Assembly (NCBI GenBank): GCA_031441465.1
Contig: JANOEP010000039.1
Location: 52,906-116,905 of the forward strand
Length of the DNA stretch: 64,000 nucleotides
DNA from: a bacterium
Lineage (GTDB): Bacteria > Krumholzibacteriota > Krumholzibacteriia > LZORAL124-64-63
Reading direction: 5' to 3'
Part shown: positions 1 through 64,000 of the stretch, piece by piece
How the letters are laid out: each line of letters opens with the position of its first letter
Position numbering within the stretch: position 1 is the stretch's first letter
Position numbers and translations under genes: made by a program
The notes under the pieces: generated by a model
What the model was told of the DNA's origin: nothing
The model's database searches: none
What the model saw: the letters and a program-made list of their open reading frames with translations, nothing else

Positions 1-2033
<2,033 letters not shown>

Positions 2034-2410
2034 GACAACCCCTCTTTCGAGATTGGCGAGATCGCGGCGGTCCGGGACCCGGGCGCGCCGGTCTGCCGAC
2101 ATGCGGCTGAATACTGTGGACTGTTATCCCCGCAGGGTGGGAAACTGTCAAGAAAGGATGCAATTGCGCGGGTCCGGCGGGCCACCGCACGATCGATAAC
2201 GAGATTCAATAATAATGTTACAGTGACGAACTGCCAGAAGATTGTGTCACCCGGCCGGGGTATCGTTCCGGGGCTGTGAAACGGGCCAGCTTCATGCTCC
2301 GTAAGCCGATGATCCCTGTTTATTTCTTGACATAACATGTTCCGGAAAAAACATTTGAGGTGTCTTCCGGGGTCAACCCGGGCCGTACCACCACAGGGGA
2401 GAGTGCTCGC

Positions 2411-3424
2411 ATGGCTCGATTCTATCTGGAAAAGGGCAAGGTAGCGGCGTTCATCGCTCATCTGCAGTCGCAGAAGCCGGTGTACGCACCGCACCGCAAG
2501 GGCCGCAACGCGTTCGCGTTCGCGCCGGTCGAGCGGCCGCAGGACGTGGTGCTGGACTACCCGCGGACGGTCAGCTCGATCAAGAAGTACTTCATGCCGG
2601 CGCGCGAGGAACTGCTCAGCTTCAACCTGGTCGAGAACACCTGCGCACAGCCCGCCGTCGCGCCGCTGGACGCCGTGTTCCTGGGCGTCCACAGCTACGA
2701 CGTCCAGGCGGTGTTGAAGCTCGACCACAACTTCGTGACGGGCAACCCGGAGCGGAACTACCTGACGCGGCGCCAGGGCGCGCTGTTCGTCGGCGTCGGC
2801 TTCACGCCCGACCGGTTCCACTTCAGCGGCTCGGTGGGCATCCCGGCGGGGGACACCAGCGGCTGCGACCTGTTCCTGCACCATTGCGAGGGCGGCTACG
2901 CCCTCGAGACGCTGACCCCGGCCGGCGAAGGGCTGATCGCCGGGTTCAAGCTGCCCGCCCACACGGCGGGATTGCCGGCCGCCGCCGCCTTCCAGCAGCA
3001 CATCTACGTGCCGCAGGCCAAGCTCAAGGACGTCCTCGCCCACGGCTACGACGCCGCGGTGTGGGAGGAAGAGGCGGAGAAGTGCGTGAGCTGCGGCACC
3101 TGCAACCTCGTCTGCCCCACCTGCTACTGCTTCGACGTCGAGGACGAGGTCGACATCACGGCGACCCGCGGCAGCCGCGAGCGCCACTGGGACGGCTGCC
3201 TGCTGCGCAGCTTCACCGAGGTGGCCGGCGGCGAGGTTTTCCGCGAGGAGCCGGCCGCGCGCCAGCGCCACCGCGTGTTCCGCAAGTTCAAGTACATCTC
3301 GGACGAGACGGGCGAACCCTGGTGCGTGGGCTGCGGCCGCTGCACGGCGGCCTGCACCGCGGGCATCAGCATCGTCTCGATCGTCAACCGTCTGGTGAAC
3401 GACTACGACGCCGTCAAGGCGTAG
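2411..3424 (+). CDS. hydB: Group 3b (sulf)hydrogenase beta subunit, 4Fe-4S dicluster protein (AsrA-like)
   Basis: CVSCGTCNLVCPTCYCF and CVGCGRCTAAC motifs; first gene of a beta-gamma-delta-alpha operon; ATG after GGGGAGAG. Confidence 0.9.
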   Translation: MARFYLEKGKVAAFIAHLQSQKPVYAPHRKGRNAFAFAPVERPQDVVLDYPRTVSSIKKYFMPAREELLSFNLVENTCAQPAVAPLDAVFLGVHSYDVQAVLKLDHNFVTGNPERNYLTRRQGALFVGVGFTPDRFHFSGSVGIPAGDTSGCDLFLHHCEGGYALETLTPAGEGLIAGFKLPAHTAGLPAAAAFQQHIYVPQAKLKDVLAHGYDAAVWEEEAEKCVSCGTCNLVCPTCYCFDVEDEVDITATRGSRERHWDGCLLRSFTEVAGGEVFREEPAARQRHRVFRKFKYISDETGEPWCVGCGRCTAACTAGISIVSIVNRLVNDYDAVKA

Positions 3425-3445
3425 GTCCCGTCAAGGAGAGGCAAG

Positions 3446-4297
3446 ATGACCAAGCACGAACTCATCGCTCCCGCCGCGACGAAGGACCTGTACCTGCCGG
3501 TCATGGCGGAGATCACGGATGTGCGGCAGATGACGCCGCTGGAGAAGCTGTTCGAGATCAAGCTGCCGGGCGGCGTGGCTCTGGGCCACCGGCCGGGGCA
3601 GTTCGTCGAGGTGTCGCTGTTCGGCGTCGGCGAGGCGCCGATCTCGGTCTCCTCGTCGCCGACGAAGAAGGGCGCCTTCGAACTGGGCATCCGCAAGGTG
3701 GGCATGCTCACCGAGATGATCCACCGCATGCAGCCCGGCGAGCGCATCGGCATCCGCGGCCCCTTCGGCAACGGCTTCGACATGGCCAAGTTCAAGGGCA
3801 AGGACGTGCTGGTGGTCGCCGGCGGCATCGGCCTGGTGCCGCTGCGGTCGATGATCAACTACATCCTGGACAACCGCGGCGACTTCGGCCGGCTCATCAT
3901 CTGCTATGGCAGCAAGAGCGACACCGACCTGCTGTTCGAGGACGAGCGCCGGCTGTGGGAGCGGGACCCCCGCGTCGAGTTCCACCTCACCGTGGACCAC
4001 GGTTCGCCGGCCTGGCAGGGCCGCACCGGCGTCATCACGACCCTGATCCCCGGCCTGGACCTGGATCTGCCGAACACCCTGGCCTGCGTCTGCGGGCCGC
4101 CGGTCATGTACCGGTTCGTCGTGCTGGCCCTGAAATCCAAGCGCCTCGCGGAGGAGAACATCTACATGTCCCTCGAGCGCCGCATGAAGTGCGGCGTGGG
4201 CAAGTGCGGGCACTGCCAGATCAACGGCAGTTACGTCTGCCAGGACGGTCCGGTCTACCACTATCCCGACATCAAGGCACTCCGGGAGGCTCTGTGA
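3446..4297 (+). CDS. hydG: Group 3b hydrogenase gamma subunit, FAD/NAD(P)-binding with 2Fe-2S (AsrB-like)
   Basis: PGQF, RGPFGNGF, AGGIGLVPL, CGPPVM and ERRMKCGVGKCGHC motifs. Confidence 0.92.
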   Translation: MTKHELIAPAATKDLYLPVMAEITDVRQMTPLEKLFEIKLPGGVALGHRPGQFVEVSLFGVGEAPISVSSSPTKKGAFELGIRKVGMLTEMIHRMQPGERIGIRGPFGNGFDMAKFKGKDVLVVAGGIGLVPLRSMINYILDNRGDFGRLIICYGSKSDTDLLFEDERRLWERDPRVEFHLTVDHGSPAWQGRTGVITTLIPGLDLDLPNTLACVCGPPVMYRFVVLALKSKRLAEENIYMSLERRMKCGVGKCGHCQINGSYVCQDGPVYHYPDIKALREAL

Positions 4298-5043
4298 TGG
4301 CGAACAAACCGAGAGTCGGCATCTTCGACTTCACCGGCTGCGAGGGTTGCGAGCTCAACCAGCTGAATTTCGAGGATCAGCTCCTGGACATCCTGGAGCA
4401 CGTGGAGATCGTCGAATGGCGCGAGGCCATGGACGGTCAGGTGGAGGAACTGGACATCGCGTTCGTCGAAGGCTCGCTGTCCACACCCGACTGCATCAAG
4501 CGGATCCACGAGGTCCGCCGCAAGTCCAAGGTCCTGGTGGCCCTGGGCGCCTGCGCGGTGCAGGGCGGGATGAACGCCCTGAAGAACATCCGGCCCATCG
4601 AGCAGGTGCGCGAGGAGGTCTACGGCCAGGACAAGTACCTGTTCCCGACCCTGCCCGCGCTGCCGATCAGTTCGGTGGTCAAGGTCGACGTGAACATCCG
4701 CGGGTGCCCCATGACCCAGAAGGAGTTCCTGAAGGTGTTCACCGCCCTGGTGATGGGCAAGATGCCGATCGAACCGGGTAACGCGGTGTGTACCGAGTGC
4801 AAGCTCAGGGACAACGAGTGCGTCTTCGAGAAGGGGATGATCTGCCTCGGACCCGTCACCCGCGCCGGCTGCGAAGCGCAGTGCCCGAGCTTCGGCCAGT
4901 ACTGCATCGGCTGCCGCGGCCTGGTGCCGGAGCCGAACATCGAGGCGATGGAGGAAATCCTCACCGCGCACGGGCTGTCGATGGACGACGCGCGCAAGAA
5001 GCTCCAGTTGTTCAACGCCAACCAGCTCGAGGGGGTCTCCTGA
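4297..5043 (+). CDS. hydD: NiFe hydrogenase small (delta) subunit
   Basis: MANKPRVGIFDFTGCEGC, VEGS, GACAVQGG, RGCP and C-terminal CLGPVTRAGCEAQCP...CIGCRG; starts at a TGATG overlap. No Tat signal, so cytoplasmic. Confidence 0.92.
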   Translation: MANKPRVGIFDFTGCEGCELNQLNFEDQLLDILEHVEIVEWREAMDGQVEELDIAFVEGSLSTPDCIKRIHEVRRKSKVLVALGACAVQGGMNALKNIRPIEQVREEVYGQDKYLFPTLPALPISSVVKVDVNIRGCPMTQKEFLKVFTALVMGKMPIEPGNAVCTECKLRDNECVFEKGMICLGPVTRAGCEAQCPSFGQYCIGCRGLVPEPNIEAMEEILTAHGLSMDDARKKLQLFNANQLEGVS

Positions 5044-6347
5044 TGGGCACCAACCTGGACATCAAAGTCCACCACCTGACGCGGGTGGAGGGCCACGGTG
5101 ATATCGTCGTCAACATGCGCGACGGCGTGCTGGAGAAGGCGCGCCTGGAGATCGTCGAGGCGCCGCGCTACTTCGAGGCGATGCTCAAGGGCCGCAACTT
5201 CCACGAGGCCGCGATCATCACCTCACGCATCTGCGGCATCTGCTCGCTCGGCCACCAGATGACGTCGTTCAAGGCCACCGAGCAGGCGCTGGGCCTGGAG
5301 ATCAGCGAGCAGACGCTGCTGCTGCGCAAGCTGCTGGTGCACGGCGCCACGATCCAGTCCAACGTGCTGCACGCGCTGTTCCTGGCCGCGCCCGACTTCC
5401 TGAAGGTCGGCTCGGTCTTCCCGCTGGTGAGCACGCATCCCGAGGTCGTCCTGGCCGCCCTGCGCATGAAGCGCCTGGCCAACGACATCGGCGAGGTGGT
5501 CTCCGGCCGCGCCGTGCACCCGATCTCCTGCGTGCCCGGCGGCTTCACCCAGCTGCCCTCGGCGAAGTCCCTGGCCGTGCTGCGCGAGCGCCTCGAGAAG
5601 CAGATGCTGCCGGACCTGGTCTTCGCGGCCGACGTCGTGGCGACGCTGGCGGGCGAGATCCCGGACTTCACCCGCGAAACCGAGTTCATCTCCCTGCGCA
5701 GCGACGACGACTACGCGCTCTACGACGGCGACATCTGCTCGACGGACACCGGTCGCGTTCCGGACGGCGAGTACCGCCGCATGACCAACGAGTACATCGT
5801 GCACCACAGCACGTCGAAGCACTGCAAGGTCAACCGGTCGTCGTACATGGTGGGCGCCCTGGCCCGCTGGAACAACAACCACGACCGGCTCTGCCCCGAG
5901 GCCCTGGGCGTCGCGGCGAAGCTCGGCCTGAAGCCGAGCTGCCACAACCCCTACATGAACACCGTGGCCCAGGTCGTCGAGTCGGTCCACTGCTGCCTCG
6001 ACGCCATGGCCATCCTGGACCGCCTGCTGGCGGCCGGGATCCGCGACGAGGTTCCCAACCAGGACCCGACGCGCTACGGGACGGGCGTCGGCGCCACCGA
6101 GGTGCCGCGCGGCATCCTGTACCACGAGTACACCTACGACCGGCAGGGCCGCATCACGGCCGCGAACTGCATCATCCCGACGGGGCAGAACCTGGCCAAC
6201 ATCGACGACGACATGGTCAAGCTCGTGCCCGAGGTCGTGGACCGCGGCGAGGCCGCGATCGCGCACCTGCTGGAGATGCTGGTGCGGGCCTACGACCCCT
6301 GCATCTCGTGCTCGGTGCACATGCTGGACGTCAAGTTCACGAGGTAG
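5043..6347 (+). CDS. hydA: NiFe hydrogenase large (alpha) subunit, group 3b
   Basis: TRVEGHG, L1 motif RICGIC, EVPRG, L2 motif DPCISCSVH followed by a cleavable tail MLDVKFTR. Confidence 0.95.
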   Translation: MGTNLDIKVHHLTRVEGHGDIVVNMRDGVLEKARLEIVEAPRYFEAMLKGRNFHEAAIITSRICGICSLGHQMTSFKATEQALGLEISEQTLLLRKLLVHGATIQSNVLHALFLAAPDFLKVGSVFPLVSTHPEVVLAALRMKRLANDIGEVVSGRAVHPISCVPGGFTQLPSAKSLAVLRERLEKQMLPDLVFAADVVATLAGEIPDFTRETEFISLRSDDDYALYDGDICSTDTGRVPDGEYRRMTNEYIVHHSTSKHCKVNRSSYMVGALARWNNNHDRLCPEALGVAAKLGLKPSCHNPYMNTVAQVVESVHCCLDAMAILDRLLAAGIRDEVPNQDPTRYGTGVGATEVPRGILYHEYTYDRQGRITAANCIIPTGQNLANIDDDMVKLVPEVVDRGEAAIAHLLEMLVRAYDPCISCSVHMLDVKFTR

Positions 6348-6354
6348 GAGCGGC

Positions 6355-6825
6355 GTGAAGCTCATCGCGGTCGGCAATCCGCTGTACGGCGACGACGGGG
6401 TGGGGGCGGCCGTCCTGGAACGGGCCCGCGCCACGGACGCCTTCCCGGGCGCCGAACTGATCGACGCCGGGACCGACGCCCTGTCGCTGATCGACCGCTT
6501 CGCGGACGACGAGCTGCACGTGATCGTGGACGCGGCCCGGATGGGCCTGGAACCGGGCCGCATCGCCCGCTTCACGCCGGGCGAGGTTTCCCTGGGCGTC
6601 GTCCGGGACCGCCTCTCACTGCACGGTTTCGGCCTGGCCGAGGCCTTCGTCCTGGCCGGGCGGATCGACCGCCTGCCGCGGCGCCTGGTGGTCGTGGGCG
6701 TGGAGCCGCAGACGCTGGAGATCGACCGGGGCCTTTCGGACGCGGTGGCGTCGGCGGTTCCCGAGGTGCTGGAGATCATCAAAGCGGAGGTTCATTCCGA
6801 TGAAGCGGACCATCCTGGTCATTGA
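6355..6825 (+). CDS. Hydrogenase maturation endopeptidase (HycI/HupD family)
   Basis: AVGNPLYGDDGVG, DAGT, VDAA and SLH motifs; directly after the large subunit. Confidence 0.92.
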   Translation: MKLIAVGNPLYGDDGVGAAVLERARATDAFPGAELIDAGTDALSLIDRFADDELHVIVDAARMGLEPGRIARFTPGEVSLGVVRDRLSLHGFGLAEAFVLAGRIDRLPRRLVVVGVEPQTLEIDRGLSDAVASAVPEVLEIIKAEVHSDEADHPGH

Positions 6826-7192
6826 CGACGACATCGACCTGGTCGAGATCATCCGGTTGACCCTCGAGAACGAGGGTTACGGCGTGATCGACGCCCAGAA
6901 CGGCGCCCGGGGCCTGGAACTGGCCCGCGAGCGGAAGCCCGACCTGATCCTGCTCGACGTGATGATGGGCGAGATCGACGAGGGATTCCAGGTTGCCTAC
7001 GAGCTGCGCAAGGGTGACAATACGCGGGACATCCCGATCATCATGCTGACCGCGGTGGCCGACCAGACGGGGTACGCCTTCGATCCGGAGAAGGACTCGG
7101 ACTTCCTGCCGGTGGACGAGTACCTCGAGAAACCCGTCAGCCCCCGGCGGCTCGTGGACCTGGTGCGCAAGCACCTGCCGCCGACGATCTAG
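6800..7192 (+). CDS. Single-domain response regulator (receiver only)
   Basis: ILVIDDD, PDLILLDVMM, IIMLTA and KP motifs; 130 aa with no output domain. Confidence 0.92.
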   Translation: MKRTILVIDDDIDLVEIIRLTLENEGYGVIDAQNGARGLELARERKPDLILLDVMMGEIDEGFQVAYELRKGDNTRDIPIIMLTAVADQTGYAFDPEKDSDFLPVDEYLEKPVSPRRLVDLVRKHLPPTI

Positions 7193-7198
7193 GAGGCC

Positions 7199-8554
7199 AT
7201 GGAGCGCAGGGCCGCGGGCGCCGTCGAACCGATCGCTCCCGAGTCGGCCCACTTCGTCTCGGCCGCGTCGCTGCGCGTTCGTTCCGACTGGTTCAACCGC
7301 ATGCGCTGGATCGCCGCCGTCGGCGTGGTGCTGGTCTCGCTGCTGGCGGTCGAGTTCGGCGGCGTCGACCTGCCGTTGCTGCCCATCATGTCGACGGCCG
7401 CCGTCCTGCTGGCCATGAACGCCTCCTACACGCTGCGCAACCGCCGCGTGCCCGCGACCGACATCCGCGCCGAACTGGTCGTCGTCAAGCTCCAGATGGT
7501 CCTGGATCTGCTGCTGCTGACGGTCCTGTTGAGCTTCAGCGGCGGGATCGAGAACCCCTTCCATTTCGTCTACATCATCCACGTGCTGCTGGCCGGGCTG
7601 CTGTTCAAGGGCGGCGAGATCCGCCGGATGGCCCTGCTGGCCGGCCTGCTGTTCACCGCCGAGGTGCTGGGGGAGGCGGCCGGGCTCGTGCCGCACCACC
7701 ACCTCGCCAGCGGTCCGGAGATGAGCCAGGACTGGCGCTTCGTGTCCTCGGGGCTGGCGGCCTTCTGGATCGTGCTGGTCTGCTGCGCGTACCTGAGCGC
7801 CTCGATCATGCGGCACAACCGGGTGATCAAGGACGACCTGGTGGTGCGGCAGCGCCAGCTCATGGCGGCGGACAAGGCCAAGATCGACTTCTTCCGCTAC
7901 GTCTCGCACGAGGTCAAGACCCCGGTGATCACGGCCCAGAGCGCCGTGGAGGCCGTGCTGGCCGTCGCGGGCGCGGACATGGCCGCGAAACCGCGCGATC
8001 TGCTGCTGCGCACCGTCGAGCGGCTGCGCCAGGCGACCGAGATCGTGCAGGGCCTGAGCGACCTGACGCGCGGGCCGCTGCACCAGGGCCAGGATGTGCG
8101 TGACGTGAACCTCAACCGGCTGGTCGCCTCCCTCCTGGACGGCCAGCAATCGCTGATCGAGACGCGCGGGCTGCGCGTCGAGGCCAGGCTGCCGGCCGAG
8201 GACGTGCTGCTGCGCGCCAGCGAGACCATGGTCGAGAAGGTCCTGGGCAACCTGATCAGCAACGCGGTGCGCTACAATCGCGACGGCGGCCGCCTGATCG
8301 TGGCGATGCAGGACCTGGGCGACGCCGTGCGCGTGGCCGTCACCGACGAGGGGATCGGCATCCGGCCCGAGGACCTCGGCCGCATTTTCGACGAATTCTA
8401 CCGCACCCCGGAGGCCAAGGCGGCCTCGTCTCTGGGGACGGGCCTGGGCCTGCCCATCGTCAAGCGCTTCCTCGAACAGATGGGCGGCGAGATCGCGGTC
8501 GAGAGCGAACCGGGCCGTGGCAGCACCTTCACGGCGACTCTGAGGAGAACCTGA
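7199..8554 (+). CDS. Membrane sensor histidine kinase
   Basis: Multi-TM N-terminus; SHEVKTP H-box, NLISNAVRY N-box, DEGIGI and GTGLGL. Confidence 0.93.
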   Translation: MERRAAGAVEPIAPESAHFVSAASLRVRSDWFNRMRWIAAVGVVLVSLLAVEFGGVDLPLLPIMSTAAVLLAMNASYTLRNRRVPATDIRAELVVVKLQMVLDLLLLTVLLSFSGGIENPFHFVYIIHVLLAGLLFKGGEIRRMALLAGLLFTAEVLGEAAGLVPHHHLASGPEMSQDWRFVSSGLAAFWIVLVCCAYLSASIMRHNRVIKDDLVVRQRQLMAADKAKIDFFRYVSHEVKTPVITAQSAVEAVLAVAGADMAAKPRDLLLRTVERLRQATEIVQGLSDLTRGPLHQGQDVRDVNLNRLVASLLDGQQSLIETRGLRVEARLPAEDVLLRASETMVEKVLGNLISNAVRYNRDGGRLIVAMQDLGDAVRVAVTDEGIGIRPEDLGRIFDEFYRTPEAKAASSLGTGLGLPIVKRFLEQMGGEIAVESEPGRGSTFTATLRRT

Positions 8555-8556
8555 GC

Positions 8557-9030
8557 ATGCGTACCGAGTGCGGCGGCCTCATCGAGCGCAACGACCTGTG
8601 CCTGGTCGAGGTCCTGGGCTACCGCTGGCAGCCGGGCCGCTCCTGCCTGATCCTGGGGCTGTTCGGCGACGCCGGCATCCCCCTGTGCTACCTGACCATC
8701 GGCAACGGCGCCGACGGCCTGCGCAACCTGTCGCTGTGCGTCTCGCGCCAGCACTACGAGGCGACCAACGGACTGCTGGAGACGATCCGCACCGACCACC
8801 AGCCGAAGGCGGTCGACGTGCGCGAGCCCGTCACGATCCTGACGCTCTACGGCCCCCACTTCTACGAGCGCATCGCGCTGGCCAGCGAGGTCTACCACGC
8901 CTTGTGCCGGGACGGCATCGACACGCTCTCGCTCGGCTCCTCGGTCAACAGCATCTCGGTGGTGGTCGCCGAGGCGGACGCCGCCGCCGCCAAGGCCAGC
9001 TTCCGCAAACGCTTCATCTGGCCGGAGTGA
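8557..9030 (+). CDS. Stand-alone tandem ACT-domain protein (aspartokinase C-terminal-like)
   Basis: Pattern ILTLYGPHFYERIALASEVYHALCRDGIDTLSLGSSVNSISVVV resembles the aspartokinase ACT2 domain; no kinase domain. Confidence 0.7.
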   Translation: MRTECGGLIERNDLCLVEVLGYRWQPGRSCLILGLFGDAGIPLCYLTIGNGADGLRNLSLCVSRQHYEATNGLLETIRTDHQPKAVDVREPVTILTLYGPHFYERIALASEVYHALCRDGIDTLSLGSSVNSISVVVAEADAAAAKASFRKRFIWPE

Positions 9031-9133
9031 CGGGCGGCGGCGCGCGCTCCGCGCACCCGACGATCGCGATCTGCTGGCGGTTCAGCGTCCGTTGTGGCAT
9101 GATGAGGGGGAACCAAGGTTCCGGAGGTTTCCC

Positions 9134-9718
9134 GTGCGCGCCATCCGCATCGCCGCTTTCGTCGCCCTGATCGCGCTCCTGCCCGCCGCAGCCGCCGCCG
9201 ATCGTCCGCCGCGCGCCCCGCACCGCCCCCGCGTGGTCGAGCGCGTCGACCTGCCGCGCTACTGCGGCACCTGGCACGAGATCGCCCACATCCCCAACCG
9301 CTTCCAGCAGGACTGCGGCTGCTGCGCCACAGCGACCTACGCCCTGCGCGCCGACGGCAAGCTGTCGGTGACCAACCGCTGCCGGAAGGCCGACGGCTCC
9401 CTGGACGAGTTCACGGCCGAGGCGGAGGTGGTCGACACCCGCACCAACGCCCGGCTGAAGCTGACGCCGTTCAAGATCCTCGGCCTCGCGCCCATCAAGG
9501 CCGACTACTGGATCCTGGGCCTGGAGCCCGACTACCGCTGGGCCGTGGTCGGCGGTCCCGACCGCAAGTACGGCTGGATCCTGGCCCGCGAACCGCGGTT
9601 GACGCCGCCGCAGCGGGCGGAAATCGACGCCCTGCTCGAGCGTCAGGGCTACGACCCGGCGGCCTTCACCGCCGGCGAGCAGCCCTGGACACCCGCAGCG
9701 ACGGAGGTGAAGCCATGA
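9134..9718 (+). CDS. blc: Lipocalin family protein (Blc-like), secreted
   Basis: VDLPRYCGTWHEIA, DYWILGLEPDYRWAVVG and WILAR motifs; signal peptide; GTG after GGAGG. Confidence 0.88.
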   Translation: MRAIRIAAFVALIALLPAAAAADRPPRAPHRPRVVERVDLPRYCGTWHEIAHIPNRFQQDCGCCATATYALRADGKLSVTNRCRKADGSLDEFTAEAEVVDTRTNARLKLTPFKILGLAPIKADYWILGLEPDYRWAVVGGPDRKYGWILAREPRLTPPQRAEIDALLERQGYDPAAFTAGEQPWTPAATEVKP

Positions 9719-9963
9719 TCGACGGCATGAAGGTTCTGCGGACCTACGGCAGCGAGGTCGAGGCGGAGATGGCGGCCGCGATGCTCCAGGCCTACGGCCT
9801 CGAGGCGCTGGTGTCCACCGACGACGCCGGCGGCATGTATCCGCAGATGGCGCAGCTGCGGGGCATCAAGCTGCTGGTCTGGGAGAAGGATCTCGAGGAG
9901 GCGCGGGCGCTGCTGGACGCCGAAGGGGTGGGGGACGAACCGGATGGCCCCACCAGTAGTTAG
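9715..9963 (+). CDS. Small DUF2007-like putative signal-transducing protein
   Basis: EAEMAAAMLQAYGLEA...IKLLVWEKDLEEARALL pattern; ATGA overlap with the lipocalin gene. Confidence 0.7.
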   Translation: MIDGMKVLRTYGSEVEAEMAAAMLQAYGLEALVSTDDAGGMYPQMAQLRGIKLLVWEKDLEEARALLDAEGVGDEPDGPTSS

Positions 9964-10012
9964 ATCATCGTTACTTGATGATACAGCAACAAGATAGTAT
10001 TTCTGCTCACAC

Positions 10013-10071
10013 TTGACGATTCTTCGAATATTGTATACAATGTCGTCATAATACGTCGATAAATGACGACA
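10013..10071 (+). promoter_or_regulatory. Sigma70-type promoter with a downstream inverted-repeat operator candidate
   Basis: TTGACG (10013-10018), 17-bp spacer, TACAAT (10036-10041); palindrome ATTGTATACAAT; inverted repeat TGTCGTCAT (10041-10049) / ATGACGACA (10063-10071). Confidence 0.6.
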
Positions 10072-10083
10072 AGGTGGTCAATA

Positions 10084-11223
10084 ATGCACAGGCGATGCTT
10101 GTCGGCTCCGAATCAGAGCTACTTCCTGTTGGGACCTCGTGGGACCGGCAAGTCCACCTGGTTGAGGGCGCAGATGCCCTCGGCCTACTTCGTGGATCTG
10201 TTGGATGAAGTCAAGTTCCAGCGGCTGCTGGCCAACCCTGGATTGTTCGCCGACGAATTGAGGGCGCTTGCCGCCGACCGCTGGATCGTCATCGACGAGG
10301 TCCAGCGATTGCCGTCGCTCCTGAACGAGGTTCACCGCGCCATCGAAGAGAGGAAGACCCGCTTCGTGCTCTGCGGGTCGAGTGCGCGCAAGCTGAAGCG
10401 GGAGGGCGTCAACCTGCTGGCCGGCCGTGCCCTGCAGCGGTCGATGCATCCTTTCGTCCCCGAAGAACTCGGCGGCAGCTTCGATCTCGAATCGGCGCTG
10501 AGGTACGGGCTCCTGCCGCTCGTCTGGGGTTCGCCGGAGCGGGAGGAAACGCTGGCGGCCTACGCGCAGTTGTACCTGAAGGAGGAGATCCAGGCGGAGG
10601 CCGTGGTGCGAAACCTCCCCGGGTTCGCTCGGTTCCTGCCGATCGCGGCGCTCTGCCACGGCCAGACCGTGAACATGTCGAACATCGCCCGCGAGGCGGG
10701 CGTTGCGCGGACAACGGTCGCCGGCTACCTGGAAGTCCTCGAGGAGACCCTGCTCTGCTTCCGCGTGCCGGGCTTCGAGGCGAAACAGCGTGTGCGTGAG
10801 CGCAAACACCCGAAGTGGTACTGGTGTGATCCCGGCATCGTCAGGGCGATGCGCCGTTCGCGCGGCGTTCCCGGGTCCGAGGAACGGGGTGCCCTGTTCG
10901 AAGGCCTGGTGGCGCAAATCTTGCGGGCCTACCGCGACTACGCAGGACTCTGCGACGACATCACCTACTGGTCGGCCGAAAGACGCAGCACGGAGGTCGA
11001 CTTCGTCCTGTCCCGCGGCGACCGTTATGTCGCCGTCGAAGCCAAGGCCGGCACTACGTTCTCCGATAGCTGGTGCAAGGGTCTGCGGGCCATCGCTTCG
11101 CTGCCCGGCCTCGAACGACGTCTGATCGTCTACCCGGACGGTCCCAGATTGAGGACCTCGGACGGGATCGAGGTCCTGCCCTTCGCGATCTTCGCCGCAC
11201 TTCTCGCCGAAGGTGGGTTGTGA
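10084..11223 (+). CDS. AAA_14 / DUF4143 family ATP-binding protein
   Basis: Walker A GPRGTGKST, Walker B IDEVQR, LCGSSA, LAGR, and C-terminal EVDFV...VEAK nuclease-like motif. Start could be 10063. Confidence 0.88.
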   Translation: MHRRCLSAPNQSYFLLGPRGTGKSTWLRAQMPSAYFVDLLDEVKFQRLLANPGLFADELRALAADRWIVIDEVQRLPSLLNEVHRAIEERKTRFVLCGSSARKLKREGVNLLAGRALQRSMHPFVPEELGGSFDLESALRYGLLPLVWGSPEREETLAAYAQLYLKEEIQAEAVVRNLPGFARFLPIAALCHGQTVNMSNIAREAGVARTTVAGYLEVLEETLLCFRVPGFEAKQRVRERKHPKWYWCDPGIVRAMRRSRGVPGSEERGALFEGLVAQILRAYRDYAGLCDDITYWSAERRSTEVDFVLSRGDRYVAVEAKAGTTFSDSWCKGLRAIASLPGLERRLIVYPDGPRLRTSDGIEVLPFAIFAALLAEGGL

Positions 11224-11274
11224 AGCCCGGACGGTTATCGTGAACGGTTTCCACAACAGGAGGTCCGAAGAGTC

Positions 11275-12136
11275 ATGAAGATTCTCATCGCCGGTTCGCC
11301 GAAGACCGGAACTACCGGACTTTACTACAAGTTACGAAATTCGTGGGGGGGGGGGCAGCCCTAGGCTGCTCTTCGAGGAACCCGAGCCCTACCAGCCCGA
11401 ACTCGGTGACGACAAGCGTGGTGTTCTGGCCAAAGTCGTCATCAATCCCGACACCGAGGATCTGACGCCGTACCTGCACTTCGACCGCAAGATCGCCATC
11501 ATCCGCGATCCCCGCGACACGCTGATCAGCCGCCTGATGTACGGCATCGGCTACCACAGCCCCTACGACCGCGACGACCACATGGTCGCCCGCATGTACG
11601 CGTTCTTGAGACGGATGGAGGCGTCGGGCGGCGCGCTCGGCGTCCTGGACCTCATCCGCTTCGACTGGGCGCTGCGTGGGATCGCGCACGACGATACGTC
11701 CGTTCGCGCTCACTACGCGTCGGAGTGGGGCAGGATCGAGAGCTTCTACGCGCGCTACCCCGACTTCTTCCCGTTCAAGTACGAGGACTTCGTGGCGGGG
11801 CGGCTGGAGGCACTGTCGGAGTATCTCGGCATGGAACTCACGGGCTCGGCCGAGGTCGATCCGAAGCATCATCGGGTTGTCAGGACAAAGTCTTCTGGCG
11901 ACTGGCGGCAGTGGTTCCAGGCCGAGGACGTGGCGCTCTTCAGGAATATCTACGAGGATTTCCTGGTCCGGTACGGCTACGACCCTGGGTGGACGTCGAG
12001 CGCGTCGCCGCGGATCGAGCCGCAGTTCGCGTCCGAGTACTTCTATCGGTTGGTATCCGAGAAGCGGGCCTTGATCCTGCGGCCGGTGACGCGAGAGACG
12101 CTGCTGCAGCTCGCTGCGCAGCAGGAAGCGTCCTGA
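11275..12136 (+). pseudogene. Sulfotransferase-family gene frameshifted at a G11 homopolymer
   Basis: ATG at 11275 after AGGAGG encodes MKILIAGSPKTGTTGLY (5'-PSB loop) and stops at TAG 11362-11364. The +1 frame continues with IIRDPRDTLIS (3'-PB), KYEDF and GDWRQWF. Removing one G from 11345-11355 restores a single ORF. Confidence 0.8.
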
Positions 12137-12206
12137 GTCGGAGGTGAGGGAAGTACTCTGCGGATCGGCACGCCGGCGAGCATCGACACGTTTGATGAAT
12201 GAACAC

Positions 12207-12232
12207 GGTCATCCCTGATCCCAGGGATGGCC
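12207..12232. terminator. Hairpin between convergent genes
   Basis: GGTCATCCCTG-ATCC-CAGGGATGGCC stem-loop; no clear U-tract. Confidence 0.4.
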
Positions 12233-12280
12233 GGCATGAAAGCACAAAACCCGCACCCGCCCGGCATCACCGCTCGGAAC

Positions 12281-13339
12281 TCAGCAGATCCGCGGCAACT
12301 GCAACCCCAGCGGCATGTCCACGATGCGCTCGATGCCCAACGCCGTGCGCACCGTGACCAGGCCAGGCTCTCCCGCGACGACCTCGCCGATCACGGCCGC
12401 GTAGCGGCCCAGGGGATGGGCCCGCAGGGCGGCCAGCGCGGCCGCCACCTCGGCGGCCGGCACCACCGCCACCAGTTTCCCCTCGTTCGCCACATACATC
12501 GGATCGATGCCCAGGATCTCGCAGGCGGCCTCCGTGTCGGATCGCACCGGCACGGCCCCGTCCTCGACGCGGATCCCGACACGCGAGGCGCGGGCGAACT
12601 CGTTCAGCGTGGTGGCCAGTCCGCCGCGGGTGGGATCGCGCAGCGCGCGCAGGCCCGGCGCCGCCGCCAGCAGGTCGGCGACCAGGCCGCCGAGGGCGGC
12701 GGTGTCGCTCGTGATCGTCGAGCGGAAGCTCAGTCCCTCGCGCACCGACATCACGGCCATGCCGTGGTCGGCGATCGTGCCCGAGATCAGCACCGCGTCG
12801 CCGGGTCGCAGCGAGGCGGCCGACAGCGCCACGCCCTCGGGCACGACCCCGATCCCCGAGGTGTTGACGAACATCCCGTCGCAGCTGCCGCGGTCGACGA
12901 CCTTGGTGTCGCCGGTCACGACGCTCACGCCGGCGGCGCGGGCCGCCCGCTCCATCGAGCCCAGGATCCGGTCCAGCAGCGCCAGCGGCAGTCCCTCTTC
13001 CAGCACCAGACCCACGCTCAGGTACAGCGGGCGCGCCCCGCTCATGGCCACGTCGTTGACGGTGCCGTTGACGGCGAGGTCGCCGATGTCGCCGCCGGGG
13101 AATTCCAGCGGCGTGACCACAAAGGTGTCGGTGGAGAAGGCGACGCGGCCGGGCGGCAGCGTGAAGACGGCCTGGTCCTCGAGCTTCGCGAGTAGTTCGT
13201 GGCGGAAGTGCGGCAGCACGTGCGCGTCGATCAGCTCGGCCGACATCCGGCCGCCGGCGCCGTGAGCGAGCTGCACGGTGTCGTGGCCGGTCAGCGGCGC
13301 CGGGCAGGCCATCCGGTCGAATTCGGGGGCATCGCTCAC
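12281..13339 (-). CDS. hypE: Hydrogenase maturation protein HypE
   Basis: [44 protein letters not shown] and C-terminal LPRIC. Confidence 0.96.
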
Positions 13340-14427
13340 GGGTTCCTCCGGTGGTACTTCCAGTAGGCGGCGCAGGCGCCCTCGCTCGAGACCATGGTGG
13401 CGCCCAGGGGCGTCGCGGGCGTGCAGGCCTTGCCGAAGGCGGCGCACTGGTCGGGCTTCTTCACGCCCTGCAGGATCTCGCCGCTGATGCACTCGCGCGG
13501 CTCTTGCGGTGCGATGTCGCCCACGTCGAAGCGCCGCTCGGCGTCGAAGGCGGCGTAGGCGGCGCGCAGGCGCAGGCCGCTGCGCGGGATCGCGCCGATG
13601 CCGCGCCAGGGGCGGTCGCAGACCTCGAAAACCTCGTCCACCACGGCGCGCGCGGCGGGGTTGCCGTCGCGCTTCACGATGCGGGCGTAGCGGTTCTCGA
13701 CGCCCGACTCGCCCCGCTCGAGCATCTCCACGCAGCAGAGGATCCCCTGCAGCAGGTCGACCGGTTCGAAGCCCGTCGGCACGATCGGCACGCCGAAGCG
13801 CGCGGCCAGCGGCTCGTACTCCCGCCAGCCCATCACGGCGCAGACGTGGCCCGCGGCCAGGAAACCCTGCACCCGGTTCGCGGGAGCGCCGAGGATGGCG
13901 GCCATCGCCGGGGGCACCAGCACGTGGCTGACGAGTTCGCTGAAGTTGGCCAACCCCTCGCGCGCCGCCTGCCGGACGGCCAGGGCGTTGCCCGGGGCGG
14001 TCGTCTCGAAACCCACGGCCAGGAACACGACCTCGCGGTCGGGATGGCGGCGGGCCAGCTGGAGCGCCTCGAGTGGGGAGTCGACGAAGCGCACGTCGCC
14101 GCCGCGCGACTTGACCCGCAGCAGGTCGTCCCGCGAACCGGGCACGCGCAGCATGTCGCCGAAGGAGGTGAAGATCACGCCGGGGCGCGCGGCGATCGCC
14201 AGCGCGCGGTCGATCGTCTCGAGCGGCGTCACGCACACCGGGCAGCCCGGGCCGTGGACCAGGGTCAGCCCGGGCGGCAGCAGCTGGTCGAGGCCGTGGC
14301 GCAGGATGGCGTGCGTCTGGCCGCCGCAGATCTCCATGAGCGTCCAGGGCCGCGTCGCCGTCGCGGCGATGCGCTCCAGCAGGGTGCGGCACGGACCGGG
14401 GGCGCGGTACTCCTGCAGGAACTTCAC
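13336..14427 (-). CDS. hypD: Hydrogenase maturation protein HypD
   Basis: [29 protein letters not shown] and [10 protein letters not shown] motifs. Confidence 0.96.
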
Positions 14428-14729
14428 GGGAGCTTGTCCGCGCCGTCGGTGTCGGCGTTGCCGGTGTTGCCGGCGTCGCCGTTCGGCAGGCTGTCGGCCT
14501 CGATCAGCGCGTTGAGGTCCGAGAGCGTGGCCAGGGAGGCCGCCGCCTCTTCCTCGTCGAGCACCTGCAGGGCGAACCCCGCGTGCACGATGACCCACGA
14601 GCCCTCGACGGCCTCGGGCGTGTAGGCCAGGCAGGCTGCGCCCACCACGCCGGCGTAGTCGATGCGGCCCATCGGTAGGCCGTTCTCCTGATAGATCTCG
14701 ATTACCTGGCCGGGAACGGCGAGGCACAT
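14424..14729 (-). CDS. hypC: Hydrogenase chaperone HypC
   Basis: N-terminal MCLAVPG and VIVHAGFA. Confidence 0.95.
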
Positions 14730-14803
14730 GGCGGTCCTCCCGGGTGTGGGATGTCGGGGCGAAGATAGACCACGGGGGCGGCCCCGTCCAACGCGGCGCG
14801 GGC

Positions 14804-17086
14804 TCACGCGAGCCCGGCCCGCGCGACGGCGGCCTGGCCGAAGGCCACCGCGCCGTCGTTGGGCGGCAGTTCCCGCGGCAGCAACGGCTGCAGCCCGGCT
14901 GCAGAGAGCAGCGGTGGCAACAGCGTGACCAGGATCTCGTTCTGGAAACTGCCGCCGCCCAGCGCGACCGTGCGCAGCCCGGTCGTCCGCGAGGCTCGTC
15001 GAGCCGCCTCGACCAGCAGTTCCAGCAGGGTGCGGTGGAAGCGCGCGCTGATCTCGGCCGCGCCCGCCCCGGCCAGCACGGCCGCGACGACGCCCCGGAT
15101 GATCGGCGCGCAGGGCAGCTGCAGTCCACCATCGTGGTCGTCGATCTCCCAGGCGAAGGGCCGGGCCGCCTCGACGGCGGCGCAATTCGTCAGGGCCGTC
15201 AGCTCGATCGCGGCCTGCCCTTCGTAGCGCGCCTCGTCCCAGCCGCCGGTCAGCGCCGCCACGGCGTCGAACAGCCGGCCGCAGCTGCTGGTCGACGGCG
15301 CGTTGATCCTGCGGTCGATCATCTGCAGCACGACCCCGACGTCCTTGCCCGCGAGGAAGGGCAGCGCTGGCAGCTCGTCGCCGTAGGCCGCGCGCAGGTG
15401 GCTCAAGGCGGTGCGCCAGGGGTGGCGGATCGCGGCGTCGCCGCCGGGCAGCGGCACGCACGACAGGTGGCCCACGCGGGTGAAGGCGGACGCGTTCCCG
15501 GCGAGGATCTCGCCGCCCCAGATCGTGCCGTCCGTGCCGTAGCCGGTGCCGTCGAGGATCAAGCCGAGAGCCGGTTCCTGGTGCCGGTGCTCGGCCAGGA
15601 CGGCGGCCAGGTGGGCGTGGTGGTGCTGCACCGGAACCAGGCGCTTGCCGGCGCCGCGGGCCTGTTCCCGCGCCCACTGCGTGCTGAGGTAGCCGGGGTG
15701 CAGGTCGTGGGCGATCGTTTCCGGCTCGCACTCCAGCAGTTCCTGCAGCGTGCGGATCGATTCCTTGAAGTAGCCGTAGGCCGCCAGGTTCTGCAGGTCG
15801 CCGACGTGGGGCGACAGGAAGGCGCGGCTTTCCTTCAGCAGGCAGACGGTGTTCTTCAGTTCGGGGCCGACCGCGAGGACGGGTTCACCGCGCCCGCCCA
15901 GCGACACCGGCAGGGGCGCGTAGCCGCGGCTGCGGCGGTGCAGGAGCGGGCGGCCCGCCATGACCTGGGCCACCGAATCGTCCGCGCGGCGCAGGATGCC
16001 GCGGTCGTGGAGCAGCCAGGCGTCGGCGATGCCCCGCAGGCGCGCGCGGGCCTCGTCGTCGTCGAGGCAGATGGGCTCGTCGCCGGCGTTGCCCGAGGTC
16101 ATCACCAGCGCGGTCACGCCGCAGGCACACGCTTCTTCCAGCAGCAGCAGGTGCAGCGGCGTGTAGGCGAGCATCACGCCGAGCCGGCGGTGGCCGGGCG
16201 CGACGGCGGCGGCGATCGCGGCGTCCGCGCGGCGCTCCAGCAGGACGATCGGCGCCTGGGGCGAGTTCAGCAGCGCGGCTTCGTCGTCGCCGACGAGAGC
16301 CAGCGCCCGCGCCGCGTCGAGATCGGCGACCATCAACGCCAACGGCTTCGCCTCGCGGCCCTTGCGCGCGCGCAGCCGCAGCACGGCCGCCTCGTCGTCG
16401 GCGCGCACGGCCAGATGGAAGCCGCCGAGGCCCTTGACCGCGAGGATGCGGCCGGCGGCCAGCAGGCGCGCGGCTTCGCACAGCGGGTCGGCGCCGGGAT
16501 CGACGCCATCGCCTGCCAACTCCAGGCGGGGCCCGCAGGCGGGGCAGGCGTTGGGCTGGGCGTGGAAGCGCCGGTCGCGCGGGTCGTGGTACTCGCGCGC
16601 GCAGTCGGGGCACATCGTGAACGGCGCCATGCTGGTGAAGGGGCGGTCGTAGGGGATGCGCCCGATGATCGTCCAGCGCGGGCCGCAGTTGGTGCAGTTG
16701 GTGAAGGCGTAGCGATGGCGGCGGTCTCGGGGGTCGCGGATCTCGCGGCGGCAGTCGGCGCAGACGGCGCTGTCGGCCGGCACGCAGGTCGAGGTGCCCG
16801 GCGAGTCGCGGCTCGGCAGGATGGCGAAGCCGACAACGCCGGTGGGGGCGATCGGCTCGACGGCGACCGACTCGATGCGGGACAGGGGCGGCGCTTCGGC
16901 CGCGAGCAGACGCCGGAAGGTCGCGACGTCGTCGCTGTCGCCCTCGATCTCGAGGAGCACGCCCTCGCTGTCGTTGGCGACGTGCCCGGCGAGCCCGAGC
17001 CTCTCGGCCAGGTTGAAGACGAAGGGGCGGAAACCGACTCCCTGGACGACGCCGTCGACGCGAAGCCGGTGCCGCAGCGGCGTCAT
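14804..17086 (-). CDS. hypF: Carbamoyltransferase HypF
   Basis: [11 protein letters not shown] acylphosphatase domain, two Zn fingers, [25 protein letters not shown] and PPNDG. Confidence 0.97.
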
Positions 17087-17087
17087 T

Positions 17088-17879
17088 TCAGCGGGCCGCC
17101 GCGGCGCGGCGCGCCCGCAGCCACCCGTACCAGCCCTCGAGCCCCTCGCCGCGGGTCGCCGACAGCTCCACGAAGGCCAGCGCCGGGTTCACGCGCCGCG
17201 CGGCGGCCTTGCAGGCCTCGACGTCGAAGTCGACGTGGGGCAGCAGGTCGGTCTTGTTGATCACGCACAGCTGCGCCGCGGCGAACATCGTGGGGTACTT
17301 CTGCGGTTTGTCGTCGCCCTCGGTCACCGAGATGATCACGACCTTGGCGTGCTCGCCCAGATCGAACAGGGCGGGGCAGACCAGGTTGCCCACGTTCTCG
17401 ATCATCAGCACGCCGCCCGCCGGCACCTCCAGGTCGGTCAGCGCGCGGCGGATCATCTCGGCGTCCAGGTGGCAGCCGAAGCCGGTGTTGATCTGCACGA
17501 CCGGAGCGCCGGCGGCCGCGATGCGCTCGGCGTCGTTGAGGGTCTGCTGGTCGCCCTCGATCACCGCCAGCGGCATCTCGCCCCGGAGGTCGCGGATCGT
17601 GCGCTCGAGCAGCGAAGTCTTGCCGGACCCGGGCGACGAGACGAGGTTCAGCGCCAGCACGCCGCGGCCTTCGAACCAGCCCCGGTTGCGCTCGGCCACC
17701 AGGTCGTTGCGCCGCAGGATGTCCTGCTCCACGGACAGCCGGCGGCCGCCGCCGTGATCGTGATCATGATGATGGTCGTGAGGATGATCATGGGGATGAT
17801 CATGGGGATGATCGTGCTCGCCGGGTTTGCGGTAGGTCACCGCGTCGGGGGGCTGGTTGCAGCCGCACGTGTCGCACAT
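17088..17879 (-). CDS. hypB: Nickel-insertion GTPase HypB
   Basis: MCDTCGC N-terminus, His-rich linker, SSPGSGKT, GCHLDA, ENVGNLVCP and NKTDL. Confidence 0.97.
   Translation of the reverse strand: MCDTCGCNQPPDAVTYRKPGEHDHPHDHPHDHPHDHHHDHDHGGGRRLSVEQDILRRNDLVAERNRGWFEGRGVLALNLVSSPGSGKTSLLERTIRDLRGEMPLAVIEGDQQTLNDAERIAAAGAPVVQINTGFGCHLDAEMIRRALTDLEVPAGGVLMIENVGNLVCPALFDLGEHAKVVIISVTEGDDKPQKYPTMFAAAQLCVINKTDLLPHVDFDVEACKAAARRVNPALAFVELSATRGEGLEGWYGWLRARRAAAAR
17755..17817 (-). repeat. His-Asp-His-Pro tandem repeat inside hypB
   Basis: Imperfect 12-bp units (GATCATGGGGAT on the + strand) encoding HDHPHDHPHDHPHDHHHDHDH. Confidence 0.85.
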
Positions 17880-17902
17880 GACGCCCTCCCGGGGCCTGGT
17901 GT

Positions 17903-18241
17903 TCAGTCGATGTCGAGGCAGGCGACGCGCAGCTCGCGTCCGCCCACGACCGCCAGGCACCCGCCGCAGGCGGGGCACAGGGCCGCATAGAAGTCGATCT
18001 CGGTTTCGGCGCCGCAGGCCGGGCAGAGGCCGCGGCCGGGGATCTCGCGGACGACCAGTTCGGCGCCGGCGGCCAACGTCCCGAGGCGGGCCGTCTCGAA
18101 GCAGAACACCAACGCGGACACTTCGACGCCGGCTAGGCGCCCGATCTCCACCGTGACGGTGTTGATGCGCGCGGCGCCCGCCTCGCGGGCCCGTTCCTCG
18201 GCGATCTCGAGGATGCCGGCGACCAGGGTCATCTCGTGCAT
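17903..18241 (-). CDS. hypA: Nickel metallochaperone HypA
   Basis: MHE N-terminus, two CPAC motifs and GRELRV. Confidence 0.96.
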   Translation of the reverse strand: MHEMTLVAGILEIAEERAREAGAARINTVTVEIGRLAGVEVSALVFCFETARLGTLAAGAELVVREIPGRGLCPACGAETEIDFYAALCPACGGCLAVVGGRELRVACLDID

Positions 18242-18353
18242 GCCGCCTCCCGGATCCCAATATAACACTTGGGGTTGGGACCACAAGCCGACCTTGCGGC
18301 CGGAGGTTCCCCGTTGCACCTTGGAGGGGCCGCACACCCACAGGAGGGGTCCC

Positions 18354-19685
18354 ATGAACCAGCCCGCCTCACCGCCGCCCGTGATGTCCGCCCAGTTCGC
18401 CGGCCGCCAGCCCTCGGTCATCCGCATGGCCCAGATCCGCTTCGACGAGCGCCGCGACGGGACCGAGGCGATCAATGTGGCGATCGGCAACGTCTCGCTG
18501 CCGATGTACCCGGCCATGCAGGAACGCATGAAGCACCTCGACGCGCCTCGGAGCCCGTTCCGCGACGGCGTCGTGAAGTACTCGGCGACTGCCGGGACCC
18601 AGGAGTGCGTCGACGCCTTCATGAACGTGATCGCCAGCAGCGGTTTCGACACCGCAGGCCTGCACGCCCACATCACCGAGGGCGGCACCCAGGCGATGGA
18701 GTTGCTGGTCGTGGGCGTCTGCGGCCCCGCCGGCACGGACGAGGCCCCGCTGCTCCTGATCGACGCCGCCTACACCAACTACAAGACGCTCTGCGAGCGG
18801 CTCGGCCGCGCCACCTGCTCGGTGCAGCGCCGGCTCGGCGATGACGGCAAGTTCAGCCTGCCCGATCCCGCGCGCCTGGAACAGGTCATCCGGGAGAAGA
18901 AGCCCCGCGCGATGGTCGTGATCCCCTACGACAACCCGACCGGCCAGTACTACGACCACGAGGCGCTGGTGGCGCTGGCCCGCCTCGCGGTGAAGCACAA
19001 CCTGTGGCTGGTGAGCGACGAGGCCTACCGAGAGCTGTACTACACCGGCGGCCGCTGTGCGAGCCTCTGGGGCGTGACCGAGGCCGAAGCGCCCGGCATC
19101 ACCGGCCGCCGCATCGGCATCGAGACCACCTCGAAGGTCTGGAACGCCTGCGGCCTGCGCATCGGCGCCCTGGTCACCGACAACGAGCAGTTCCACCGCA
19201 AGGCCATCGCCGAGCACACCGTCAGCCTCTGCAGCAGCGTGATCGGCCAGTACATCTTCGGCGCGGTGGCCCACGAGGACCACGCGACGCTGCGCGCCTG
19301 GTACGACCGCCAGCGCGAGTACTACCGCGGCATGCTCTTCGACTTCACGTCGCGGATGCGCGCCGCCCTGCCCGGCGTGATCGTGTCGAGCCCCGACGCC
19401 GCCATCTACTCGGTGCTGGACGTGCGCAACATCGTGGCCGACGGTTTCGACGCCCTGGACTTCGTCCTGTGGTGCGCTTCCGAAGGCCAGGTCGTCGCCG
19501 GCGGGAAGGCGCTCACCGTGCTGACCGCCCCGATGGCCGGTTTCTACAGCGTGCCCGAGGGCGTCCCCAACCCCGGCCGCACCCAGATGCGCGTGGCCTA
19601 CGTCGAGACGCCCGAGCGCATGGCGATGATCCCGGAGCTGTTCGCGGACCTGCTGCGGCAGTACGAGAGGAAGCGGGCGGGCTGA
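18354..19685 (+). CDS. PLP-dependent aminotransferase class I/II
   Basis: YDNPTG, SDEAY and TSKVWNACGLRIG (PLP lysine). Confidence 0.9.
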   Translation: MNQPASPPPVMSAQFAGRQPSVIRMAQIRFDERRDGTEAINVAIGNVSLPMYPAMQERMKHLDAPRSPFRDGVVKYSATAGTQECVDAFMNVIASSGFDTAGLHAHITEGGTQAMELLVVGVCGPAGTDEAPLLLIDAAYTNYKTLCERLGRATCSVQRRLGDDGKFSLPDPARLEQVIREKKPRAMVVIPYDNPTGQYYDHEALVALARLAVKHNLWLVSDEAYRELYYTGGRCASLWGVTEAEAPGITGRRIGIETTSKVWNACGLRIGALVTDNEQFHRKAIAEHTVSLCSSVIGQYIFGAVAHEDHATLRAWYDRQREYYRGMLFDFTSRMRAALPGVIVSSPDAAIYSVLDVRNIVADGFDALDFVLWCASEGQVVAGGKALTVLTAPMAGFYSVPEGVPNPGRTQMRVAYVETPERMAMIPELFADLLRQYERKRAG

Positions 19686-19714
19686 GGCGCGGCCCGCCGG
19701 CCGGATCGCACGGG

Positions 19715-19740
19715 AAAGGGAGCCGCCGCCGGCTCCCTTT
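19715..19740. terminator. Bidirectional intrinsic terminator
   Basis: AAAGGGAGCC-GCCGCC-GGCTCCCTTT between convergent genes. Confidence 0.7.
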
Positions 19741-19761
19741 CTGCGTCCCGGCACGGGAATC

Positions 19762-20205
19762 TCAGCGGTACAGGGCTTTCACGGCTCCCCAGGATCCGCT
19801 CTCGTAGGGCACGATCTCCAGCATCTGGTAGTCGCAGTGCAGGATGTTGCCGGGGTCGATCGAGTTGCCGTTCAGTTCGACGCGGTACCAACCGATCGGG
19901 TCGGGGATGGCGTCCTCCGCGGGGTCGTACGCGAAGGCGATCGTCTGCCCGACATTCAGCTCCCACATCTCGGGCAGCCCCACACAGCCGTACACGCACT
20001 CCATGGTGCCGAGATGGTAGATGAAACAGGCGGGGAAGGAATTGAAGGAGGCCTGGTTCGGGCCCGCGTTGTGGATGGTGATCGGCACGATGTCGCCCTG
20101 GGAATACTGCGTCGCATCCGTGACGACGCTCAGCTGGGCGACGGCCGATGCGGCCGTCATGCACAAGACTGCCAAGACGATCAGGATGCGAATCGTTCTG
20201 CTCAT
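19762..20205 (-). CDS. Secreted hypothetical protein (Ig-like) with conserved C-terminal tail
   Basis: Sec signal (...ASAVA/Q), beta-rich body, ends VPYESGSWGAVKALYR. Confidence 0.8.
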   Translation of the reverse strand: MSRTIRILIVLAVLCMTAASAVAQLSVVTDATQYSQGDIVPITIHNAGPNQASFNSFPACFIYHLGTMECVYGCVGLPEMWELNVGQTIAFAYDPAEDAIPDPIGWYRVELNGNSIDPGNILHCDYQMLEIVPYESGSWGAVKALYR

Positions 20206-20353
20206 CGCTCATCCCTCCCTGCGCGTTCCCGGAACGCGATGCGTGCGGACATTGGCGGGGAGAAGCAACGTCTTGATGATACGGTATTTCGGCGTCACCG
20301 ACAATCGGCATTCAGGTTGCTGGTGGCGGGCAAGTCCTTGCCGAGCCTCATCG

Positions 20354-20878
20354 TCATTTGAGCGGCCGGCAGCCGCCCTCCACGTACGGCACATACCGCT
20401 TCAGCAGGAAATGCTGCCAGGTCTGCTCCACCACGGCGGGCCAGCCCTCAAGGACCTCGCCGGCGGCGTGGACCTCGACCCGCACCAGCGTGCGCCCCTC
20501 GCCGGCGTCGGCGAAGGTCCAGGTCGTGACCATGTGGATGGCGTGTCCGGTCAGGCCCAGCGGTCCCTCGTAGCGCAGGATCTCGCCGCGGCGCGCGTAA
20601 GTCACGACGGCGTGGCGGATGCCGTCGCCCTGCTCGTCGAAGACCTCGAGGAAACCGCCGCCGGGCTTCGGTTCGACGACCAGGCGCACGGGGTGGTCGG
20701 ACATGGTGTGGTCCCACCAGCCGGAGATGTCGCCGGTGGCGGCGTCGAAGGCCGCGGCCGGCGTCCCGGTCACCGTCGCCTCGACCGTGAAGGCGAACGA
20801 GCCGGTCGGCGGCGCCTCGGCGCGGGCGGACGCGGCGAGCAGCAGCGCGCAGCAGGCGAGGGTCGGGAAACATCGCAT
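20354..20878 (-). CDS. Secreted SRPBCC/AHSA1-like domain protein
   Basis: Signal peptide; AAFDAATGDISGWW, EPKPGGGF, TWTF..AGEGRT.V and W..FL pattern. Confidence 0.75.
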   Translation of the reverse strand: MRCFPTLACCALLLAASARAEAPPTGSFAFTVEATVTGTPAAAFDAATGDISGWWDHTMSDHPVRLVVEPKPGGGFLEVFDEQGDGIRHAVVTYARRGEILRYEGPLGLTGHAIHMVTTWTFADAGEGRTLVRVEVHAAGEVLEGWPAVVEQTWQHFLLKRYVPYVEGGCRPLK

Positions 20879-20898
20879 GGAGGCACCTCCGGTGTTGA

Positions 20899-21702
20899 TC
20901 ATTCGAGGACCGACACGGGATCGCCCGGGCGCAGGTCCCCCTCGCGCACCACGCGCGCGAACACGCCGAACATGACGCCGCCGCTGCATGTGCGGTAGTC
21001 GGTCAGCGTGCGCAACGGTTCCGGTCCGATCTCCCCGGTCAGCGGGTCGACCGTCGTGTTGGGGCAGCGCGGGCACGGGCGCAGGATCTCGAATTCGGCG
21101 CCGCCCGCACGCAGCCGACGCCACCCGTCCTCGGCGTAGGGTTCGCCGCCGCGGATCACCAGATTGGCCCGGAAGCGGTCCATGCCGACGCCGGCTTCGC
21201 CGCGCGCGGCGAGACGGCGGTTCAGGTCGGCGAGCGAGGCCTCGCAGCAGATCAGGTAGGGGGCCGATCCCGCCAGACCGTCGCTGAGCGTGGGGTCGTC
21301 GTCGGCGGAACCGGCGGCGGTTTCCACCAGGTGCGCGAGCCAGACCGTCTCGCCCAGCAGGTCGCTGAAGTAGCGGTTGGCCTCGGGCGCGGCGACCCTG
21401 GCCGCGAGCGTGCGGCGCTTGACGGTGACCGGCAGGGGGGACGCGCTCGCGGGCGGCGGGTCGACGCGCAATATCGGGCCGTCGGTTCCCGAAACGGTGA
21501 GGACGTCGCCGTCGAGGCCGATCGCCACGGTGGCGAGCCGGGGATGGGATTTGAGCATGACGGGTTCGCCCGACTGCGCGACCAGCAGCCACCGGCGGTC
21601 GCGGCGCAGGCCGCGGGCCAGCGCCGCGGCCTCTGTCAGGGGCACCGCGCGCGCGGCTTTGAGGGGGTAGGCGAAGAGGCTGCCGACGAGGAGGTCGCTC
21701 AC
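20899..21702 (-). CDS. MOSC domain protein
   Basis: YPLKA, DRRW, RFRANLV, EDGW, PCPRC and FGV motifs. Confidence 0.9.
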   Translation of the reverse strand: MSDLLVGSLFAYPLKAARAVPLTEAAALARGLRRDRRWLLVAQSGEPVMLKSHPRLATVAIGLDGDVLTVSGTDGPILRVDPPPASASPLPVTVKRRTLAARVAAPEANRYFSDLLGETVWLAHLVETAAGSADDDPTLSDGLAGSAPYLICCEASLADLNRRLAARGEAGVGMDRFRANLVIRGGEPYAEDGWRRLRAGGAEFEILRPCPRCPNTTVDPLTGEIGPEPLRTLTDYRTCSGGVMFGVFARVVREGDLRPGDPVSVLE

Positions 21703-21706
21703 ATCG

Positions 21707-23494
21707 TCATTCCCGCGGCAACAGCTTGGCCGGCACGTCCATCTCCATCTCCAGCAGGGCCTGCGACAGCGTCTTGCCCTGCGGGTCCAGCATGAGCGAC
21801 ACGGTGCCGCCGCCGCCCAGGGTCCGCTCCAGCAGGAAGTTCAGGGCCAGCAGGTTGGGCGCCTCGTGGCGCGTGACCCGGCCCAGCACGATGCCCTTGA
21901 AGAAACGCCGCACCACGGCCGGCTTCAGTTCCCGGCGCAGCCAGGCGTACAGTTCGGGGCTGCGGCACAGCACGCCGATGTTGCAGGTGTCGCCCTTGTC
22001 GCCGGAACGCGCGTAGGCCACCGCGCGCAGCTTCACGCGACGCGTGCGGCCGCCGGCGGCGGGCGGGGGCGGCGCCTTGACGGCGGCCACGGGGGTGCCG
22101 AGGCGCGGTGGCGCCGGATCCGCGAAGGCGATGGACTCGCTGCGTTCGAGGCCGTGGGTGTCGAGGGCGGTGACCCGGGCCGCGACGCTGCTGCGGCGGA
22201 TCAGGGCGGGCCAGTAGGCCACGACCTCCGACGGCTTCGGCCGCCCTCCGGTCACCGCCAGCCCCGAGGGCCCCGACAGGATCATCGTCGGCAGCACCAT
22301 CCCGAAGTCGTGGACCTTGGCGCGGTCGTGGTCGCGGACGCCCAGGCGCAGCAGCACCTCGTCGGTCTCGCAACGGCCGAGGGTCTCCGGCCAGATCGAG
22401 CCGGTGCCCACGACCGAGGTGTGGGTCGCGACGAATCGGTGCCCGACGCGGTTCCAGAAGGCGCGTGCGAGCGTCTCCGCCTTTTCCGTGGCGTCGGGCC
22501 CGCTGACCAGGATGGTGCCGGTCGCCTTCCAGCCGTCCTGGTAGGCCATCGAGACCTTGAAGTTCTCGGGCCGCGGCGTCCCGCGCACGCCCGAGACGCG
22601 CACCCGGTCGCGGCCGAGGTCCTCCAGGCCGATGGTGTCGAAGCGGGCGATGACGTCGGGCGAGATGTAGCAGCGCGGGTCGCCCATCTCGTAGACGAGC
22701 TGCTCCTTCACGGTCTTCTCGCTGACGAGCCCGCCGGTGCGGCGGTGCTTGGTCACGACGAAGGACCCGTCCGGCGACACTTCGACGATCGGGTAGCCGA
22801 TGCGGTCGAAGGTGGGCACGTCGCGCCAGTCGGTCAGGTTGCCGCCGGTGGCCTGCGTGCCGCATTCGATGACGTGGCCGGCGACGATGCCCGCGGCGAG
22901 GCGGTCCCAGTCGTCCTCGTTCCAGCCGAACTCGTGCATCAGCGGCGCCAGCGTGATGCCGGTGTCGGTCACCCGACCGGTCACCACGACGCGGCAGCCC
23001 ATCTCTAGCGCCCGCACGACGGGTTCGGCGCCGAGGTAGACGTTGGCGGCGGACACCCGCGACAGGTGCGGCGCCAGGGGTGCGCCCGTCTCCATGTTGT
23101 CCAGGGGGTCGCCGCCGTCGCGCAGCTCCGTCAGCCGGCCCAGGATATCGTCGCCGGAGACCACGCCCACCTTCAGGCGCAGTCCCAGCTCGCGCGCGAT
23201 CTCCACCAGCTTGCGGCCGAGCCCCTCGGGGTTCACGCCGCCGGCGTTGGTGATGACCGTCGCGCCGGTCTCCATCATCAAGGGCAGGCAGTCGCGCATC
23301 TGGTCGACGAAGTCCGTCGCGTAGCCCAGCGAGGGATCCTTGGCGCGCTGTCGCTGCAGGATGGACATGGTGACTTCGGCCAGGTAGTCCAGGGAGACGT
23401 AGTCCAGCGGTCCGCCTTCGAGTTGGCGGCGCAGCGCGCGGACGTCGTCGCCCCAGTACCCGCCGGCGTTGCCGATGCGGACGGTGCGCGTCAT
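21707..23494 (-). CDS. AtuA / DUF1446 family protein
   Basis: RIGNAGGYWGD, DYLAEVTM, NAGG.NP, GHVIECG.QATGGN, EQLVYE, ARSGDKGD and DPQGK. Confidence 0.9.
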   Translation of the reverse strand: MTRTVRIGNAGGYWGDDVRALRRQLEGGPLDYVSLDYLAEVTMSILQRQRAKDPSLGYATDFVDQMRDCLPLMMETGATVITNAGGVNPEGLGRKLVEIARELGLRLKVGVVSGDDILGRLTELRDGGDPLDNMETGAPLAPHLSRVSAANVYLGAEPVVRALEMGCRVVVTGRVTDTGITLAPLMHEFGWNEDDWDRLAAGIVAGHVIECGTQATGGNLTDWRDVPTFDRIGYPIVEVSPDGSFVVTKHRRTGGLVSEKTVKEQLVYEMGDPRCYISPDVIARFDTIGLEDLGRDRVRVSGVRGTPRPENFKVSMAYQDGWKATGTILVSGPDATEKAETLARAFWNRVGHRFVATHTSVVGTGSIWPETLGRCETDEVLLRLGVRDHDRAKVHDFGMVLPTMILSGPSGLAVTGGRPKPSEVVAYWPALIRRSSVAARVTALDTHGLERSESIAFADPAPPRLGTPVAAVKAPPPPAAGGRTRRVKLRAVAYARSGDKGDTCNIGVLCRSPELYAWLRRELKPAVVRRFFKGIVLGRVTRHEAPNLLALNFLLERTLGGGGTVSLMLDPQGKTLSQALLEMEMDVPAKLLPRE

Positions 23495-23588
23495 GGATGG
23501 CTCCCGGTTGGCGTGGGCGGACGGCAAGGGATGCTATAGGCGACGCCGATCCGGAACAAGATGTGATTTCCGGCATCGCTCGGGTAAG

Positions 23589-23621
23589 GAGCCGGGATCG
23601 AGGGGTCCCCGATCCCGGCTC
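23589..23621 (-). terminator. Hairpin downstream of the bacilliredoxin gene
   Basis: Perfect 12-bp stem GAGCCGGGATCG / CGATCCCGGCTC. Confidence 0.55.
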
Positions 23622-23640
23622 TGGACGTCCACGGGCGGGA

Positions 23641-24057
23641 TCAGCTCTGCAGATCGGCGTCGGCCTGCTTCAGCAGGGCGGCGAAGGCGGCCGCGTCACG
23701 GCCCTCGATCTCCATGCGATGGATGTACCGCACGGCCTTGCCGTCGCGCAGCAGCAGGACCGAAGGGCTGCTCGGGGCGAAGCTGCCGAACCGGGCGCGG
23801 ACCTGGGAGGTGGCTTCGAGATCCATGCCGGCGAAGACCGTCCCGAGGTGGTCGGGGCGATTCGAATCGGCCAGGAACAGGCTTAAGCCGGGTCGGGCGC
23901 TGCCGGCGGCGCAACCGCAGACCGAGTTGAAAAACAGCAGGGAGGTGCCCGGGCGCGCCAGGAAAGCGTCCACTTCCGAGGCGGTGGTCAGCTCTTCCAT
24001 CCCTAGGCGGGTCAATTCGGACCTCATGTGCTGGGTCATCACGGGATCGTACATCAT
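23641..24057 (-). CDS. BrxA/BrxB family bacilliredoxin
   Basis: NSVCGCAAGSARP, TVFAGMD, PSSPS and HRMEIEGR. Confidence 0.9.
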   Translation of the reverse strand: MMYDPVMTQHMRSELTRLGMEELTTASEVDAFLARPGTSLLFFNSVCGCAAGSARPGLSLFLADSNRPDHLGTVFAGMDLEATSQVRARFGSFAPSSPSVLLLRDGKAVRYIHRMEIEGRDAAAFAALLKQADADLQS

Positions 24058-24096
24058 CCACTCCAACCAATTGAGGGGAGGGCGAGTTTAGGGAGA

Positions 24097-24119
24097 ATGA
24101 TTATGATATCTGTAATCAT
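24097..24119. promoter_or_regulatory. AT-rich inverted repeat in a divergent promoter region
   Basis: ATGATTA-N9-TAATCAT in an otherwise GC-rich context. Confidence 0.4.
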
Positions 24120-24224
24120 AAAATAGCGCCACGAATCAGGCTATTGTCGGTCCTGACTTGAAATCCCGGCGTCGCGGCCTATCCTTGGGGCAGGTTGAGC
24201 GACCCGAACCCCCGGAGGCACCCG

Positions 24225-25019
24225 GTGAAGACGACGACCCTGGCGATCCTCGCGATCGCGTTGTCCGTGGCCCTGATCGGCTGCGGCGAAAAGAAGAGCG
24301 ATTCAGCCGCCGCCTGGAACCAGAAGGCCGCGGCCGCGGCCAAGGACTCCCCGAGCGAGGCCGCGCCGCCCGGCATGGCCGCCGGCGGCAATCTCGGCGG
24401 TGTAGTGGCCGAGACGTTCAATTCCGGCGGCTACACTTATGTCCGGCTCAAGACGGCCGGCGGCGAGCTGTGGGCGGCCGGTCCCGAGGGCCCGATGCAG
24501 GTCGGGCAGAAGCTCGAACTGGTGGGCGCCATGGCCATGCAGAACTTCCACGCTGCGAGCCTCAACCGCGACTTCGCGGAGATCTGGTTCGCGGCCTCCT
24601 TCGCCGCGCCGGGCCAGGCCCCCCCGGTGGACATGCAGGCGGAGATCAAGAAGGCCCACGGCGGAGTGGCCGTCGGCAAAGCCGACGCCGACTTCAGCGG
24701 CCTGACGACCCCGTCGGGCGGTCTGAAGGTCGCCGAGGTGAACACGCGCCGCGCCGAGCTGGCGGGCCGGTCCGTCAAGGTGCGGGGCAAGGTCGTCAAG
24801 TCGCTGACCGGCATCATGGGCCACAACTGGCTGCACGTGCAGGACGGTTCGGGCGACGGCGAGACCGCCGACCTGACCGTGACCACCGACGCCGCCGCCA
24901 AGGTCGGCGATACGGTCCTGATCGAGGGCGTGCTCGCGGTCGACAAGGACTTCGGCAGCGGCTACTTCTACAAGGCGATCGTCGAGGACGCCGCCGTCCG
25001 CGTGGAGCAGTCCTCGTAG
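24225..25019 (+). CDS. Lipoprotein with two OB-fold-like domains (NrfJ-like)
   Basis: Lipobox LIGC; GGYTYV...E.WAA, F...SLNR.F and IMGHNWLHVQDG. Confidence 0.7.
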   Translation: MKTTTLAILAIALSVALIGCGEKKSDSAAAWNQKAAAAAKDSPSEAAPPGMAAGGNLGGVVAETFNSGGYTYVRLKTAGGELWAAGPEGPMQVGQKLELVGAMAMQNFHAASLNRDFAEIWFAASFAAPGQAPPVDMQAEIKKAHGGVAVGKADADFSGLTTPSGGLKVAEVNTRRAELAGRSVKVRGKVVKSLTGIMGHNWLHVQDGSGDGETADLTVTTDAAAKVGDTVLIEGVLAVDKDFGSGYFYKAIVEDAAVRVEQSS

Positions 25020-25100
25020 GACCGGCCGTCACCGGCTGTGCGACGGACGGCGGCTGCGGTCGCCGTCCGTCTTGTTGGTCCCGGGGGATCCGGAGCCGAG

Positions 25101-26282
25101 ATGAGCGAGCGCACCATCCTGCACGTGGACATGGACGCCTTCTTCGCTTCGGTGGAGGTGCTCGACGACCCGCGCCTGCGGGGCAAGCCGGTGATCGTCG
25201 GCGGCACGCCCGAGGGCCGCGGCGTGGTGTCGGCCGCCAGCTACGAGGCGCGCCGCTACGGCGTGCGCAGCGCCATGAGCGCGGCGCGCGCGGTCCGGCT
25301 CTGCCCCGACGGCGTGTTCCTGCGCGGGCGCATGGAGCGCTACGCCGAGGTCTCGGGCTGGATCTTCGACGTCTTCCACGAGATCTCCCCGCTGGTCGAA
25401 CCGCTGTCGGTGGACGAGGCGTTCCTGGACGTCGGCGGCTGCCGGCGCCTGCTCGGAGACGGCCCCACCATCGGGCGCCTCGTGAAACGGCGCCTCCTCG
25501 ACGAGATCGGGCTGGTCGCGTCGGTCGGCGTGGCGCCGAACAAGTTCCTGGCCAAGCTGGCGAGCGACCTGGAGAAGCCGGACGGCTTCGTGGTGGTCGA
25601 TCCCGCGCGAATCCAGGAATTCCTCGACCCGCTCCCGGTGAGCCGGATGTGGGGCGTGGGGGAGAAGTCCGCCGCCGTCCTGGAGTCCCTCGGCATCCGG
25701 ACGGTTCGCGACCTGCGGCTCGCCGACGCAGTCCGCCTGGAGTCGCGCCTGGGTGCGGCCTTCACGCAGCACGTGAGGGAACTGGCGGTCGGCCACGACG
25801 AGCGGCCGGTGACGACCGACCACGAGGCCCGCAGCATCGGCCACGAGATCACCTTCGCCGAGGACATCGGCGAGCGCGAGGCGCTGGTGGAGGTCCTCGA
25901 CCAGCTCGCGCACAAGGTGGCCCGCCGGCTGCGCCGCGCCGGCAAGCTGGCGCGCACGGTGCAGCTCAAGGCCCGCTTCCCCGACTTCACGACCGTGACG
26001 CGCGCCGAGACCTTGCCCGAGCCCACCGACCGCACCGATGTGCTGCGCGACGCCGGCCGCCGCCTTTTCGACGGGCAGCTCGATCGGCAGGGCCGCCCCC
26101 TGCGGCTGATCGGCCTCTCGGGCCAGAACCTCGTCGATCACGAGGTGCGGCCGCCGACCCTGTTCCCGGATCCCGCCGAGGAACGCGGCCGCGCGCTCGA
26201 CACGATCATGGACCGGGCCGCCGAGCGTTACGGCGGCCGGGCGATCACCCGCGGTTTGCCGCGCCGCAAGCCCAAGCCCTGA
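25101..26282 (+). CDS. dinB: DNA polymerase IV
   Basis: HVDMDAFFASVE, SYEAR, SVDEAFLD and NKFLAKLAS. Confidence 0.96.
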   Translation: MSERTILHVDMDAFFASVEVLDDPRLRGKPVIVGGTPEGRGVVSAASYEARRYGVRSAMSAARAVRLCPDGVFLRGRMERYAEVSGWIFDVFHEISPLVEPLSVDEAFLDVGGCRRLLGDGPTIGRLVKRRLLDEIGLVASVGVAPNKFLAKLASDLEKPDGFVVVDPARIQEFLDPLPVSRMWGVGEKSAAVLESLGIRTVRDLRLADAVRLESRLGAAFTQHVRELAVGHDERPVTTDHEARSIGHEITFAEDIGEREALVEVLDQLAHKVARRLRRAGKLARTVQLKARFPDFTTVTRAETLPEPTDRTDVLRDAGRRLFDGQLDRQGRPLRLIGLSGQNLVDHEVRPPTLFPDPAEERGRALDTIMDRAAERYGGRAITRGLPRRKPKP

Positions 26283-26355
26283 CCCGGCAGTCGCAGCTTG
26301 CGGGTCCGGGCGGCTTCTGCGATCCTGCCCGGGGCCCACGAACGGAAGGACACCC

Positions 26356-26850
26356 ATGCGCAGGACCGTCGTCGGAGTCATGGGCGGCTGCTCCGCCGAG
26401 CCCGCTACGCTGGAGCACGCGCGCGAACTGGGCCGGCTCATCGCCGCCGAGGGCTGGGTGCTGCTCAACGGGGGCCGGCCGACCGGTGTGATGGACGCCT
26501 CGGCCCGCGGCGCCCGCGAGGCCGGCGGCCTGAGCGTCGGCGTGCTGTTCGACGACGACGTGTCCGCGGCCAGCGAGCACCTGGATATCGTCATCCCGAC
26601 CGGCTTGGGCGCCGGCCGCAACATCATCAACGTGCTGGGCAGCGACGCGATCGTCGCCTGCCGCGGCAGCGGCGGCACCCTGAGCGAGGTCGCCATGGCC
26701 CTGCGCTTCGGCAAGAGGGTCGTGCTGCTGGACTTCGATCCCGGCAGCCGGTTTTTGAACCTGTGCGGCGGCGGGCAATGGAGCCTGGCCGCGACCCCCG
26801 CCGAGGCGGTGACCCAGGTCAAGACCTGGCTCGCCCGGCCGAAGGATTGA
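26356..26850 (+). CDS. LOG-family Rossmann protein (TIGR00725-like)
   Basis: NGG..GVMDA, TGLGAGRN and GGTLSE. Confidence 0.85.
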   Translation: MRRTVVGVMGGCSAEPATLEHARELGRLIAAEGWVLLNGGRPTGVMDASARGAREAGGLSVGVLFDDDVSAASEHLDIVIPTGLGAGRNIINVLGSDAIVACRGSGGTLSEVAMALRFGKRVVLLDFDPGSRFLNLCGGGQWSLAATPAEAVTQVKTWLARPKD

Positions 26851-26853
26851 CCC

Positions 26854-28872
26854 ATGTGCGGTATCTGCGGAGCAGTGGCGCTGGAGGGACGGCTCGACGT
26901 CCCCGACGGCGCGACCGAACGGATGATCGGCGTGATGCGCCACCGTGGGCCCGACGAGTTCGGGGCCTGGCGCGACGATCACGTCCTGCTCGGCCACGCC
27001 CGCCTGAGCATCATCGACCTGGCGACCGGCCAGCAGCCGATGGGCGACGCCGCGGGCCGCCTCTGGCTGACCTACAACGGTGAGATCTTCAACTACGTCG
27101 AGCTGCGCGAGGAACTGCGCGCGCTCGGGCACACCTTCCACACCGCCTCGGACACCGAGGTGCTCCTGGAATCCTACCGCTGCTGGGGCGACGCCTGCGT
27201 CGAACACTTCGTGGGCCAGTTCGCCTTCGCGCTCTGGGACAGCGAGCGCCGGCGCTTGCTGCTGGCCCGCGACCGTTTCGGCATCCGACCCCTGTTCTGG
27301 ACCGTGCGCGCCGGCGTCCTGCTGTTCGCCTCGGAGATCAAGGCCCTGGGCGCTTGGAACGCCGAGGCTCCGATGCTGGACCCCGGCGCCCTGAGCGAGA
27401 TCTTCACCTACTGGGTGAACATCCCGCCGGCGACGCCTTTCCGCGGCGTCCAGCAGCTGCCCGCCGGCCACACGGCCTCGCTCGAGCTGGGCCGAGGCGG
27501 CAACACCCGCCCCGAGCTGCGCCCGCACCGCTACTGGCACCCGACGTTCCTGCCCGCCCGCGAGGATCACCGCTTCGTGGCCCGCGACGAGTTGCCGGGC
27601 ATGGCGCGCCGGATCCGCGAACTGCTGGCCGACGCGGCGGTCATCCGCCTGCGGGCCGACGTGCCGGTCGGCGCCTATCTGTCCGGCGGGTTGGACTCTT
27701 CGGCGACCGCGGCGCTCATCCAGCACACGACCCAACGGCGGATGAAGACCTTCTCGGTGGGCTTCAAGGACGCGGCCTACGACGAAACGCGCTGGCAGAC
27801 GATGATGGCCGAGCACCTGGGCACCGACCACGAGTCGATCTGCGTCGGCGACGCCGAGATCGCCGGCGCCTTCGAGCGCGTGGTGTGGCTGTGCGAGACG
27901 CCGCTGCTGCGCACCGCGCCGGCGCCGCTGTACGCGCTGTCCGGCCTGGTCCGCTCCCAGAACTACAAGGTCGTGCTCACCGGCGAGGGGGCCGACGAGG
28001 TCTTCTGCGGCTACAACATCCTGCGCGAGGCCAAAGTGCGCGCCTTCTGGGCGCGCGACCCCCGCTCGCGCCGGCGGCCGCTGCTGCTGACGAAGCTCTA
28101 CCCGTACCTCCAGCAATCGCCGCCGGGATTCCTGGCCCAGTTCTACGGCGCGGGCCTGGAGGAGGCGGCGACCGATCCCTACTTCTCGCACCGCCCGCGC
28201 TGGCGCAACACCGGGACGATCGGCGCCTTCCTGGCGGCCGACATCCAGGAGGCGGCCGTGGCCCGGGACAGCGAGGAGCGGCTGGGCGCTTCGCTGCCCC
28301 CCGAGTTCCGCCTCTGGGGGCCGGTCGCGCGCGCGCAGTACCTGGAGATGACCCTGTTCATGGCGGGCTACCTGCTCTCCTCGCAGGGCGACCGCATGCT
28401 CATGGGCCACACGGTGGAGGGTCGCTTCCCGTTCCTGGACCATCGCCTGGCCGAGCTGGCGGGCACGCTGCCGGCCAGCGCCAAGCTGGCGGGCCTGAAG
28501 GAAAAGGCTTTACTCAAGCAGGCGGTGGCCGATCTGCTGCCTGCGGCCATCGTCGAGCGCCCCAAACAGCCCTACCGCGCCCCGGACAGCGCCAGCTTCT
28601 TCGTGGGGCCGGGCGCCGAACTGGTGCGCGAGGCGTTCGACACCGAGGCGCTGCTCGAGACCGGCCTGATCGACCCGCAGCGCACCGCGGGCCTGCTGCG
28701 CAAGTGGCAAGCCGGCAAGCTGACCAGCTCGCGGGACAACATGGCGTTCGTGGGTCTGCTCAGCCTGCAGCTGCTGGCCCGGCAATTCGGCCCCGGATTC
28801 GCGCCGCGGGTCCGCGAGGAAGCGCTGCGGCCCGAAGAATTGAACTGGCGCGGCGGTTCGGCCGCCGTCTGA
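26854..28872 (+). CDS. asnB: Asparagine synthetase B-like glutamine amidotransferase
   Basis: MCGI N-terminal nucleophile, HRGPD, NGEIFNY, LSGGLDSS, TGEGADE and RFPFLD. Confidence 0.93.
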   Translation: MCGICGAVALEGRLDVPDGATERMIGVMRHRGPDEFGAWRDDHVLLGHARLSIIDLATGQQPMGDAAGRLWLTYNGEIFNYVELREELRALGHTFHTASDTEVLLESYRCWGDACVEHFVGQFAFALWDSERRRLLLARDRFGIRPLFWTVRAGVLLFASEIKALGAWNAEAPMLDPGALSEIFTYWVNIPPATPFRGVQQLPAGHTASLELGRGGNTRPELRPHRYWHPTFLPAREDHRFVARDELPGMARRIRELLADAAVIRLRADVPVGAYLSGGLDSSATAALIQHTTQRRMKTFSVGFKDAAYDETRWQTMMAEHLGTDHESICVGDAEIAGAFERVVWLCETPLLRTAPAPLYALSGLVRSQNYKVVLTGEGADEVFCGYNILREAKVRAFWARDPRSRRRPLLLTKLYPYLQQSPPGFLAQFYGAGLEEAATDPYFSHRPRWRNTGTIGAFLAADIQEAAVARDSEERLGASLPPEFRLWGPVARAQYLEMTLFMAGYLLSSQGDRMLMGHTVEGRFPFLDHRLAELAGTLPASAKLAGLKEKALLKQAVADLLPAAIVERPKQPYRAPDSASFFVGPGAELVREAFDTEALLETGLIDPQRTAGLLRKWQAGKLTSSRDNMAFVGLLSLQLLARQFGPGFAPRVREEALRPEELNWRGGSAAV

Positions 28873-28900
28873 CAACACGGTACAGAGAGGGAGATGCAGG

Positions 28901-29146
28901 ATGGAATTGCGGCAGCAGATCCGCGGCTTCGTGGTGGAGAATTTCCTGTTCGGCGACGGCGTGCCGCTCAAGGACGACCAGATGTCGCTGTTGGACAACG
29001 GCATCATGGACTCGGTCGGCGTGATGGAACTCGTCGCCTTCCTCGAGGGCGACCTGGGCCTGGGCATCGAGGACCAGGAACTCGTGCCGGAGAACCTCGA
29101 CTCGATCGACAACCTCGTCGGCTTCGTCACGCGCAAGCGGGGGTAG
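28901..29146 (+). CDS. Acyl carrier protein
   Basis: Acidic 81 aa with GIMDSVGVMELV phosphopantetheine serine. Confidence 0.92.
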   Translation: MELRQQIRGFVVENFLFGDGVPLKDDQMSLLDNGIMDSVGVMELVAFLEGDLGLGIEDQELVPENLDSIDNLVGFVTRKRG

Positions 29147-29150
29147 GACC

Positions 29151-30686
29151 TTGACCGTCCACGGCATGCTGCTGGAGACCGCGGCCCGCCGGCCGGAAGC
29201 CGTCGCGCTCACCCACGGCGAACGCCACGCCACCTTCGCGGCCGTCGCCGGTGAAGCCGGCCGCATCGCCCGCTTCCTGTGCGAGCGCGGCGTGCGGCGC
29301 GGCGACCGCGTGGCCGTGCTGGTCGAGAACTCCCCCGAGTACGTGGCCGCCTACTTCGGCATCCAGCAGGCCGGCGCCTGCTGCGTCGCCCTCAACCACG
29401 CGAACAAGGAAGAGACACACCGGGCGCTGCTGCGCGACTCCGGCGCGGTCGGCCTGTGGACGCGCGCCCGTGAGGCGCGCGCCCTGCCGGAGATCGTCGA
29501 GGGCTGCCCCGACCTGCGTTTCGCCGTGGTCGATCGCGCCAACCCGACCTGGCGGCTGCCCGCGGGTCTGAGCCTGCACCGCGCCGACGAAGCGGCGGGC
29601 CTCGCGCCCCTGGACGGTGCCGGCGAGGCGGGCCCCGACGACCTCAGCACGATCCTCTACACCAGCGGCTCCACGGGCACGCCCCGCGGCGTCACCCTGA
29701 CGCACGGCAACCTCGTGGCGAACACCGAGCAGATCCTGGCCTACCTGAAGCTGCAGCCCGACGACAGCGTCTGCAGCGTGCTGCCCTTCCACTACAGTTT
29801 CGGCAACTCGCTGCTGCTGACCCACGTGCGCTGCGGCGGCCGCACGGTCATCGACAACCGCTTCGCCTTCCCGCAGCAGGTGCTCGAGACCCTCGCGCGG
29901 GAGCGCTGCACCGGCTTTTCGGGCGTGCCGAGCCACTACGCGATCCTCTGCGCGCGGACCGACTTCCTCGAGCGGCCCCACCCGGACCTGCGCTACGTCA
30001 CGCAGGCCGGCGGCGCCATGGCCCCGGACCTGGTGCGGCGCCTCCGCGCGGCCCTGCCCGAGCGGATCAAGGTCTACATCATGTACGGGCAGACCGAGGC
30101 CTCCGCGCGGCTGTCCTGGGTGCCGCCGGAGCGCCTGCGCGAGAAGTTCGGCTCGATCGGGATGGGCATCCCCGGCGTCTCGCTGACCGTGCGCCGGCCC
30201 GACGGCGGCGAGTGCGGCCCGGGCGAGCAGGGGGAGATCGTGGCCGCCGGCCCGAACATCATGCGCGGCTACTGGAACGCCCCGCAGGAGACCGCCGAGG
30301 TGCTCTTCCCCGACGGGCTGCACACCGGCGACCTGGCCTACCGCGACCAGGACGGCTTCATCTTCATCGTCGACCGTGTGAAGAACATGATCAAGGCGGG
30401 CGCGAACCGGGTCAGTTCGAAGGAAGTCGAGGAGACGCTGTTGCAGCGGCCCGAGGTGGTCGAGGCCTGTGTGATCGGCGTGCCCGACGACCTGCTGGGC
30501 GAGGCCATCGAAGCCTGGATCGTGCCGGCCGACCCGGCGTCGTTCGACGAACAGGCCCTGCTGCGCCACTGCGCGTCGAAGCTGGCGACCTTCAAGATCC
30601 CCCGCCGCCTGCACCTCGTCGACGCTCTGCCCAAGAACTCCTCGGGCAAGGTGCTGAAGGCGGAGTTGCGCGCCTCGGTGCGCTGA
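29151..30686 (+). CDS. AMP-dependent acyl-CoA/acyl-ACP ligase
   Basis: YTSGSTGTPRG, YGQTE, HTGDL and PKNSSGK; TTG start. Confidence 0.92.
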   Translation: MTVHGMLLETAARRPEAVALTHGERHATFAAVAGEAGRIARFLCERGVRRGDRVAVLVENSPEYVAAYFGIQQAGACCVALNHANKEETHRALLRDSGAVGLWTRAREARALPEIVEGCPDLRFAVVDRANPTWRLPAGLSLHRADEAAGLAPLDGAGEAGPDDLSTILYTSGSTGTPRGVTLTHGNLVANTEQILAYLKLQPDDSVCSVLPFHYSFGNSLLLTHVRCGGRTVIDNRFAFPQQVLETLARERCTGFSGVPSHYAILCARTDFLERPHPDLRYVTQAGGAMAPDLVRRLRAALPERIKVYIMYGQTEASARLSWVPPERLREKFGSIGMGIPGVSLTVRRPDGGECGPGEQGEIVAAGPNIMRGYWNAPQETAEVLFPDGLHTGDLAYRDQDGFIFIVDRVKNMIKAGANRVSSKEVEETLLQRPEVVEACVIGVPDDLLGEAIEAWIVPADPASFDEQALLRHCASKLATFKIPRRLHLVDALPKNSSGKVLKAELRASVR

Positions 30687-30701
30687 GCCGGGCGCGGCCG
30701 C

Positions 30702-32504
30702 CTACTTCGCCAGCAGACCCCCGCGCTGGTAGATCTCCGTCTGCACCTGGCTGAAGGGTTCGCCCTGGACGGAGCCGCCGTCCCAGGTGATCGAGCCGCT
30801 CTTCAGGTCGACGGTGATCGCAACCCCGCTCTTCAGGCCGGCCTTCACCGCGTCGGCCGTCACGACCGGCAGCCCCGCGTTGATGGCGTTGCGCTCGTAG
30901 ATCGCGCCGTAGCTGCGCGCGACCAGCGCCTGCACGCCCAGCGCCGCGAAGCAGTCCACGGCCTGCTGGCGCGAGGAGCCGCAGCCGAAGTTGCCGCCGG
31001 TGACGACGATGTCGCCGGGCTGCGCCTTCTGCGCGAAATCCTTCCAGCCTTCGAGGTTGTCGAACGCGTACTGGCCCATCTGCCGCAGGTCGGTGATGGC
31101 CAGGTAGCGATTGTGGAAGATCATGTCGGTGTCGACGTTGTCGACGTCGACAACCCAGGCGCGGCCCGTCATCACGGTGGGCTTGCCGCCGCCGACGGCG
31201 CCCGGGCCCGTCGACGCGACCTTCGCCGCGACGACCGGCGGCGCGAACAGCACCGGCTGCGCGGGCATCGTCGCCGCCGTGCAGATGACGCCGGACACGG
31301 CCGTGGCCGCGGCGGTCGCGGGGCTCGCCAGGTAGACTTCGCCCTTGCCCTGCTTGCCGGCGAAGTTGCGGTTGCCCGTCGAGACGGTGACCTCGCCGGG
31401 GCCGTTCTGGCCGATCTGACCGGCGGCGCAGCCGCCGCAGCCCGCGTTGCCGATCAGGGCGCCGGCGTCGGTGAAGATCTTGACCAGCCCCTCGTCCAGG
31501 GCCTGCTGCCAGACCGTGCGCGTCGCCGGCACGATCTTCAGCACGACGCCGGGGGCGACGGCGCGCCCCTCGAGCACCCGCGCGGCCGCGCGCAGGTCCT
31601 CGATGCGGCCGTTGGTGCAGGAGCCCACGAACACCGAGTCGACCTTGCGGCCGGCGACCTCCGCGACGGGCACCGTGTCCTCGGGGTGGCCTGGGCGCGC
31701 GATCAGCGGCCCGAGGCCGGCGATGTCGACCTCGACCGTGAGGTCGTAACGCGCATCGGCGTCGGCGGCGACGGCCGGGAAGTCGCAACCGCCCGCGCGG
31801 CGGCAGTAGGCGAGGATCTCGGGGCTGGGCTCGAACAGGGCGATGATGCCGCCCATCTCGGTGGCCAGGCTCGCGATGGTGATGCGGTCGGGCAGGGGAA
31901 GTTCTGGCACGATCTCGCCCGTGATCTCGGCGGCGTAGCCCAGCAGGCCGTCCGCGCCGAGGACCTGCAACATCTTCAGGACGATGTCCTTGGCCGTGGC
32001 GTCGGGTCCGGGCCGGCCCTTCAGCACGATCCGTGCGGACTTCGGCACCTTGAACCAGACCTTGCCCGCGGCCCAGGCGTAGGCGATGTCCTGGTCGCCC
32101 ATGCCCTGCCCGAAGGCGCCGACCGCACCCATGATGTTGGCGTGGCTGTCGGTGCTGACGAACGTCGAGCCCGGCCCGACCAGCCCGTCCTCGAGCGCGA
32201 GGTGGGTGCCGATGCCCTGGGTGATGTCGCGCAGGCCCACGCCGGTCTCGCGCGCGAAGGTGCGGCAGTACTGCTGGTTCGCGGCGTAGCCCTGGTCCGA
32301 GCCGCCGGGGTTGCAGTCGAAGGTGAACAGGGTCTTGGCCGGGTCGTCGATCGCCAGGCCGGCCTTCTGCAGGTTCTTGACCACGTTGGCGCCGCCGAAG
32401 TCGCGGGCGGCGCGCACGTCCACGCGCATGTCCACCGTGGCGCCGGGGAACACCGGCTGGTCGCAGTGCGCGGCGATGATCTTCTCGATGAGGGTCAGTC
32501 CCAC
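30702..32504 (-). CDS. Fused aconitase-family dehydratase (LeuC-type large plus LeuD-type small subunit)
   Basis: DSHAN, GSCTNGR, GCGGC and STGNRNF.G, then DNVDTDMI, NFGCGSSRQQA and IYERNAINAG in one ORF. Confidence 0.9.
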   Translation of the reverse strand: MGLTLIEKIIAAHCDQPVFPGATVDMRVDVRAARDFGGANVVKNLQKAGLAIDDPAKTLFTFDCNPGGSDQGYAANQQYCRTFARETGVGLRDITQGIGTHLALEDGLVGPGSTFVSTDSHANIMGAVGAFGQGMGDQDIAYAWAAGKVWFKVPKSARIVLKGRPGPDATAKDIVLKMLQVLGADGLLGYAAEITGEIVPELPLPDRITIASLATEMGGIIALFEPSPEILAYCRRAGGCDFPAVAADADARYDLTVEVDIAGLGPLIARPGHPEDTVPVAEVAGRKVDSVFVGSCTNGRIEDLRAAARVLEGRAVAPGVVLKIVPATRTVWQQALDEGLVKIFTDAGALIGNAGCGGCAAGQIGQNGPGEVTVSTGNRNFAGKQGKGEVYLASPATAAATAVSGVICTAATMPAQPVLFAPPVVAAKVASTGPGAVGGGKPTVMTGRAWVVDVDNVDTDMIFHNRYLAITDLRQMGQYAFDNLEGWKDFAQKAQPGDIVVTGGNFGCGSSRQQAVDCFAALGVQALVARSYGAIYERNAINAGLPVVTADAVKAGLKSGVAITVDLKSGSITWDGGSVQGEPFSQVQTEIYQRGGLLAK

Positions 32505-32545
32505 GATCCCACCTCCAGCCCGCCAGGGCTCCTGGTTCTTCGTTG

Positions 32546-33352
32546 TCAGTCGTCGTCCTCGCCGTCGGGGAAGCCGAAGTCGGGTGAGTCGCCGTCCAGG
32601 CCGGCCGCCAGGCCGGTCGTGGTCTCGCGCGAGTCCCAGCACTGCTGCTGCGCCTCGTACTCCAGCGACAGCATGGTGGTCAGGTCGAACTCGCTGGACT
32701 GCTGCACCGCCAGTTTGCAGAGGCGCAGCGCCGGCTGGGGGATGCTCGCCAAACGACGGCAGTACGCCTCGACCTCCTGCTCGAACTCCTGAGGCGAGAA
32801 GACGCGGTCCAGCAGACCCAGGCGCGAGGCCTCGTCGGCGGACAGCGTGCGGCTCGACCACAGGATGTCCAGGGCGCGGTTGGGTCCGATCGCGCGCGGG
32901 AGGGTCGAGGTCAGGCCCCAGTCGGGCAGCAGGCCCAGCCGCATGTCCTGGGAGGTGAGGGTGGCGGTGGTGGCGGCCAGGCGCACGTCGGCGGCCATGA
33001 TCAGCCCGAAGCCGCTGTCGCGCACGTCGCCCGCCACGGCGGCGACGATCGGCTTGCCGAACTCCTGCATCAGGGTCACGACGCGGCGGATGGTGTCGAG
33101 GTCGGCGGCCACGGTGCCCATGCCGACGTCGCCGGCCTGCGCCTCGGCGGCGGCGCGCAGGTCCATGGCGGTGTCGAAGGGCCCGCCGGCGTCGGTCAGC
33201 AGGATCACGCGGGCGGCGCGGTCGACCTGCAGGCGCAGCAGGACGTCGACGAGTTCATCGCCGAGTTCCTGCAGCGACGGCGTCGCCGGTCCGAACAGCG
33301 AGAGGGTCGCGACACCGTCGCGGACCTCGCAGTCGAAGAAATCGTAGGTCAT
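32546..33352 (-). CDS. Enoyl-CoA hydratase/isomerase (crotonase) family, PaaG-like
   Basis: KPIVAAVAG, AADVRLA and LGLLPDWG. Confidence 0.85.
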   Translation of the reverse strand: MTYDFFDCEVRDGVATLSLFGPATPSLQELGDELVDVLLRLQVDRAARVILLTDAGGPFDTAMDLRAAAEAQAGDVGMGTVAADLDTIRRVVTLMQEFGKPIVAAVAGDVRDSGFGLIMAADVRLAATTATLTSQDMRLGLLPDWGLTSTLPRAIGPNRALDILWSSRTLSADEASRLGLLDRVFSPQEFEQEVEAYCRRLASIPQPALRLCKLAVQQSSEFDLTTMLSLEYEAQQQCWDSRETTTGLAAGLDGDSPDFGFPDGEDDD

Positions 33353-33548
33353 GACCCTCCCGGAGGTGGCCGCCGCGGGGTGCGGGGGCGGTGTGCGGCT
33401 GCCTTCAAGCACGACGATAGGGGGCGGTCGCCACGGTGTCAACGCGGCCGGAGGGGGGAGCCGCCGCGACAGATCTGGACAGGTGCGGCGACGGCGGGTA
33501 TCCTCCCGGGACTTCGCACCCGAAGGATTCCAGAGAGGACAACTCGGC

Positions 33549-34457
33549 ATGAAGGTGTTCCTGACCGGCGGCACGGGCTTGGTGGGGAGGGCGGTCGTCC
33601 GCGCGCTGATCGAGCGCGGCGACGACGTCGTTTGCGTCACCCGCGACCGCAAGCGCGCGTTGTCGCGCCTGACGCGGCCGGTGGAGATCGTCGAGGGGGA
33701 TCCGACCGTTCCGGGGTCCTGGCAGCAGGCGCTGGGCGACTGCGACGCGGTCGTCAACCTGGCCGGCGAACCCGTCGCCGCCAAGCGCTGGACCCGCAAG
33801 CGCAAGGCCCTGTTGCGCCGCTCCCGGCTCGAATCCACACGCAACGTGGCGGCGGCGGTCAACGCGAGCGAGCGGGTGCGCGTGCTGGTCAGCGCCTCGG
33901 CCGTCGGCTATTATGGCGACGGCGGCGCCGAGCCCCTGTACGAGGAGAGCGGGGGCGGCCGCGACTTCCTGGGCCGGCTGGCCCACGAATGGGAAGGCTG
34001 CGCCATGGAGGCGGACAACGGGCGCACGCGCGTGGCATTGCTGCGCATCGGCCTGGTGCTCGACCGCGAGGACGGGGCCCTGCCCCGGTTGGCCCTGCCG
34101 TACAAGTTCGGCCTGGGCGGCCCGCTCGGCGACGGCCGCGCCTACGTGCCCTGGATCCACCGCCACGACCTGGTGCGCGCGATCCTGCACATCCTGGACC
34201 GCGAGTCGATCGCGGGTCCCGTCAACGCGGTGGTGCCCGACCCGCCGACCCGCCGCGAGTTCGCCCGGACGCTGGGCCGCGTGCTGGGCCGCCCCAGCTG
34301 GTTCACGACCCCTGGGTTCGTGCTGAACCTGGTGCTCGGCGAGATGTCCGCCATGCTCCTGCAGAGTTGCCGCGCCGTCCCCAAGGCATTGCGTGCCAAC
34401 GAGTTTCAGTTCGAGTACCGGGAGCTGGAGCCGGCGTTGCGGCAATTGTTGTCCTGA
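33549..34457 (+). CDS. TIGR01777 family NAD-dependent epimerase-like protein
   Basis: TGGTGLVG, VNLAGE, SASAVGYYG, WE, LRIGLVL and PWIH. Confidence 0.92.
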   Translation: MKVFLTGGTGLVGRAVVRALIERGDDVVCVTRDRKRALSRLTRPVEIVEGDPTVPGSWQQALGDCDAVVNLAGEPVAAKRWTRKRKALLRRSRLESTRNVAAAVNASERVRVLVSASAVGYYGDGGAEPLYEESGGGRDFLGRLAHEWEGCAMEADNGRTRVALLRIGLVLDREDGALPRLALPYKFGLGGPLGDGRAYVPWIHRHDLVRAILHILDRESIAGPVNAVVPDPPTRREFARTLGRVLGRPSWFTTPGFVLNLVLGEMSAMLLQSCRAVPKALRANEFQFEYRELEPALRQLLS

Positions 34458-34514
34458 CGACGGCAGGTAGGGTAGGATGGGTTGATCGGTCCCTCATGTT
34501 TGGGAGGTCACGAC

Positions 34515-35213
34515 ATGCGACACGCGGCGATGCTGACGTTGTGCCTGCTGACGACGGCCGGCGTGCTGCCGGCCTCGGCCCAAGTTCCCTTCCTGCCCCT
34601 TTCTCCGGGCTGCGCCTGGACCTACACCGACGGGGCGGGGCACGAACTCACCATCGAGGCGGCCGGGTACGCCGTGGTCCAGGGCGAGAACACCGTCGAA
34701 CTGGTCTGGCGGGAGCCGGGAGACGTCTTCCACAATTTCTGGAGCCTGGGACCGACGGGCGCCGTGTTGCTGCACGGCGCCTACAACGAGGACGGTTTCG
34801 TGGCGAGCTACTCGCCGCCGATCCAGTGGCTGCCCGCGGTCTCGGCCACGGAACGCTGCTGGAGCACGACCTCGCGCGTCTACGGGAGCCTCGATGCCTC
34901 CCAGCCCTTGGAAGAATTCACCTTCTCCTACTGTGTGGTCGGAGGCGGGATCTTGACCGTGCCGGCCGGCGAGTTCGACACCGTCGCGGTCTCGGACGCC
35001 TCGCCGCCTCTGCTGACCGGCGCGGACGGCGGCGCGGCCTGCGATCTCCTCGGGCGCCGGCGCGACGGGGCGCCACGGCAGCAGGTTCCGCGCTCCTTCT
35101 CGGCGGGTGTCGGCCTGGTCAAGGAAGGCGACTGGGAACTCGCGAACTACGGCGGCCCGACACCGTTCGGGACGTCGAGCTGGAGCGAGGTCAAGGCGCT
35201 GTACAGCAGATAG
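34515..35213 (+). CDS. Secreted hypothetical protein with conserved C-terminal tail
   Basis: Signal peptide (ASA/Q), LTVPAGEF and AGVGLVK motifs, ends TPFGTSSWSEVKALYSR. Confidence 0.8.
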   Translation: MRHAAMLTLCLLTTAGVLPASAQVPFLPLSPGCAWTYTDGAGHELTIEAAGYAVVQGENTVELVWREPGDVFHNFWSLGPTGAVLLHGAYNEDGFVASYSPPIQWLPAVSATERCWSTTSRVYGSLDASQPLEEFTFSYCVVGGGILTVPAGEFDTVAVSDASPPLLTGADGGAACDLLGRRRDGAPRQQVPRSFSAGVGLVKEGDWELANYGGPTPFGTSSWSEVKALYSR

Positions 35214-35238
35214 GGAGCGAACCCCGCCGGAACGAACA

Positions 35239-35265
35239 GGGCCGTCCCCCTGAGGGAGACGGCCC
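35239..35265. terminator. Hairpin between convergent genes
   Basis: GGGCCGTC...GACGGCCC stem-loop. Confidence 0.55.
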
Positions 35266-35290
35266 CGTACTCGAAATCGATCCCCGCCGA

Positions 35291-35776
35291 TTACCGATAG
35301 AGCGTTTTGACGGCTCCGAACGTCATGGCCTCGTTGCCGACGATGTTGTCGAGCGTCATCTGGCCGCGGATTTCGCCGCCGGGAAAGGTCGTGCTGTGGA
35401 CATTGAGGTAGATCGATCCCGCGACGAGGTTGGCGTATTGGGTCGCGGTCATGTTCCAGGTCCCGGCGACCGGCGAGCCGATCGGCAAGCCGAAGGCCAC
35501 CGGACCGTTGACGCCGGCCACGGCGGTGTGGAAGTGAACGGCGGTTTGCGAACTCGATAGGCCGCTGAACTGCAACTGGTAGGTGGCGACCAGGGTCTCG
35601 GTGTTGACGGTGAGTGCGGCGATGCCGAGGGCGCTGCTGGCGTTGGGCGGGACTTCCGAAGCGCCGGTGAGCATCGTGGTGTAGATGGCCAGATCGGCGT
35701 AGGCGGCGCCGGCGCCGAGGCCGAGCACCAGGACGGCCGCTGCGGCGACCAAGGCGGACTTCTTGAGCAAACGCAT
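35291..35776 (-). CDS. Secreted CHRD-domain protein with conserved C-terminal tail
   Basis: LTGASEVPP, HFH, G.NGPV and YLNVHSTTFPGGEIRGQ; ends VGNEAMTFGAVKTLYR. Confidence 0.9.
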   Translation of the reverse strand: MRLLKKSALVAAAAVLVLGLGAGAAYADLAIYTTMLTGASEVPPNASSALGIAALTVNTETLVATYQLQFSGLSSSQTAVHFHTAVAGVNGPVAFGLPIGSPVAGTWNMTATQYANLVAGSIYLNVHSTTFPGGEIRGQMTLDNIVGNEAMTFGAVKTLYR

Positions 35777-35896
35777 CGTGGGAACCTCCGAATTTGAGGA
35801 CGGGACACAGGTCCATAATAGATTACTAAATTAATCCGCTATTGCAAGCCGCTGAGATTTTGAGAGGCTGTGATCGTGATGGCCGACCTCCGCCGG

Positions 35897-37081
35897 TCAA
35901 CCCACCACGAACGCGTCGGCCTCGATGTCCCCGCCCGCGAAGCGCGTCAGCGACAGCGAGTCGATGATCCCATCGGGTTCGCCGGTGGTGATCTGTTTCG
36001 CCAGCCGGGAGGCGGCCATCGGGGCCAGCATGAAGCCGTGGCCGCTGTAGCCGCAGGCCATCTGGTAGCCCTCGAGGCCGGGGACGCCGCCCAGGATGGG
36101 GCGGTGGTCGGGAGTCACGTCGTACATGCCGGCCCACTGCCGCATCAGGCGCAGCCGGCGCGCCGGGGGCCAGTAAGCGGTCAGGGCGCGGGCGAAGCGC
36201 ACTGCGAAACGCAGCTGGCTGCGTGTGTCGAACTGGGCGGGGCGGTCCCATTGCGGCTCTTGCGGGTCGCCGATGCCGCCGACGATCTCCCCGCGCATGC
36301 TCTGGCTGAAGTAGATGCCGTCGCTGATGGAGATGACCATCGGGTCCAGGAACGGCTTGCACGACTCGCTGACCATGATCTCGTGGCGTTCCTGGCGGTT
36401 GGGTAGCTGCACGCCGACCATCGCCGCCAGCGAGCGCGACCACGGCCCGGCGCAGTTGATCAGCAGCGGTGTGGCGATCTCGCCGCGGTCGGTGACCACG
36501 CCGGTGATCCGGCCGCCGTCGTGCCGCACCTCGAGCAAGCGCGTGCGGATGAAGATCTTCACGCCGCGGCGGGACGCGGCCTTCGCGTAACCCCACACCA
36601 CGCTGAACGGGTAGGCGGTGCCGTCCTTCTGGCAGAACGTCGCGCCTTTCAGGCGCGAGATGTCCAGCTGGGGCACGATGTCCAGGCACTCGCGCGGCTC
36701 CAGGAAGCGGCTGGCCACCTGGCAGGAGTTCTGCAGGGCGACGGCCTTGCGCATGCTGTCGAGGTGGGATTCGTCCTCGGTCACCATCAGGTAGCCGCCC
36801 TGACGGAAGAACGTCTGCAGGCCGAGTTCGCCGGCCAGGTGCTCGTAGGCGGCGACGCTCTCCTGGGCCAGGCGGATGTTCTCCTCGGTCGTCCACTGCT
36901 GGCGGATGCCGCCGCCGCAGCGCCCGGTGGCGCCGCTGCCCAGGTAGTCCCGCTCCAGCACCACGAGGCGCTTCATGCCGCGCCGCGCCAGCTCGTAGGC
37001 CATGGCCAGACCGTTGATGCCGCCGCCGACGATGACCGCGTCGGCCGTCGCGGGCACGGGCCCTTCGGGCAGGGGGATCAT
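35897..37081 (-). CDS. FAD-dependent oxidoreductase, proline dehydrogenase / sarcosine oxidase beta-like
   Basis: GGGING, GATGRCGGGIRQQW, WAGMYDVTPDHRPILG and GYSGHGFMLAP. Confidence 0.9.
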   Translation of the reverse strand: MIPLPEGPVPATADAVIVGGGINGLAMAYELARRGMKRLVVLERDYLGSGATGRCGGGIRQQWTTEENIRLAQESVAAYEHLAGELGLQTFFRQGGYLMVTEDESHLDSMRKAVALQNSCQVASRFLEPRECLDIVPQLDISRLKGATFCQKDGTAYPFSVVWGYAKAASRRGVKIFIRTRLLEVRHDGGRITGVVTDRGEIATPLLINCAGPWSRSLAAMVGVQLPNRQERHEIMVSESCKPFLDPMVISISDGIYFSQSMRGEIVGGIGDPQEPQWDRPAQFDTRSQLRFAVRFARALTAYWPPARRLRLMRQWAGMYDVTPDHRPILGGVPGLEGYQMACGYSGHGFMLAPMAASRLAKQITTGEPDGIIDSLSLTRFAGGDIEADAFVVG

Positions 37082-37404
37082 GAGCCCACCTCCGGGTCGG
37101 TGCGGGGCAGCGCGGTCTCCAGCTCGCCCATCAGGGGCGGCAGGTCCAGGCTCGCCAGCTCCTCGAAGGTCAGCGGCTCGATGGGCGGGCGGATGTTCGT
37201 CAGCGGGATCTGCGAGGGGTCGATGCCGCGCAGGCGCGCCAGCTCCAGCGCCGACTCGCAGAGGCAGCCCTTGCCCTGGCAGAAGCCGGTGCCCACGCCG
37301 GTGAACCGCTTGAGCGCCTCCATCTCGGCAAAGCCGTCGCGGTAGGCCTTGCCGAACTCCTCGATGGTCACGTCCTCGCAGCGGCACAGGATGCGCTTGC
37401 TCAT
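37078..37404 (-). CDS. BFD-like 2Fe-2S protein
   Basis: CRCEDVT, KRFTGVGTGFCQGKGC and RPP. Confidence 0.88.
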   Translation of the reverse strand: MSKRILCRCEDVTIEEFGKAYRDGFAEMEALKRFTGVGTGFCQGKGCLCESALELARLRGIDPSQIPLTNIRPPIEPLTFEELASLDLPPLMGELETALPRTDPEVGS

Positions 37405-38828
37405 GCCGTCACCTCTTCCAGCAGGTCGGCGAGCGTGGCTCCGGCCGCCTCGCCGGCGATGGTCAGCTGCAGCCCGGCCGGGGTGCGGCCGTTCCAGCGG
37501 CCGGCGGCGACCCCGCGCGGCACGTAGCCGCCGCGCAGGGGATCGAGCACGAGGTCGGCGCCGAGCTGGTAGGCCCCGTCGTAGACGGGCTTGCCACGGC
37601 CGCAGATCACGGCGATCTCGCAGGCGGTTTCGTGGCGGGTCCCGCCCTGCCCGTCGTCGAAGCGCAGCGCGGCCAGCGAGCCCGCGCGGCCGAGGGCGGC
37701 GAGGGGCCGCATGCCGGTCCGCAGACGCCAGCCGAGACGGCGGGCGGTCGCCAGGGCGTCCTCGTCGGGAGCGGCGGTGGGATCCAGGGCGAGGGTGACC
37801 TGGGCGCCGCGCGCGTGGAGCAGGGCGGCGCTCAGCCACTGGTCCGGACCGTGGCCCCAGACGACCGCGGCGCGCCCGCGCAGATCGATCCCGTCGCGTC
37901 CGGCCAGGCGGTACAGGGCGCGCGGCCCGATGATGCCGGGCAAGTCGTGGTCGTCGAACAGGCCCAACTGGTCCAGGGCTCCGGCCGCCCAGACGATATG
38001 GTCGGCGCGCGCGACGGCCAGGCCCGTGCCGTCGCGGACCAGCAGCATGTCGGGCTGGTAGCAGCCCACGACTGCGGTCGCCGGCGCGCGGGTCACGTGC
38101 GGCGCGGCCGCGACGAGCGCGTCGCGCTCGTGCAGGACAGCGCGCAATCGGCGCAGACGGTGCAGGCCGGCCAGGGGGTCGTCCACGCCCGCGGCGGCGA
38201 GGTCGAGGGCCTCGCGGCGCTGGCCGCCGCCGAGGGGCGCGTCGTCGATGAGCAGGGTGCGGCCTTCGGCGGCCAGGGCCGCGGCCAGCCCGGCGGCGCC
38301 GCCGCCGACCACGACCGTGTCCCAGCGGCCCAGGTCGCGGGAGCGCGGCGGGGGTGCCGCGCCGGGCCGGGCCACCGCTTCGAGAGAGGTCCCATCCTGG
38401 CGCCAAGTCGTCTCGTCGGGCAGCCGGCCGATGCCGGTCATCGGGCGGATGGCCCGCATGAACAGCTTCGCCACGACCGCCGGCTTGGTGAACCACTTGT
38501 AGTAGAAGCCGACCGGCAGCAGGTGGCCGGTGTTGGCCAGAGCGGCCTGCATGGGGCGGCCGTAAGCGGCGCCGGTATCCTGCCGGGCGACGCGCAGGCC
38601 CTCGTGGACCGGCGTGTGGCAGGAGCGGACGTTCGGGACGCCGTCGATGCGCATCAGGCAGCCCATGCAGTAGCCGCGCGCGCACGAGGCGCCGCGGGGG
38701 CGGCCGTACTTGGGGCTGTGGGAGAGAACCTTGACGCCGTGATCCCACAGCGCGGCCGCGACCGACTGGCCGGAACGGCAGGCGAGGGGCTTGCCCTCGA
38801 ACAGGATGGTCACTGCAGGATCGGCCAC
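37401..38828 (-). CDS. 2Fe-2S plus FAD oxidoreductase, proline dehydrogenase / sarcosine oxidase alpha-like
   Basis: S.KY.RPRG..CARGYCMGC...NVRSC, GFYYK and GGGAAG; GTG after AAGGAG. Confidence 0.85.
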   Translation of the reverse strand: MADPAVTILFEGKPLACRSGQSVAAALWDHGVKVLSHSPKYGRPRGASCARGYCMGCLMRIDGVPNVRSCHTPVHEGLRVARQDTGAAYGRPMQAALANTGHLLPVGFYYKWFTKPAVVAKLFMRAIRPMTGIGRLPDETTWRQDGTSLEAVARPGAAPPPRSRDLGRWDTVVVGGGAAGLAAALAAEGRTLLIDDAPLGGGQRREALDLAAAGVDDPLAGLHRLRRLRAVLHERDALVAAAPHVTRAPATAVVGCYQPDMLLVRDGTGLAVARADHIVWAAGALDQLGLFDDHDLPGIIGPRALYRLAGRDGIDLRGRAAVVWGHGPDQWLSAALLHARGAQVTLALDPTAAPDEDALATARRLGWRLRTGMRPLAALGRAGSLAALRFDDGQGGTRHETACEIAVICGRGKPVYDGAYQLGADLVLDPLRGGYVPRGVAAGRWNGRTPAGLQLTIAGEAAGATLADLLEEVTA

Positions 38829-39011
38829 GGGCGGCTCCTTTCGCGCGTCGGCGCAGCGGAGCGAAACATAGGCCGGGCGGCGGGGGGGGGCAAGGAGCCA
38901 CCCCTGAAATGAACAGTCGTTTTCTTCTCTTTGTTGGGGGCGTCCAAAGCATATATTTCGCTGGCCCGCCGCTTTCACGCGGGTTTCTTCGAGCCGTCCA
39001 AGGAGCCGTCA

Positions 39012-40385
39012 ATGTCGCAGCAGAACTTCGCCGCCGTGCGCATGGAAGCCATCGACAAGAAGATCGAGTTCGTGGACCTGAAGGTCCTGGACCTCGTCGG
39101 CCGCCTGCACCACATCACGTTCCCCTTCGACCGCTTCACGCCCGAGGTCATGGGGGAGGGCATCGGGTTCGACGGGTCCAGTTACGGCTTCCTCAAGGTC
39201 GAGGACAGCGACATGGTCCTGCTGCCGGACCTGGGCACCGCCCACCTCGACCCGTTCCGCAAGCGCCCCACGCTGACGATGTTCGCCGAGGTCAAGCACG
39301 TCGACGCCGGCCGCACCCCCTTCGCGCAGGACGGCCGGACCATCGTGCGCGCGGCCGAGGGGCTGCTGCGGGAGATGGGCGTCGCCGACACCACGCGGTG
39401 GATCCCGGAGTACGAGTTCCACATCTTCGAGGAGGCGGACTTCGACTCGGGCAACACCAGCGCCCACTACCGGATGGAGAGCCGCGAGCGCTTCTTCCAG
39501 AACGCCTACCACGCCTGCAATCCCCACGACCGCCACGACGACTTCCGCGACGAGGTCTGCGCGGTGATGCGGGACTTCGACATCCCGGTCCGCTACCACC
39601 ACCACGAGGTGGGGGCCAAGTCCCAGCAGGAGATCGAGGGCTGGTTCGCCGACCTGCCGACCACCTGCGACAACGCCGTGATGACGAAGTACATCCTGTT
39701 CAACCTCGCCGAACGGCACGGTCTGCGGGTGACCTTCATGCCCAAGCCCCTGTTCGACAACGCGGGCAGCGGCTGGCACCTGCACCAGTACCTGATGAAG
39801 GACGGCCGCAACGTCTTCGACGACCCCGCCGGCTACGCATCCCTCAGCCGGACGGCCCTGAGCTACGTCGGCGGCGTGCTGCTGCACAGCCACGCCCTCT
39901 GCGCCTTCACCAACCCCAGCACGAACTCCTACAAGCGCCTGGTGCCGGGCTTCGAGGCGCCGACGGCGATCACCTTCGGGCGCAGCAACCGGGGCGCCGC
40001 CGTGCGCATCCCGAGCTACGTGGCCGACCCCCAGCACCGCCGCATGGAGTACCGCCCGCCCGACTTCACCTGCAATCCTTACCTGGCCGCCTCGGCCATC
40101 CTGATGGCCGGGCTCGACGGCATCGTCCGCGGGCTCGACCCGCTGGCCGCGGGCTACTGCCCCGAACACCCCCCGGCCGACGGCCAGCCCCACTCCGTGG
40201 AGTTCCTGCCGCGCTCCCTGGACGACGCCCTGGACGCTTTGGAAGCCGATCACGAGTTCCTGACGCGGGGCGGCGTGTTCCCCGAGGCCCTGATCACGCG
40301 CTGGCTGTCGATCAAGCGCGCCGAGATCCAGGCCATCAACCGGCGGCCGCATCCCTACGAGTTCTCGATGTACTTCGATCTCTAG
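39012..40385 (+). CDS. glnA: Glutamine synthetase type I
   Basis: FDGSS, PEYEF, HHHEV, FMPKP..NAGSGWH.H, NSYKRLVPGFEAP, NR and EYRPPD. Confidence 0.95.
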   Translation: MSQQNFAAVRMEAIDKKIEFVDLKVLDLVGRLHHITFPFDRFTPEVMGEGIGFDGSSYGFLKVEDSDMVLLPDLGTAHLDPFRKRPTLTMFAEVKHVDAGRTPFAQDGRTIVRAAEGLLREMGVADTTRWIPEYEFHIFEEADFDSGNTSAHYRMESRERFFQNAYHACNPHDRHDDFRDEVCAVMRDFDIPVRYHHHEVGAKSQQEIEGWFADLPTTCDNAVMTKYILFNLAERHGLRVTFMPKPLFDNAGSGWHLHQYLMKDGRNVFDDPAGYASLSRTALSYVGGVLLHSHALCAFTNPSTNSYKRLVPGFEAPTAITFGRSNRGAAVRIPSYVADPQHRRMEYRPPDFTCNPYLAASAILMAGLDGIVRGLDPLAAGYCPEHPPADGQPHSVEFLPRSLDDALDALEADHEFLTRGGVFPEALITRWLSIKRAEIQAINRRPHPYEFSMYFDL

Positions 40386-40407
40386 GCCCTGACGGCGGAG
40401 GCGGGGG

Positions 40408-40797
40408 ATGGTCGAATTCGAGATCCGCACCGGCGCGCGCAGCTCCTTTGTCGATATTACGACTCAGGTTCAACACGCCGTGGACGAAATAGGGCTGGAA
40501 GAGGGGGCGGTCCTGGTCTGGGCGCCCCACACCACTGCGGGGGTCACGGTCAATGAAGGCGCCGATCCCGACGTGGTCCGTGATATGATCGACGCCCTGG
40601 ACCGAGCCGTGCCCTGGGACGCCGGCTGGCGTCACGCCGAGGGCAACGCGGCGGCCCACGTCAAGAGCAGCCTGGTGGGCTGCGGCCAGCTGGTGCCGGT
40701 CGCCGGCGGCAGGCTGGGGCTGGGCGTCTGGCAGGCGGTCTGGTTCTGCGAATTCGACGGCCCGCGCCGACGCAGCGTGCGGGTGCACGCCGTCTGA
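40408..40797 (+). CDS. yjbQ: YjbQ / UPF0047 family protein
   Basis: HTTAGVTVNE, H.EGN..AHVK, LGVWQ and EFDGPR. Confidence 0.92.
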   Translation: MVEFEIRTGARSSFVDITTQVQHAVDEIGLEEGAVLVWAPHTTAGVTVNEGADPDVVRDMIDALDRAVPWDAGWRHAEGNAAAHVKSSLVGCGQLVPVAGGRLGLGVWQAVWFCEFDGPRRRSVRVHAV

Positions 40798-40823
40798 CCG
40801 CCGCAACCGGGAAAGCGCACCCT

Positions 40824-41597
40824 TTGAAGGATCGCATCCACTTCCATCGCGCCTACAAGCGGCTCGGGCCGGTGAACCGGCTGTCGCTGGCCGCGTTGCT
40901 GTTGCTGGTGCTCGCCCTCGACGCGGCGATCGCCTGGTTCCACGCCCCCCTGCTGGACGCCTTCGTCACCCGCGTGGCGGCGCTGGCGGCGTGGGTGGGG
41001 GTGCGGACCGACCTCACGCACTGGGAGTTCCTGCCGGTGTGGGTCACGCGCATGCCGGTCCTGGACGCGGTGGGCGCCTTCCCCTCGCGCCGGCTGGCCC
41101 TGATCACCTTCATCGCCTCGGTGTTGATCGTGGTGGTGCTGCCGCGCCTGCGCTTCGTGCCCAAGGTGCTGCGCGTCTACGCGGTGTTCCTGTCCCTGTT
41201 GAACCTGATCTCCGGCGCGTTCTTCGTGCTGGTGCCGCACCTGTTCCCCTACGACGTGCTCGACTTCTCGCTGCTGTACATGGGCACCCAGTTCGGCATG
41301 TGGCTGCTGATGCCCGTGGTGATGGGGGTCGCGCTCTCGCCGCTGCAGACCCCGGTCTGGGAGCGTTTCGCGGTGATCCTGGCGACGCTGGGCTACGCCA
41401 TCCTGTTCGGCGCCGTGCGCTACGCCTGCTTCCTGTACCTGCTGCAGAAGCTGACGGTGCTGCACATGGCGGCCATGTTCTTCGCCCTGGGTCCGCTGAT
41501 CGACTTCGTCTACCTGGTGGCGATCTATTCCGTGTACATGAACGTCGTGGCCCTGCGGCTGCGCGAACGGCCGGAGACGTGGCGATGGTCGTTCTGA
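40824..41597 (+). CDS. Multi-pass membrane protein, first gene of a polysaccharide operon
   Basis: About 6-7 hydrophobic segments; TTG start; overlaps the GT2 gene. Confidence 0.75.
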   Translation: MKDRIHFHRAYKRLGPVNRLSLAALLLLVLALDAAIAWFHAPLLDAFVTRVAALAAWVGVRTDLTHWEFLPVWVTRMPVLDAVGAFPSRRLALITFIASVLIVVVLPRLRFVPKVLRVYAVFLSLLNLISGAFFVLVPHLFPYDVLDFSLLYMGTQFGMWLLMPVVMGVALSPLQTPVWERFAVILATLGYAILFGAVRYACFLYLLQKLTVLHMAAMFFALGPLIDFVYLVAIYSVYMNVVALRLRERPETWRWSF

Positions 41598-42847
41598 TCC
41601 TCAAGCTGTACGTGCTGCTGGTGGTGCTGATCATGGCGATCTACGCCACGCGGCACTACCGGTTCACGGTCAACCGGCTCGTCGGGGAACAGCGGCTGTA
41701 CTACCAGGACCTGATCGACTCGGAGCTGCCGCGCATCTCCGTGCTGGTGCCGATGCACGACGAGGAAAAGGTCGCCAGGCAGTCGCTCGAGGCGATCCTG
41801 CGCTGCGAGTACCCGCGCGAGCTGCTCGAGATCATCCCCATCAACGACCACTCCACCGACCGCACCGCGGCGATCCTCGACGAGATGGCCGCCGGGCACG
41901 ACGTGATCAAGCCGCTGCACCGCCACGAAGGCCAGCGCGGCAAGCCCGCCGCCCTGAACGACGCGCTGCTGGTGGCGTTCGCCGACGTGATCATCGTCTT
42001 CGACGCCGACTACCTGCCCGCCCGCGGCTCGCTGCGCGACCTCGCGATCTCGTTCAAGGATCCCGAGGTGGGGGCGGTCATGGGGCGCGTGGTGCCGGTC
42101 AACACGCGCGCGAACCTGCTGACGCGACTGCTCGACCTCGAGCGCAGCGGCGGCTACCAGGTGGACCAGCAGGCACGCCACAACCTGCACCTGATGCCCC
42201 AGTACGGCGGCACCGTCGGCGGTTTCCGGCGCGACCTGGCGCTCTCGTTCGGCGGCTTCGACCAGCGCGTGCTGGCCGAGGACACCGACCTGACCTACCG
42301 CCTGTTCATCAACGGCTGGAAGGTGGTCTACGCCAACCGTGTGGAGTGCTTCGAGGAGGTGCCCGAGACCTGGGAGGTGCGCTCGCGCCAGATCCGTCGC
42401 TGGTCGCGCGGCCACAACTACGTCATGTTCAAGCACTTCGGCGGGTTGCTGCGCTCGCCCTACCTGACGCGCGCCGAGAAGCTGGACGGTCTGCTGCTGC
42501 TGACGATCTACCTGGTGCCGGTCTTCCTGCTGACCGGCATCCTCGACTCGGTGGCGCTGTTCTTCCTGGGCGAGATGCAGATCATCGACAGCGTGCTGGT
42601 CTTCCTGTTCGTGGCGACCTACAACTCCTTCGGCAACTTCGCGCCCTTCTACCAGATCGGCACCGCGTCGCTGCTCGACGGCGTCACCCACCGCATCCGC
42701 CTGCTGCCCTTCCTGATGTTCTACTTCCTGATGAACATCTGGACGATCACGCACGGGTTCTTCCAGGCCCTCGGCGACCGTTTCTGGCGCCGCAAGCGCG
42801 CCGAGTGGGACAAAACCAAGCGCTTCCGCAAGGAGGCGCCGGTATGA
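41585..42847 (+). CDS. Processive GT2 glycosyltransferase (IcaA/PgaC/CesA-like)
   Basis: NDHSTD, GKPAALN, FDADY, AEDTD and QIRRW motifs with flanking TM helices. Confidence 0.92.
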   Translation: MVVLILKLYVLLVVLIMAIYATRHYRFTVNRLVGEQRLYYQDLIDSELPRISVLVPMHDEEKVARQSLEAILRCEYPRELLEIIPINDHSTDRTAAILDEMAAGHDVIKPLHRHEGQRGKPAALNDALLVAFADVIIVFDADYLPARGSLRDLAISFKDPEVGAVMGRVVPVNTRANLLTRLLDLERSGGYQVDQQARHNLHLMPQYGGTVGGFRRDLALSFGGFDQRVLAEDTDLTYRLFINGWKVVYANRVECFEEVPETWEVRSRQIRRWSRGHNYVMFKHFGGLLRSPYLTRAEKLDGLLLLTIYLVPVFLLTGILDSVALFFLGEMQIIDSVLVFLFVATYNSFGNFAPFYQIGTASLLDGVTHRIRLLPFLMFYFLMNIWTITHGFFQALGDRFWRRKRAEWDKTKRFRKEAPV

Positions 42848-43977
42848 AGCGACGCCTGGCCGGCCTGGCGCTGCTGCCCGCGACCGCCGTCACGGCGGGG
42901 GCCGCCACCCACACGTTGTCCGTCGAAGCCGCGCTGCTGCTCGTCGCCTTCGGCCTGCTGATCGTGTTGCCCTTCGTGCCGGGCCTGATCGAGGTCTGGC
43001 GTCCGCGCGATCGCTACCCGCTGCCCGTGGACATGAACTACACCAAGGACCCGCGCTACCTGGGCCGCTCGGCCCGCGCGCTGCTGGCCGCCGCCCTCCG
43101 CGACGACCAGGGCCCGCCCGGCCGTCGCACGGTGACCCTCTCGAAGGTCGAGGCGGTCGAGGTCCACGACCGGCTGGACGTCTCGGCGGGCGCCAACCTG
43201 ACCGCGATCCAGCTGGCCCGCGGCGCGATGGTCGTCGGGGACCGCGCGACCTGCGACCGCGACATCTACGCCCGCGCCGGCGCCCGCATCGGCGAGGGCG
43301 CCGTGCTGCGCTCGCTGGCCTGCGACGGGCGCGCGGCGCTCGGCCGCGGCGTGACCATCGCCCGCTGGCTCGACGTCGAAGGCGACGCCCACGTCGGTCC
43401 GCAGTCGGACCTGGGCGCCAGCGCGGCGGCCGCGGGTTTCCTGGAACTGGCCGACGGCGTGACGTTTGAGCGCCTGTGGGGCTCCCCCGTGCGCACGACG
43501 GGTTACCTCGGACCGCGGGAGCTGCCGGCGGCCCCGGCGCCGTTCGCGTTGCCCGACGTGCTGGAGATCCGCGACATCGAAGACCTGGCGAGCCTGCACC
43601 GGGGCGACTTGGTCGTCGGACCCGGCGAGACCTTCGACCGCCCCCTGGTGGTCAAGGGCGACCTGCGGATCGAAACCGACGCGGTCGTCGACCGCACGGT
43701 CAAGGTGTACGGCGACCTGACCCTGGAGCCCGGGGCGCGGCTGCTCGGCGACGCCTTCGTCGAGGGCGCGGTGATCGTGGGCGAGGGGGCGGCCGTGCGC
43801 GGCTGCGTCTTCTCGCAGGACTCCGTGGAGTTGAGGCGCGGCGCGCGCGTGGGCACGCCGGGCCTGGTCAAGACGGTCGTCGGCAAGCACAGCGTGACGC
43901 TGGCCGGCGACGTCGCCGTCCACGGGTACGTGCTGACCGACGGCCGGGGAAGCGTGCGATGCCGCGGCTCGGACTGA
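42844..43977 (+). CDS. Membrane-anchored beta-helix (bactofilin/LbH-like) repeat protein
   Basis: Hydrophobic N-terminus, then repeats such as VVKGDLRIE, VKVYGDLTLE and FVEGAVIVGEGA. Confidence 0.65.
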   Translation: MKRRLAGLALLPATAVTAGAATHTLSVEAALLLVAFGLLIVLPFVPGLIEVWRPRDRYPLPVDMNYTKDPRYLGRSARALLAAALRDDQGPPGRRTVTLSKVEAVEVHDRLDVSAGANLTAIQLARGAMVVGDRATCDRDIYARAGARIGEGAVLRSLACDGRAALGRGVTIARWLDVEGDAHVGPQSDLGASAAAAGFLELADGVTFERLWGSPVRTTGYLGPRELPAAPAPFALPDVLEIRDIEDLASLHRGDLVVGPGETFDRPLVVKGDLRIETDAVVDRTVKVYGDLTLEPGARLLGDAFVEGAVIVGEGAAVRGCVFSQDSVELRRGARVGTPGLVKTVVGKHSVTLAGDVAVHGYVLTDGRGSVRCRGSD

Positions 43978-45809
43978 TCCTGGCCCTGATCGCCTGCGTC
44001 GCCGTGGCGGTCTACGGCGTGGGAGTCCTGCGCCACGTCGGGCACGAGGCCGAGCGCGGCGATCTGCGCGTGCTGGTGGGATTCAACCCCTCGCTCATGG
44101 ACGAGAGCGGCGACGTCGTCGCGGCCTGGCGCAGCGTGCTGGAAGAGGAGGGCGTCCCCGCCGAAGCCCTCGACCTGTACACCCTGCTGGACCTCGACCC
44201 CGCGGCGACCGTGGCCGCCTGCCCCGCGCTGATCCTGCCCGACGGCGTCTGCCGCCGCCTGAACTCCTCGCTCGAACCATGGCTGGACGCCTACCTGCGC
44301 GCCGGCGGTTCGCTGATGGTCGTCTACGACGCGGGCATCAAGAGCCTCAAGGGCGCCTACCTGCCGCGCAGCTACCTGGCGCGGTTCACGGGCGTCCAGC
44401 ACGTGGACTACACCGACGGCGGCCAGGACAGCTACACCACCGGCACGCTGCGCTTCGCCGACGAGGACGCCGCCCGCACCTGCCAGATCCCGCCCGGCAA
44501 GCTGGACCCCGACCTCACCCTGACCGGCTACAGCTACGGGCGCCTGCGCTACCCCGTCGCCCGGACGCGGCTCGAGGCCGACGACGTGCGCGTGCTGGCC
44601 TGGACCGTCACCGACGACGGCCGCGAGCAGCCGGCGATCGTCGCGCGCGCGTACGGGGCCGGCCGCTGCCTGCACGTGAATCTGCCGCTGGGTCACCTGA
44701 AGTCGCACGCCGACGACCTGCCGCTGCGCGCGATCGCGCGCTGGTGGCTGCTCGAAGAGGTGGGCCTGCCCTGCCTGATGAACACGCCGCGCGGCGTCGG
44801 CGGTCTGGTGCTGAACTGGCACGTCGACGGCAACGGCGACTGGCCTTTCCTGGACGACATGGTCGCCCGCGGCCTCTTCCGCCGCGACCTGCCCGCCTCG
44901 ATCCACGTCTGCGCCGGACCCGACCTGAACGCGCCGGGCGACGGCGACGGTTTCGACGCCTGCGGGCGGGGGCGTCGCCAGCTCGAAGCCCTGGCCGGCC
45001 TGGGCGAGATCGGCTCGCACGGCGGCTGGACCCACAACCTCTTCTCCGCGGAAGTGCTGGCCGGACGCTGGGGCGCGACCGAGGCGCGCGAGGCCGTGCG
45101 CCGCAACCGCGACTGCCTGCGCGAGGTCGTCGGCCGGCCCGTCGCGGAATACTCCGCGCCCGACGGCGTGCACCCGCCGCACCTGATGACGCCGCTGCTC
45201 GAGGAGCTGGGCTTCACCTGCTACTACACCACCAGCGACGTCGGCAGCGCGCCCAACCGCAGCTTCAGCGACGGGCGGCGGCTGTCGGACCTGCTGATCG
45301 CGTTCCCGGTCATGCCCCTGCGCGACGTGGCGAGCTTCGGTGAAATGGACACCAAGCTGCGCCTGCCGACCGGAGAGGTGGCGTCCTGGCTGGACGGGAT
45401 GCTGGACTACTGCGAACGCAACCGCGCGGTGCGCCTGATGTACTCGCACCCCTACAACCTCTACCTCTACCACGGCGACCAGGACTACCTGCCCGCCTAC
45501 GCCGCCTGGCTGGACGAGCTGGCGGCGCGATGCCGCGACGGGCGCCTCCAGGTGCGGCCGATGCGCGAGTTCGCCGCCTTCCAGCTGCGGATGCTGCAGA
45601 CCGCCGCGACCTGGCGGGTCGGCGACGGCGAACTGCGGCTTCATCTGCGCAACCCGCAGACCCTGCGCGACCTGGCCTTCAGCGTGCCGGCGGCCCGCTG
45701 GCGCGCTCCGGAAGCGCCGGGCCTGCGCGCCACGACCGGCGGCGGTCGCCACGTGGTGGTGATCGAGGACGATGCGCGCGAGATGGATGTGGTGCTGCAT
45801 GCTCGCTAG
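43959..45809 (+). CDS. Periplasmic polysaccharide deacetylase (CE4/NodB-like) with N-terminal glutamine amidotransferase-like domain
   Basis: N-terminal TM; HVD, IGSHGGWTH, YSAPDG and YSHP motifs. Confidence 0.75.
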   Translation: MPRLGLILALIACVAVAVYGVGVLRHVGHEAERGDLRVLVGFNPSLMDESGDVVAAWRSVLEEEGVPAEALDLYTLLDLDPAATVAACPALILPDGVCRRLNSSLEPWLDAYLRAGGSLMVVYDAGIKSLKGAYLPRSYLARFTGVQHVDYTDGGQDSYTTGTLRFADEDAARTCQIPPGKLDPDLTLTGYSYGRLRYPVARTRLEADDVRVLAWTVTDDGREQPAIVARAYGAGRCLHVNLPLGHLKSHADDLPLRAIARWWLLEEVGLPCLMNTPRGVGGLVLNWHVDGNGDWPFLDDMVARGLFRRDLPASIHVCAGPDLNAPGDGDGFDACGRGRRQLEALAGLGEIGSHGGWTHNLFSAEVLAGRWGATEAREAVRRNRDCLREVVGRPVAEYSAPDGVHPPHLMTPLLEELGFTCYYTTSDVGSAPNRSFSDGRRLSDLLIAFPVMPLRDVASFGEMDTKLRLPTGEVASWLDGMLDYCERNRAVRLMYSHPYNLYLYHGDQDYLPAYAAWLDELAARCRDGRLQVRPMREFAAFQLRMLQTAATWRVGDGELRLHLRNPQTLRDLAFSVPAARWRAPEAPGLRATTGGGRHVVVIEDDAREMDVVLHAR

Positions 45810-46668
45810 CACGGGGATCCTCGCCCTGTCCGGCGGCTGCGCCGGCCACCGCAGCCCGGCGCTGGCGGTCGTGAACTGGTTCGAGCCCCTCGACGGCGGG
45901 CGCGACCGCGTGAACCCGTACTTCACGAACCTCTACGCCCTGTCGCTGGTGCGCCACCGGCTCGGGAGCGGCGAGGTGCACGACTACGTGGCCTGGTACC
46001 TCGACCACCTGAACTACCCGGACCGCCACGGCCTGACCGGCACCATCGACGACATGGACGTGCGGCCGGGCGGCCGCCTCGAGCGGACCGGCAGCTACGA
46101 CTCGGTCGACGGCTATGCCGGCACGTTCCTGCTGCTGCTCGACGAGTGGGAACAGTCCGGCGGGGACCGCGCCCTGCTGGAGGCGAACCGCTCACGCATC
46201 CAGGACGTCGCCTGGCTGCTTCTGCGCCTGCAGGATCCCGACGGGCTGGTGCGCGCGCTGCCGGATGCGAACGCGCGCTACCTGATGGACAACTGCGAGG
46301 CCTACGCCGGGCTGCTGGCCTTCGACGCCCTCAGCCGGCGCCTGGGCTGGGACCAGGGCCCGCGCCACCGGACCGCGGCCGAAGACATCCGCAAGGCCGT
46401 GCTGAGCCGTCTGTCCGACGAGCCGGGCCGGCGCTTCCACTGGGCGGACGCCGGCGGCGTGCCGCACCGGTCCGACTGGGACGTGTTCTATCCGGATGCG
46501 CTGGCCCAGCTGTTCCCGATCCTGTACGGTGTGGTGGACGCCCGCTCGGATCTGGCGCAGCACCTGTGGCGGGAATTCGAGCAGCGCTACGACCCGCGCG
46601 CGGGGCAGCCGGTCTCGGCGGTCCAGCGCGCGATCATCGACCTGACCAGGGAGCGAGTGACGCCGTGA
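45772..46668 (+). CDS. Lipoprotein, putative (alpha/alpha)-barrel glycoside hydrolase-like
   Basis: Lipobox LSGGC; DSVDGYAG.FL, LQDPDGL, YLMDNCE and FYPDA.AQLFP. Start codon uncertain. Confidence 0.55.
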   Translation: MRARWMWCCMLASTGILALSGGCAGHRSPALAVVNWFEPLDGGRDRVNPYFTNLYALSLVRHRLGSGEVHDYVAWYLDHLNYPDRHGLTGTIDDMDVRPGGRLERTGSYDSVDGYAGTFLLLLDEWEQSGGDRALLEANRSRIQDVAWLLLRLQDPDGLVRALPDANARYLMDNCEAYAGLLAFDALSRRLGWDQGPRHRTAAEDIRKAVLSRLSDEPGRRFHWADAGGVPHRSDWDVFYPDALAQLFPILYGVVDARSDLAQHLWREFEQRYDPRAGQPVSAVQRAIIDLTRERVTP

Positions 46669-47501
46669 CCCACAAGACACTGCGATCCGTCCTGCTGGCC
46701 GCCGGATTGACGGCGCTGTCGCTGACCGGGGCCGCGGGCGCGGACGCCGCCGGCGGCGCCGAGGAATGGGCCCGCCTGCGCGGCGCCCCGGGCTACCGCC
46801 TGGACGTCGACCTGCAGCTGGACCGCCTCAGCCCGCAGGACCTCTACGGGAACTGGGCGACCGGCACGGCCACCCTCTACGTGAAGACCCTGCCGCGCCT
46901 GACGCCGTTCGTTCAGGTCTCCGTGCTGGAGCGCGAGGACGTCGACGCGGGCTTCTCCGTCGGCGCCTACGCCGACTGGACCAGCCGCCTGTACTCGTCC
47001 ACCTCGTTCACCGCCGGCGGCCGTTCGCACTACCTGCAGAAGAACCGCTGGGACCACGCCTTCTACCTCAACACCGGTCCGGTCACCCTGGTCGGCGGCG
47101 CCGGCTGGATGCAGGACCACGACGGCCACGAGGACTGGTCGCTCGCCTTCGGTCCCCGGCTGTGGCGCGGCCGCCTGATCCTCGAGTACCTCGCGACCCG
47201 CACGGTCAGCGACCCGGGCGAACACGTCGGCTGGAAACACAGGGTGTCCGGCGGTTGGGGGGAGGAGGGCCGCAGCTGGCTCTTCGCCAACCTCACGCTC
47301 GGCCAGGAGCGTTACGCCGCCACCTGGGTGACCCCGGTCCAGGACGTGGACCACGACTTCTACGAGGTCACGGCGAGCCTGCAGCGCTGGGTGCGGCCGC
47401 GCCTGGGCTACAAGCTGCAGGCGGGCTGGCTGGACCTGGGCGAGGGGTTGGACGGGTACGAGAAGATCGGCGTCGGCGTCGGTGGGTTCGTCGAGTTCTG
47501 A
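46665..47501 (+). CDS. Outer-membrane beta-barrel protein (YaiO-like)
   Basis: Signal peptide, alternating amphipathic strands rich in W/Y/G, C-terminal VGGFVEF beta-signal. Confidence 0.75.
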   Translation: MTHKTLRSVLLAAGLTALSLTGAAGADAAGGAEEWARLRGAPGYRLDVDLQLDRLSPQDLYGNWATGTATLYVKTLPRLTPFVQVSVLEREDVDAGFSVGAYADWTSRLYSSTSFTAGGRSHYLQKNRWDHAFYLNTGPVTLVGGAGWMQDHDGHEDWSLAFGPRLWRGRLILEYLATRTVSDPGEHVGWKHRVSGGWGEEGRSWLFANLTLGQERYAATWVTPVQDVDHDFYEVTASLQRWVRPRLGYKLQAGWLDLGEGLDGYEKIGVGVGGFVEF

Positions 47502-47522
47502 GTTGTGCCGCTGAAATTGTGT

Positions 47523-47560
47523 CCGGCCGCGCCATAGATAGGCGCGGCCGGCTTTCGTTT
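47523..47560 (+). terminator. Intrinsic terminator inside the IS left end
   Basis: CCGGCCGCGCC-ATAGATA-GGCGCGGCCGG followed by CTTTCGTTT. Confidence 0.65.
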
Positions 47561-47567
47561 CATCACC

Positions 47568-48668
47568 TCACATCGCGTAGCTCAGCTCATGCCGCCGCTG
47601 CCGCGGCAACACCCGCGTGCTGACCGTGCGCCAGTAGTACTCAGCCCAACGCGCCGGTAACCGGCTTCGGCTGAAGAACAACCGCCGCTCCAGCAGATCC
47701 CGCACCTCAAGCCGCCTGTCGAGCATCCCGCGCGCCTGCGCCGGCGTCGGGCTGCCGCGCTGCTTCTCCCGCCTGCCCTTCATGTAGTTCCTCCACACTA
47801 GGAACACCACCAACCGCTCCGCACTCGACTGCCGACGCTTCGACCACGCGATCGTCTCGCGCTTGTGGTTCGCGCTGCTGTGGCGGATCAACAGGTCCGC
47901 CAAGTTGATCGGGAACAACTGATTGCCTGCGTCACGCCGTTCCAGGCTCGAGGTAACAAGGTGGGCCACCTCGCACGGAAGGCCTCGCAGGACTCGCGGG
48001 TAGACCTTGTGGTCATCGCTGAAGATCGTGACCCGGCCCTGCCCACCAGTGACCACCTCCAGCAGATGCTTCACGTCCTTGAACACGGCCTTGGGGTCCG
48101 GCCGGCCATGGCGGGCTTCCAGTCGCGCACGCTTGCGCTTCTGGACCTCGGTCATGGTGCCGCTGCGGCGCACCTCGCTGTCGGTGAAGTAGACCAGGAA
48201 GTCGGTGTCCTTCTCCACGGCCAGGTGGTGGTGAAAGGGCCAGTACTGGGATTGCTCGAAGGTGACGAAGCCGTCGATGACGAACTGGTCGGCCGGCTTG
48301 GCGGTCCGCATGCGCTCTGCGTGGTAGAGCAGGCAGTGGCGGCCGAGTCTACCGAGTTGGCGGTCGATGGTCGAGGGAGCGACGCGTAGGTCCCTGGCGA
48401 TCTGTCGGTTGGCCATGCAGCCGGTGGTCTTGGTCAGCAGCTGTGGGAGGATGTCGGGGCGCTTGAGCCAGTAGGAAGTGGCAAAGGTCTGGGTGCTGAA
48501 GGATCGGCGGCAGTGAAGGCAGAGGAACCGCTGGATACGGTACGGGCTGAGGTGTCGCCGGTAGTAGCCGATGCGTTTGAAGCGCCAGCCTGGAGCCAAC
48601 TGCCTGTGGTGGAGGCAGTTGGGGTTGGGGCAGTGCGGGGGGACGAAGGAACTGTCGGTGGTGTGCAT
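47568..48668 (-). CDS. Transposase (Zn finger, HTH, RNase H-like catalytic domain)
   Basis: CPNPNC...QRFLCLHC, HTH NRQIARDLRVAPSTI, acidic motifs VIDGF and FSDD, and TPAQARG; very basic protein. Confidence 0.82.
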   Translation of the reverse strand: MHTTDSSFVPPHCPNPNCLHHRQLAPGWRFKRIGYYRRHLSPYRIQRFLCLHCRRSFSTQTFATSYWLKRPDILPQLLTKTTGCMANRQIARDLRVAPSTIDRQLGRLGRHCLLYHAERMRTAKPADQFVIDGFVTFEQSQYWPFHHHLAVEKDTDFLVYFTDSEVRRSGTMTEVQKRKRARLEARHGRPDPKAVFKDVKHLLEVVTGGQGRVTIFSDDHKVYPRVLRGLPCEVAHLVTSSLERRDAGNQLFPINLADLLIRHSSANHKRETIAWSKRRQSSAERLVVFLVWRNYMKGRREKQRGSPTPAQARGMLDRRLEVRDLLERRLFFSRSRLPARWAEYYWRTVSTRVLPRQRRHELSYAM

Positions 48669-48717
48669 GTCCGGCCCGTGGCATCAAGCGGGCCGGACAC
48701 ATTTTCGGCGGCACAAC

Positions 48718-49674
48718 TCAGGGGCCGGCATCCCACGCAGGGCCTGCCCGCAGGTGATTTTCCACGTAATAATCCAACAGCACGCGGACGAATCCGTGCT
48801 CGTCGTCGGGCACCAGCGGCCCGGCGTCGCGCAGCCAACCGTCGGCGCAGTCCGCGGCCGAGGAATCGGCGGCGGCGCGGTCCAGCAGGTTGCCGAACGC
48901 CGCGCGGTAGCGCGCGAAGTCGTCGCGACTCATCGCCGGCCCGTGTCCCGGCACCAGCACGGCGAAATCGACCTCGGCCAAGCGGGCCAGTACGGCTTGC
49001 CAGCGCCGGGGGCAGGCCGTGTCCAGCAGCGGCACGGGGAGGGTCACGAGGTCGCCCGCGATCAGCACGCCGGTGGCGGGATCGAACAGCCAGACGTCGC
49101 CGGCGGTGACGGCCCGCTCCTCGAGTCCCAGCACGAGTCGGCGGCCGGCGATCGTGCGCGCTCCGGACGCCGTCACGATCTCGTCGGGCGCCAAGGCGAC
49201 GCCCGCGTCCAGGATGGTCAGTTCGGCTCGCATCGTCGCCGCGGAGGCGGTGTCGCAATCCGTCCGCGCGAGCGCATCCTCGAGTTGCGCCCGGTAGTCC
49301 GCCAGGAAACCCGTCATCGCCCCGGCGAGCGCGCCGCTGGCCCAAACGCGCACGTCCGGGTAGGCGAGCCGCACCCGCGGGTTCCCCCCGATGTGATCGA
49401 GATGCCAGTGGGTGTTGACGATCGCGGCGACAGGCTCCCGCGCCGCGGCGGCGAAGTCGAGGATGGCTTGGGTGTGCCCGGCATGCCGGCCGGTGTCCAC
49501 CACGATCAGCCCTTCGGGCGCCTCGAGGATCACGGTATTGCCGTCGGGTTGGCTGCCGGGGACGAAGCCGCCGGGCAGCAGGTGGATCCCGTCGGCGATC
49601 TCGCCGGCGCAGCAGGAGGCGGCGGCCGCGCACAGCGTCAGCAGCGCGAGGCTTGTTCTCTTTCGTAGCATCAT
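48718..49674 (-). CDS. Secreted metallo-beta-lactamase fold hydrolase
   Basis: VDTG, NTHWHLDHIGGN, AGD and VPGHG; signal peptide. Confidence 0.9.
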   Translation of the reverse strand: MMLRKRTSLALLTLCAAAASCCAGEIADGIHLLPGGFVPGSQPDGNTVILEAPEGLIVVDTGRHAGHTQAILDFAAAAREPVAAIVNTHWHLDHIGGNPRVRLAYPDVRVWASGALAGAMTGFLADYRAQLEDALARTDCDTASAATMRAELTILDAGVALAPDEIVTASGARTIAGRRLVLGLEERAVTAGDVWLFDPATGVLIAGDLVTLPVPLLDTACPRRWQAVLARLAEVDFAVLVPGHGPAMSRDDFARYRAAFGNLLDRAAADSSAADCADGWLRDAGPLVPDDEHGFVRVLLDYYVENHLRAGPAWDAGP

Positions 49675-49887
49675 GTCGGCGGCTCCCTGCGGGGGGCGAG
49701 CGGGCGATGATCCGGGTTTCGACGCACCTGCACGGGGATTGTTCCCATCGACTGCCTGTCATCAATTCAATATGTTAATACCATACTAATTTGATATACT
49801 ATCAGGGTCGGGTCGTGTATCCTCAAGCGACTTGTTTGGAAGGGTGGCGTATCTCGCTACCGTTGTCACCGATGGAGGGAGATTCCC

Positions 49888-50475
49888 ATGCGCTCTTGCT
49901 TACTGCTTGGTCTCGTGTTCCTGACGGCGGCCGTCAGCGCCGCGCCTGTCCAGGCGCAAATCGTGAACGGTTCATTCGAGCCCGTGAGCTACTTCGGCGA
50001 CTGGGTCACCTTGCCCGGCGGTTCGACCGGGATCCCCGGCTGGACGGCCGTCGGTTCGGGCGTCGAGTGGTTCACCGGCTACGCTCTCGACGGGCTCTAC
50101 AACATCGACATTGCCAACTACACGTCGTCGGACGGGGGCATCGAGCAGACATTCCCCACCACGCCGGGCGAGGTCTACATCATCACGTTTTCCCTCGGCA
50201 CCCTCCAGTGGGCCGGCCGGGACGGCACGGCGGAGATCACGGTCAGCGCCGACGGGGCGAACCAGGTCTTCACCACCGTCAACTATTCGGCGGCGATCGT
50301 GTGGACCACGCAGGCGTTCACGTTCACGGCCGACGACGCGAGCGCCACGCTGCGCTTCCGCTGCCTGCAGAACGCCCTGCTGCACTTCGCCCACCTCGAC
50401 CGGGTGGAGGCGACGGCGCTGAGCACGCCGGCCGAGGCCAAGTCGTGGAGCGAGGTCAAGACGCTCTACCGATGA
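49888..50475 (+). CDS. Secreted DUF642 / choice-of-anchor-C-like carbohydrate-binding domain protein with conserved C-terminal tail
   Basis: Signal peptide; IVNGSFE, IPGW, GGIEQTFPTTPG..Y.ITF, FTFTA and LD.V; ends TPAEAKSWSEVKTLYR. Confidence 0.82.
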   Translation: MRSCLLLGLVFLTAAVSAAPVQAQIVNGSFEPVSYFGDWVTLPGGSTGIPGWTAVGSGVEWFTGYALDGLYNIDIANYTSSDGGIEQTFPTTPGEVYIITFSLGTLQWAGRDGTAEITVSADGANQVFTTVNYSAAIVWTTQAFTFTADDASATLRFRCLQNALLHFAHLDRVEATALSTPAEAKSWSEVKTLYR

Positions 50476-50698
50476 CACCGACTCGTCTTCCGGAATCCCG
50501 GGGCCGGTCAGCAGTTGCTTGACCGGCCCCGCTCGCGTGCGGCGGGCACGGTCGAACGCATTCTTGACAGGTCTGGTAGCCCCCAGAATCCGCTTGACCG
50601 ATTGATGGAAGTCAGGGTACTTTGTTCGGAGTACGTACAAAGATACGAATCAACGTCGCCGTTCTCCTCCAACCGGGAGCGATCCTCCAGGTGAAGCC

Positions 50699-52186
50699 AT
50701 GAACGCTGCAACGCACAACCGGACCGCGCCCGAGGACCGGATCAAGTTCGCCCATAAACTGGCCTACGGCGCCGGCGCTTTCGTGAACAACCTCCTGTCG
50801 GCGGCCATCGGCGGCATGATGATCATCCTGAACCTCGGGCTGCACATGGACCCGCGGATGGTTGGCTTGGTCAGCGCGCTGCCGCGCCTGGTCGATACGA
50901 TCATCGACCCGGTCATGGGCTACGTGTCGGACAACACACGCTCACGCTGGGGTCGTCGCCGTCCCTACATCTTTGTCGGCGCGATCCTGACGGCCGTGGT
51001 CTTCGCGCTACTGTGGCAACTGCCACGCAACGCCAGCCAGCACTACTACTTCGTGTGGTTCCTGGTCGGGTCGGTTCTCTTCTACATCTGTTACACGATC
51101 TTCGTCGCGCCGTGGGTCGCGCTGGGGTACGAATTGACCCCCGACTACAACGAGCGCACGCGCCTGATGGGCACACAGAACTTCATCGGGCAGTTCGCCT
51201 ACGTGGTCTCGCCGTGGTTCCTGTGGATCATGAACGGCGGCAGGTTCGGCGACCAGATTGCAGGCGCGGGCTGGCTGGCGATCGCGGTGGCGATCTGCAC
51301 GCTGGCGCTGGGCGTGCTGCCGGCCGTCTTCCTGCGCGAGCGCATGGCTGCGCTGGCAACGACCGCGACCGCCGCACACAGGGCCGAGGCCGCCGCGCGC
51401 GCAGGCAACCCGATCCTGCGCAACGTCAGCGAGTTCTTCCGCAGCTTCGCCTCGACGATGTCCACGATCCCGTTCCTGAAGCTGTGTCTGGCCACGTTCC
51501 TGGTCTTCAACGGTTTCATCCTGATCTCGGCGTTTTCCAGCTACGTGATCATCTACTACGTGTCGGGCGGCGATCAGGGCCTGGGCTCGAAATGGGTGGG
51601 CCTGTCCGGCACCGTGGGCGCAGTCGGCAGCTTCGGCGCGGTGGCCCTGGTGACCGTCCTGGCCACCCGCATCGGCAAACGCCGCACCTTCATGATCTCG
51701 ACGACCATCTCGATGGTCGGTTACGCGCTCAAGTGGATCTGCTTCAATCCGGCACACCCCTGGATGGTGCTGCTGCCGGCCCCGCTGCTGGCCTTCGGCC
51801 TGGGCGGCCTGTTCACGCTGATGCCGTCGATGATCGCCGACGTCGTCGATGTCGACGAACTGAGGACCCACCAGCGACGAGAGGGCATGTTCAGCTCCGT
51901 CTTCTGGTTCACCGTGAAACTGGGTTTGACCGCCGCCCTGGCCGGCGGCGGCTACATGCTCAGCGCCACGGGGTTCGACGTGGCGCTGGGCGGCGCGCAG
52001 AACCCCAGGACCATCACCCTGCTGCGCATCTTCGACGCGGGCATTCCCGTCCTGGCGTCGGCATTCGCCATCTGGGCCGTGGCGACCTACCCCATCACGG
52101 AGGCCAGAGCCATGGCCGTTCGCCAGGAACTGGAAAGCCGCCGCGGGCGGCCGGGGGCGGTCGCGCCCACGGACACTCCATCATGA
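50699..52186 (+). CDS. Glycoside-pentoside-hexuronide (MelB-like) MFS symporter
   Basis: DP.MGYVSDNTRSRWGRRRPY, ELTPDYNERT and ADVVDVDEL....RREG. Confidence 0.93.
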   Translation: MNAATHNRTAPEDRIKFAHKLAYGAGAFVNNLLSAAIGGMMIILNLGLHMDPRMVGLVSALPRLVDTIIDPVMGYVSDNTRSRWGRRRPYIFVGAILTAVVFALLWQLPRNASQHYYFVWFLVGSVLFYICYTIFVAPWVALGYELTPDYNERTRLMGTQNFIGQFAYVVSPWFLWIMNGGRFGDQIAGAGWLAIAVAICTLALGVLPAVFLRERMAALATTATAAHRAEAAARAGNPILRNVSEFFRSFASTMSTIPFLKLCLATFLVFNGFILISAFSSYVIIYYVSGGDQGLGSKWVGLSGTVGAVGSFGAVALVTVLATRIGKRRTFMISTTISMVGYALKWICFNPAHPWMVLLPAPLLAFGLGGLFTLMPSMIADVVDVDELRTHQRREGMFSSVFWFTVKLGLTAALAGGGYMLSATGFDVALGGAQNPRTITLLRIFDAGIPVLASAFAIWAVATYPITEARAMAVRQELESRRGRPGAVAPTDTPS

Positions 52187-52232
52187 GACCCTCGGATCGC
52201 CTCCTAACCGGCGGATCCGGAAGTTGATCGAC

Positions 52233-53252
52233 ATGCGCCCACGCCGCCACGTGCCGATCCTGCTGGCAGCCTTATCGATCGCCATGCTGGTCGGAACTGC
52301 CGAGAGGAGCAGTGCCGTGCCGTCTGCCGATCGCTTCCCACGCGAGGATCCCTTGCTGCCGCGTCCGTTCTCGCCGCGGACGGACGGCCGCCCGTCCGGC
52401 GGCGCCGTCTGCTACGGTCCCCACCGCGACGGTCAGCGCCCCGGCGGCCCCGCGCCGTCCGTCGAGGAGATCCGCGAGGACCTCCGCCTGCTGGGCCGGC
52501 ACTGGGACCTGCTGCGGATCTACGGCGCGTCCGGTTTCGCTGAGACGCTCCTGTCCCTGATCCGAGAGGACGGGCGGGATGTGCGGGTGATGCTGGGCGT
52601 GTGGATCGCGCAGGACGACACCCTGGCCAACCGGAACGAAGTCGAGGCGGCGGTACGTCTGGCGGCGGCCTACCCGGAAATCGTGGCCGCCGTGTGCGTG
52701 GGCAACGAGACCCAGGTGTCATGGTCGAGTTACCGTTGCGAGGCGGATTTCCTGGTCGGCTACGTGCGCGAAGTGCGGGCCCGGGTCACCGCGCCGGTGA
52801 CGACGGCCGACGACTTCAATTACTGGAACAAACCCGAGAGCCGGGCGCTGGCGGCCGAGATCGACTTCATCACACTGCACGCCCACCCCATGTGGAACGG
52901 CAGGCAGCTGGATGAAGCCCTGACGTGGTTTGGCGAGCAGATATCGGTGGTCCAGACGCTGCATCACGAGCGCGTCGTCGTGATCGGCGAGACGGGGTGG
53001 GCCACCTCCGTCCACGACGAGGGCGAGCAGGCGCGACTGATCAAGGGCCGTCCCGGTGAAGTCGAGCAGAAGAAATTCTACGACGAGGTCCGGGCCTGGG
53101 CCGAGGCGGAGCGGCGAACGGTGTTCGTTTTCGAGGCCTTCGACGAGAACTGGAAGGGCGGCCCTCACCCCGACGAAGTCGAGAAGCACTGGGGGCTGTA
53201 CCGGGCGGACAGGTCGCCGAAGGCGGCGGTGGCCCCGGTCTCCGGCGGCTAG
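52233..53252 (+). CDS. Glycoside hydrolase family 17 (beta-1,3-glucanase / glucanosyltransferase)
   Basis: LRIY, VGNE, IGETGWAT, FEAFDENWK and EKHWGL; signal peptide. Confidence 0.9.
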   Translation: MRPRRHVPILLAALSIAMLVGTAERSSAVPSADRFPREDPLLPRPFSPRTDGRPSGGAVCYGPHRDGQRPGGPAPSVEEIREDLRLLGRHWDLLRIYGASGFAETLLSLIREDGRDVRVMLGVWIAQDDTLANRNEVEAAVRLAAAYPEIVAAVCVGNETQVSWSSYRCEADFLVGYVREVRARVTAPVTTADDFNYWNKPESRALAAEIDFITLHAHPMWNGRQLDEALTWFGEQISVVQTLHHERVVVIGETGWATSVHDEGEQARLIKGRPGEVEQKKFYDEVRAWAEAERRTVFVFEAFDENWKGGPHPDEVEKHWGLYRADRSPKAAVAPVSGG

Positions 53253-54179
53253 TCACGCGGAATCGGGGTCGCGACGGTGCGGCCTCTCCGGCGGCAGCTC
53301 CCCGCGCGCCAGCAGCAATACGGCGCCCAGGATCATCACGCCCCCCACCATCCCCAGCGGCGCCAGACGTTCCCCCAGCACCAGCGCCGCCAGGCCGACC
53401 GAGATCACGGGCTCGATCGTCGACAGCGTCGAGGCGCTGGTCGGGCCGATCCGCTCCAGCCCGGCTAGAAAAGCGACGGTCGCCACGACCGTCGAGATCG
53501 CGGCGATGGCGGTGATCCAGCCCCACCCGGCCGGCGTGGAGGGCCAGCACGGGCCGCGCACGGCGACCACGGCGAGGTAGACGACCGCGGTCGCGGCCAT
53601 GATCACCGCCGCGGCGGGGATCGGCGGCACGGACTTCAGCAGGTGGGTGCCGTAGATGATGTAGAGGGCGTAGATCACGGCGGCCCCGACGCCCAGGGCG
53701 ATGCCGGTCGCCGTGCCGCCGCCGCTGAGTCCGATCGTCAGCACGGCGCCGGCCAGGGCCAGGCCCAGGGCGAGCGTCTTGCGGCGGGTGAGGCGCTCCT
53801 TCAGCACGAGCACGGCCAGGATCGCGACCAGCGCCGGGTAGAGGTAGAGCAGCAGCGAGACCAGGCCCGCCGAGGCGTGCTTCAGCGCGGTGAAGAAGCA
53901 GATCGACTGCCCGACGTAGCCGACGGCGCCCATGACGATCAGGCCGACCAGCGTCCGGCCCCGCGGCCAGGGCAGGCGCCGCGCGAACATCACCGGCAGC
54001 ATGATCGCGGTGGCCATCGTGAAGCGCAGCAACAGCAGCGTGACCGGGTCCACGCCCGAGCGGTAGGCGAGGCGGCCGAAGATCGGCATGGCCCCGAACG
54101 AGAGGGCGGACAGGAGGATCAGGCCGAAACCGGAGAGCCGGCGCCGCCGGTCCGCGGAGCCTGATCCCCCTGTCTTCAT
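53253..54179 (-). CDS. EamA/DMT family transporter
   Basis: About 10 TM helices with two EamA repeats (LLYLYP...LKER; IEPV...LGE). Confidence 0.9.
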   Translation of the reverse strand: MKTGGSGSADRRRRLSGFGLILLSALSFGAMPIFGRLAYRSGVDPVTLLLLRFTMATAIMLPVMFARRLPWPRGRTLVGLIVMGAVGYVGQSICFFTALKHASAGLVSLLLYLYPALVAILAVLVLKERLTRRKTLALGLALAGAVLTIGLSGGGTATGIALGVGAAVIYALYIIYGTHLLKSVPPIPAAAVIMAATAVVYLAVVAVRGPCWPSTPAGWGWITAIAAISTVVATVAFLAGLERIGPTSASTLSTIEPVISVGLAALVLGERLAPLGMVGGVMILGAVLLLARGELPPERPHRRDPDSA

Positions 54180-55372
54180 CAGAACGCGCTGATCAGGCCG
54201 ACGCTCAGCCGCAGCTTGCCGGCCTCCACGTCCTTGCCGCCCTCGAGCAGCAGGCGCAGGTTGCGGTCGATCAGGTGGTTGGCGGTGAGCGAGACGGTCT
54301 CGCGGTCGGCCGCGGCGTCGTCCGAGGCGACCTTGTTGTAGAGGCACGATAGCGCCCAGCGGCCGTCCTGCCCCTGCGGGAAGTAGTGCGCCTCCAGGAA
54401 GCCGCCGCGCGTGCAGTGCGTGTCGCCGCCGGTGTAGAACGGGTCATCGTCCTCGCGGTACAGGAACTGGGCGTTGAGCTGGGACTTCGCGCCGACGTCG
54501 ACCATCAGGTCGGCGCCCAGGTAGTAGGTGTCGTTCTTCAGCAGCGTGCCGCCGTTGTCCTGGGTCCGGCCCAGGTAGCCGAAGCCGCCCAGGCGCGCCG
54601 GCCCGGTCTGCTTGGCCAGGCGCAGGGCGAAGTTCTTGTACTTGTCGTCGTCGTGGTTCTTGAAATCGGAAACGCCGGCGTCCTCGGCCGCGCCGATGCC
54701 GTTGCCGTTGAGGATCATCGCCGCGAAGGCGACCTCGCCGGGCAGCGTGCGCAGGAACATCAGGCCGCGGTCGTAGGTGAGGTCGACGGGGGAGTCGCCG
54801 ACCCGGGTCTTGTAGACCAGGTAGTCGAAGCGCTCGAGGCGCAGTTCGCGCTTGAAGAGCGGGTCGCAGACCTGGAACTGGCCGAAGACGAGGTCGAAGC
54901 CGCTGCCGGCGGCGTCGTTGAGCTGCAGGTAGGCGTCTTCCAGGCCGACGAGTTCGCCGCGCTCCATCAGGAAGTAGAAGTAGTACGACGCCGTCTTGCC
55001 GACCGGGCCGCCGGACAGGATCTTCCAGACCCAGGGCCACTCGAGGTCGACCTCGGCGTCGGCGTCCTCCTTGTACGAGAGGTAGCCCTCCATCCGCGCG
55101 GCCAGCGGCAGGTCGCGCGGCAGGCGCAGCAGCGGGTCGCCCACGTCGTAGACGGCGCGCACCGGTTCCTGGCCCTCCTCCATGCGGAAGCCGCGGCCGG
55201 CGAACTCCTCGCCGTAGGGTTTGAGGCGGGGGAAGGGCGCGTGGCAGGTGGTGCAGGAGATCTGGTACTTGCGGGCGAAGGCCGGGATGGCGCCCGCGTC
55301 GTTCACGTCCAGCAGCAGCGCGACACAGGACAGGGCCGCCAGCGCGGCGAGGGTCAGGATTCTGCGGTTCAT
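54179..55372 (-). CDS. Cyc2-like fused monoheme cytochrome c-porin
   Basis: Signal peptide, IPAFARKYQISCTTCHAPFPRLKPYGEEF, then beta-barrel-like strands ending in F. Confidence 0.8.
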   Translation of the reverse strand: MNRRILTLAALAALSCVALLLDVNDAGAIPAFARKYQISCTTCHAPFPRLKPYGEEFAGRGFRMEEGQEPVRAVYDVGDPLLRLPRDLPLAARMEGYLSYKEDADAEVDLEWPWVWKILSGGPVGKTASYYFYFLMERGELVGLEDAYLQLNDAAGSGFDLVFGQFQVCDPLFKRELRLERFDYLVYKTRVGDSPVDLTYDRGLMFLRTLPGEVAFAAMILNGNGIGAAEDAGVSDFKNHDDDKYKNFALRLAKQTGPARLGGFGYLGRTQDNGGTLLKNDTYYLGADLMVDVGAKSQLNAQFLYREDDDPFYTGGDTHCTRGGFLEAHYFPQGQDGRWALSCLYNKVASDDAAADRETVSLTANHLIDRNLRLLLEGGKDVEAGKLRLSVGLISAF

Positions 55373-55390
55373 GTCGACTCCCTTCCGCGG

Positions 55391-56749
55391 TTAGAGAACC
55401 TCGAACGTGGTCTTGTGCGTGTTGATCTTCACCGGCTCGGACTCTTCGCGCGGCACGCCCATGTACTCGGCCACCGAGGAGACCAGCCGCGAATACCAGA
55501 CCTCGGCCGTCACGGTCAGCTGCCCCGGCGCCGCGTCCTGCGGCAGCTTCCAGGTGAAGGTCTCGTTCACGGCGGCCAGTGGCGCCAGCCGGTAGTCCGG
55601 CCCGAACGAGGCGGTGTTCCACTGCGCGATGGTCATGCGGCCCTGCGAGTCGAGGTAGGGCAGGCGGAAGATGCGGTCGCCCGCGGGCACCTCGCCGTCG
55701 CGCTTCAGGCCGGGGAATCCGACCAGACCCTTGATGTCGCCGAGGTCCTGGTAGGCCATCGCGGCCGCCGACGCGATCGTCAGCTCCTCGCCCGCGAACC
55801 CCTTCGCGTCGACGGGCAGGTGCCACGTCTTGCCCGCGGCGTCGGTGGCGGTCACGTGCAGCCACAGCACGCGCTCCTCGGCCGATCCCGACGGCACCTT
55901 GTGGCCGGCCTTCGCGTTGACCAGGGTCGCGGTCAGCCGCACGCTGTCGCCCGGCTCGGCCTCGCGCGATTCGGGGTGGATGCGCACTTCGATCACGCCG
56001 GCGAGCTTGCCGGGGTCGTGCGCGCCGTGGAACAGGTGCTGCCGCACGTCGGGCAGCGGCTCGCCCATCGTCGCGCTGCGGCCGGCCGCCGGCGGCATGT
56101 GGCAGTCCTGGCAGACGATGCCGGCCTTGCCGTGCGGGCCTTCCTTCCACTCGAGGTGCGTGCTCTTGACCCACAGCTCCCACGGGTTCTTCTCGTTGTG
56201 GCAGGTGCCGCAGAATTCGGCGGTGCGCAGGAACGGGTTCTCGACGGTGTCGTGGTGCGGGCTGACGCGGCCCGCCCGCGGCCCCTGCTTGACCCGGCCC
56301 GGCTCGCTGATCCAATTGAAGTTGAAGGGCGTGTCGCCCTCGAACCCGGTGATCGAGTGGCAGAGGTCGCAGGTGACGCCCTCGTTGGCGCGGCTGCCGG
56401 CCTCGGGGCGCGGCGGCGGCACGTCGCCGGCCAGGAACGCGATCGGGGCATGGCAGCCGTTGCAGCCGGCCCTGACCCCGGCGACCTTCGCCTCCTTCGC
56501 GGCGTGCGGCACCGCGAGGCCGAAGTACTCGAACTCGTCCCAGTGGTGGGTGTAGGACTGCGACATCATCGCCTGCTCGTGCTGGCGGGCGATGTCGATG
56601 TGGCACGTCGCGCAGACTTGCGGGCGTTCGTAGTCGTCGTAGGAGCGCGTGCCGAGCGCGGCGTCGCCGGCCGGCGTCGCCGCGAGCGCGCCGGCGGCGG
56701 TCGCCGTCAGGGCCAGACAGAAAAATACCAAAAGATGTGGGATGCGCAT
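55391..56749 (-). CDS. Periplasmic pentaheme cytochrome c with C-terminal beta-sandwich
   Basis: Five CxxCH motifs (CATCH, CNGCH, CDLCH, CGTCH, CQDCH), signal peptide and GHKVPSG. Confidence 0.92.
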   Translation of the reverse strand: MRIPHLLVFFCLALTATAAGALAATPAGDAALGTRSYDDYERPQVCATCHIDIARQHEQAMMSQSYTHHWDEFEYFGLAVPHAAKEAKVAGVRAGCNGCHAPIAFLAGDVPPPRPEAGSRANEGVTCDLCHSITGFEGDTPFNFNWISEPGRVKQGPRAGRVSPHHDTVENPFLRTAEFCGTCHNEKNPWELWVKSTHLEWKEGPHGKAGIVCQDCHMPPAAGRSATMGEPLPDVRQHLFHGAHDPGKLAGVIEVRIHPESREAEPGDSVRLTATLVNAKAGHKVPSGSAEERVLWLHVTATDAAGKTWHLPVDAKGFAGEELTIASAAAMAYQDLGDIKGLVGFPGLKRDGEVPAGDRIFRLPYLDSQGRMTIAQWNTASFGPDYRLAPLAAVNETFTWKLPQDAAPGQLTVTAEVWYSRLVSSVAEYMGVPREESEPVKINTHKTTFEVL

Positions 56750-56891
56750 CTTGACCTCCCGGTCGCAAGCGACGGGCGAACTGATGAACCTTGGCGAGGT
56801 TGCCGAGCGAGGTTAGGTCCGCGGCGGACGGGCGTCAAGCGACTGATCATCGACGATCAACAACCGGCGTCAGGCCGGCGGCGGGGAACGG

Positions 56892-58022
56892 TCAGGCCCG
56901 CGCCTGCAGGAACCTCCGGCACGCCGCCACGATCCGCCCGGTGGCCAGACCGTCGCCGTACGGGTTGATCGCGCGGGCCATCACGGCGTGGGCCGCGGGG
57001 TCGCGCAGCAGACGCGTCGCCTCGGTCACGAGCAGGTCCTCGTCGGTGCCCACGAGCCGCACGGTGCCGGCGGTCACGGCCTCGGGCCGCTCGGTCGTCG
57101 TGCGCATGACCAGCACCGGCTTGCCGAGGCTCGGCGCCTCCTCCTGCACGCCGCCCGAGTCGGTCAGGATGAGCGTGGCGCGGTCCATCAGCCGCACGAA
57201 GGGCAGGTAGGACAGCGGCGCGATCAGGTGGACGTTGTCCAAGCCGCCGAGCAGCTCGTTCACCGGCGCCTGGACGTGCGGGTTCAGGTGGACCGGGTAG
57301 ACGAAGGCGTGGTCGGGGAAGTCGCGCGCGAGGCGGGCGATGCCGCGGCAGACCGCGCGGAAGCCCTCGCCGAAGTTCTCGCGGCGGTGACCGGTGATCA
57401 GCACCAGGGGGCGCCCGCCGGCGATCAGGTCCTCGGGCAGGCCCGGCACCGCGGGCGGCGCGGCCAGCACGCGCGCGCGTGCCGCGAGCAGCGCGTCGAT
57501 GACCGTGTTGCCGGTGACGTGGATGCGGCCGGCCGGGACGCCCTCGCCCAGCAGGTTGTCGCGGGAGGTGGCGGTGGGAGCGAAGTGCAGGTCGACGAGC
57601 CGCGTGGTGAGCACGCGGTTGGCCTCCTCCGGGAACGGCGCGCGCAGGTCGCCGGTGCGCAGGCCGGCCTCGACGTGCCCGACCGGGATGCCGCGGTAGA
57701 AGGCGGCCAGGGCGGCGCAGAAGACCGTCGTGGTGTCGCCCTGGACCAGCACCAGATCGGGCTGCGCGTGCTGCAGGTAACCGTCGACGGCCGCGACGGC
57801 GCGCGAGGTCAGGCCGGCCAGTGTCTGGTCGGGGCGCATCAGGTCCAGGTCGTCGTCCGGGACGATGCCGAAGATCGCCATCACCTGGTCGAGCATCTCG
57901 CGGTGCTGGGCCGTGACGCAGACGTGGGGCGCGAGTTCCGGCTCCTGCCGCAGGGCCAGGATCACCGGGGCCAGTTTGATGGCCTCGGGGCGGGTGCCGA
58001 AGATGAGCGATACGCGGGCCAT
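56892..58022 (-). CDS. wecB: UDP-N-acetylglucosamine 2-epimerase (non-hydrolysing)
   Basis: FGTRPEAIK, QGDT, HVEAGLR, HRREN, TDSGGVQEE and ERPE. Confidence 0.96.
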   Translation of the reverse strand: MARVSLIFGTRPEAIKLAPVILALRQEPELAPHVCVTAQHREMLDQVMAIFGIVPDDDLDLMRPDQTLAGLTSRAVAAVDGYLQHAQPDLVLVQGDTTTVFCAALAAFYRGIPVGHVEAGLRTGDLRAPFPEEANRVLTTRLVDLHFAPTATSRDNLLGEGVPAGRIHVTGNTVIDALLAARARVLAAPPAVPGLPEDLIAGGRPLVLITGHRRENFGEGFRAVCRGIARLARDFPDHAFVYPVHLNPHVQAPVNELLGGLDNVHLIAPLSYLPFVRLMDRATLILTDSGGVQEEAPSLGKPVLVMRTTTERPEAVTAGTVRLVGTDEDLLVTEATRLLRDPAAHAVMARAINPYGDGLATGRIVAACRRFLQARA

Positions 58023-58189
58023 GGCCTCTCCATCGTGGCACCGGCGCCGCCGTGCCCGTCCCGGTGCGTGTTGATTTTCAGCCTGAACGCCTTTACAATA
58101 GCCGCCCGAGCGCATCACCGATAGCCTGAAAGTCCCGGCGGCGCAACCGCCCGCGCCCCGGCCCGTCCGCGTACCTGGAAGGAAACTCC

Positions 58190-60847
58190 TTGAACGCCAA
58201 GCAAATCCGCGCCCGCTTCCTCGACTTCTACGCCGAGCGGGGCCACACCGTGGTCGCGTCCAGCTCCCTGGTGCCGCAGGACGACCCCACGCTGATCTTC
58301 ACCAACGCTGGCATGAACCAGTTCAAGGCCGTCTTCCTGGGTCTCGAGAAGCGCGACTACGTGCGGGCCGCCTCCTGCCAGAAGTGCATGCGCGTCAGCG
58401 GCAAGCACAACGACCTCGAGGAGGTCGGCCGCGACGCGCGCCACCACACCTTCTTCGAGATGCTCGGCAACTGGTCCTTCGGCGAGTACGGCAAGCGCGA
58501 GTCGCTGGAGTGGGGCTGGGATTTCCTGACCCGCGAGATGGGCCTCGACCCCGCGCGGCTGTGGGCGTCGGTCTACAAGGACGACGACGACGCCTACGCG
58601 ATCTGGCGGGACGTCATCAAGCTGCCGACCGAGCGCATCAGGCGCCTGGGCGACCTCGCGCAGGGCGACGAGGAGAACTTCTGGTCGATGGGCGACACCG
58701 GCCCCTGCGGCCCCTGCTCCGAGGTCTACATCGACCAGGGCGCGGACATGGCCTGCGACCACCCGCGGGGCTGCGCGCTGGGCGTCTGCGACTGCGACCG
58801 CTGGCTCGAGCTGTGGAACCACGTCTTCATGGAGTTCGACCGCGACGGGGCGGGCCGACTCAACCCGCTGCCGATGCTCAGCGTGGACACCGGCATGGGG
58901 CTCGAGCGCCTGGTGGCCGTGGCCCAGGGCGTGCGCAGCAACTTCCTGAGCGACCTGTTCACGCCGCTGATCGCGTTCGTGGCCGAGCTGTCGGGCCGCT
59001 CCCCCGAGGGCGAGGACCGCGTCTCGATGCAGGTCATCGCCGACCACGCCCGCGCCGTCACCTTCGCCGTGACCGACGGCGCCGCGCCCGGCAACGACGG
59101 CCGCGGCTACGTCGTGCGCCGCATCCTGCGCCGCGCGGCGCGCCACGGCCGCCGCCTCGAGCTGCGCGAACCCTTCCTGTGGCGCTGCGCCGAGGTGGTC
59201 GTGCGCGAGATGGGCGGCGCCTACCCCGAGCTGGTCGAGCGGCAGTCCCGCGTCATCGACGTGATCCGCCGCGAGGAAGAGCGCTTCAACCTGACGCTCG
59301 ACCGCGGCCTGCAGGTCTACGGGGAGATGCGCGACGCCGCGCGCGTCGCCGGCCGCGAGCGCCTCGACGGCGCCGACGCCTTCAAGCTGCACGACACCTT
59401 CGGTTTCCCGCTGGACCTGACGCGCGTGATCGCCGGCGAGGACGGCCTGGCCGTGGACGAGGCCGGCTTCACCGAGCACATGGAGCGCCAGCGCGCCGGC
59501 AGCGGCAAGGAGCGGCGCTTCATGGCGGGCGTCGGCGCCTGGTTGGCGGTCGGCGACGACGACCCGGCCGGCCGGCGCAGCGCCTTCACCGGCTACGGCA
59601 GCCTGCGTGAGGAAGCCCGCGCCCTGGGCGTGCGCTCCCTCGGCGACGGGCGCAGCCAGCTGCTCTGCGACCGCACCCCCTTCTACGCCGAATCGGGCGG
59701 CCAGCTCGGGGACAACGGCACGGTCACCCTGGCCGACGGCGCGTCCTTCACGGTCACCACGACCGTGGCCGACGAGGCCGGCCCGCTCGCGGTCGTCGTC
59801 GCCGACGCCGAGGATCTCGCCGCGCGCCTGCGCCGCGACCCGCGCGTCGTGCTGGCCGTGGGCCCGGACCGCGCCGCCACCATGCGCCACCACACCGCGA
59901 CGCACCTGCTGCACGCGGCCCTGCGCCAGGTCCTGGGCGAGCACGTGACCCAGGCCGGCAGCGAGGTCGGGCCGGACAAGCTGCGCTTCGACTTCCATCA
60001 CGACGGCGCCCTGGACGAGGCGCAGCTCGCCCGCGTCGAGGCGCTCGTCAACCGCGAGACCCTGGCCAACGGCGAGGTGCGCGTCCACGACGGGGTGCCC
60101 CTGGCCGAGGCCCGCGCCCGCGGCGCCATGGCCCTGTTCGGCGAGAAGTACGGCGAGACGGTGCGCATGATCGAGATCCCCGGGACCACGGCGGGCTTCT
60201 CGCTGGAACTGTGCGGCGGCACGCACGTCGCACGCACCGGCGACATCGGGCCGGTGCGCATCACGGCCGAAAGCAGCAGCGCCGCCGGCGTGCGCCGCCT
60301 GGAGGCGGTGGCCGGGGAGCGGGCGCTGGCGCTCGCCCGCCGCGACCGCGAGCAGCTCGCCGCGCTGCGCGGTCTGGTCCGCCAGGACGGCGAACCCGCC
60401 GAGCTGATGGCGGCCGTCATGCGCGAGCGGGACGAGCTGGCGCGCGAGCTGCGCCGGCTCAAGCAGCAATCGGCCGGCGACACGCTGGACGCGCTGCTGG
60501 GCGGCGCCGTCGAGGTCGCCGGCGTGCGCGTGCTCGCGGCCCGGGTCGCGGCCGAGGACCGGGACGCCCTGCTGGCGCTCGGCGACCGCGCCCGCGACGG
60601 GCTGGGCAGCGGCGTCGTCGCCCTGGCCGCGGAGTGGGAGGGCAAGGCGACCCTGCTGGTGACCGTCACCGCGGACCTCGTCGCCGGCAAGCGGCTGCAC
60701 GCCGGCAACCTGGTGAAGGCCGTCGCCGAGGGCGTCGGCGGCCGCGGCGGCGGCAAGCCGAACACGGCGCAGGCCGGCCTGCCCGACGGGACGGTCGACG
60801 CGGCCCTGGCGGCGGTGCCGGCGGCCGTCACCAGCGCCCTGGCTTAA
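58190..60847 (+). CDS. alaS: Alanine-tRNA ligase
   Basis: FTNAGMNQFK, HHTFFEMLGNWSFG, DTGMGLER, HTATHLLH, ELCGGTHV and GGRGGG. Confidence 0.98.
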   Translation: MNAKQIRARFLDFYAERGHTVVASSSLVPQDDPTLIFTNAGMNQFKAVFLGLEKRDYVRAASCQKCMRVSGKHNDLEEVGRDARHHTFFEMLGNWSFGEYGKRESLEWGWDFLTREMGLDPARLWASVYKDDDDAYAIWRDVIKLPTERIRRLGDLAQGDEENFWSMGDTGPCGPCSEVYIDQGADMACDHPRGCALGVCDCDRWLELWNHVFMEFDRDGAGRLNPLPMLSVDTGMGLERLVAVAQGVRSNFLSDLFTPLIAFVAELSGRSPEGEDRVSMQVIADHARAVTFAVTDGAAPGNDGRGYVVRRILRRAARHGRRLELREPFLWRCAEVVVREMGGAYPELVERQSRVIDVIRREEERFNLTLDRGLQVYGEMRDAARVAGRERLDGADAFKLHDTFGFPLDLTRVIAGEDGLAVDEAGFTEHMERQRAGSGKERRFMAGVGAWLAVGDDDPAGRRSAFTGYGSLREEARALGVRSLGDGRSQLLCDRTPFYAESGGQLGDNGTVTLADGASFTVTTTVADEAGPLAVVVADAEDLAARLRRDPRVVLAVGPDRAATMRHHTATHLLHAALRQVLGEHVTQAGSEVGPDKLRFDFHHDGALDEAQLARVEALVNRETLANGEVRVHDGVPLAEARARGAMALFGEKYGETVRMIEIPGTTAGFSLELCGGTHVARTGDIGPVRITAESSSAAGVRRLEAVAGERALALARRDREQLAALRGLVRQDGEPAELMAAVMRERDELARELRRLKQQSAGDTLDALLGGAVEVAGVRVLAARVAAEDRDALLALGDRARDGLGSGVVALAAEWEGKATLLVTVTADLVAGKRLHAGNLVKAVAEGVGGRGGGKPNTAQAGLPDGTVDAALAAVPAAVTSALA

Positions 60848-60928
60848 GGCGCCTTGTCGGGGAGCGCCCCGGCGTCTATCTTCTGCGGGATTGCGCAACG
60901 GCTAACCAGGAACGGAAGGGCTCGCAGC

Positions 60929-62269
60929 ATGGAGTTCAAGGCAGTCAAGATCCCCGCCGGCGACCTGATCGAGGCGCGCGACGGCAAGCTGGTCATCGGC
61001 GACAAGCCCATCATCGGCGTCCTGCGCGGCGACGGCATCGGGCTGGACATCACCCCGGTGATGGAGCGGGTCGTCGACGCGGCGGTCGCGAAGGCCTACG
61101 GCGGCAAGCGCAGCATCGCCTGGTGCCCGCTGTACGCCGGGCTCGAGGGACTGCACCACTACGGCAGCGAGTTCCCCGAGGAGACGGTCGAGGCCATCCG
61201 CCACCTGAAGATCGCCATCAAGGGGCCGTTCACCACGCCCATCGGCGAGGAGACCCACGTCTGCCTGCACTGCGCCCACCAGCAGTACCACGAGGGCAAG
61301 TGCGACGGCTGCGGCAAGGACGACGGCGTCTGCCCGCGTTTCCGCTCGATCAACGTGCGCTTCCGCCAGCACCTGGACCTGTACGCCTGCGTGCGCCCGG
61401 TGCGCTACTTCCCGGGCGTGCCCAGCCCCAACAAGTACGCCGACCAGGTGGACTTCGTGATCTTCCGCGAGAACACCGAGGACGTGTACGCGGGCCACGA
61501 CTTCGAGCGCGGCAGCGAGACGGCGCTCGCGGTCATCGACCTGATCAAGAAGATGACCGGCCGCCAGATCCGCCTGGACTCGGGCATCGGCATCAAGCCG
61601 ATCTCGGAGTTCGGCACCACGCGCCTCGTGCGCAAGGCGCTCGAGTGGGCGGTCAAGAACAAGCTGCCGTCGGTGACGATCGTCCACAAGGGCAACATCA
61701 TGAAGTTCACCGAGGGCAGCTTCGCGAAGTGGGGCTACGAGACGGCCGCGCGCGAGTTCCCCGACGACTTCGTCACCGAGAAGAAGCTCTGGGACGAGCT
61801 GGGCGGCAAGCTGCCCGCCGGCAAGATCCTGCTGAAGGACCGCATCGCCGACTCCATCTTCCAGCAGATCCAGACCCGTCCCGGCGAGTACAGCGTCATG
61901 GCGCTGCCGAACCTCAACGGCGACTACATGAGCGACGCCGCGATCGCCCTGGTCGGCGGCCTGGGCCTCGGGCCGGGCGCGAACATGAGCGACGAGGTGG
62001 CCCTGTTCGAGGCCACCCACGGCACCGCTCCGAAGTACACCGGGATGGACAAGGTCAACCCGGGCTCGCTGATCCTGTCGGCCGAGATGATGCTGCGCCA
62101 CATGCAGTGGACCGAGGCGGCCGACCTGATCCTGCACGGCACCGAAAAGGCCATCACCGACGGCCACGTGACCTACGACCTGGCCCGCCTGATGCAGGCC
62201 GAGGGCCGCCAGGGCGTCGTGGAGGTCAGCTGCAGCGGCTTCGGCGAGGCGATCGTGGCGCGGATGTAG
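60929..62269 (+). CDS. icd: NADP-dependent isocitrate dehydrogenase with a Cys-rich insertion
   Basis: GDGIG, IKGP.TTP, RENTED.Y, HKGNIMKFTEG, NLNGDY.SD and EATHGTAPKY. Confidence 0.95.
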   Translation: MEFKAVKIPAGDLIEARDGKLVIGDKPIIGVLRGDGIGLDITPVMERVVDAAVAKAYGGKRSIAWCPLYAGLEGLHHYGSEFPEETVEAIRHLKIAIKGPFTTPIGEETHVCLHCAHQQYHEGKCDGCGKDDGVCPRFRSINVRFRQHLDLYACVRPVRYFPGVPSPNKYADQVDFVIFRENTEDVYAGHDFERGSETALAVIDLIKKMTGRQIRLDSGIGIKPISEFGTTRLVRKALEWAVKNKLPSVTIVHKGNIMKFTEGSFAKWGYETAAREFPDDFVTEKKLWDELGGKLPAGKILLKDRIADSIFQQIQTRPGEYSVMALPNLNGDYMSDAAIALVGGLGLGPGANMSDEVALFEATHGTAPKYTGMDKVNPGSLILSAEMMLRHMQWTEAADLILHGTEKAITDGHVTYDLARLMQAEGRQGVVEVSCSGFGEAIVARM

Positions 62270-62325
62270 GGAACACCGACGAGTCTCTGTCCCTGATCGG
62301 CGGGTAGTGCCGCCGGATCCTCAGC

Positions 62326-62349
62326 GAGGCCGCCCTGCGGGGCGGCCTC
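62326..62349. terminator. Hairpin between convergent icd and kinase genes
   Basis: GAGGCCGCCC-TGCG-GGGCGGCCTC. Confidence 0.5.
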
Positions 62350-63844
62350 AGCCGTTGGCGGCGGCCGGCAGGTCGAAGCGGAAGGTCGTGCCGCCGCCCA
62401 CGCGGCTCTCGACGGTCAATTCGCCGCCGTGACCCATCACGATCTGGTGGGCGATCGACAGGCCGAGCCCGGAACCGGTGTTCCGGCTGCGGCTCTTGTC
62501 GGCCGTGTAGAACCGTTCGAAGACGTGCGGCAGGTCCTCGTTGCCGATCCCGATGCCCGTGTCGCCGACCTCGACCGCGATCCCCTCTTCCCGGCGCCGC
62601 AGCGTGACGCGCACCTCGCCGCCGGGGTGGTTGAACTTGATCGCGTTGTCCGTCAGGTTCTGCAGCACCTGCCCGATGCGCAGCGGATCGGCGTGGACCA
62701 GCGGCAAATCCGCTTCGGCGTCCATGCCCAGGTTGACGTGCGCCGCCAGGGCCCGCGACTCCAGCCGGCCGAGCACGTCCGCCGCCAACTCCTCGAGGGA
62801 GAACGCTTCGCGGCGGTACTCCGCCTGGCCGCTCTCGAGCCGGGTCAGCTCGAAGAGCCGCTCGATCAGGCCTTCCAGGTTGTCCAGGTTCGCGGTGATG
62901 GTGCGCAGATGGCGCTCGCGCTCCGCGTCGTCGAGTTCCTGCCCTCGCAGGGTCAGCGTCTCGACGTAGCCGCGCAGCGAGGCCATGGGCGTGCGCAGGT
63001 CGTGGGAGATGTTGGCCGTCAGCTGGCGGCGGTAGTCCTCGGACTGCCGGAGGCGGCCGATGACGCCCGTCAGGTGGTCCGCCATGCTGTTGAAGCTGCG
63101 TTCCAGCGCCCCGATCTCGTCGGCGGCGCGGCCGGGGGCGCGGTGACCGAAGTCGCCGTCGCGGAAGGCGGCCAGGTCCCGCGACAGCGCCCGGATGCGG
63201 CGGCTGACCCAGGTCAGGATCACCAGCCCGCCCAGGAAGGAAGACAGCAGGATGGCGACGGCGCCGCGCAGGTTGCGGGTGCGCTCGTCGCGCTCGATCT
63301 CCTCCATCGAGATGTTGATGGGCCGGAAGCTCGACACCAGCCAGGCGTCGGGCGCGGCCGTCGAGTCGCCGCCGGCGAAGATCGGCACCACGTCGTTGAT
63401 GCGGTTCTCGTAGGCGTCGATGGCGGCGGGGTAGGGGTAGCTCTCGAAGTCCCAGTCCTCGGCGGTCATCGAGTCCAGCAGGGTCGGGCTCACGTACACC
63501 AGCACCCGGCTGAGGCTGTCGGGCATGGTCGTGAAGCGCACCAGGCCGTCGGCGCCGATCAGCGCGACCTCGGCGTCGAAGCCGGCGACGGCCCGGCCGT
63601 AGGCGGCCAGGGCGTTCTCGGTCGCGGCGCGGTCGGCGAACAGCGGCGTCACGTGCACGGCGAGGCTCTCGGCTTCGGCCTCGCGCCGGTTGTCGTACCA
63701 CTGCTCCTCGCCCGGCAGCCAGAGCCCCTGGTTCATGGAGTGTTCGATCCACCAGGAATAGGTCAGGAACACGACCGACAGCAGCGCCAGGAACAGCAGG
63801 GCGATGCGGAAGTGCAGGGTGCGGTGGAAGGTCCAGCGGCTCAT
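62348..63844 (-). CDS. HAMP-domain sensor histidine kinase
   Basis: Two TM helices, HAMP (DEIG.L..SFN.M), SHDLRTP, NL.DNAIKF, DTGIGI and GSGLGL. Confidence 0.94.
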   Translation of the reverse strand: MSRWTFHRTLHFRIALLFLALLSVVFLTYSWWIEHSMNQGLWLPGEEQWYDNRREAEAESLAVHVTPLFADRAATENALAAYGRAVAGFDAEVALIGADGLVRFTTMPDSLSRVLVYVSPTLLDSMTAEDWDFESYPYPAAIDAYENRINDVVPIFAGGDSTAAPDAWLVSSFRPINISMEEIERDERTRNLRGAVAILLSSFLGGLVILTWVSRRIRALSRDLAAFRDGDFGHRAPGRAADEIGALERSFNSMADHLTGVIGRLRQSEDYRRQLTANISHDLRTPMASLRGYVETLTLRGQELDDAERERHLRTITANLDNLEGLIERLFELTRLESGQAEYRREAFSLEELAADVLGRLESRALAAHVNLGMDAEADLPLVHADPLRIGQVLQNLTDNAIKFNHPGGEVRVTLRRREEGIAVEVGDTGIGIGNEDLPHVFERFYTADKSRSRNTGSGLGLSIAHQIVMGHGGELTVESRVGGGTTFRFDLPAAANG

Positions 63845-63857
63845 GTTCCCCGTCCGG

Positions 63858-64000
63858 TCAGAATTCGTCGGTGAAGCGGTAGCCGATGCCCCACACCGTC
63901 AGGATGTAGCGGGGGCGGTTCGGGTTGGCTTCGATCTTGCCGCGCAGCCGGTTGACGTGCGAATTGACGGTGTGCTCGTAGACGTCGGAGTCCTGGTCCC
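63858..64000 (-). CDS. OmpR/PhoB-family response regulator (C-terminal fragment)
   Basis: Reads ...[41 protein letters not shown], a winged-helix end. Confidence 0.9.

Follow-up and report, generated by a model that had tools for sequence, protein, structure and literature searches.

Introduction

C-terminal sorting signals decide which proteins reach the bacterial surface, and to our knowledge every new sorting signal has brought a new processing enzyme to light, namely sortase, exosortase, rhombosortase, PorU and myxosortase. Type IX secretion system (T9SS) signals are folded beta-sandwiches that are shuttled by PorV and cleaved by PorU; for full C-terminal domains (CTDs), PorU performs the cleavage and the attachment or release. 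The T9SS depends on the last strand of the CTD, in which a Lys is conserved, and HBP35 has its signal in the final 22 residues (PMC11285876, PMC11969387); the shortest CTDs described have 40-55 residues (PMC11969387).

Here we analysed a window of 64,000 nucleotides, the whole stretch of DNA under study, from a genome of 3.49 Mb with 70% GC and a completeness of 96.8%. Four genes of the window end in a common short tail. No description of this tail was found in the literature searched, and it appears to be an undescribed address tag common to several uncultured phyla. The tail is likely a sorting signal. We propose, giving the proposal about even weight, that it is a surface sorting or anchoring tag of small Sec-exported proteins, probably linked to the T9SS and with a PorU-like paralogue as its candidate reader.

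Results and Discussion

Four genes of the window share a C-terminal tail

The window contains only four copies of the tail, listed below; a fifth is found on the same contig outside the window (C39:31634-32347).

Gene 1, 19762..20205, minus strand: 147-aa exported protein, no known family
Gene 1 tail, 19765-19812, minus strand: VPYESGSWGAVKALYR, stop codon at 19762-19764
Gene 2, 34515..35213, plus strand: 232-aa exported protein, no known family, ATG at 34515
Gene 2 tail, 35160-35210, plus strand: TPFGTSSWSEVKALYSR, one additional residue ahead of the terminal R
Gene 3, 35291..35776, minus strand: 161-aa exported CHRD-domain protein (PF07452, 1e-28)
Gene 3 tail, 35294-35341, minus strand: VGNEAMTFGAVKTLYR, F instead of W
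Gene 4, 49888..50475, plus strand: 195-aa exported DUF642 / choice-of-anchor C protein
Gene 4 tail, 50425-50472, plus strand: TPAEAKSWSEVKTLYR

All four tails translate exactly as written in the initial annotation, with a stop codon immediately after each. Its description of four exported proteins with unrelated bodies also holds, as all four have signal-peptide-like starts, two belong to no known family, one is a CHRD protein and one a DUF642 protein. The body of gene 4 matches TIGR04362 (3e-24), below the cut-off of the model. The reading frame given earlier for gene 2 opens also at TTG 34482. The MBL-fold protein of the window (48718-49674), which had been named as an exported protein lacking the tail, indeed begins with a signal-peptide-like segment and lacks the tail.

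The tail is strictly C-terminal on 64 exported proteins

An HMM was built from the last 24 residues of the tail proteins and scanned against the stop-to-stop frames of the genome (E<0.1). It matched 66 frames with the consensus V-[APG]-N-E-x-x-[ST]-W-G-x-[VI]-K-[AST]-[LM]-Y-R-stop, every match ending 0-5 residues before the stop, and no internal copy scored above 10 bits. Sixty-four of the 66 are proteins of 121-381 aa with an N-terminal hydrophobic segment, called signal-peptide-like by a hydropathy heuristic; of the remaining two, one is a fragment at a contig edge and the other a 46-aa frame of doubtful status. The strict C-terminal position, the co-occurrence with signal peptides and the large genome-wide set that had been expected from four copies are thus all borne out. 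A loose regular expression, run over the six-frame translation of the genome (6.98 million residues), gave 51 matches, 49 of which lie no more than 3 residues from a stop. As a chance control, the reversed sequences gave no match and five shuffles gave 2-5 each.

Some amendments to the initially proposed consensus are called for. The Lys is invariant (64/64) and is located 4-5 residues from the free carboxyl end, the Trp position holds W in 58 of 64 and F in the other 6, and the upstream part reads V-[APG]-N-E in the source genome and P-V-E in Eisenbacteria-type genomes. A further position is G or S in all 64 proteins. The tail has a length of 16-18 residues with a single R or K at the end and contains no hydrophobic stretch of transmembrane length. 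The bodies ahead of it include choice-of-anchor C, E and J (two proteins), DNRLRE, LTD, CHRD, cohesin, CBM20 and PPC domains. No match of the Pfam and NCBIfam models, including the ultrashort NF053834 and NF050076, covers any tail.

AF2 models of two tail-protein families predict the tail as an undocked helix of 7-12 residues following a flexible, low-confidence linker, and the helix itself has low pLDDT values, about 64 and below 55. In the model of gene 4, a beta-sandwich extends to residue 178, followed by the linker (residues 179-186) and the tail helix (residues 187-193). An Ig-like beta-sandwich fold was absent from the tail in the models of both families. The predicted short helix after a linker fits the earlier view that the tail is neither a transmembrane helix nor a folded domain. 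Helical-wheel reasoning would place W, V/I, L/M and Y on one face of the helix, with K and R flanking it.

The tail is spread over several uncultured phyla

Genomes of three GTDB phyla were covered, and every one searched carries the tail. The counts are 41/41 for relatives, 155/155 for the phylum to which the window belongs (Krumholzibacteria by record title), 31/31 for an Eisenbacteria-titled phylum and 12/12 for a small third phylum. Similar tails had been suggested earlier for Krumholzibacteriota and Eisenbacteria, and both Krumholzibacteria-titled and Eisenbacteria-titled genomes carry the tail. Matches in other genomes came from a degenerate DNA pattern and represent a sample rather than a census; among the pattern matches listed, a true stop terminates 78/78, and of the 51 complete ORFs 46 are signal-peptide-like. 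A tail-profile search against 1.84 billion representative proteins yielded 311 proteins at E<=0.001. Among the best 150 of these 311, the match lies at most 4 residues from the end in 146, and two of the remaining four have a tail at their end as well. Besides the Krumholzibacteria-type and Eisenbacteria-type phyla, at least one other uncultured phylum uses the tail.

The tail occupies the slot of known sorting signals

The source genome has about 97-129 ordinary CTDs and a PorU-PorV operon, together with two further PorV-like matches, and PorV is present in 152 of 155 genomes of the phylum. An HMM of the genome's own CTDs matches 129 frames, none of which is a tail frame, and no protein of the genome has both tail and CTD. 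The CTD proteins are large, with a median stop-to-stop frame of 807 aa versus 229 aa for the tail proteins. Both the T9SS and the tail occur throughout the phyla searched, so that their co-occurrence has no discriminating power. No exosortase (EpsH, PF09721) was matched in the source genome.

The tail is exchanged with known signals on homologous bodies. Among 44 homologues of one tail protein (P0004), 35 end in the tail, and the 8 most distant ones have a transmembrane helix and an Arg-rich end of the PEP-CTERM type at the same junction, with PF07589 recorded in 3 and PF18203 in 1 of these 8. Another tail protein (C64:54637) shares 67% identity over 226 aa with a paralogue of the same genome that ends in a CTD, and the 18-residue tail of the former takes the place of the paralogue's linker and 85-aa CTD. 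The 120 best homologues of this family include 19 strict tails, 14 degenerate tails and 57 CTDs. One of the 14 degenerate tails is a W-bearing tail missed by the HMM cut-off. Tail and CTD are exchanged on paralogues of 56-67% identity. The tail therefore occupies the slot of known sorting signals and undergoes modular exchange with both PEP-CTERM-type signals and T9SS CTDs.

A reading of the tail as a recognisable truncated CTD was dropped because hhalign found no similarity between the tail profile and 50 CTDs of the same genome (probability 0.2%), although the profile is too short to exclude it. CTDs end in a motif with a conserved Lys and a basic or hydrophobic end (motif E, 'motif C-t.'). 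The C-terminal ends read K-[AST]-[LM]-Y-R in the tails versus [RQ]-K-[ML]-x-L-[VL]-[KR] in the genome's CTDs; they are alike in character, with a register that differs by one residue.

A PorU-like peptidase is linked to tail genes

A PorU-like paralogue of 1367 aa (C37:10393-14493) contains a Peptidase_C25 domain (PF01364, 1.4e-44) and a CTD-like end, its C-terminus being 39% identical to the CTD of PorU. It scores 150.8 bits on the PorU model NF033707 (model positions 8-734), below the curated cut-off of 420 bits; the genome's PorU, located beside PorV, scores 402.6 bits, also just under this cut-off. Its score on the PorU2 model NF052324 is 48.8 bits. The paralogue keeps the GH and C positions aligned with those of PorU, which we take to be the catalytic dyad. 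It was found in 59 of 61 genomes of the window's phylum, and a diverged form is present in 5/5 genomes of one family (f2).

Tail genes lie directly upstream of the PorU-like gene on the same strand at 19 of 24 loci in one family of the phylum (f1), at 15 of 20 loci in its other families and at 17 of 20 Eisenbacteria loci, and, by coordinates, in 3 of 5 genomes of the third phylum. In all three phyla the linked tail genes are tandem cohesin-like genes; the AF2 model has a pLDDT of 73, and the best Foldseek matches are nearly all cohesins. This cohesin-like family, termed family X, accounts for 65 of the 92 genes upstream of the PorU-like gene, and for only 4 of the 64 tail proteins in the source genome. 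The linkage involves one tail family and therefore may reflect a partnership of family X with the peptidase rather than processing of all tails. A protein with repeats that resemble dockerins by eye is encoded in the same cluster and gave no Pfam match even at E<=10. The genes 3' of the PorU-like gene, a SpoIID-domain protein gene here and FAD/Fe-S oxidase genes in Eisenbacteria, were left out of the module because they are not conserved between the phyla.

Proposed mechanism and alternatives

Based on these results, we propose a pathway for the tail proteins. The protein would be exported by Sec with removal of the signal peptide, leaving a folded body that bears a flexible linker and a short amphipathic tail with the invariant Lys near the carboxyl end. 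A component of the envelope would then recognise the tail and direct the protein to the surface of the cell. The T9SS is probably the route, and the most likely reader would belong to its secretion and attachment apparatus. The second PorU-like C25 cysteine peptidase is the candidate within it, an assignment we make tentatively; it might cleave at or near V-[APG]-[NV]-E and then attach or release the cargo. A broader reading is rather doubtful when taken as a whole, namely that a dedicated PorU-like sortase paralogue reads a helical tag of about 16 residues in place of a folded 80-residue domain and anchors small proteins as a second type IX-style attachment branch, and that cohesin-like scaffold subunits among these proteins, with dockerin-like partners, build a modular surface assembly in several uncultured FCB-group phyla.

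The tail might instead be read by a dedicated machine separate from the T9SS and the PorU-like paralogue, such as a PDZ-type reader, a protease or an outer-membrane barrel. The tails have no sequence similarity to CTDs, the fixed distance from the invariant Lys to the carboxyl end suits a reader of C-terminal peptides, and the same genomes, with more than 100 ordinary CTDs, could plausibly run a second system for small cargo. However, when the three nearest genes to the left and right of each tail gene in the source genome were surveyed, no machine candidate recurred; a 366-aa IS-like gene makes up the one neighbour family that does, and CTD genes are enriched about twofold among the neighbours (10% vs 5%). 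The sole conserved linkage found is that to the PorU-like peptidase, and we regard a dedicated machine as unlikely. A non-covalent docking peptide, binding as a minimal plug to a surface receptor such as family X or a PorV-like barrel without cleavage, would agree with the predicted amphipathic helix on its flexible linker, with the cohesin-like and dockerin-like proteins of the conserved cluster, with the tandem arrays of tail-bearing family X proteins, which could allow chains, and with the two additional PorV-like matches. We consider it improbable, as a helix of some 10 residues falls far short of a dockerin in size and the separate dockerin-like protein suggests that the cohesins are already partnered.

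The C-terminal helices of PBP5 and PBP6 are amphipathic membrane anchors, and the hydrophobic face of the predicted helix with its flanking K and R would allow the tail to stick to a membrane leaflet by itself. The 7-12 residues in the models, however, fall below the length of in-plane anchors known to us, and the conservation of the Lys, of the G/S position and of the carboxyl distance is stricter than amphipathicity requires. The upstream V-[APG]-N-E would have no role, and the tail swaps with machine-dependent signals, which makes a self-sufficient helix highly improbable. Prc/Tsp-type proteases recognise the C-terminus, and a degradation or quality-control tag for such a periplasmic protease would need the strictly C-terminal position that the tail has. 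Yet the tail is found on 64 unrelated proteins and conserved across three phyla, anchoring signals take its slot in homologues, and a constitutive degron on dozens of structural or binding proteins is implausible; this explanation can hardly be credited. The T9SS-linked sorting or anchoring tag thus remains our preferred reading.

In entire uncultured phyla, which are common in soils and sediments, roughly 2% of the genes carry this tag, and no annotation model names it. With a model for the tail, thousands of 'hypothetical proteins' would be assigned to the envelope or the surface. Should the PorU-like paralogue be the reader, attachment of the T9SS type would be possible with a peptide-sized signal, which bears on signal recognition, and the tail could serve as a compact display tag for engineering. 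The linked cohesin-like and dockerin-like cluster hints at modular surface assemblies outside the Firmicutes.

Comparison with known systems

NCBIfam NF053834 (ultrashort_CTERM) and NF050076 (sort_motif_YLP) resemble the tail in being very short, C-terminal, on exported proteins and without a transmembrane helix, but their sequence patterns differ from that of the tail. In the source genome, NF053834 has no match and NF050076 has 3 weak ones (E>1), none at tail genes.

The cluster resembles the surface anchoring of cohesin scaffoldins in cellulosomes in that C-terminally tagged cohesin-like proteins, a sortase-like peptidase and a protein whose repeats look like dockerins occur together. At the same C-terminal position, the anchoring scaffoldins of cellulosomes have a sortase anchor (LPXTG) or an SLH anchor. 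The host here is a diderm and the tag is a different one; the cohesin likeness is one of predicted fold only (TM-score 0.36-0.47, normalised by query), and the dockerin likeness was judged by eye.

PEP-CTERM/exosortase, LPXTG/sortase, GlyGly-CTERM/rhombosortase and MYXO-CTERM/myxosortase signals are, like the tail, short C-terminal modules found on many unrelated exported proteins per genome, and both kinds pair with bodies of the 'choice-of-anchor' type. Homologues have PEP-CTERM-type signals at the very junction where the tail sits, and some tail genes adjoin a candidate processing peptidase. Unlike these tripartite signals, the tail has neither a transmembrane helix nor a basic cluster after one. 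A PEP-CTERM signal consists of a PEP motif, a transmembrane helix and an Arg-rich end. The PEP-CTERM system needs an exosortase, which the source genome lacks, and TIGR02595/PF07589 matched no tail protein of this genome. The candidate enzyme of the tail is a surface C25 peptidase and not a membrane-embedded enzyme.

The T9SS type A CTD (TIGR04183 / PF18962; FlgD_ig-like PF13860) is likewise strictly C-terminal on Sec-exported proteins. It occurs in the same genomes as the tail and is swapped with it on related paralogues; the ends of the two are alike in character, hydrophobic residues plus one basic residue shortly after a conserved Lys, in registers one residue apart, and a PorU-like peptidase is genetically linked to the tail genes. 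However, a CTD typically has 70-100 residues (shortest described 40-55) against 16-18 for the tail, which is not a folded beta-sandwich, lacks motifs B and D and shows no similarity to CTDs in profile comparison. In the source genome the CTDs are found on large proteins and the tails on small ones.

The C-terminal tail in the window and in the genome

The four tails reported in the initial annotation were found in the window exactly as written, each followed directly by a stop codon. In genome coordinates the window spans C39:52906-116905. The corresponding ORFs encode proteins of 147, 232, 161 and 195 aa, and the N-termini of all four are signal-peptide-like, in agreement with the proposed export. 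Their bodies are indeed unrelated: two have no family, one contains a CHRD domain (PF07452, 1e-28) and one has a DUF642/choice-of-anchor C body (TIGR04362, 3e-24, under the curated cut-off). The window also encodes, at 47568-48668 on the reverse strand, a 366-aa basic protein with a Cys-rich, zinc-finger-like motif at the N-terminus and no Pfam match. Its four genome copies form two near full-length pairs (C11:95253, C39:100473, C64:35001 and C67:2), and it looks like a transposase belonging to an unclassified insertion sequence.

A loose regular expression of the tail, applied to all six-frame translations of the genome (3.49 Mb, 74 contigs, 69.6% GC, 96.8% complete), gave 51 matches, 49 of them within 3 residues of a stop, against none in reversed sequences and 2-5 in shuffled controls. 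An HMM of the last 24 residues matched 66 frames at E<0.1. Sixty-four of these are proteins of 121-381 aa, with a median of 229 aa, which bears out the large genome-wide set predicted from four copies; of the remaining two, one is a fragment at a contig edge and one a 46-aa frame of doubtful status. The expected strict C-terminal position was seen in all 66 frames, matched 0-5 residues from the stop, with no internal match above 10 bits. By a simple hydropathy heuristic, co-occurrence with signal-peptide-like N-termini was likewise complete, with an N-terminal hydrophobic segment in 64/64 proteins. No Pfam or NCBIfam model covers any of the 64 tails, and NF053834 and NF050076, two NCBIfam models of the ultrashort kind, gave no match to them. 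An alignment anchored on the invariant Lys revealed the following pattern.

Residue counts along the tail (out of 64)
Upstream positions: V 46, [APG] 57, N 32, E 48, x, x
Core: [ST] 47, W 58 (F 6), G 52 (S 12), x, [VIL] 64, K 64
End: [AST] 61, [LMI...], [YFW] 64, [RK] 50, then stop

Upstream of the motif there is no further conservation except a frequent Cys 9-11 residues before the Trp. Most of the 64 proteins have a body without a family. The bodies with a known family are kinds that elsewhere pair with alternative sorting signals.

Families found among the bodies of tail proteins
Choice-of-anchor C, E and J (two proteins), DNRLRE, CHRD, cohesin
CBM20, PPC, Kre9_KNH; Temptin_C (plus a weak match to a diheme GEGP model)
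LTD (two proteins, matching extracellular nuclease ExeM models)

Exchange of the tail with known sorting signals

Homologues of P0004, the DUF642 protein of the window, carry the tail at their end in 35 of 44 cases. In the 8 most distant ones, the last body strand is instead followed at this junction by a hydrophobic helix with an Arg-rich end; database records list PF07589 (PEP-CTERM) for three of these and PF18203 for one. A similar exchange was found within the genome itself. The tail protein at C64:54637-55452 shares 67% identity over 226 aa with the protein at C36:11450 and 56% with that at C18:419, and both of these carry about 20 linker residues plus an 85-residue C-terminal domain (CTD) of the kind known from type IX secretion systems (T9SS) where the former has its 18-residue tail.

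Classification of the best 120 homologues of this family in a public collection yielded 19 tails by strict HMM (248-276 aa) and 57 CTDs (356-451 aa), and the other 44 comprise 14 tails missed by the HMM, 3 CTD-like ends and 27 proteins ending with the body. Only one of the 14 missed tails keeps the Trp; in the other 13, which are homologues of the L046 family (P0336, P0337, P0357, P0385, P0390 and others), it is replaced by Leu, Met or Val, so the Trp is not indispensable to the motif. The pattern G-x-[VL]-K-x-[LM]-[YF]-R is kept in these 13 sequences.

These comparisons show that the tail is modular and takes the place of a sorting signal. Taken together, the evidence shows a strictly C-terminal tag of Sec-exported proteins, interchangeable with PEP-CTERM-type signals and T9SS CTDs. 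The tail thus behaves as a sorting or anchoring signal, and we consider this function probable.

Distribution of the tail

The tail profile matched 41/41 relatives, with 7-73 matches each. It was found in 155/155 genomes of at least 85% completeness from the window's own GTDB phylum, spanning 9 families of one class, and it also matched 31/31 genomes of an Eisenbacteria-titled phylum (17-62 matches each) and 12/12 of a third phylum, whose entry record is titled 'uncultured Gemmatimonadota' and which holds 12 genomes in all. A degenerate DNA pattern of the tail, scanned over 185,579 species genomes, gave at least 133 stretches. The 80 titles listed for these matches include no cultured taxon; the 80 listed loci correspond to 78 distinct ORFs, all with a true stop at the end, and 46 of the 51 complete ORFs are signal-peptide-like, with a median length of 213 aa. 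The upstream part of the tail in these loci reads P-V-E.

In a library of 1.84 billion representatives, 311 proteins matched at E≤0.001, a hard threshold for a profile of 30 positions. Among the best 150 of them, 146 have the match within 4 residues of the end. The only convincing non-terminal copies among these 150 are in P0196 and P0268, one with a second copy directly after the signal peptide and the other with two tandem copies at the end.

A PorU-like paralogue is encoded beside tail genes

In addition to its PorU, the genome encodes a second, PorU-like C25 peptidase on contig C37, with two tail genes directly upstream and a third 3 kb downstream.

Features of the cluster
C37:7754-8401: protein whose homologues carry dockerin-like repeats, no Pfam match
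C37:10393-14493: PorU-like paralogue, 1367 aa, Peptidase_C25 at residues 626-1054, CTD-like C-terminus

The paralogue scored 150.8 bits against the PorU model NF033707 over positions 8-734 (cut-off 420) and 48.8 bits against the PorU2 model. Its identity to the PorU of this genome is no more than 27%, but the GH and C positions align. It is present in 59/61 genomes of the window's phylum (E≤1e-30), and diverged forms occur in 5/5 genomes of family f2; in one genome, G041, the diverged form lies apart from the PorU that adjoins PorV.

In family f1, 19 of 24 fetched loci have tail genes on the same strand immediately upstream of the paralogue, as do 15 of 20 loci from other families. In Eisenbacteria, same-strand tail genes precede the PorU-like gene with one intervening gene in 17/20 loci; of the three exceptions, one locus has 1.3 kb of upstream sequence free of tails, and two lie on contigs that end too soon. 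In the third phylum, 3 of 5 genomes have tail genes immediately upstream on the same strand, judged on listed coordinates only. The intervening gene of the Eisenbacteria-type loci (L251:10551-11771; counterparts in L256, L257 and L262) encodes about 400 aa, with a UshA-like metallophosphoesterase part (NF041198, 234-264 bits) and a cytochrome c554-like multihaem end. In the window's genome, about 6 kb separate the PorU-like gene from a downstream gene for an MtrC-like multihaem cytochrome (C37:20799).

Iterated HMMs assigned 65 of the 92 upstream tail genes to a single divergent family, termed family X (40/40 in Eisenbacteria, 13/14 in f1 and 12/38 in the other families), to which only 4 of the genome's 64 tail proteins belong. 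In a Foldseek search with its predicted model, cohesins made up nearly all best matches. The lowest E was 2e-4, and TM-scores were 0.36-0.47 when normalised by the query and reached 0.63 by the target; the family X model thus resembles cohesin modules. Homologues of the C37:7754-8401 protein occur in 11 fetched loci, and their C-termini contain two D-x-N-G-D...V-N-L-S-D repeats that look dockerin-like by eye. The conserved cluster at C37:7754-14496 (L287:3755-10497), outside the window, combines a protein whose homologues carry dockerin-like repeats, two cohesin-like tail proteins and, with a CTD of its own, the PorU-like C25 paralogue. Genomes of the Krumholzibacteria and Eisenbacteria types also contain parts of this cluster.

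Predicted structure and possible mechanism

AlphaFold2 was run with alignments on two tail families. In the P0004 model (30 sequences, pLDDT 84), a beta-sandwich extends to residue 178; residues 179-186 form a linker and 187-193 a helix, with pLDDT of about 64 over the last twenty residues. In the model of the family X protein C37:9493 (40 sequences, pLDDT 73), a beta-sandwich is accompanied by a disordered stretch covering 166-198 and a helix spanning 194-205. Based on both models, the tail is predicted, with low confidence, to be a short helix undocked from the body. Our reasoning from a helical wheel would put W, V/I, L/M and Y on a single face, flanked by K and R. A self-inserting amphipathic helix is one rival explanation; others are a non-covalent docking peptide and a proteolysis tag.

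Among the mechanisms considered, we tentatively favour a T9SS-linked attachment route, in which the PorU-like paralogue might act as the processing enzyme of the tails. Sortase-type enzymes are often encoded beside a substrate, and the paralogue is favoured because its linkage to tail genes is of this kind and holds across three phyla, and because cohesin-type scaffolds are the kind of protein needing a surface anchor. This reading is weakest in that a single tail-bearing family accounts for the linkage, which may reflect a partnership of family X with the peptidase and not the processing of all tails. A dedicated reader other than the paralogue is a further rival.

Comparison with the type IX secretion system

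In the genome, TIGR04183 gave 97 matches and FlgD_ig 120, most of them in frames 400-2700 aa long. There is a PorU-PorV operon on contig C10, along with two more PorV-like matches; the closest PorV homologues carry Krumholzibacteria as source names. No exosortase was found in the genome (96.8% complete). PorV is present in 152/155 genomes of the window's phylum; the T9SS is therefore as universal as the tail, and their co-occurrence discriminates nothing. Tail and CTD never occur together in a frame of this genome. The cargo is split by size: the median is 807 aa, stop to stop, for about 129 CTD frames and 229 aa for the 64 tail proteins.

The titles and abstracts searched, a scope outside which subscription journals and bioRxiv supplements fall, contain no description of the tail. 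The census in one genome, the universality in three phyla, the within-genome exchange with CTDs and the cross-phylum quantification of linkage to the PorU-like paralogue are what the present analysis adds.

According to the T9SS papers, the shortest CTDs described have 40-55 residues (PMC11969387), the C-terminal strand with its conserved Lys and the beta3-beta4 loop are both essential (PMC11285876, PMC11969387), and the signal of HBP35 maps to the last 22 residues (PMC11285876). The CTDs of the present genome start with (Y/F)PNPFNPxT and end with [RQ]-K-[ML]-x-L-[VL]-[KR]. The tail end K-[AST]-[LM]-Y-R is similar in flavour to theirs, but profile comparison gave no similarity between the tail and these CTDs.
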